A stretch of 32,000 bases of DNA from Raphidiopsis brookii D9 (GCA_000175855.1 ACYB01000046.1:150001-182000); one strand, 5' to 3'; shown: positions 1 through 32,000, counted from the stretch's first letter. The notes: a model not told the origin generated them from the letters alone. Numbers and translations are program-made.

Positions 1-47
1 TTTACCATGGAGTTTTACCAAAAGCTATATAGTTACCTGTATTTTTT

Positions 48-1294
48 CTAGGGACGCTGAATAATGGTTTCCAGTACTCGACGCTTCAATTTAGGATCAA
101 TAACTACCAATCGTACATATTCACCAGCGTGTTCCAACAAACAAGATTCTAAAGCGGAAACCGCTTGTGGATAATCACTTATATGTAAATTGCCACAAGT
201 TTGCCAAGATCCCATAGAAAATCGTCTTTTATCAACGTATTCCACAGTGATTTTATGACCCTGGGATAAAACCTGACGAATTTGCTCCTGGGTGTCTAGA
301 GTTACCAGACTTAAGGGCGGGCTATTTTCTAAAGTTTTATTTGGAACATTTTGGTCATTGTGATCATGATTAGATTGCAAAGTCGGTAATTCTTTGACAG
401 GGGATTGAGCTTGATAACCCCTGCGATTATATTCAGCAACTAAATGAGAACTTTCCACATGTTTCTGCTCACCTACCATAACATTGCCAGCTTCAATTAA
501 ATGGAATAGGGTAAACTCAGGTTTTTGGAACTGTGGAGGAGGTTCCATACTATTAACCACCCGCATGGAAACTCTATCATATCCTATTTCATGGATAAAA
601 TCGCGAATTTGTTCGTCATAGATTCGCGAACGCAATGCACTAAAAAAGTCAATTGACTGATGGGGAAATGTATTAACTAACTGCTCAATTTCCACCGGAG
701 AAAGTCCATCCTCTGCAAAAATACCTCCCACAATTCCCACCTTATCATCATGGTTAGGTTCCCAGTAAAATTTCTCCATCCTCCCATCTCGAATTAATGG
801 TGCATAGAGGGTGGAAAAATCATTTCCAGTGACAATAATTGGTACTCGACGAATGGGTTTAGCATCATAACTTCCGGGTAACTGGACATCCGTGGGACTG
901 TCAGCAATGTTCATTAATGTGGCATTTACCAATTGAGTATTAACAGTGTATTGAGTTCCCTCGTCAAATCTACCGGCACCTGCGTCTAAATCATTAATCA
1001 TCAGCACACACATTTTGCCACGAACCTTAACCAGTTCCGCAGTCTCTCGATAGCGCAGACGAATTAATCTAGCTGGGTCCCCTGCATCTGGACTTTCTAA
1101 TTCCCCTCCGGAAATGAGAGTCACCCCCACACCCATTTTTCAAATGCCAATTCGCACTGAAATGACTTTCCTTCTCCCTTTCTACCATGAATTCCTAAAA
1201 TCAGCGGAACGCGCAGTCCCGCGAGATTGAGAAAGTTTTTAGTGATATGAACGGCTATTTTATCCAAAAACCGGGTAGAGATGTAGTAGGCCAT
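48..1294 (-). pseudogene. rca: Rubisco activase-like protein (AAA+ module plus C-terminal RbcS-like SSUL domain); frame broken by a 1-nt deficit in an A-run
   Basis: ORF 48..1136 encodes the Rca AAA+ core (GGELESPDAGDP, MINDLDAGAGRFDEGTQYTVNTQ, RVPIIVTGNDFSTLYAPLIRDGRMEKFYW) and an RbcS-like tail (GHKITVEYVDKRRF...GEYVRLVVIDPKLKRRV). The N-terminus with Walker A (MAYYISTRFLDKIAVHITKNFLNLAGLRVPLILGIHGRKGEGKSFQCELAFEK) starts at ATG 1294 in another frame and stops at TGA 1123..1121. The span 1294..48 is 1247 nt, not a multiple of 3. The two frames meet at the A5 run (minus strand) at 1136..1140. Confidence 0.85.
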
Positions 1295-1339
1295 ATTTCG
1301 GGAATTGTTAGAAACCGGTGAATTTCTACCAATTGTACG

Positions 1340-1573
1340 CTATTTTGGCAACCAGTTAGAACTTAAAACCACTGTTAAACCCAGAAAAATTACTGCCAGG
1401 CCCCAAGTAACACGATTGAGTGTATTCTCAGCACTTTTAGTACTGCTAAAAAGTTGAGCTTGTCCACCAATGGCTCCAATACCATCACCCTTGGGACTAT
1501 GTAACAAAACTAAAACAATTAAACCCAAAGCGGAGAAAGCCCAAATTACTTGTAGAATGTTGTTAATGTTCAT
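1340..1573 (-). CDS. secG: preprotein translocase subunit SecG
   Basis: 77-aa ORF with two hydrophobic helices flanking a Gly-rich loop (LLHSPKGDGIGAIGGQAQLFSS), typical of SecG. Confidence 0.85.
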   Translation of the reverse strand: MNINNILQVIWAFSALGLIVLVLLHSPKGDGIGAIGGQAQLFSSTKSAENTLNRVTWGLAVIFLGLTVVLSSNWLPK

Positions 1574-1611
1574 AGCTAGTCAAAATGGTGTAAAATTGAA
1601 AATAATGTGAT

Positions 1612-1636
1612 AAAAAACCTGCAAGTGCAGGTTTTG
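1612..1636 (-). terminator. intrinsic terminator-like hairpin between gpmI and secG
   Basis: The minus strand reads AAAACCTGC-ACTT-GCAGGTTTT, a 9-bp stem with a 4-nt loop running into a T6 tract. An A-tract on the other side makes it potentially bidirectional. Confidence 0.55.
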
Positions 1637-1692
1637 TCCCTATTTGCGACTTGGGATCGCTATTACTTGGAAACGCAAAAAGTATAACTTAT

Positions 1693-3291
1693 TTACAATC
1701 CCACCTGTACAGGTCTACGAGAGAATTGTAGATCATATTCAGGCGCTCTCAACAGGGATTTACCGGTCATTTCTGGAGGTTGAGGTAGTTTCAAAATATC
1801 CAGAATAGTGGGAGCAATGTCCGATAGTTTGCCATCATTACGCAAATCAACACTTGCACCATGTGCTGGTATTTTCAGCTTTTCTGCTTCGATTAAAATC
1901 AAGGGAACTGGGTTAGTAGTATGAGCTGTCCAGGGACTGCCATTTTCATCTACCATATACTCAGCATTGCCATGATCAGCTGTAATGATCAATGTACCAC
2001 CTGCTTTACCCACGCTCTCTACCAGTTTGCCCAAACATCGATCAACGGTTTCAATGGCTACCACTGTAGCATCCACTTTCCCCGTATGTCCTACCATGTC
2101 AGGGTTGGCATAGTTCATCACTATTAAAGAATAAATTCTTTTCTCTATAGCGGAAATAGCCAACCTAGTCACAGCATCAGCAGACATTTGGGGTTCCCGA
2201 TCGTATGTAGCAACTTGGGGACTTTCTACCATTGCTCTGTCTTCACCTTCATAAGCATACTCTAATCCCCCATTAAAGAAATATGTAACATGAGCATACT
2301 TTTCAGTTTCTGCAGTGCGAAACTGCTTGAGACCATGATTAGCAATCACCTCACCCAACATATTCTGTAAGTTCTGGGGGGCAAATGCTACAGATACAGG
2401 AAACTCGGGATCATATTGGGTAAAGGTCACAAAAGACAAAGGTGTAATTTGCTCCCGGGGAAAACCCTGAAAATTACCACTGACAAAGGCCTGAGTCAAT
2501 TCCCTGGCCCGGTCTGGGCGAAAATTAAAGAATATCACCCCATCACCAGGACTAATTGCACCGGGAGCAATTCTCACCGGAACGATAAACTCGTCGGTTA
2601 CTCCCTCAGCATATAAAGACTGCAAAACCTCTACAGCTGTTTTTCCTTTACCAGCACCCTCTTGTGTCATTACATCGTAGGCCAGTTGGACCCTGTCCCA
2701 ACGACGGTCTCTGTCCATAGCATAATATCGACCACTGATAGTAGTTATTCTTCCTACTCCCACACGGTCTATATAGTTTTCCAATTGTTGGATAGTTTTG
2801 ATGCCATCCACTGGTTGAGTATCACGCCCGTCCATAATAGCGTGAATACATACATCCAAAACTTGCTGTGATTTAGTAAAATCAAGCAAGCCCAACAGAT
2901 GGGTAATATGAGAATGTACCCCTCCGTCAGAACAAAGACCAACTAAATGCAACTTGCCATTTCGGGATTTCACTTCTTGGCAAATCTTGAGAAGTGCGGA
3001 ATTAGTAGCTAGAGAACCATCTCCTACAGCATCAGAGATGCGTACCAGTTCTTGGGGAACCACTCTTCCAGCGCCAATGTTCAAATGACCAACTTCTGAA
3101 TTGCCCATTTGACCTTCTGGCAACCCTACGGCTTTTCCTGATGTGCGGATGAGGGTGTGGGGATAACCTGCCCATAAACTGTCCATAATGGGAGTTTTAG
3201 CAGCTGCGATCGCGTTTCCGCGTTTATCCTCACAATAGCCCCATCCGTCTAAAATGACTAGCACCACAGGACTAACAGGTGCTTTGGTCAT
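1693..3291 (-). CDS. gpmI: 2,3-bisphosphoglycerate-independent phosphoglycerate mutase
   Basis: Full-length iPGM translation (VLVILDGWGY, GNSEVGHLNIGAGR, ITADHGNAE). I place the start at the internal ATG giving MTKAPVSPVVLVILDGWG. The 26 upstream codons of the tracked ORF look like a non-coding extension. Confidence 0.93.
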   Translation of the reverse strand: MTKAPVSPVVLVILDGWGYCEDKRGNAIAAAKTPIMDSLWAGYPHTLIRTSGKAVGLPEGQMGNSEVGHLNIGAGRVVPQELVRISDAVGDGSLATNSALLKICQEVKSRNGKLHLVGLCSDGGVHSHITHLLGLLDFTKSQQVLDVCIHAIMDGRDTQPVDGIKTIQQLENYIDRVGVGRITTISGRYYAMDRDRRWDRVQLAYDVMTQEGAGKGKTAVEVLQSLYAEGVTDEFIVPVRIAPGAISPGDGVIFFNFRPDRARELTQAFVSGNFQGFPREQITPLSFVTFTQYDPEFPVSVAFAPQNLQNMLGEVIANHGLKQFRTAETEKYAHVTYFFNGGLEYAYEGEDRAMVESPQVATYDREPQMSADAVTRLAISAIEKRIYSLIVMNYANPDMVGHTGKVDATVVAIETVDRCLGKLVESVGKAGGTLIITADHGNAEYMVDENGSPWTAHTTNPVPLILIEAEKLKIPAHGASVDLRNDGKLSDIAPTILDILKLPQPPEMTGKSLLRAPEYDLQFSRRPVQVGL

Positions 3292-3399
3292 AGTAAAATT
3301 GCCCTTTACTTTTTTTAATAACCGAATAATAGCACTACTCCCTGAAGATTGCAGCAATAATTTCCACAACCTGCAATTTAGGTAACTTTACTAATATAA

Positions 3400-3435
3400 T
3401 TGACAAAGCTGCTTGTAATTGTACACCTTTGTCAA
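3400..3435. promoter_or_regulatory. perfect 9-bp inverted repeat TTGACAAAG-N18-CTTTGTCAA in the prfA-gpmI spacer
   Basis: Read directly: ttgacaaag at 3400..3408 and ctttgtcaa at 3427..3435. Each arm contains a TTGACA -35-like hexamer. It lies about 110-145 nt upstream of the gpmI start. Confidence 0.25.
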
Positions 3436-3460
3436 CTATACTGTTAGCTAGGGGAAATCT

Positions 3461-4678
<1,218 letters not shown>

Positions 4679-4912
4679 CTACTTTTTCTTTTTGTTACCT
4701 TGCTCGCTAGACATGCCATACTTACGAAGAAAGCGTTCCACACGACCCTCAGCATCAATAATTTTCTGAGTACCAGTGTAATAGGGATGGTTTCCAGACC
4801 AAACATCTACGTGTAATTCGGGTTTAGTTGAACCGACGGTCATCACAATCTGACCATTACAATAGACTTTAGCTTCTGGATACCACTGGGGATGAATATC
4901 AGGTTTAGCCAT
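4679..4912 (-). CDS. rpmE: 50S ribosomal protein L31
   Basis: MAKPDIHPQWYPEAKVYCNGQ...HPYYTG is the L31 signature. Start at internal ATG 4912. Confidence 0.93.
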   Translation of the reverse strand: MAKPDIHPQWYPEAKVYCNGQIVMTVGSTKPELHVDVWSGNHPYYTGTQKIIDAEGRVERFLRKYGMSSEQGNKKKK

Positions 4913-4981
4913 TTTTCCTTTTGTGGTGTTTATCAAAATTATAGCTTTTATAGCTTTGCAACTCGACAGCTTTTCCGTCAA

Positions 4982-5401
4982 CTATCGTTTTGAGTATTGA
5001 GGAGCTTTTCGAGCTTTATGTAATCCGTATTTCTTCCGCTCTTTCGCTCGTGGATCCCGAGTTAAATAACCCTCAATTTTTAAGGGTGAACGATTGTCTG
5101 GATCCAACTGACATAGGGCACGAGCTACACCCAAACGAATTGAGTCCGCTTGTCCAGTTAGACCGCCACCTTTGGCTTTTACTAAAATATCGTACTCATT
5201 TTCCAACCCTAGAGTTTCTAAGGGGGCTTTAATGACTCCTAAGTAGTTGGGATTGTATTGGAAGTACAATTCCCCTTCTTTGCCATTGACCACAAATTTA
5301 CCTTCTCCAGGGACTAGACGTACCTGCGCAACTGCGGATTTGCGCCGACCCGTGCCCCAATACAGGGCACGACCACTATTAGTTTCTGCTACTGTTGCCA
5401 T
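4982..5401 (-). CDS. rpsI: 30S ribosomal protein S9
   Basis: 139-aa ORF ending in the characteristic ...RKAPQYSKR. It directly follows rplM. Confidence 0.95.
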
Positions 5402-5403
5402 GA

Positions 5404-5859
5404 TTAGTTTTCTCCGGGAATAGTGTTAATAATTAGTTCTTTAGGTTTTTGTGCTGTGTGAGGATGGGTCGAACCACTATAAACTTTCAGTTTGGTGAAT
5501 AACTGTCTACCTAAGCTATTTTTAGGTAACATACCTTTTACAGCATGCTCAACTATTCTTTCTGGTAGGCGCTGTTGCAATTTAGCAAAGGTTTCTGTTT
5601 TCATCCCCCCAGGACGACCAGAATGCCTACGGTAAAGTTTTTGACTCGGTTTTTTGCCCGTAACTACCACTTTTTCCGCATTGATTACTACCACAAAGTC
5701 TCCTGTGTCCAAATGGGGGGTATATTCAGCTTTTCTTTTACCCCGGAGAACCATGGCAATTTCACTCGCTAGTCTACCTAGACGCTTGTCTGCGGCATCT
5801 ACTACATACCAGTCACGTTTAATTTCTTCCTCTGGAGGAAGATAAGTTTTACTACTCAT
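5404..5859 (-). CDS. rplM: 50S ribosomal protein L13
   Basis: [32 protein letters not shown] is a typical L13 N-terminus. Start at ATG 5859, overlapping the truA stop by 8 nt (ATGAGTAG). Confidence 0.94.
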
Positions 5860-6730
5860 TGTTTTTTCCTTTGTCGGTTTTAAGTGATCCGTCATCGGTC
5901 CGGTGACCAAATACTAAATAGGGTTGAGTTTCATACCAAATTTCCTGGGAAAAGGGAAAGTCATTATATCCAACCCTTAGTAAGCATAGACCTTGAGGTG
6001 GTGCTGCATATTTCACTTTTTCTCGGTCTTCTGTTTGCCAAATGTTTGTGAAATCTTCTAGGGACTTCTGTTTGCTTCCTACCTGCACTAACATCCCCAC
6101 TAATAACCTTACCATGCCATACAAAAATCCATTGGCTTGAATCTCTATATGTACTAATGAGCCTTGACGACAACATTCCACTGCTTGTATTTCTACCCAG
6201 GAATGCGATCGCGCTGATCCAGCGCGGTGAAAAGCTGCTAGGTGGTGTTTTCCCACAAGGGGAGTTAAAGCCGCTTGCATCAACTCTTCCTCCAGGGGAG
6301 CATAATAATAATGCCAACTAAACGGACTCACAAACAAGTTTGGTAGAGCTTGAGTATAGATAGTGTATCTATATCGTCGGTACACTGCACTAAACCGGGC
6401 GTGCCAACTTTCTTTTACGCCAGCAGAAGCCCTGATTAGTATGTCCGGGGGTAAGTAACTGTTCAAAACGGTTGCCCACTTGTGCGCCGGTATGTGCCCT
6501 GTAGCATTGAAATGGGCAACTTGAGCAGCTGCATGAACCCCGGCATCAGTTCTTCCCGCACCATGTAGTGTTACATGATACCCTAGAACACTGGCTATAG
6601 CTATTTCTATTTCTTCTTGAACTGTACGTTGGGCTTTTTGCCGTTGCCACCCATGGAAATTGGTACCTAAATACTGAATAACTAAGGCAACTCGATAAGT
6701 TGGGGTGGGCTGGCGGCTATCTGACATCAT
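5852..6730 (-). CDS. truA: tRNA pseudouridine(38-40) synthase TruA
   Basis: Contains the TruA catalytic motif [11 protein letters not shown] and the RYRY motif. It sits in the conserved position between rplQ and rplM. Confidence 0.92.
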
Positions 6731-6759
6731 GGGTTAGATGGGTTGGGGTTCCCTATTCC

Positions 6760-7110
6760 CTACACTAGTTCAATAATCGCCATTTCGGCATGATCGCCCC
6801 GACGGGGGACAGTATGCAAAATACGGGTATAACCACCTTGACGATTCCCATACCGAGTTGGTGCTTGCTCAAACAATGCCTTAACCAGGGACTTATCATA
6901 GATATAACCCAACGCCTCTCTACGAGCTGATAAAGAACCATCTTTTGCTAAGGTGATCATCTTTTCTGCTTCACTGCGTACTACCTTAGCACGAATTAGA
7001 GTGGTAGTAATACGACCATGACGTATAAGCTCTGTGGTCAGCGATCGCAATAAAGCACGACGCTGGTCTGCTGGTTTACCAAGTTTTTTTACTTTACAAC
7101 GGTGACGCAT
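6760..7110 (-). CDS. rplQ: 50S ribosomal protein L17
   Basis: [37 protein letters not shown] is canonical L17. Confidence 0.96.
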
Positions 7111-7143
7111 AATAGGGACCTATTACTATGAAAAACAATCGGA

Positions 7144-8088
7144 CTAGCTTTGTTTAGAACTTCTTTCCTGTGGTAAGGTAATACCTAGACGGCGCTGTAA
7201 AGCTTCCACCACTTCTTCTGCCGATTTTTGACCAAAGTTCTTGATTTCTAACAAATCTTCTTGGGTATAATCCAACAAATCTGCTACAGAATTAACTTGA
7301 GCGCGTTTCAGGCAGTTGTAAGCACGAACAGATAGCTGTAACTCCTCAATAGGAATTTGGGCAGTGGGATCATCTGGCATATCCAAGCCCATGTCCGTAG
7401 GCTCCAAGGAGATATCCTTAAGAGGGTTAAATAATTCTACCAGAATTGCCGCAGATGAAGACAGGGCCTCCTGGGGTGAAATACTGCCATTAGTCCAAAC
7501 TTCCAACAAAAGCCGGTCTTTTAGGCTACCATCACCACGGGATTCTTCCACGCTATAATTAACTTTTCGCACCGGCATAAATACTGAGTCAATCTGCAAA
7601 AAGTCCAGGGATGTGGCCTCTTCTCTTCCCTTTTCTACAGTGCGGTAGCCCTTACCCCTTTCAATGCGAAACTCCATTTCCAGTTTGCCGCCCTCTGCTA
7701 AAGTAGCTACATACTGGGTAGGATCAATCACCTCCACCTCACCAGGCAAATCAAAATGGGCTGCGGTAACCGTTGTGGGGCCGGTAACTAGCAACCTTCC
7801 TATTTGTGGTTGATGGGAATAGCTTTTGAGAATCACCTCTTTCATCCGCATGATGATTTCCATCACATCTTCCCGCACTCCGGGAACTGTGGCAAACTCA
7901 TGGGTGACACCAGCTATTCTTACTGCAGTGACTGCTGTTCCTTCTAAATTAGATAACAAAACCCGTCGCAACGCATTACCTACCGTTGTTCCTTGACCCC
8001 TTTCCAGGGGTTCTAGGACGAACCTACCATAATGATTACGACTTTCCTCAGTACTAGACTCTACACATTCAATTTGAAACTGCGCCAC
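7144..8088 (-). CDS. rpoA: DNA-directed RNA polymerase subunit alpha
   Basis: 314-aa RpoA translation with NTD and CTD (ELQLSVRAYNCLKRAQVNSVADLL). GTG start at 8088, preceded by GGGGAGG. Confidence 0.96.
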   Translation of the reverse strand: MAQFQIECVESSTEESRNHYGRFVLEPLERGQGTTVGNALRRVLLSNLEGTAVTAVRIAGVTHEFATVPGVREDVMEIIMRMKEVILKSYSHQPQIGRLLVTGPTTVTAAHFDLPGEVEVIDPTQYVATLAEGGKLEMEFRIERGKGYRTVEKGREEATSLDFLQIDSVFMPVRKVNYSVEESRGDGSLKDRLLLEVWTNGSISPQEALSSSAAILVELFNPLKDISLEPTDMGLDMPDDPTAQIPIEELQLSVRAYNCLKRAQVNSVADLLDYTQEDLLEIKNFGQKSAEEVVEALQRRLGITLPQERSSKQS

Positions 8089-8193
8089 GGAGTAGCCTCC
8101 CCTTTAAGGTGCTGCTGGCAAAAATTTGCCCCTCGAATTAACTAACTTTATGCCCTGATCTGTGATTTTGGTGGATCAAAGTGCCATAATTTA

Positions 8194-8215
8194 AACCAAT
8201 CTTTAACCAATCTTT
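8194..8215. repeat. tandem 11-mer AACCAATCTTT x2 in the rpsK-rpoA spacer
   Basis: Read directly from the sequence. Confidence 0.8.
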
Positions 8216-8265
8216 CCAGTGATAAAAGTTTAACTTTCCCAATTGGTCATCTATAGTTTTCTGCT

Positions 8266-8291
8266 CCCCTTGAGGAATGCCCATCAAGGGG
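8266..8291. other. perfect 8-bp stem hairpin (CCCCTTGA-N10-TCAAGGGG) in the rpsK-rpoA spacer
   Basis: Read directly. It lies inside the presumably co-transcribed spacer, so it is a candidate processing or attenuation structure. Confidence 0.4.
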
Positions 8292-8331
8292 GAATCCTGT
8301 TCACCATACCAAATCAATGTCAACTTGATAT

Positions 8332-8727
8332 TTACACCCGACGGCGTTTAGGTGGACGACAGCCATTATGGGGAATAGGGGTAACATCCCGAATCAGGGT
8401 AATTTCTAATCCTGCCCCTTGTAAAGCTCGAATTGCCGTTTCCCTTCCTGCTCCTGGTCCACTGACCATCACCTGAATTTGACGCATTCCTTGGTCAATA
8501 GCGCGACGACCGGCGCTTTCAGCTGCGGTTTGGGCGGCAAAGGGAGTACCTTTTTTTGCCCCCTTAAATCCACTGGAACCAGCACTGGCCCAGGAGATTA
8601 CATCTCCGTTTTGATCCGTAATGGTGACAATGCTATTGTTGAAAGTAGATTGAATGTAGGCAACGCCATTAGGTACATTCTTCTTCTGCTTTTTACTCCC
8701 GGTTTTTTTGGTTGGTTGTCTTGCCAT
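8332..8727 (-). CDS. rpsK: 30S ribosomal protein S11
   Basis: [46 protein letters not shown] is canonical S11. Confidence 0.96.
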
Positions 8728-8735
8728 GTTTGTTT

Positions 8736-8755
8736 GCTGAATTTAGCTGAATTTA
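8736..8755. repeat. tandem 10-mer GCTGAATTTA x2 in the rpsM-rpsK spacer
   Basis: Read directly from the sequence. Confidence 0.8.
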
Positions 8756-8772
8756 GACTAAAACTTGTTCAC

Positions 8773-9153
8773 TTATTTACCAGGGGCCTTTTTCTTACCA
8801 GCCACTGTTTGTCTCCTACCGCGTCTGGTTCTGGCATTGGTACGGGTTCTTTGACCCCTTACAGGTAGACCCATACGATGACGACGACCACGATAACAGC
8901 CTATGTCAACTAGACGCTTGATATTCATGGCCTCTAAACGTCTCAGATCCCCCTCTACTTGATAGTTGCTTTCTATCTCAGCTCTTAAAGCCGCTAAATC
9001 AGCATCAGTCAAATCCTTAACCCGGGTATCTGGGTTTACATCCGTGGCCGCTAAAATGTCCTGCGACCTTCTCAATCCAATCCCATATATGTAAGTTAGA
9101 CCTATCTCTACGCGTTTGTCACGCGGTAGGTCTACTCCTGCAATCCGTGCCAC
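8773..9153 (-). CDS. rpsM: 30S ribosomal protein S13
   Basis: (V->M)[25 protein letters not shown] is the canonical S13 N-terminus. The start is GTG at 9153, preceded by GAGGGAGAG. The 19 upstream codons in the tracked ORF are judged non-coding. Confidence 0.93.
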
Positions 9154-9225
9154 AATTAATCTCTCCCTCTTTTTTTGGTTTTTTTGTTTATTAGCGTACT
9201 GAAACTGCAAATTTTGTTGACAGTT

Positions 9226-9339
9226 TTAGCCTTGCCGTTGCTTGTGTTTAGGGTTTTCACAAATAACCATAACGCGACCACGACGTTTGATCACGTTACA
9301 CTTATCACAGATTTTCTTGACTGAGGCTCTAACTTTCAT
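9226..9339 (-). CDS. rpmJ: 50S ribosomal protein L36 (too short for the ORF track)
   Basis: My own translation of the minus strand gives [37 protein letters not shown] followed by a stop. This is 37 aa with the CxxC...C...H zinc-ribbon pattern, in the expected slot between infA and rpsM. Confidence 0.93.
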
Positions 9340-9444
9340 GCCCTTTTTGTTGAACTCCAAATGGTAAATTATAACATTTCCCGAAAAATTATTTCAGTCA
9401 CTACGAAGGGAAAATCCGCAGGTTTTATGATAAGATTGCTAGTC

Positions 9445-9669
9445 TTACTTCTTCCGTAGTCGGTAGGTAATACGACCCTTAGTTAAGTCATAAGGGGTCA
9501 GCTCCACCTTGACCCGGTCCCCCGGCAAAATTTTGATATAATTACGGCGGATTTTCCCAGAAATGTGTGCCAGGACATTAAACCCGTTATCTAGGTCAAC
9601 TCGAAACATAGCGTTGGGCAATGATTCGGTTACAGTCCCTTCCATTTCAATCAAGTCTTGTTTAGACAA
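9445..9669 (-). CDS. infA: translation initiation factor IF-1
   Basis: 74-aa S1-like IF-1 sequence ([47 protein letters not shown]). TTG start at 9669, preceded by GAGGAA. Confidence 0.95.
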
Positions 9670-9797
9670 GGTTTTTCCTCAACTCGGTAATTATTCGTTC
9701 CAGGACAGATGCAATCTTGACAAGGAAACAATGTGGAATATATCAACAGCTTATTAATATATCTTAGCTAAAAGGGATGGGGAAGAAAGAAAATAGA

Positions 9798-10373
9798 TTA
9801 GAAACTGGGGTCATTTCCTACAACAGTGATAGCTATTTTTAAGGCGCTGGTGACTTCTTCTTGGGATTGGTTACCATTAACAGTCAACAGCTTATGGCGA
9901 TCGCCATAATACTGAATTAGGGGAGCAGTGTCTCGTCTGTAAACATTTAGTCTATGGCGAATAACATCCTCCAAGTCATCTTTTCTACCCCTTCCCAGCA
10001 AGCGAGAGACGACAATCTCATCGGGTGCATCGAGATTAACCACCCTTTCTGAATCACCCTGGATCCGGTCTAAAAGATTGCCCAAGAAAACCGCCTGAGA
10101 TACTGTGCGGGGGAAACCATCAAGAATCCAACCTTTTTGGGCATCCGATTTTTCCAGTCTTTCTTCCACCATATCTTGCACCAGCTGGTCAGGGACTAAA
10201 TCCCCCTTATCCATATACTCCTGAGCTTTCACACCCAGAGCTGTTTGGTCAGTAATGGCTTGGCGTAAAATGTCCCCAGTGGAAATGTGAGGAACCTGCA
10301 AAAAATCAGCCAAAACCTTGGCTTGAGTTCCCTTACCCGCACCTGGTGGACCCAAGAAGATTAATCGCGTCAC
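9798..10373 (-). CDS. adk: adenylate kinase
   Basis: P-loop LGPPGAGKGTQA and ISTGDILR motifs. GTG start overlaps the secY stop codon by 1 nt. Confidence 0.94.
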   Translation of the reverse strand: MTRLIFLGPPGAGKGTQAKVLADFLQVPHISTGDILRQAITDQTALGVKAQEYMDKGDLVPDQLVQDMVEERLEKSDAQKGWILDGFPRTVSQAVFLGNLLDRIQGDSERVVNLDAPDEIVVSRLLGRGRKDDLEDVIRHRLNVYRRDTAPLIQYYGDRHKLLTVNGNQSQEEVTSALKIAITVVGNDPSF

Positions 10374-11686
10374 TATTGTTTCACCATTCCTTCATAGCGT
10401 TGAGAGATGACGTAAGTTTGGATTTGCCTTGCCGTATCAATAGCCACACCCACTAAAATCAGTAAAGAAGTGGCTCCCAAACCTCTAAAAGTTGGTACAT
10501 TTAAAGTGCTTTCCACGGCGGTAGGAATAATGGCCACCAGTCCTAAAAACATAGCTCCCAAAAAAGTCAAACGGTTGCTGACCCGCTCAATATACTCACT
10601 GGTAGCTTTGCCAGGTCTAATTCCAGGGATACTAGAACCCATTTTCTTCAAATTTTGAGCCACATCTACCGGGTTGAGAATCAAGGAAGAATAGAAATAG
10701 CTAAAGAAGATAATAGAAACCATGTATACCAAAGCATACACCCAAGAGCTAGATCCGCTAGGGCTCAAATAGGTGTTAACTATATTTGCCAATTCAACAT
10801 TCTTAGTAAAGTTAGCAATTAGCAAGGGCAAACTAAGGATGGCAGCGGCAAAAATAATCGGCATGACACCGCCCTGATTCAAACGTAAAGGCAGAAAACT
10901 TCTTTGTTCTGCTAAAACTCGCCGACCTACTTGACGACGGGCAGAAATAATTGGAATTCGGCGTATACCTTCCTGGACGAATACAATACCAATAATGGTG
11001 GCTACAAACACCAACACCAAAACAATCACCCGTCCCACAATTTCCCTACCACCGACCTGCACCAAGTCAATAGTGTCACCCAGGGACTTAGGTAAGGAAG
11101 CCACAATATTGACAAAAATCAACAAAGATGCACCATTACCAATCCCCCGCTCCGTAATTAACTCGGATGCCCACATAACAAACATGGAACCAGCAGTCAA
11201 GGCTATTGCGGTTTCCGCCACAAAAATCGGGCCTGGATTGAGGGCAAACTGCTGCAGGAATAAAGCTGAAAAAGCTGTACTCTGAAGAATTGCCCAACCT
11301 AAAGACACATATCTGGTAATCTGAGATATTTTCCGTCTTCCTGCTTCTCCTTCGTTTTTCTGTAAATTTTCTAAAGAAGGAATAGCAGCAGTCAACAATT
11401 GGATAATAATGGACGCATTGATAAAGGGAAGAATACCCAAGGCAAAAACACCCAAGGTGGATAGTCCCCTTCCCGAAAATATATCCAACAAACCGAAAAT
11501 GGCATTATTCCCAGATATGGCCTGTGCAAATCTTTCGCGGTCAATTCCGGGAACTGGCAAAAAAATACCCAATCGCACCAAAATTAGAATCCCGACCGTG
11601 ACAAGCAGCCTTCCTCTTAGTCCAGCTGCTTGCGCCATTTGCATAAAAGTTTCCTGAGCCGTTGGGGCTTTGTCTCGACTGATCAT
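10373..11686 (-). CDS. secY: preprotein translocase subunit SecY
   Basis: 437-aa polytopic membrane protein with SecY motifs (ALGILPFINASIIIQLL, RGIGNGASLLIF). Confidence 0.96.
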   Translation of the reverse strand: MISRDKAPTAQETFMQMAQAAGLRGRLLVTVGILILVRLGIFLPVPGIDRERFAQAISGNNAIFGLLDIFSGRGLSTLGVFALGILPFINASIIIQLLTAAIPSLENLQKNEGEAGRRKISQITRYVSLGWAILQSTAFSALFLQQFALNPGPIFVAETAIALTAGSMFVMWASELITERGIGNGASLLIFVNIVASLPKSLGDTIDLVQVGGREIVGRVIVLVLVFVATIIGIVFVQEGIRRIPIISARRQVGRRVLAEQRSFLPLRLNQGGVMPIIFAAAILSLPLLIANFTKNVELANIVNTYLSPSGSSSWVYALVYMVSIIFFSYFYSSLILNPVDVAQNLKKMGSSIPGIRPGKATSEYIERVSNRLTFLGAMFLGLVAIIPTAVESTLNVPTFRGLGATSLLILVGVAIDTARQIQTYVISQRYEGMVKQ

Positions 11687-11741
11687 AAAGTCTTACCTTG
11701 ATAGTGAACCGGGTGCTGGCAGCTAGTTGACTAGCATGTCT

Positions 11742-12176
11742 TCAGCTTAAAACCTCACAACTACCACCAGCAGCCTCAATTTTGCTCCGAGCTTGACCGG
11801 TGAAAGCAGCAGCTTGCACCTTGAGTGGAACACCCAATTCCCCATTACCCAATACTTTTAAAGGTCCTTTAGCGGAGGTAAGAATACCTGCCTCTTTTAA
11901 AGAGGCCAGATTTACTTCCGAGTTAGCAGGTAGGGAAGCCAGCTTCTCTACATTTATCGTAGTGTAAACCCGACGATTGACTACAGGAAAACCTTTGAGC
12001 TTGGGTATTCGACGGTAAAGAGGTTGTTGTCCACCTTCAAAACCCGGTCTAGTGCTGCTACCAGAGCGGGACTTTTGACCCCGCATGCCCAGACCTGCAC
12101 TAGCGCCTTGACCGGCAGAAATACCTCTACCTACACGCTTGCGGTCGTTTTTTAGAGCCCTTTTGAGGCTTAACAT
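11742..12176 (-). CDS. rplO: 50S ribosomal protein L15
   Basis: [26 protein letters not shown] is the L15 signature. Confidence 0.95.
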
Positions 12177-12245
12177 CGTTCAGTCTCATGTTGATCCTCT
12201 GGTTTTGCTATGGATTTTATTAATAAAACCCTGCATAAAGCATGA

Positions 12246-12770
12246 TTAAATATAGAGATTCTCTACCGCGATGCCCCGATCTTCAGCGACTTCAGCAAAT
12301 GTTCGCAGTGTAGATAAAGCATTAACAGCAGCTCTGGCGTTATTTAAAGGATTGTTAGAACCTAGTTGTTTAGCTAGAACATTACGTACTCCAGCTAATT
12401 CCAACACAGTTCTGACTGCACCACCGGCGATTACACCAGTACCTGGTGCGGCTGGGCGCATAATCACCTTAGCTCCACCACCAACACCATCAATGGGATG
12501 GGGAATAGAGTTAGACTTAGTGATAGGAATTTCAATCAGATGCTTTTTGCCATCTGCGACACCCTTTTTCACCGCTCCGATCACATCGGAAGCCTTACCA
12601 ACTCCCACACCCACCTGACCACGTTCGTTGCCAACGATGACAATTGCCCGGAAGCTGAGTTTTTTACCACCTTTGACCACCTTACTGACACGACGGATTT
12701 GAATCACCCGTTCTTGCCAGTTGGTTTCTTCTTTCTTCGCCTTACTTGCCTTACGACGACCCGTTGCCAT
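12246..12770 (-). CDS. rpsE: 30S ribosomal protein S5
   Basis: Contains the S5 dsRBD and C-terminal domain ([27 protein letters not shown]). ATG at 12770 is preferred over GTG at 12776. Confidence 0.94.
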
Positions 12771-12788
12771 AATCACTTTTCTCTCAAC

Positions 12789-12809
12789 GTCAGTTGTCAG
12801 TTGTCAGTT
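12789..12809. repeat. heptamer tandem repeat (GTCAGTT)x3 in the rplR-rpsE spacer
   Basis: Read directly. It reads AACTGAC on the transcribed strand. Confidence 0.85.
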
Positions 12810-12833
12810 GGGACTTTTTCCCCACAGAAAACT

Positions 12834-13196
12834 TTAGAAATCCAAACCTGCTTCCCGTGCTGCCTCAGCTAAAGCCTGAATACGACCATGATAAAGATTA
12901 CCACCTCGATCAAATACGACCTTAGTAATACCCTTTTCTAAAGAGCGCGCTGCTATTAACTTACCAACTTGGGCTGAAGCATCACAGTTAGCACCAGAGG
13001 CCAAATCAGACCTCAACTGAGGGTCTACTGTTGATGCTGCTACTAGTGTACGATGTTGTGTATCGTCAATAATTTGAGCATAAATGTGCTCATTAGAGCG
13101 AAACACTGATAGACGTGGACGTTCTGGGGAACCGTTGACTTTACCACGTACGCGCCTATGGCGACGTTGTTTTGATTCTCTACGAGTAAGTTTCAT
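12834..13196 (-). CDS. rplR: 50S ribosomal protein L18
   Basis: The 120-aa translation ([20 protein letters not shown]...[12 protein letters not shown]) is canonical L18. Confidence 0.96.
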
Positions 13197-13198
13197 GT

Positions 13199-13747
13199 TT
13201 ACTTCTTACCTTTACCACCAGTCTTACCGGCTTTACGTCTTACCACTTCACCGGCATAACGAATACCTTTACCTTTATAGGGTTCCGGGGGACGAACAGC
13301 ACGAATTTTAGCTGCCGTGTTACCCACCACCTCTTTGTCATAACCACTAACAATGACATTAGTGTTATTTTCAACAACAAATTGAACTCCCGCTGGTGGT
13401 TCGATTTGCACCTGGTGGCTATAACCAATATTCAATACCAGATTGGCACCCTGCACCTGAGCTCGATAACCTACCCCCTGAATTTCCAACCGGCGTTGAA
13501 AACCTTGGGAAACTCCCTCCACCATATTGGCTACCAAAGTCCGGCTTAAACCGTGCATTTGTCGGGAAGTGCGTGTATCATCACGTCTGGTGACTAACAA
13601 TGTTTCTCCAGATTGAGAAACTGTGACGTGGGTGGGTAGATCACGGGAAAGCTCCCCCTTGGGACCCTTAACCACCACCTTTGTACCATCTATTGCCACC
13701 TGTACTTTGGCGGGAATAGTAATTGGACGTTTACCAATACGAGACAT
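13199..13747 (-). CDS. rplF: 50S ribosomal protein L6
   Basis: [21 protein letters not shown]...[11 protein letters not shown] is canonical L6. Confidence 0.96.
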
Positions 13748-13761
13748 GAATTTTGTCCTTT

Positions 13762-13789
13762 GTCAGTTATGAGTTGTGAGTATGAGTCA
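13762..13789. repeat. degenerate period-7 repeat (GTCAGTT ATGAGTT GTGAGTA TGAGTCA) in the rpsH-rplF spacer
   Basis: Read directly. The first unit is identical to the heptamer at 12789 and 20113. Confidence 0.6.
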
Positions 13790-13837
13790 TCTGGAATTGG
13801 CCTGGGTCGCTCTACTCCCGAACTCCTGAGCTTGTTT

Positions 13838-14240
13838 TTACCAAACGTAGCAAAGCACTTCACCACCCAGGTTCTGGCGACGCGCTTCCCGGTCAGTCAT
13901 GATTCCACTAGAGGTGGAAATAATCGCGATCCCAATACCACCTAGGACTCTTGGCAGTTCCTTTTTGTTGGAATAAACTCGCAACCCAGGTTTACTTACA
14001 CGTTTTAGAGTCGTGATTAGAGGTTGACGACTTTTACCTTTGTATTTCAGAGAAATAACTAGGTTACGTTTTACCCCTTCTCCCGCTTCAGTGTACTCGG
14101 AAATAAACCCCTCTTGCTGTAGAACCTTAGCAATACTACGAGTCATTTTTTGTTGCTGGCACTTCCGTTGTTTGATGCCTTGCCAGGTTAGCATTGCGGA
14201 TGCGCGTCAGCATATCTGCAATTGTGTCGTTAGCGGCCAT
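13838..14240 (-). pseudogene. rpsH: 30S ribosomal protein S8; frame broken by one extra base in an A-run
   Basis: ATG at 14240 encodes the canonical S8 N-terminus [31 protein letters not shown]. That frame then runs NDS-stop (TAG at 14138..14136). The rest of S8 ([18 protein letters not shown]...GGEVLCYVW) is in the +1 frame, the tracked ORF 13838..14194. The span 14240..13838 is 403 nt, 402 plus 1. The frames meet at the minus-strand A6 run (plus-strand T6, 14146..14151). Confidence 0.88.
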
Positions 14241-14260
14241 CGTTCCCTCTTTAGATGAAC

Positions 14261-14809
14261 TTATTGATCCCGAAAGGGCATTCCCATTTCTTTAAGCAAA
14301 GCACGACCTTCTTCGTCGGTTTTGGCTGTGGTGATAATTGAAATATCTAAACCACGGATTTGATCGATTCTGTCGTACTCGATTTCTGGAAAGATTAGTT
14401 GTTCTCTCACCCCTAGGGTGTAGTTACCTCGACCGTCGAAGCTTTTGGCACTAACCCCGCGAAAATCGCGAATTCTGGGTAAGGCCAAACTAATCAACCG
14501 ATCCAAGAAAGCATACATCCGTTCGCCTCGGAGAGTCACCATAATGCCCACGGGCATGCCTTGACGAATTTTAAAGCCAGCGATCGCCTTTTTTGCTCTG
14601 GTCACCACTGGCTTTTGACCAGTAATTAGAGCAATTTCACTTAAAGACGCTTCCAAGGCCTTAGCATTTTGAGCCGCTTCGCCCAAACCTCGGTTAACAG
14701 TAACTTTCAGCACTTTAGGTACTTGATGCACATTAGTATACTGAAACTGTTGGGTTAGTTTGGGGACAATTGTTTGGCCATATAAAGTTTTGAGTCTAGT
14801 TGTCGCCAT
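14261..14809 (-). CDS. rplE: 50S ribosomal protein L5
   Basis: 182-aa canonical L5 ([20 protein letters not shown]...[10 protein letters not shown]). Confidence 0.96.
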
Positions 14810-14813
14810 TCAC

Positions 14814-15161
14814 CTACTTATCCAAAATCTCACCTGTTTTCTTCAGCATGCGCACTTTTTTGCCGTCTTCGGTAAAAGTGTAACAGACACGACTAGCAAT
14901 GTTTTGCTTAGTAGAATAGAGCATCACATTAGAGCTGTGAATGGGATACTCCTGGCTTACAATCCGACCAGATTCGCCTTCCTGTTGAGGTTTAACGTGC
15001 TTGGTCTTGATGTTAACACCCTTAACAATCACCCTGCTGTCTTGAGGTAATGCTTTAATCACCTCGCCCACTTTACCCTTATCTTTACCAGCAATCACTT
15101 GCACAGTATCACCGGTTTTGACGTGCATTTTATGGAACACCTTGGGTTTTACCTTGGCCAC
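14814..15161 (-). CDS. rplX: 50S ribosomal protein L24
   Basis: KOW motif [25 protein letters not shown] start shares one base with the rplN stop. Confidence 0.95.
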
Positions 15162-15529
15162 TACAGCACCTCCGGAGCAAGAGAAACTATTTTCGTAAAG
15201 TTTTTATCCCGTAATTCCCGAGCTACCGGTCCAAATACCCGTGTACCTTTGGGATTACCTTCTTTGTTGATAATTACTGCTGCATTATCATCAAAGCGAA
15301 TACTCATGCCACTGTCACGGTTAATGCTCTTTTTAGTCCGAACTATTACCGCTTCCACCACATCAGACTTTTTTACAGCCATATTGGGTTGGGCATCCTT
15401 AACAACGGCGATAATTCTATCGCCCACGCCACCATAACGGCGATTGCCAGCACCCAGTACTCTTATGCACATTAGCTTGCGGGCACCGCTGTTATCGGCA
15501 ACATTGAGGTAGGTTTGGGGTTGAATCAC
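15161..15529 (-). CDS. rplN: 50S ribosomal protein L14
   Basis: (GTG)[25 protein letters not shown] is canonical L14. Confidence 0.96.
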
Positions 15530-15586
15530 AATTAATCTCCCGATAAAAGTTGTTAATCAAATAACAACCTAGACAACAACCATTCT

Positions 15587-15832
15587 TCAAGCTTTGACAT
15601 TGAGGATTTCCGTCACTTGCCAACGCTTGGTTTTGCTCAGGGGTCTAGTTTCCTGAATCCGAACCCGATCGCCCACTTTGCAGCTGTTTTCCGCATCATG
15701 AACCTTATAACGCCGGGTTTTAACCACGGTTTTACCGTACTTAGGGTGGGAAGACCGGTTTTCCACCGCTACCACCACAGTTTTTTGCATTTTATCGCTG
15801 ACTACCAAGCCAACTCGTTCTTTGATTGCCAT
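15587..15832 (-). CDS. rpsQ: 30S ribosomal protein S17
   Basis: [30 protein letters not shown] is canonical S17. Confidence 0.95.
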
Positions 15833-15838
15833 AATCTT

Positions 15839-16066
15839 CTAGTTGCTTTCTTGGTTCGGTTGACTACTTGCACGTTTACGCTCTGTCTCTACTGTTAGTA
15901 GCTGAGCCAAACGCTGGCGGGTATGTTTAAACCGGTGGGGTTTTTCCAACTGTCTAGTGGCCTTTTGTAATCGCAGTTGAAATAGTTGTTTTTTCAAACT
16001 CACTATTTCCTCAGCCAGTTTTTCATCACTTAATTCTCGAGCTTCTGAAATCTTGGGAAGAGGCAT
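15839..16066 (-). CDS. rpmC: 50S ribosomal protein L29
   Basis: 75-aa helical protein (LKKQLFQLRLQKATRQLEKPHRFK) in the L16-L29-S17 slot. Confidence 0.93.
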   Translation of the reverse strand: MPLPKISEARELSDEKLAEEIVSLKKQLFQLRLQKATRQLEKPHRFKHTRQRLAQLLTVETERKRASSQPNQESN

Positions 16067-16069
16067 AAC

Positions 16070-16495
16070 CTACTCCTGCTCCTGTGGTTGAGAGCGGACA
16101 ATAAACTTGGTTTTAATGGGCAACTTATAAGCAGCCAAGCGCATAGCTTCACGAGCTATTTCTTCAGACACACCAGCGATTTCAAACAGAATCCGACCTG
16201 GTTTGACCACCGCCACCCAAAATTCCGGATTACCCTTACCAGAACCCATCCGGGTTTCCGCAGGACGCATGGTAACAGGTTTATCTGGGAAGATGCGGAT
16301 CCAGATTTTACCACCCCGGCGAATATAACGAGTCATTGCCCGACGGGAGGCTTCTATTTGGCGAGAGGTGATCCAACATGGTTCTTGGGCTTGCAGGGCA
16401 AAATCCCCAAAGTTCAGGGTGCTACCACGGTGTGCTAGACCCTCCATGCGTCCGCGTTGTTGTTTGCGGAATTTCGTTCTTCTAGGACTTAACAT
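16070..16495 (-). CDS. rplP: 50S ribosomal protein L16
   Basis: [17 protein letters not shown] is canonical L16. Confidence 0.96.
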
Positions 16496-16503
16496 GGTTT
16501 GTC

Positions 16504-16538
16504 GATTGGTAGTTGGTAATCGGTGATTGGCAATTGGT
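16504..16538. repeat. degenerate heptamer array (GATTGGT AGTTGGT AATCGGT GATTGGC AATTGGT) in the rpsC-rplP spacer
   Basis: Read directly. There are five period-7 units. Confidence 0.75.
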
Positions 16539-16573
16539 TGTGACTAGTTTTGTTCTAGCCACCCGTCACCTAA

Positions 16574-17329
16574 TTACGCTTCATTTGACCGGTCTTCAAA
16601 TTGCTGGCGACGGCGTTGTTGTTGACGACGACGGGGTTCACGCTCTCTGGTTACTGGTTGGGAGACAATGTCTTCTTGTCCGGGAATAATCTCTCCCTTG
16701 AACACCCAAACCTTAACACCCAAAATTCCGTAAACCGTTTGAGCTGTACAGTAGGAATAGTCAATATCAGCCCGTAGAGTATGTAACGGTACTCTTCCTT
16801 CACGAGTCCATTCAGTTCGAGCAATTTCCGCACCGTTGAGACGACCACTCACCTGCACTTTGATTCCCTGTACTCCTGCTCTTTGGGCCCTTTGAATCGC
16901 TTGGCGAACTACGCGACGAAAAGAAACGCGTCTTTCTAGCTGTTGAGCAATGTATTCAGCAATTAAATAGGCATCCGCATCTACTTTTTGCACTTCTACA
17001 ACGTTGATGCGCACTTGTCGGTGACTGCCCAACAACTGCTGGAGTCCAGTACGCAGGGCTTCTATACCCTGTCCACCCCGGCCTACAACCACACCGGGTC
17101 TAGCCGTCCGCAGCTCTAAATCAACCTGGTCAGCTTTACGCTCAATGTGGATCTCAGAGAGACCAGCATTATTTTGAGCGTTTCTACCCAGCTTTTGTTC
17201 TATGTACTGACGGAGTTTGTGGTCTTCCTGTAGCAGTTCCGGATAGCGACCAGGAACTGCGAACCAAAGGGATTGATGTTCTTGTGTTATACCCAGACGA
17301 AACCCGACTGGATGAATTTTCTGTCCCAC
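16574..17329 (-). CDS. rpsC: 30S ribosomal protein S3
   Basis: (GTG)[14 protein letters not shown], with KH domain, plus an Arg/Gln-rich C-terminal tail. Confidence 0.96.
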
Positions 17330-17405
17330 AAATGCTTCCTCTAAAATTTCTGACTGTACTCACACAACCCAATTATTTGTAGCTGTGGTTGTAACCCTAT
17401 CTGAC

Positions 17406-17759
17406 TCATTGAGCAGCTTCTCCCACAGCAACAGTAATATGACAGGTCGGTTTACGAATCTGGTAAGCTCTCCCCTGGGCCCTGGGCTGGAATCTCTTTA
17501 AGACTGGGCCTTGATCCGCATAGGCTTGGGTAATTACTAGACTCGCCCTGTCTAATCCAGCATTATGTTCGGCATTGGCAGCGGCACTTCTTAATACCTT
17601 TAACACTGGCTCACAAGCACGATAAGGCATAAATTCCAGGATGATTAGTGCCTCCCGATAAGATAGACCCCGAATTTGATCTAACACCCGCCGCACTTTA
17701 TAGGGAGAAACGCGGATGTATCGAGCGATCGCTTTAACTTCTGTAGTATACGTTGCCAT
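17406..17759 (-). CDS. rplV: 50S ribosomal protein L22
   Basis: [22 protein letters not shown] is canonical L22. Confidence 0.96.
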
Positions 17760-17817
17760 AATTTACTCCGTTTAGGGCCACATGTCACCAGCTTGGGGCC
17801 AATGACTAATGACATAA

Positions 17818-18096
17818 CTATCTCCCCGATTTTTTATCGGTTTTTCCGTGGCCCCTATAGGTACGAGTGGGAGCAAATTCTCCCAACTTGTGTCCCACCA
17901 TTTGCTCATTCACAAACACTGGCACATGTTGTTTACCGTTGTGAACTGCAATAGTATGACCTACCATAAGTGGCAGAATTGTAGAAGCCCTTGACCAAGT
18001 CTTAATAACTTGCTTTTCATTATTGGCGTTGAGCTTTTCAAGCTTGCTGAGCAAGTGATCAGCGACAAAAGGACCCTTTTTTAAAGAACGACCCAT
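17818..18096 (-). CDS. rpsS: 30S ribosomal protein S19
   Basis: [16 protein letters not shown]...[15 protein letters not shown] is canonical S19. Confidence 0.96.
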
Positions 18097-18141
18097 AGTT
18101 CAATCTCAGATTTTAGATTTTTGGGGTTTTGGATTTACATC

Positions 18142-19005
18142 CTAGGACTGACGACCGCCACGTCCCCGTTTAGAAGACTTACGACGACGACGTACAATCA
18201 ATTTACTACTAGCTTTTTTACGCTTTCTGGTTTTAGCACCCAAAGCTGGTTTACCCCAAGGGGTAACCGGACCCGATCTACCAATAGGTGCCCTACCCTC
18301 TCCACCACCATGGGGGTGATCTACAGGGTTCATCACACTACCTCTGACCTTGGGACGACGACCTTTCCAGCGATTTCTACCAGCTTTTCCTGCACTCAGG
18401 TTTCTGGCATCCGTATTGCCCACCTGACCAATGGTGGCGTAGCATTCCCGGCGCACCATTCTTACTTCCCCGGATGGGAGCTTTAAGGTGACATAGTTAC
18501 CTTCTTTTGCCATCAACTGGGCTGTTGCTCCAGCTGCACGCACTATTTGTCCACCTTTTCCTGGTGTCATTTCCACATTGTGTACGTTAGTACCTAGGGG
18601 AATATTACTCAGGGGTAGGGCATTCCCGTCTTCAAAAGGTGCTTGGGGTCCAGCAGTGACCTTTGCCCCGACCTTTAATCCGTTAGGATGTAATATATAC
18701 CGCTTCTCGCCGTCTTCGTATTCTAATAAGGCAATCCGCGCATTCCGGTTAGGATCATATTCAACTGCTATAACTGTAGCGGTTATATCCCGCTTATCTC
18801 TTTTAAAGTCGATAATCCGGTATAGTTGTTTGTGTCCACCCCCCCGACGACGGCTAGTTATCCGCCCTTGATTATTCCGACCTTTGGGTCTATGCACTGA
18901 TTCCGTCAGTGATTTTTCAGGTTCGGTTTTTGTGATCTCCGCAAAGTCTGAAATAGTTACTTGGCGAGTGCTAGGGGTGTAAGGGCGATAGGAACGAGTA
19001 CCCAT
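18142..19005 (-). CDS. rplB: 50S ribosomal protein L2
   Basis: 287-aa canonical L2 ([32 protein letters not shown]). Confidence 0.97.
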
Positions 19006-19010
19006 AAACG

Positions 19011-19038
19011 ATTTTGGATTTTGGATTTTGGATTTTAG
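19011..19038. repeat. heptamer tandem repeat (ATTTTGG)x3 plus ATTTTAG in the rplW-rplB spacer
   Basis: Read directly. It starts 6 nt upstream of the rplB start codon on the transcribed strand. A degenerate relative lies at about 18108..18137. Confidence 0.85.
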
Positions 19039-19143
19039 TATGGGAGGCCTTTGAGTTGGATGAGGATTTTTAATTGCTGCTTAAATATATCCAGTACATC
19101 TATTAGACATGACTTACTCAGCTTCAAATCCAATCTCAAATTC

Positions 19144-19458
19144 TTAAACGTCTGGGAACAGAACTTGTCTGATTTTTATTTCATCCCCGGATGCAATAGT
19201 CACCACAGCTTTTTTGTACTGGGGTTTAAAGCCAGTAAACTTCCCTACACGACGCTTTTTCCTGGGTGGTAGAGCAGTATTTACTTTAACGACTTTAACC
19301 TGAAACAAATCTTCAATGGCGGCTTTAATCTCGGTCTTAGTAGACTTAGGAGTGACCTCAAATGTGTATTTGTTCTGCTCCATCATGATGGTGGCTTTTT
19401 CTGTCAGGATGGGACGTCGCACTAAGTCTGGTAGGTTGCGGGGTTCAAGGTTAGGCAC
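19144..19458 (-). CDS. rplW: 50S ribosomal protein L23
   Basis: [25 protein letters not shown] is canonical L23. GTG start overlaps the rplD end by 8 nt. Confidence 0.95.
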
Positions 19459-20092
19459 TGTACACCTCTTGAATTTTGTTTAATGCTGAAGATGTAACTA
19501 CAATCTTGTCAGCGTGCAACAAGTCAAATACGTTCAACTGGTCAGCCGCAATCACCTTAATGTTTTCCACATTACGGGCTGAAAGACTGATGGTCTCCGT
19601 GCTTTGCCCAATTTCTGACAAAATTAGTAAGGTTTTTTGCTCCGCTGTTGCTCCCCAACGAGCTAGTGCTGCTACCAATTCCTTACTCTTAGGACGTTGC
19701 AGTTGGTCCGTGAACTCTTCTACAACTATCAAGTCTTCCCTACGGCTAACAAAAGCTGTGCGCAGTGCTAAACGTCTCTCTTTACGATTAAGCTTGATGT
19801 TAAAGTCCCTCGGTTTTGGACCGAAGATCACACCACCGCCACGCCATAATGGTGAACGAATAGAACCTGCTCGGGCACGACCAGTACCTTTCTGTCTCCA
19901 AGGTTTGCGACCGCCCCCTCGCACTTCTGCACGGGTTTTAGTGCTGGCTGTACCTTGGCGAGAATTGGTCATTTGTCTAACTAGGGCCCGGTGCACTATG
20001 TGGGACGCTGTCTCTTCTTTGGCAATTCGCAACTCGAAGCTGGTTTGACCAACCTCTTCCCCTTGCCAATTCTTAACTATACTCTCAACCAT
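19451..20092 (-). CDS. rplD: 50S ribosomal protein L4
   Basis: [29 protein letters not shown] is canonical L4. Confidence 0.96.
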
Positions 20093-20112
20093 TTTTTTGT
20101 CCTTTGTTAGTA

Positions 20113-20126
20113 GTCAGTTGTCAGTT
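20113..20126. repeat. heptamer (GTCAGTT)x2 in the rplC-rplD spacer, followed by a small GTCAG/CTGAC hairpin
   Basis: Read directly. The unit is the same as at 12789..12809. Confidence 0.75.
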
Positions 20127-20151
20127 TTTACTGACAGCTAATCAACTAAAA

Positions 20152-20790
20152 CTACTTATTACCAACTTTAGTCGTGGGCACTACGTTGACTAAGCCACCG
20201 GGTTTGCCAGGAATTGCTCCCTTGATTAATATCAGGTTACGTTCCGCATCCACTTTCACCACGGTCAGTTTACGAACGGTGACGCGACTACCTCCCAATC
20301 TTCCTGCCATCCTTTTACCAGGATAAACACGACCAGGGGTTGTACCCGCTCCAATGGAACCAGGGGCTCTATGGTTTTTGGAACCATGGGACATTGGTCC
20401 CCTGCCAAAGTTATTGCGCTTCTGGTTACCCGCAAAACCACGCCCAATACTCGTCCCAATCACGTCCACAATCTGACCTACACTAAAAATATCTGCCTTT
20501 ATCTCCTGTCCTAAGGCATAATCACCCGCCGCGTCAGTCCGATATTCGTTTAAATACCGCACTGGTCCTGCTGATGACTTTGCCAGGTGACCTAACTTGG
20601 GTTGGTTTAACGCTTTTGGTTTTACTTCCCCATAGCCAACCTGAATGGCACAATAACCATCCGTGGGTTGGGTTTTAACTTGTGTAACAGTGCATGGACC
20701 AGCTTTGATGACGGTCACGGGAATGGATACTCCCGCTTCATCAAAAATTTGGGTCATGCCCAGCTTGGTGCCGAGAATACCTACAGACAC
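20152..20790 (-). CDS. rplC: 50S ribosomal protein L3
   Basis: (GTG)[17 protein letters not shown] is canonical L3. It is the first gene of the ribosomal array. Confidence 0.96.
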
Positions 20791-21655
20791 AGTAACTGGT
20801 TCTCCTTAATCTAGTTGCTGACCTTGGGAGCGGATTTTCAGAGGATTTTACTACGCCCATAGCAGAATTGCTAGTGACGTAACAAACTGTGAGCCTACTG
20901 TTTGGTGAATCCGTCTATTGTTTCTCTTTTTTATCCACCAGAACAGTGATAATTACCTTTTTGATTGCAAGGCATTATTTCTGGTATCAGTGCAAAAGCC
21001 TATAGCTTTGCTTTTGTGCAGCAATGGGTTACACTGGTTACTTTGTTCCACTGCTCTGGCACTCTCCGTTCGCAACAGGACTTAAGCAGTTATGCTCAGT
21101 ATCCATTTCCTGATAAATTATCAGGTTGCTCTTAACACCTCAAACTATGGTTTGAGGATCGGCCCTAAAAGGGCTAGCCGGAGCGAACTATAACTCAACT
21201 TTGTTAACTCAACTTCTTTTTGGCTGTGGGTTAGGGGCCTTCGTTTGAGTTTTACCTAGTCTTACCTAAATTGTCTCCATTCTAGCAGCTTTTTTGGTTT
21301 TTTCACCAAAAGACTCAAGGTTTTGCGGTGCTTTTTCCCCAAGCGGCTAAATTGAGAAGACCACTAATGGCGCGGTTTAGTTACAACCTAATAGTGTAAT
21401 CCATAAACCCGGTTTTGTCGAGTGGTTGAGCAAAAATATTTTGGCAGAGGTAATTAACCAGTTATCTACTACTTGCTAACTTTTGGCAACCAGTGCTAAA
21501 CTGTGTTGAGGAAGTTGGAATTTATCTTCGTGCACTAGTTGATACGCTTTGGTTAAGGTTTACCCTTAGCTTATGCATTTGTTAACGTTAGTTAGCAAAT
21601 AAGTATCGGTGAATGATAATGATAGAGATATATAGGTTGGGTGGGAGAAAAATCT

Positions 21656-22131
21656 ATGGCACTAATTACCACTGGCAGTGGTTTCATCCGGGATTTAGAA
21701 AAATTTGGTTCCTTGGGTGTATTTGTTCCCTTGGAAGGAGGTTATGAAGGTCGCTATCGTCGTCGTCTCAGGGCTGCAGGATATGTTAACCTTCATATTA
21801 CAGCTAGAGGTTTAGGAGACGTAGCAGCCTATTTGATGGGGATTCATGGGATTAGACCTCCCCATTTGGGCAAAAAGAGTACCAGCAATGGTGCAGCGGT
21901 AGGTGAGGTACAATATTTACCCCCTTAATCTCTTCCCATTTAGCCCAGCTACCCCCGAATTCCAAAGGATTGTTATTGTGGGTGATTGAGGGCAATATTC
22001 TTTCCGATCAGGAAGTGGAATATTTCACCAATTTACCCCGGTTGGAACCACGGGTCAAGGTAGTGATTGAAAGGGGTGGCGATCGCTATTTTCGTTGGAC
22101 TCCCCTAGAAAAAACCTTACTGGCCAGTTAA
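21656..22131 (+). pseudogene. ndhN: NDH-1 subunit N (NAD(P)H-quinone oxidoreductase subunit N); frame broken by a 1-nt deficit in a C-run
   Basis: ATG 21656 (RBS GGGAGA) gives MALITTGSGFIRDLEKFGSLGVFVPLEGGYEGRYRRRLRAAGY...GEVQYLPP, then TAA at 21926..21928. My translation of the -1 frame from 21925 gives LISSHLAQLPPNSKGLLLWVIEGNILSDQEVEYFTNLPRLEPRVKVVIERGGDRYFRWTPLEKTLLAS-stop (22129..22131). That is the expected NdhN C-terminal half. The span is 476 nt; adding one base gives 477 nt, or 158 aa. The junction is the C5 run at 21920..21924. Confidence 0.85.
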
Positions 22132-22215
22132 TTGTATTTGATTACCGGCGAACCTATTCGCCGTTGGCCAGGTTGGGGTCCAGCTACACAAATTGAAGCA
22201 AGTGGTTAAGTAAAA

Positions 22216-22755
22216 ATGAGACGTAAATCAACTCCCAGAACGACTACAAGTTCCAAACCCTCTATTTTTCAATCTCCCATATTTAATTTAACCACCATTG
22301 CTATTTTAGGGGGAGTATTGGTCTTGGGTATTGGCATTGGCATTGCTTTTAGCTCCACCACCACCCTTACTCCCTCAAATGTAGCCAGCCGTGAATTTAT
22401 TGATTTAAAAGCCCCAAACCCAGAAATTTGTGTTCAGTATGGGGCCAGTGCAATGGTTATGGATGCCCGATTATTTGTCACTCTTAACCCATTTAATGTC
22501 TACGTATCACAACCAAATATTCGTCCTGGGTGTGTAATCCGCCAAAATAACTGGGCTATTTTAGAAAACAAGAAACTGGTCACATCGGATCAGGTAAGAG
22601 AGTGTAAAAATCGTCTGAATACTTTTGGATTTACCGGCAATTTGGACAGTGAAAAGCCCGATATTAGATGTATCTATCAAAATGAGGCGGGTCAAAATTT
22701 CTTCTTATCTCAACCAGGTGCAGTAGCGCCCAATCAGGAAACAGATAGATTTTAG
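22216..22755 (+). CDS. hypothetical protein with an N-terminal TM anchor and four conserved-looking Cys
   Basis: 179-aa ORF with a basic N-terminus, one hydrophobic helix (LTTIAILGGVLVLGIGIGIAF) and a soluble domain with 4 Cys (ICVQYG, PGCVIR, RECKNR, IRCIYQ). Composition is coding-like. I do not recognise a function. Confidence 0.75.
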   Translation: MRRKSTPRTTTSSKPSIFQSPIFNLTTIAILGGVLVLGIGIGIAFSSTTTLTPSNVASREFIDLKAPNPEICVQYGASAMVMDARLFVTLNPFNVYVSQPNIRPGCVIRQNNWAILENKKLVTSDQVRECKNRLNTFGFTGNLDSEKPDIRCIYQNEAGQNFFLSQPGAVAPNQETDRF

Positions 22756-22800
22756 TTATTGACATTTATTTTCACTTACCCCAATTTTATCCTCCGTATC

Positions 22801-22853
22801 TTGTTAGATATTGTTAAATTTTGTTAAGATTGGAGACGACAAAGATTTATAAT
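22801..22853 (+). promoter_or_regulatory. three phased direct repeats TTGTTA(G/A) at exact 10-bp spacing plus a consensus TATAAT box upstream of the ABC-F gene
   Basis: ttgttagata / ttgttaaatt / ttgttaagat occupy 22801..22830. TATAAT lies at 22848..22853, 39 nt upstream of ATG 22892. Confidence 0.35.
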
Positions 22854-22891
22854 TTTTCCTACTCCCTATTCCTTAAATCGAGAGATATTTC

Positions 22892-24565
22892 ATGTTGAGA
22901 CTCGAACACATCAGTAAAATTTACCCCACGGGGGAAGTTCTAAAAGATATTAACTGGGAAGTCAAACCAGGCGATCGCATTGGTTTAGTGGGCGTTAACG
23001 GTGCGGGAAAGTCTACCCAATTGAAAATTATCTCTGGGGAAATAGAGCCCACTGCTGGTCAGATAATTCGTCCTGCTAGTTTGCACATAGCCTATCTTAA
23101 CCAGGAGTTTGAAGTAGATCCCACACGAACAGTTCAGGAAGAGTTTTGGACTGTTTTCAAAGAAGCTAACGCGGTGCAATTAGCACTATATGAAGTGCAG
23201 CGTGACATGGAAACAGCGACCGTAGAACAATTAGACAAACTAATTAATAAGTTAGACAAATTACAACGTCAGTTTGAGTCCCTAGATGGTTATAATCTAG
23301 ATGCTCGCATTGGTAAAATTCTGCCAGAAATGGGTTTTCAGGTAGAAGATGGGGATCGTCTGGTGAGTGCTTTTTCGGGGGGTTGGCAAATGCGCATGAG
23401 TTTGGGCAAAATCCTCTTGCAAAAGCCAGACCTATTACTACTAGACGAACCAACAAACCACTTAGACTTAGAAACTATTGAATGGTTAGAGAATTACCTC
23501 AGGAGTTTGACCACCCCCATGGTAATTATTTCCCATGACCGGGAGTTTTTAGACCGACTTTGCACACAAATTGTCGAAACTGAACGAGGGGTTTCCACCA
23601 CCTATCTAGGTAACTATTCTGCATATCTCCAACAAAAGGCTGAGAATGAAGCGTCTCAGTTAAGTGCCTTTGAACGTCAACAAAAGGAAATAGAAAAACA
23701 GCAAGCGTTTGTAGACAGATTTCGCGCTAGTGCTACTCGCAGCACCCAGGCAAAAAGCAGAGAAAAGCAGTTAGAGAAAGTTGAAAGAATTGAAGCACCA
23801 ACTACAGGGGTGAGAACCCTAAATTTTCGTTTTCCACCCGCACCGCGCAGTGGTAGGGAAGTGGTAGAAATTAAGGACCTTACCCACACCTATGGAGACA
23901 AGATCCTGTTTCTAGGTGCCAACTTGCTCATTGAACGGGGAGACAGGATCGCTTTCTTAGGACCTAATGGAGCAGGAAAGTCTACTCTGTTAAAAATGAT
24001 TACGGGTATGGAAATTCCTACGGAAGGAACTGTTAAACTGGGGGACCATAATGTTATTCCGGGTTATTTTGAACAGAATCAGGCGGAGGCCCTGGATCTA
24101 AATAAAACCGTCATGGAGACTATTCATGATGAAGTTCCTGATTGGAAAAATGAGGAAGTCCGTACGTTGCTGGGAAGGTTTTTATTTGCCGGGGATACGG
24201 TTTTCAAACAGGTAGGAGACCTAAGCGGGGGAGAGAAAGCAAGACTAGCACTGGCAAAGATGCTATTATGCCCAGTTAATTTAATCATTTTGGATGAACC
24301 TACTAATCACTTAGATATTCCCGCTAAAGAAATGTTGGAAGAAGCACTACAAAACTATGATGGTACAGCTATATTAGTGTCTCATGACCGTTACTTTATC
24401 TCCCAGGTGGCAAATAAAATTGTAGAAATTCGAGATGGAGAATTTCGAGTTTATTTAGGAGATTATCACTACTATCTAACTAAGATTGAGGAAGAAAAGG
24501 AACAAGCTAAATTAGCGGCTAAAAAGGCGACAAAAACAGCAAAAGCGGCTGCTAAGAAAAAGTAA
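22892..24565 (+). CDS. ABC-F family ATPase (tandem ABC domains, no TM domain; ribosome-associated type)
   Basis: There are two complete cassettes. The first has GVNGAGKST, FSGGWQMR and LLLLDEPTNHLD. The second has GPNGAGKST, LSGGEKAR and LIILDEPTNHLD. A charged inter-domain linker and a Lys/Ala-rich C-terminal tail are also present. Confidence 0.9.
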   Translation: MLRLEHISKIYPTGEVLKDINWEVKPGDRIGLVGVNGAGKSTQLKIISGEIEPTAGQIIRPASLHIAYLNQEFEVDPTRTVQEEFWTVFKEANAVQLALYEVQRDMETATVEQLDKLINKLDKLQRQFESLDGYNLDARIGKILPEMGFQVEDGDRLVSAFSGGWQMRMSLGKILLQKPDLLLLDEPTNHLDLETIEWLENYLRSLTTPMVIISHDREFLDRLCTQIVETERGVSTTYLGNYSAYLQQKAENEASQLSAFERQQKEIEKQQAFVDRFRASATRSTQAKSREKQLEKVERIEAPTTGVRTLNFRFPPAPRSGREVVEIKDLTHTYGDKILFLGANLLIERGDRIAFLGPNGAGKSTLLKMITGMEIPTEGTVKLGDHNVIPGYFEQNQAEALDLNKTVMETIHDEVPDWKNEEVRTLLGRFLFAGDTVFKQVGDLSGGEKARLALAKMLLCPVNLIILDEPTNHLDIPAKEMLEEALQNYDGTAILVSHDRYFISQVANKIVEIRDGEFRVYLGDYHYYLTKIEEEKEQAKLAAKKATKTAKAAAKKK

Positions 24566-24576
24566 GTTAAAGAACT

Positions 24577-24601
24577 CGGGGACTGAATGGCCTGTCCCCC
24601 G
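24577..24601 (+). terminator. hairpin (GGGGAC-N10-GTCCCC) followed by GTTT, just after the ABC-F stop
   Basis: Read directly. It lies between convergent genes. The T-tract is weak. Confidence 0.4.
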
Positions 24602-24739
24602 TTTGCCATCTTCATGAATACTCTAATAATTGTAGATGCTTGCTTGATTATAAAGGTTATCACTTAAACTAACTAATAGCTGATAATTGAGTGATAAGTT
24701 AAGAATTGTGGTGAGGTGCAACCTGTACTTGAGTGTTAG

Positions 24740-25024
24740 TTACTGCTGGGTATTATCCAAAGAGTTTCTCAACCGCATCAGTTGTCTTCTCATTTGAGGA
24801 GAGGCCTTAAATTCAGATATCTCCTGAGCTTTAACAGATGCTTGTAGCATTTCCAAAAATTCATCCGATCCCTCTGTAAGTGCATCTAAGAATACTTGCA
24901 GAAGCTGTTCACGATCTCCCAACAAACTTTTTTCTTCTATTAAGCGAAACTTAAGATGAATTTCACATTCATAAACACCGACTTGGAGATTGTTGACCTG
25001 GCTTGGTAATGCTTTGGAGTTCAT
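24740..25024 (-). CDS. small acidic hypothetical protein (94 aa)
   Basis: ATG-initiated ORF with coding-like, predicted helical, Glu/Leu/Gln-rich sequence. It has no recognisable motif and diverges from ndhM across a 630-bp AT-rich spacer. Confidence 0.6.
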   Translation of the reverse strand: MNSKALPSQVNNLQVGVYECEIHLKFRLIEEKSLLGDREQLLQVFLDALTEGSDEFLEMLQASVKAQEISEFKASPQMRRQLMRLRNSLDNTQQ

Positions 25025-25655
25025 AGTTGTGAGGATTCCTTTACTGGGTTAGAAACGGTGTTCATACAGGTGAGGAGCCAAAATATCCAGAAAAAAATAT
25101 TTATATTTTCTCAATATTTTCTCAAACACAGGGAAGACGTAACTTCAGTTTACTCATCTGCTAAATTTGTTTTCCATTCCGCCCTCCATAGTGATGAAAA
25201 ATTGCTTTTAACTGTTCCAATTTTACTCCTCCTTGTGTAGTTGTTGTATGTTGAAGTAGTAAAGCATAATGGGATTTTTAAGTTCTACACAATAAAGGTT
25301 CTGTAAGAACTTGTCCCACCTTTTTAAAAGTTTGTACAACAACTTTATCCAAACGTCAATACTGGGAAAATATATCACTTTATCAACTAGTAATTATATT
25401 TAAATTGATTTTTAAAAGTCTATATGGGTAAGACAATTTGATGTTAAGAACAGTTTTATTAAATAAAAACAGTGCCATTTGTTACATGCATTAAGATTTG
25501 TAACAAAAGTGACATAAAGCTTACGATATTTGATATATATAAGCGAAGTCCTAGCGATTCTGCTAATCAATCCATTTAGAAAATCCAAACAATTAAGATC
25601 GGGCACAACAGTTAAAATAATTGCAGTGTAATTAACCAAAATCCTAGACCTAATT

Positions 25656-26018
25656 ATGGATAACCCAATACTGCTTAAGTCCACAACCCGTCATATTCGC
25701 ATTTTTGCGGCCGAAATAAACAAAGACGAATTAGTCCCTAGCAACCAGGTTCTTACTTTAGACGTTGATCCAGATAACGAATTTAATTGGAGCGAAGATG
25801 CACTACAGAAAGTATATCGTAAATTTGATGAAATTGTAGAATCTTCAGAAGGTGTAGACCTAACAGACTATAATTTACGTCGGATTGGTTCAGATTTGGA
25901 GCATTTTGTGCGATCACTGTTACAAAGAGGTGAGATTAGCTACAATCTTGCTGCTCGTGTCACCAACTACAGCATGGGACTACCCCAAGTTGCAGTTAAG
26001 GTAAATGAAAGTTTCTAA
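25656..26018 (+). CDS. ndhM: NDH-1 subunit M (NAD(P)H-quinone oxidoreductase subunit M)
   Basis: LLKSTTRHIRIFAAEI...VLTLDVDPDNEFNW...LQKVYRKFDE...LTDYNLRRIGSDLEHFVRSLLQRGEISYNL matches my recollection of cyanobacterial NdhM. Confidence 0.88.
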   Translation: MDNPILLKSTTRHIRIFAAEINKDELVPSNQVLTLDVDPDNEFNWSEDALQKVYRKFDEIVESSEGVDLTDYNLRRIGSDLEHFVRSLLQRGEISYNLAARVTNYSMGLPQVAVKVNESF

Positions 26019-26105
26019 CCCATCAACAAAATTAGGGATCTGGTAAACCCAGACTCTAAAAAGTTCGGGAACACTAATTGCTAGTCGCTGCTTGGTGCGA
26101 GAAAT

Positions 26106-28013
26106 ATGGAAAATGAAGTGGCAATGCTTTTCTGCCCAAACGAATATTGTCAAGCCCCCAATCCTCTAAACCACAGGTTTTGCCAGAGATGCTCCACACC
26201 CTTACCTAGGCGTTATCTGTGGACGGTGGGGGTTCATGATGTGGGTAATCCGGGAAAAATTGTGGGAGACCGTTATGTAATCATTGAGGGGTCGATAATT
26301 TTAGATCTCAAACCCGGATTACCACCCCAAGCACCTGATTTAGCTTATTTAGATCAAGTCAAGCCCTATCTAAAACTTATCCCCCACCGCCTGCACATAC
26401 CACAGATTTATGGAGTTCTTCCTGTAACTGAACCAGAAGCTAGAACAAATACACTGCTGTTGGAAGCCATACCCCTAATCCATGACAATGAAAACCAGCA
26501 AGTACATTTGTGGAGCGACCTAATCACAGCTTGGGGTAAAGCTTCTTCCATACGACAAATTAATTGGTTGTGGCAAATAGCGAGATTATGGCAACCCCTA
26601 TACGAGCAAGGGGTTGCTAGTAGTTTGTTAGACTGGGACTTAATTAGAGTCCAAGGGGGATTAGTTAAGGTCCTGGAACTACGTACTGACAGCTCTTATA
26701 TAAACCTGTCACAGTTAGGAAAAGCTTGGCAACAACTTTTAACACATACTCGACCGTTCTTTGTGGACTTGCTCAACCAGGTTTGTGAATCTTTGATTAA
26801 CGAAGAAATTACTTCGTCTAAACATTTAACTATAATTTTAGACGAAGCGCTATCACAAATAGACAAGTTGCAAAAAAACACTTCAAGCATTGCCGTAAAA
26901 ATTTTGACTCAAACTGATCCAGGTCCAAGTCGTCAAAGAAATGAGGACTCCTGCTATCCATCTCCAGACATTGTAGTTAGTCTATCTTCCCCAAGGGATG
27001 GTCTAGCTATTGTTTGCGATGGTATTGGCGGACATGAAGGAGGAGATATAGCATCCGATTTAGCAGTAAAGACCATTGTAGCACAAGTAGAAGAAATATT
27101 AACAATTCAGGGAAGTGTAGACAACTATAGAGATTCACAAACAGTCGTTCAAATGTTGGAACTAGCAGTAGCACTAGCAAACGATAAGATCAGCGAGCAG
27201 AACGATATTGATCACCGTCAAGGTCGTCAGAGAATGGGAACCACCCTAGTCATGGCCATACCCATTGCTCACCAGATGTACATTACCCATCTGGGAGACA
27301 GTCGTGCTTATTGGATTACCGATCATGGTTGTTATCAGGTGACCCTGGATGATGATGTAGCTTCCCGTGAGGTGCGTTTAGGTTATGCCACTTACCGTGA
27401 AGCCATACAACATCGTGGTTCAGGTTCCTTAATTCAGGCTCTTGGTATGGGTACTAGCGCTTTACTTTCCCCCACTTGTGAGCGGTTTATTCTGGATGAG
27501 GATGGTATTTTCCTCCTGAGTTCTGATGGACTGACAGATTTTGATCGGGTAGAGGACCACTGGGAAACCGAAATCCTACCTGTTTTGCGCGGGAAGTCTA
27601 ATTTACAAACTACCGCATCTCGACTGGTAGAAATTGCTAATACTAAGAATGGGCATGATAATGTCACTATTGCTCTGTTACATTATCAAGTTCAATATCA
27701 AGAGCCCAGTGCAGTGCTAGAGGCAAAAATTCCGCCCATTAGTTTCGGTAAAACAGTTAATATAACCGGTAGTAATTCCCAAGCAAGGGATGTAAATTAT
27801 TTCCCCCAATCAACTCGGGTGATTCCTGAAACTCCAGGTATTAAGGATCATAAACGCAAAATCCCCATACGGCTATTAATTCTGTTAGCTGTACTTTTAG
27901 GGGCCGGATTTTTAGGATCCTGGCTCAACCGAGAAACAAAATCCCCGGTTCCTGTTTCTACACCTACCCCATCGGTGAAAACTATAATTTACTTTTATCA
28001 TACTAACTGGTAA
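26106..28013 (+). CDS. multidomain PP2C-family Ser/Thr phosphatase: N-terminal zinc ribbon, degenerate kinase-like middle region, PP2C domain, C-terminal TM anchor
   Basis: The Zn-ribbon is CPNEYCQAPNPLNHRFCQRC (aa 10-29). PP2C motifs are RQRNEDS, LAIVCDGIGGHEGGDIAS, MGTTLVMA, THLGDSRAY, LLSSDGLTD and NGHDNVT. The TM helix is IRLLILLAVLLGAGFLGSWL near the C-terminus. The stop abuts lpxC. Confidence 0.88.
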   Translation: MENEVAMLFCPNEYCQAPNPLNHRFCQRCSTPLPRRYLWTVGVHDVGNPGKIVGDRYVIIEGSIILDLKPGLPPQAPDLAYLDQVKPYLKLIPHRLHIPQIYGVLPVTEPEARTNTLLLEAIPLIHDNENQQVHLWSDLITAWGKASSIRQINWLWQIARLWQPLYEQGVASSLLDWDLIRVQGGLVKVLELRTDSSYINLSQLGKAWQQLLTHTRPFFVDLLNQVCESLINEEITSSKHLTIILDEALSQIDKLQKNTSSIAVKILTQTDPGPSRQRNEDSCYPSPDIVVSLSSPRDGLAIVCDGIGGHEGGDIASDLAVKTIVAQVEEILTIQGSVDNYRDSQTVVQMLELAVALANDKISEQNDIDHRQGRQRMGTTLVMAIPIAHQMYITHLGDSRAYWITDHGCYQVTLDDDVASREVRLGYATYREAIQHRGSGSLIQALGMGTSALLSPTCERFILDEDGIFLLSSDGLTDFDRVEDHWETEILPVLRGKSNLQTTASRLVEIANTKNGHDNVTIALLHYQVQYQEPSAVLEAKIPPISFGKTVNITGSNSQARDVNYFPQSTRVIPETPGIKDHKRKIPIRLLILLAVLLGAGFLGSWLNRETKSPVPVSTPTPSVKTIIYFYHTNW

Positions 28014-28037
28014 GTGGAATTTATCTGGCGTTTACAA

Positions 28038-28883
28038 ATGCATCAACATACTTTAGCTGCTGAAATTTGCCAAACGGGTGTGGGACTTCATAGTGGTGTA
28101 AATAGTACCGTGCGAATACTACCAGCTCCAAGCGGGAGCAAACGCTACTTTGTGAGGGTCGATTTACCTAATTTGCCAATTATTCCCGCTGAAATCGCAG
28201 CAGTTAATCAAACTCTCCTCTCTACTGAATTAGGCACGGGAAACGCTTGCATACGCACAGTAGAGCATTTACTAGCGTCCTTGGCTACTATGGGTGTAGA
28301 TAATGCCCGGATTGAAATTGACGGATCCGAAGTACCACTTTTAGATGGTTCCGCTCAAGTGTGGACTAATAGCATTGCTGCTGTAGGATTAACTTCACAA
28401 CCCGTTATTGATCAGTCTTTTCCCATAGTAATTAAGGAACCTATCTACGTTTATGACAAGGACGCATTTGTTTGTGTCTTACCTGGAGAGGATACACGTT
28501 TTAGCTATGGAATTGATTTTGATGTACCAGCAATTGGCAATCAATGGTACAGTTTTGTCCTTTGCCATGGGGAAGATATTCCCCATTCCTTTCTCACCGA
28601 AATTGCCCCAGCTCGAACCTTTGCCCTCTTACATCAAATTGAACATCTACAAAAATCCGGTTTAATCAAAGGTGGTACTCTGGAAAACGCCCTAGTTTGC
28701 GGAATGGATGGCTGGGTAAATCCACCATTAAGATTTATGAATGAACCTGTCAGACATAAAATCCTCGACCTAGTGGGTGATATCAGCCTATTAGGACAGT
28801 TTCCCAAGGGCCACTTTCTAGCCTACAAAGCTAGTCATCACTTGCATATCCAGTTAGCACGTAAAATTTTAGAGAGTGTCTGA
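28038..28883 (+). CDS. lpxC: UDP-3-O-acyl-N-acetylglucosamine deacetylase
   Basis: [21 protein letters not shown]...TVEHLLA...[11 protein letters not shown] are LpxC zinc-site and signature regions. ATG 28038 is preferred over GTG 28014. Confidence 0.92.
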
Positions 28884-28974
28884 AAAGTTGTGCTAAAAAT
28901 TAAGTAAACTTTAAGATTATACGCTATTATCTAGGCTAATTTAGCTTCCCACATCTCAATCAAATCCATTGCCA

Positions 28975-29490
28975 ATGTTAACCTTCAGCCAAACCAATTT
29001 TATCCAAGTGACTACATCCCAAGGAGAAGACCAAACCATTAATACATCAGCAACTAAAACAACTTTCACCATAGAAGAGATTCAGCAACTAATACCCCAT
29101 CGCTACCCGTTTTTACTAGTAGATAAAATAGTTGACTATATTCCGGGAAAGTTGGCTGTAGGTATAAAAAATGTTACTTTTAACGAGCCTCAGTTCCAGG
29201 GACATTTTCCCGGACGCTCCCTAATGCCAGGGGTTCTAATTGTGGAAGCTATGGCTCAAGTTGGAGGGGTTGTTATGAGTCAAATGCCTAATATGCCTGA
29301 GGGACTGTTTGTATTTGTAGGTATTGACAAAGTGCGGTTTCGTCGTCAAGTGGTACCCGGTGACCAATTAATTATGACTGTGGAACTATTATCTGTCAAA
29401 CAACGTCGGTTTGGAAAAATGCAGGGTCGAGCTGAAGTTGACGGAAATCTCGCCGCTGAGGGAGAACTAATGTTCTCTTTAATTAGTTAA
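28975..29490 (+). CDS. fabZ: 3-hydroxyacyl-ACP dehydratase FabZ
   Basis: [14 protein letters not shown]...[27 protein letters not shown] is the FabZ hot-dog signature. The start could be ATG 28975 or TTG 28969. Confidence 0.92.
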
Positions 29491-29677
29491 AATTAGGACA
29501 GATAAAAAACCTGCGTATTTAGATGTAGCAGTGAAGCACATTACTCTAATTAATAAGTATTTTGTCGTCCCTGCTCCCTAATTCCAAATCTCATTCACAT
29601 TTCAAATTCGTCTTCCTCACACACCACTTAATTTTGCCCGACACTTTGTCTATGAAACCAGTTCTGGAGAGTCACCC

Positions 29678-30502
29678 TTGAAGACACTTATTCATCCAAC
29701 TGCTGTAATACATCCTAACGCGGAACTCCACTCAACGGTGCAAGTAGGTGCCTATGCTGTGATTGGAGCGAATGTTCAAGTCGGACCAGAAACCGTTATT
29801 GGTGCCCATGCGGTGGTGGAAGGACCATGTAAAATTGGATCGGGAAATCACATTTTTCCAGGTGCTGTAATCGGTATGGAACCCCAAGACCTGAAATATG
29901 TGGGAGAACTATCTTGGGTTAAGATTGGTGATAATAATGCCATTCGTGAGTATGTGACTATTAACCGGGCTACGGGTCATGGTGAAGCAACAGTTATTGG
30001 TAATGGTAATCTGCTGATGGCTTATGTCCATGTGGGTCACAATTGCATAATTGAAGACTCAGTTATTATTGCTAACTCGGTAGCTTTGGCTGGTCATGTA
30101 CATATTGAGTCCCGAGCTAGACTCAGTGGGGTTTTGGGTGTTCACCAATTTGTCCACATTGGTGGTATGTCCATGATTGGGGGGATGACACGTATTGATC
30201 GGGATGTTCCTCCCTATATGTTAGTTGAAGGAAATCCATCCCGCATCCGATCACTCAATTTGGTAGGACTAAAGCGCTCAGGAATGCCGATAAATGAGTT
30301 TCAACTACTGAAAAAGGCTTTTCGTATTCTCTATTGCTCTAATGTGTTGTTTAAGGATGCTTTATCTGAGTTGGAACTATTAGGGGATACATCACAGCTA
30401 AAACATTTACGTCGGTTCTTGCTACTTTCACAAATGCCAGGAAGAAGGGGGTTGATTCCGGGGAAAAGTCCCACCAAAGGTAGTGACAATAATGAGTTGT
30501 GA
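29678..30502 (+). CDS. lpxA: acyl-ACP--UDP-N-acetylglucosamine O-acyltransferase
   Basis: Left-handed beta-helix hexapeptide repeats follow (TTG)KTLIHPTAVIHPNAELH. GGAGAG lies 8 nt upstream of the TTG start. Confidence 0.9.
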   Translation: MKTLIHPTAVIHPNAELHSTVQVGAYAVIGANVQVGPETVIGAHAVVEGPCKIGSGNHIFPGAVIGMEPQDLKYVGELSWVKIGDNNAIREYVTINRATGHGEATVIGNGNLLMAYVHVGHNCIIEDSVIIANSVALAGHVHIESRARLSGVLGVHQFVHIGGMSMIGGMTRIDRDVPPYMLVEGNPSRIRSLNLVGLKRSGMPINEFQLLKKAFRILYCSNVLFKDALSELELLGDTSQLKHLRRFLLLSQMPGRRGLIPGKSPTKGSDNNEL

Positions 30503-30533
30503 TTGGCTAGTTAGCTAGTCTTGACAAATTATG

Positions 30534-30606
30534 AATGATGAGTTTACTTATATTTATAAACTAGTACATTAAGTATACTAAACTAATATAATAAGTACTC
30601 ATCATT
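30534..30606. repeat. imperfect inverted repeat (AATGATGAGTttACTTA ... TAAGTACTCATCATT) in the lpxA-lpxB spacer
   Basis: Read directly. The arms are 15-17 nt, separated by about 41 nt of AT-rich sequence. TTGACA at 30521..30526 and TATAAT at 30628..30633 flank it. Confidence 0.6.
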
Positions 30607-30660
30607 TGGCTGAAATGCTAGAGCGCCTATAATGTCTAACTCATTTAAAATCTAAAGTTC

Positions 30661-31794
30661 ATGCGAGTATTTATCAGTACTGGGGAAGTTTCGGGAGATT
30701 TACAGGGTGCGATGTTAATCACAGCACTGAAAAATCAAGCTGCTACTTTGGGCTTGCCATTAGAGATAGTAGCACTAGGTGGATCCCAAATGGCTAAAGC
30801 TGGAGCAAGAGTTTTGGGGGATACTAGTGGTATTGGTTCCATGGGAATTGTGGAAGCATTGCCATATATCATACCAACTATTATGATGCAAAGACAGGCG
30901 ATCGCCTATTTAAAAAAAAATCCCCCGGATATCATAGTGTTAATTGACTACATGACCCCTAATATGGGGATTGGTAGTTATATGCAGCAGCATTTTCCCC
31001 AGGTTCCTGTAGTATATTACATTGCTCCTCAAGAATGGGTATGGTCAATGAGTTTAGACAGAACTAGGAAAATAGTCAATTTTACTGATAAGTTATTAGC
31101 AATTTTTCCGGAAGAAGCCCGTTATTATCAAGCGAAGGGAGCTAATGTTAATTGGGTGGGTCATCCTTTAGTGGATAAAATGGTCAACACACCTAGTCGT
31201 GAAAGTGCCAGAAAGATATTAGGCATTCAGGAGCAAGAATTGGCGATCGCCCTTTTACCCGCTTCCCGTCATCAAGAGTTGAAATATTTACTACCTGGGA
31301 TTTTCCAAGCGGCAAAAAATATACAATCACAGTTACCAAAAGCAAATTTTCTGATTCCCTTATCTTTAGAAAGATTTCGGGGAAAAGTTACCAGAGCGAT
31401 TAAGGATTATGGATTAAAAGCCAGAATATTTTCTGTAAACCAGCAGGAAATTTTTGCTGCTGCTGATCTGGCAATTACAAAATCTGGCACAGCCAATTTA
31501 GAGTTAGCTCTAGCGAATGTTCCTCAAGTAGTTGTTTATAGTCTGAGTCCCTTTACTGCTTGGGTTGGTAGAAAGATTCTGAAAGGATCAATTCCTTTTG
31601 CTTCCCCCGTAAATTTAGTTCTCATGCGAGAAATTGTGCCAGAGCTATTACAGGAAAAAGCAACAGCAGATAATATTACTAAAGCAGCAATGGAATTATT
31701 ATTAAACAGGGAAAAAAGAACAAAAAACTCTATTGGATTATCAAGAGATGCGTCAGTGTTTGGGAGAAGTAGGAGTTTGCGATCGCGCAGCTAA
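30661..31794 (+). CDS. lpxB: lipid-A-disaccharide synthase; the 3' end is probably frameshifted and the true stop is likely at 31814..31816
   Basis: MRVFISTGEVSGDLQGA is a typical LpxB N-terminus, with a GT-B fold throughout. After the A6 runs at 31712..31717 and 31722..31727 the tracked frame turns into an Arg/Ser-rich tail (SRDASVFGRSRSLRSRS). The +1 frame instead reads TLLDYQEMRQCLGEVGVCDRAAKEILAMI-stop, which looks like a genuine LpxB C-terminus. Confidence 0.85.
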   Translation: MRVFISTGEVSGDLQGAMLITALKNQAATLGLPLEIVALGGSQMAKAGARVLGDTSGIGSMGIVEALPYIIPTIMMQRQAIAYLKKNPPDIIVLIDYMTPNMGIGSYMQQHFPQVPVVYYIAPQEWVWSMSLDRTRKIVNFTDKLLAIFPEEARYYQAKGANVNWVGHPLVDKMVNTPSRESARKILGIQEQELAIALLPASRHQELKYLLPGIFQAAKNIQSQLPKANFLIPLSLERFRGKVTRAIKDYGLKARIFSVNQQEIFAAADLAITKSGTANLELALANVPQVVVYSLSPFTAWVGRKILKGSIPFASPVNLVLMREIVPELLQEKATADNITKAAMELLLNREKRTKNSIGLSRDASVFGRSRSLRSRS

Positions 31795-32000
31795 AGAGAT
31801 TTTAGCGATGATATAAATTGATTGGCTTGTGACCTATAAATAATAATCATTGACAACAGAAGTTGCCAGAATTTACACTTAATCATTGCTAATAATTACT
31901 GAGTTTTCCCCATCGTTCCTACTACTCTTACCGAGAAGTATTTTAAATAGTTGACTAATATGTTTGACACCGCTGAGAATAACTAAAGTTAATACTCCAC

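Follow-up and report, generated by a model that had tools for sequence, protein, structure and literature searches.

Single-base frameshifts in conserved genes of the Raphidiopsis brookii D9 draft genome are very probably 454/GS20 sequencing errors

The stretch of 32,000 nucleotides from Raphidiopsis brookii D9 analyzed here (ACYB01000046.1, 150001–182000; hereafter called the window, with positions counted from its first base) contains several conserved genes whose reading frames are each interrupted by a single base, and this raises the question of whether these genes are decaying in the organism or were broken in its sequence record. D9 is a saxitoxin-producing, free-living member of the Nostocales that groups within Cylindrospermopsis/Raphidiopsis raciborskii; it belongs to the aquatic plankton and is kept as a cultured strain. 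Its draft genome was deposited in GenBank in 2010, and the record is a much-used reference for the smallest genome among filamentous cyanobacteria. The sequence was obtained on the 454/GS20 platform at 27x coverage together with as few as 188 small-insert Sanger reads, and according to the authors of the genome the intrinsic errors of the 454 data were corrected by means of the Sanger reads (PMC2821919). In the literature on D9, genome reduction is mentioned, and no report of pseudogenes or frameshifts was found.

Reading frames interrupted by one base

A first-pass annotation of the window had listed four broken genes, rca, rpsH, ndhN, and lpxB. All four frameshifts were found where they had been placed, and a fifth one, in rplO, had been overlooked, so that 5 of the 44 genes in the window are affected. 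In three of the genes the change is a plain difference in the length of a mononucleotide run, and here the earlier description proved exact when judged against relatives. The gene for a Rubisco activase-like protein (rca, 48–1294, minus strand) lacks one base in the run at 1136–1140, which on the coding strand is A5 in D9 versus A6 in five relatives; once restored, the gene encodes 415 aa and matches the Pfam models AAA, RuBisCO_activase_AAA_helical, and RuBisCO_small, and the 362-aa fragment of D9 is identical to the deposited protein EFA71760.1. The gene for ribosomal protein S8 (rpsH, 13838–14240, minus strand) has one base too many in the run at 14146–14151, which on the coding strand is A6 in D9 versus A5 in 14 relatives. 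The D9 product of 118 aa, whose N-terminal 16 residues come from the wrong frame, is identical to EFA71780.1, and the restored protein of 133 aa matches NF001109 over residues 1–133. In the gene for subunit N of NDH-1 (ndhN, 21656–22131, plus strand) the run at 21920–21924 is one base short, being C5 in D9, C6 in strain CENA303, and C7 in nine other relatives, where it is accompanied by a T>C change; the D9 product of 90 aa is identical to EFA71794.1, and the restored protein of 158 aa matches PF11909 over residues 1–152.

The other two insertions lie outside runs of this kind. In the gene for lipid-A-disaccharide synthase (lpxB, 30661–31816, plus strand), the extra base had been assigned to an A6 run, but the comparison places it elsewhere: positions 31718–31721 read GAAC in D9 versus GAC in seven relatives, and the extra A at 31719–31720 therefore doubles a single A that is flanked by two A6 runs (31712–31717 and 31722–31727), both of which are unchanged in length in all seven. 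The D9 product of 377 aa is identical to EFA71804.1, and the restored protein of 384 aa matches TIGR00215 over residues 1–382. In the gene for ribosomal protein L15 (rplO, 11742–12189, minus strand), the extra base at 12145 is an A on the coding strand, in the context A6-C-G-[A]-CC, and it is outside any run; on the strand presented it is flanked by GG and CG and stands two bases away from a T6 run. This base, which is absent in 14 relatives, puts the first 15 codons out of frame. The D9 product of 144 aa is identical to EFA71776.1, and the restored protein of 148 aa gives a full-length match to TIGR01071.

Apart from these single bases, no decay was detected, as the first-pass annotation had observed. 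Restoration yields S8, L15, and NdhN proteins with the same sequences as in CENA303 and an LpxB that differs from its CENA303 counterpart in one residue, and Rca shows no substitution over the comparable stretch of 307 codons. Two of the affected proteins, S8 and L15, belong to the ribosomal core and are essential.

Indels private to one assembly

Alignment to orthologues, which had been proposed as a check, revealed the split structure in no relative: the frame-preserving state is present at each coding site in every comparable assembly (5 to 14 per site), including the Illumina assembly of CENA303, which is 99.6–99.8% identical to D9, and none of the five shifted arrangements occurs in any of them. 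In an exact-sequence look-up, the frameshift-specific products of all five genes coincided exactly with D9 GenBank proteins encoded on one contig of 239,572 bp and were found in no other public assembly or source, whereas intact versions were present on up to 138 contigs. Among called genes, the frameshifted LpxB and Rca fragments had no entry. A search of species-representative genomes for the rpsH site, with either run length allowed, gave no match, a scan of the same genomes for the PP2C protein returned only distant genera (Umezakia, Rivularia, Symploca), and JGI metagenomes contained no match to the ndhN site combined with a SNP private to D9. A Logan contig encoding an identical PP2C protein was considered as possible D9 data and was rejected as coming from another strain (8 mismatches in 4 kb); it covers none of the indel sites.

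Because the shifted arrangements occur in no relative, they lack the conservation expected of a recoding site. This bears on the idea, raised in the first-pass annotation, that the frameshifts are real in the DNA and that transcriptional slippage or ribosomal frameshifting nevertheless yields full-length proteins. Four of the five sites lie in, or directly beside, A or C runs of 5–6 nt, and for endosymbionts it has been suggested that polymerase slippage rescues genes with frameshifts (discussed in PMC5574713). However, insertions during transcription become exponentially more frequent as runs lengthen, indels overall arise at about 1e-5 per nucleotide, and no instance of a restored frame emerged from a genome-wide survey (PMC5574713), so that runs of only 5–6 nt cannot supply an essential ribosomal protein. 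The rplO insertion is, in addition, outside a run. Such rescue is unsupported and exceedingly improbable.

When the whole window was compared with CENA303, nine one-base indels were counted, and polarisation with other strains reduced them to seven that are private to D9. The indel at 9391 turned out to be private to CENA303. A further run, at 22853–22857 in the spacer that separates the DUF3172 and ABC-F genes (T5 in D9 versus T6 in CENA303), was left out of the seven, since the other strains are not alignable there and the change could not be polarised. Besides the five coding indels, two intergenic run-length changes are private to D9, one between rpsS and rplB (18118–18122; T5 versus T4 in all three comparable relatives) and one between rplC and ndhN (21290–21295; T6 versus T5 in 14 relatives). 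These seven private indels stand against 13 private substitutions in D9, while Illumina and other short-read assemblies have about 1–2 private indels against roughly 70–90 substitutions. The excess in D9 is more than chance (Fisher p about 7e-5, with approximate pooling, 1 versus 70), in agreement with the first-pass annotation, which had regarded the frameshift rate as abnormally high.

Selection on coding sequence has left its mark on the substitutions, pN/pS between D9 and CENA303 being 0.057, and the D9-private coding substitutions comprise nine synonymous and no nonsynonymous changes. As the private coding substitutions are all synonymous, the indels have escaped a selection that the substitutions did not. 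The D9 indels fall in genes as expected from homopolymer content, ignoring coding constraint: five of the seven are in genes, and 79% of the runs of five or more are coding. The corresponding test for depletion of indels in genes gave a binomial p of 0.46–0.83 with small numbers, too small to carry weight alone, and for this reason the argument rests on the contrast between indels and substitutions.

This contrast has to be weighed against the possibility that D9 has fixed some, or even all, of the frameshifts as genuine mutations, which would represent early pseudogenisation in a lineage with a shrinking genome. Within the group, genomes are smallest in D9 and CENA303, and gene loss is documented for both; nif and heterocyst genes were lost in D9, and an AMIN-domain gene present in other strains is missing from this locus in both D9 and CENA303 by a common deletion. 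On a metagenome scaffold the AAA core has been deleted from rca, and this gene may be dispensable in the species. On the other hand, two of the affected genes encode core ribosomal proteins in a strain that grows in culture, all nine private coding substitutions are silent, apart from the frameshifts the broken genes match intact orthologues exactly or almost exactly, and the frameshifted products are confined to a single assembly. The first-pass annotation had invoked the eroding genomes of host-restricted bacteria, a premise that does not hold for the free-living D9. Genuine fixation is accordingly judged improbable.

Buchnera, Blochmannia, and 'Nostoc azollae' live as obligate symbionts, selection on them is relaxed, and their tracts are about 9–11 nt or longer. 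D9 resembles the poly(A)-tract pseudogenes of Buchnera and Blochmannia and the pseudogenes of 'Nostoc azollae' 0708 (PMC2900214) in that single-base frameshifts in mononucleotide runs interrupt genes that are otherwise intact. Unlike these symbionts, D9 is free-living, its runs are of 5–6 nt, its private coding substitutions are only synonymous, and its changes hit essential ribosomal genes and are private to one assembly. 'Nostoc azollae' 0708 is a fairly close relative of the D9 lineage and is rich in pseudogenes (PMC2900214).

Flow-space geometry and same-locus controls

Five of the seven private indels are changes in the length of runs of 4–6. Replication slippage also produces real changes of plus or minus one base within runs, and for this reason these five are not diagnostic by themselves. 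The insertions in rplO and lpxB have a different geometry. With a TACG flow order assumed, the rplO insertion raises by one the A flow of the cycle following the A6 flow, and the lpxB insertion is an increase of one in the single-A flow between two A6 flows; in both cases and in both read orientations, the same-base flow is four flows, or one TACG cycle, away from a 6-mer flow. Only about 0.1–0.2% of possible insertion sites have this geometry. In GS20 data, carry-forward is defined by an inserted base identical to that of a following homopolymer, from which it is separated by one or two bases (PMC2323236), and the insertions in rplO and lpxB fit this definition of Huse et al. (2007; PMC2323236). 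The D9 indels resemble the homopolymer and carry-forward/incomplete-extension (CAFIE) errors described there for the same platform, as they are single-base insertions and deletions and A/T runs predominate, but the published errors are errors per read (PMC2323236), unlike those of D9, which survive in a 27x consensus.

These two signatures, together with the origin of the record in a 454/GS20 draft and the restriction of the indels to that assembly, support the other reading offered by the first-pass annotation, namely homopolymer errors of the pyrosequencing type. The comparisons make it very probable that the broken frames in D9 are single-base sequencing errors of the draft assembly and not gene decay. 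The five frameshifts and two or three intergenic changes would then be uncorrected flow-chemistry errors in the consensus: runs of length 4–6 would have been over- or under-called by one, and the signal of a 6-mer flow may have bled into a neighboring flow of the same nucleotide, through carry-forward or incomplete extension, giving rise to the spurious base in rplO and the doubled single A in lpxB. The actual reads would be expected to contain borderline signals at these flows, and the actual genes of D9 would be intact. Replication slippage, in contrast, does not account for the two of the five coding indels at carry-forward positions, which is a further point against genuine mutation. A mismatch-repair-deficient mutator lineage was likewise considered and rejected, as it would neither fix frameshifts in the S8 and L15 genes nor give carry-forward geometry.

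Nostocales cyanobacteria carry many genome copies, and the D9 culture might have been heterogeneous, with polyploid filaments or mixed subclones from which the consensus took the shifted alleles. Slowly segregating deletions are documented in cultured Anabaena sp. 90 (PMC3542288). Yet heterogeneity of this kind would need loss-of-function alleles in the majority for five genes, two of them essential, within 32 kb, and it explains neither the carry-forward geometry nor why the indels track homopolymer density and not gene dispensability. It is considered highly improbable, more so than fixed mutations.

Assemblies of the same species provide controls at the same locus. The Ion PGM drafts CYRF and CYLP (NPIL01 and NPIK01; PMC5658482), obtained by a flow-based chemistry, contain six and two private one-base indels, respectively; seven of these eight are in homopolymer runs, and they break rpsK, rplM, prfA, truA, and ndhN, so that core and ribosomal genes are broken in these drafts as in D9. 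Unlike D9, they were obtained on another platform; their indels are at other sites, and none coincides with an indel of D9. In Illumina and other short-read assemblies, no private indel was found in the genes of this locus. The sister genome CS-505, which comes from the same study and platform as D9, was sequenced at 34x with 3909 Sanger reads (PMC2821919), and no homopolymer indels were detected in its orthologous region of ~35 kb in comparison with close assemblies. GS20 chemistry alone thus does not guarantee the error density of D9. That the other assembly from the same pipeline does not have a similar error density is the main caveat to the interpretation as sequencing errors and a point in favor of genuine mutations; differences in coverage and Sanger correction account only partly for the gap between D9 and CS-505.

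Consequences for the D9 record

That any of the frameshifts is genuine in D9 is unlikely, and rca, ndhN, or lpxB would be the most plausible candidates, not the ribosomal genes. If so, homopolymer slippage would be in the course of inactivating genes in a free-living filamentous cyanobacterium whose genome is already the smallest of its kind. The biological importance of the frameshifts is small and the practical point is database hygiene, as the D9 record lists truncated or chimeric proteins among its ordinary entries, for example the 118-aa 'S8'. If the window is typical, about one indel per 4–5 kb would be present and roughly one in nine genes affected. A density of this order would make gene loss look larger than it is when genome reduction in this lineage is studied by comparison. 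In scans for eroding genomes, the first things to check should be which platform produced the sequence and whether a single assembly alone carries the indels.

Private one-base indels and intact orthologues

The window, at about 43% G+C, is a cyanobacterial core-gene region with rca, secG, the iPGM gene, prfA and then a long ribosomal-protein/secY/adk/rpoA cluster in that order on the minus strand of its left part, and ndhN, the DUF3172 gene, the ABC-F gene, ndhM, the PP2C phosphatase gene, lpxC, fabZ, lpxA and lpxB in that order on the plus strand of its right part. All differences between Raphidiopsis brookii D9 and its closest comparison strain, C. raciborskii CENA303 (NBYN01; 99.6-99.8% identity over positions 375-32000), were listed and each was then polarised by more distant strains, which yielded seven one-base indels private to D9. 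Five of them lie in genes: T5 instead of T6 in rca (1136-1140), an extra T at a GG/CG junction in rplO (12145), T6 instead of T5 in rpsH (14146-14151), C5 instead of C6 in ndhN (21920-21924) and GAAC instead of GAC in lpxB (31719-31720). The other two are intergenic, namely T5 instead of T4 (18118-18122) and T6 instead of T5 (21290-21295). At an eighth site, 22853 (T5 in D9, T6 in CENA303), the direction of change is not polarisable. The first-pass annotation had reported that rca, rpsH, ndhN and lpxB are each broken by a single base, and reading of all four sites bears this out; its count of four has to be raised by rplO, whose first 15 codons are displaced, and the lpxB error, placed there within an A6 run, is instead an extra base in the single A separating two A6 runs.

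Two further length differences were observed. In the Illumina assembly of CENA303 a single one-base indel is clearly private, an A3-to-A4 change in the infA/rpmJ spacer (window 9391; L004, the CENA303 locus, 12296), where D9 has the state of all other strains. In the rplB-rplW spacer (19010-19016) D9 carries one copy more of the 7-bp unit GATTTTG than each of the 8 other assemblies. The extra copy is no error of the flow type; either a true repeat polymorphism or a misassembly may account for it.

Orthologous loci were gathered by exact look-up of the window SecY protein, which retrieved many Cylindrospermopsis/Raphidiopsis raciborskii assemblies with the gene order of the window. Comparison with related strains, a check proposed at first pass, showed these five genes intact in all SecY-matched assemblies and split in none, the intact sizes being 133 aa for S8 (rpsH), 158 aa for NdhN, 415 aa for Rca, 148 aa for L15 (rplO) and 384-389 aa for LpxB. 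The frameshift-specific products of LpxB (377 aa) and L15 (144 aa) and the fragments of Rca (362 aa), NdhN (90 aa) and S8 (118 aa) are identical to the D9 proteins EFA71804.1, EFA71776.1, EFA71760.1, EFA71794.1 and EFA71780.1, respectively, all encoded on one 239,572-bp contig. Exact look-up among about 15 billion proteins found no source for these five besides D9, and their intact versions occur on up to 138 contigs. Chimeric proteins stand as normal GenBank entries: the first 16 residues of the D9 'S8' (gene at 13838-14194) are out of frame, and the D9 'L15' (11742-12176) has a spurious ATG start and about 10 wrong residues.

Sequencing platform and error geometry

D9 was sequenced by 454/GS20 at 27x, supplemented by no more than 188 small-insert, 491 fosmid and 253 finishing Sanger reads; according to the authors, it was the short-insert ones that corrected '454/Roche technology intrinsic errors' (PMC2821919). 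The platform for CENA303 was Illumina HiScan and MiSeq. The rplO insertion lies in the context A6-C-G-[A]-CC on the coding strand (GG-[T]-C-G-T6 on the opposite strand); replication slippage alters run length and is not known to add a base two positions off a run. When D9 and 'true' sequences were converted to flowgrams with TACG as the 454 flow order, both rplO and lpxB differed by +1 in one same-base flow exactly one cycle off a 6-mer flow, in both read orientations; in lpxB the affected flow is a single-A flow flanked by two A6 flows. Both insertions match the GS20 error pattern, carry-forward, described by Huse et al. 2007 (PMC2323236). This geometry is rare: among the non-duplicating insertions possible in the window about 0.1% have it, and among the possible single-base doublings about 0.2%. 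The rplO and lpxB errors therefore demonstrate that this part of the assembly retains uncorrected flow artefacts, and the commoner run-length miscalls are then to be expected as well.

Two assemblies of the same species obtained with Ion PGM, likewise a flow chemistry (PMC5658482), are an in-locus positive control for such artefacts. CYRF (NPIL01000001.1, 12700-18300) has six private one-base indels and CYLP (NPIK01000002.1, about 4456 and 9608) has two, and all but one of these eight lie in A or T runs; through them rpsK, rplM and prfA are split, truA is lengthened and ndhN is shortened. No private genic one-base indels were found in the same locus in ITEP-A1 (MiSeq), CENA303, MVCC19, JAPTYF01 or the Logan and JGI contigs.

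The sister genome CS-505 comes from the same study and platform as D9, at 34x and with 3909 Sanger reads (PMC2821919). About 35 kb of its orthologous region (ACYA01000028.1; L025 and L032) contain no homopolymer indels: zero indels were found against four assemblies of close strains (one of 21 kb, three of 11.6 kb) and against a 13.5-kb metagenome contig, and the single non-homopolymer intergenic difference seen is shared by two other contigs. The D9 rate would predict about 8-10 indels for this region (P(none) < 0.001). This gap is only partly accounted for by higher coverage and about 0.7x of Sanger reads; the remainder may be due to run quality or manual finishing. An assembly artefact of another kind is seen in VDFG01000311.1 and VDFF01000274.1, where many N-rich insertions of about 20-25 nt duplicate adjacent sequence and break gene calls of the ABC-F, PP2C and lpxA genes.

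Selection, gene loss and the D9 reference

With one base reverted per gene, S8, L15 and NdhN are identical to the CENA303 proteins and LpxB differs by 1 residue, and Rca shows 0 substitutions across the comparable stretch (307 codons). Full-length matches to family models were obtained for the restored proteins (L15, TIGR01071; S8, NF001109; LpxB, TIGR00215; NdhN, PF11909), and restored Rca has AAA, activase-helical and SSU-like domains, in agreement with the first-pass statement that the broken genes show no further decay. D9 and CENA303 differ by 32 synonymous and 6 nonsynonymous changes (pN/pS 0.057). Of 13 substitutions private to D9, 9 are genic and all 9 are synonymous, whereas the share of private indels in genes, 5 of 7, agrees with the expectation for random placement because 79% of runs of at least 5 bases and 86% of all bases in the window are coding. 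Judged from these comparisons, selection appears to act on substitutions but not on the D9 indels. In a lineage that tolerates no amino-acid change in 27 kb of coding sequence, frameshifts of S8 and L15 cannot also have become fixed. Private indels and substitutions number 7 and 13 in D9 versus about 1-2 and roughly 70-90 in Illumina and other short-read assemblies, an excess with Fisher p ~7e-5 (approximate pooling, 1 vs 70, for the short-read assemblies).

Genuine early pseudogenisation, the second option of the first-pass annotation, could draw on the reduced, non-nitrogen-fixing state of D9 and CENA303, on an AMIN-domain gene missing from both and on an rca whose AAA core is deleted on one metagenome scaffold. 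This explanation nevertheless fails, as essential genes are among those broken, private coding substitutions are synonymous only, the indels are confined to one assembly and show carry-forward geometry, and D9 is a free-living, aquatic organism maintained in culture (PMC2821919). The suggestion that transcriptional or ribosomal slippage rescues the broken frames fails as well: the runs are 5-6 nt long, nothing is conserved among relatives, and no restoration of frame, not even in Buchnera, emerged from a transcriptome-wide survey (PMC5574713). That a heterogeneous polyploid culture underlies the D9 consensus is highly improbable, since several loss-of-function alleles would be needed in the majority simultaneously.

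The AMIN-domain gene (about 230 aa), carried by other strains between the DUF3172 and ABC-F genes, is missing from D9 and CENA303, where 48 bp (window 22760-22807) stand in place of about 830 bp (L014, a strain locus with the gene, 10545-11372), which looks like a genuine loss common to the two reduced strains. On the ENA metagenome scaffold LIAN20-1 (L002, 20280-20870; window 473-1172), rca lacks about 700 bp, the AAA+ core; what is left is a short stub of the N terminus and an ORF of 146 aa that is SSU-like. Either a natural deletion or a collapse during assembly could account for this gap. D9 and CENA303 are near-identical at 22800-29800 (5 differences) and have 18 substitutions in 860 bp at 29800-30660 (lpxA and downstream); both diverge from other South American strains by about 5.5% at 22800-29800 and by about 1.8% in the ribosomal cluster. 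Such mosaic divergence suggests recombination tracts.

The D9 frameshifts are thus very probably an assembly artefact and not a biological feature. The systematic pyrosequencing-type errors offered as a first option at first pass fit the 454/GS20 source, the restriction of the indels to this assembly and the carry-forward geometry. In practice this calls for caution: the D9 reference probably contains such errors at about 1 per 4-5 kb, and truncated D9 proteins are present in public databases.
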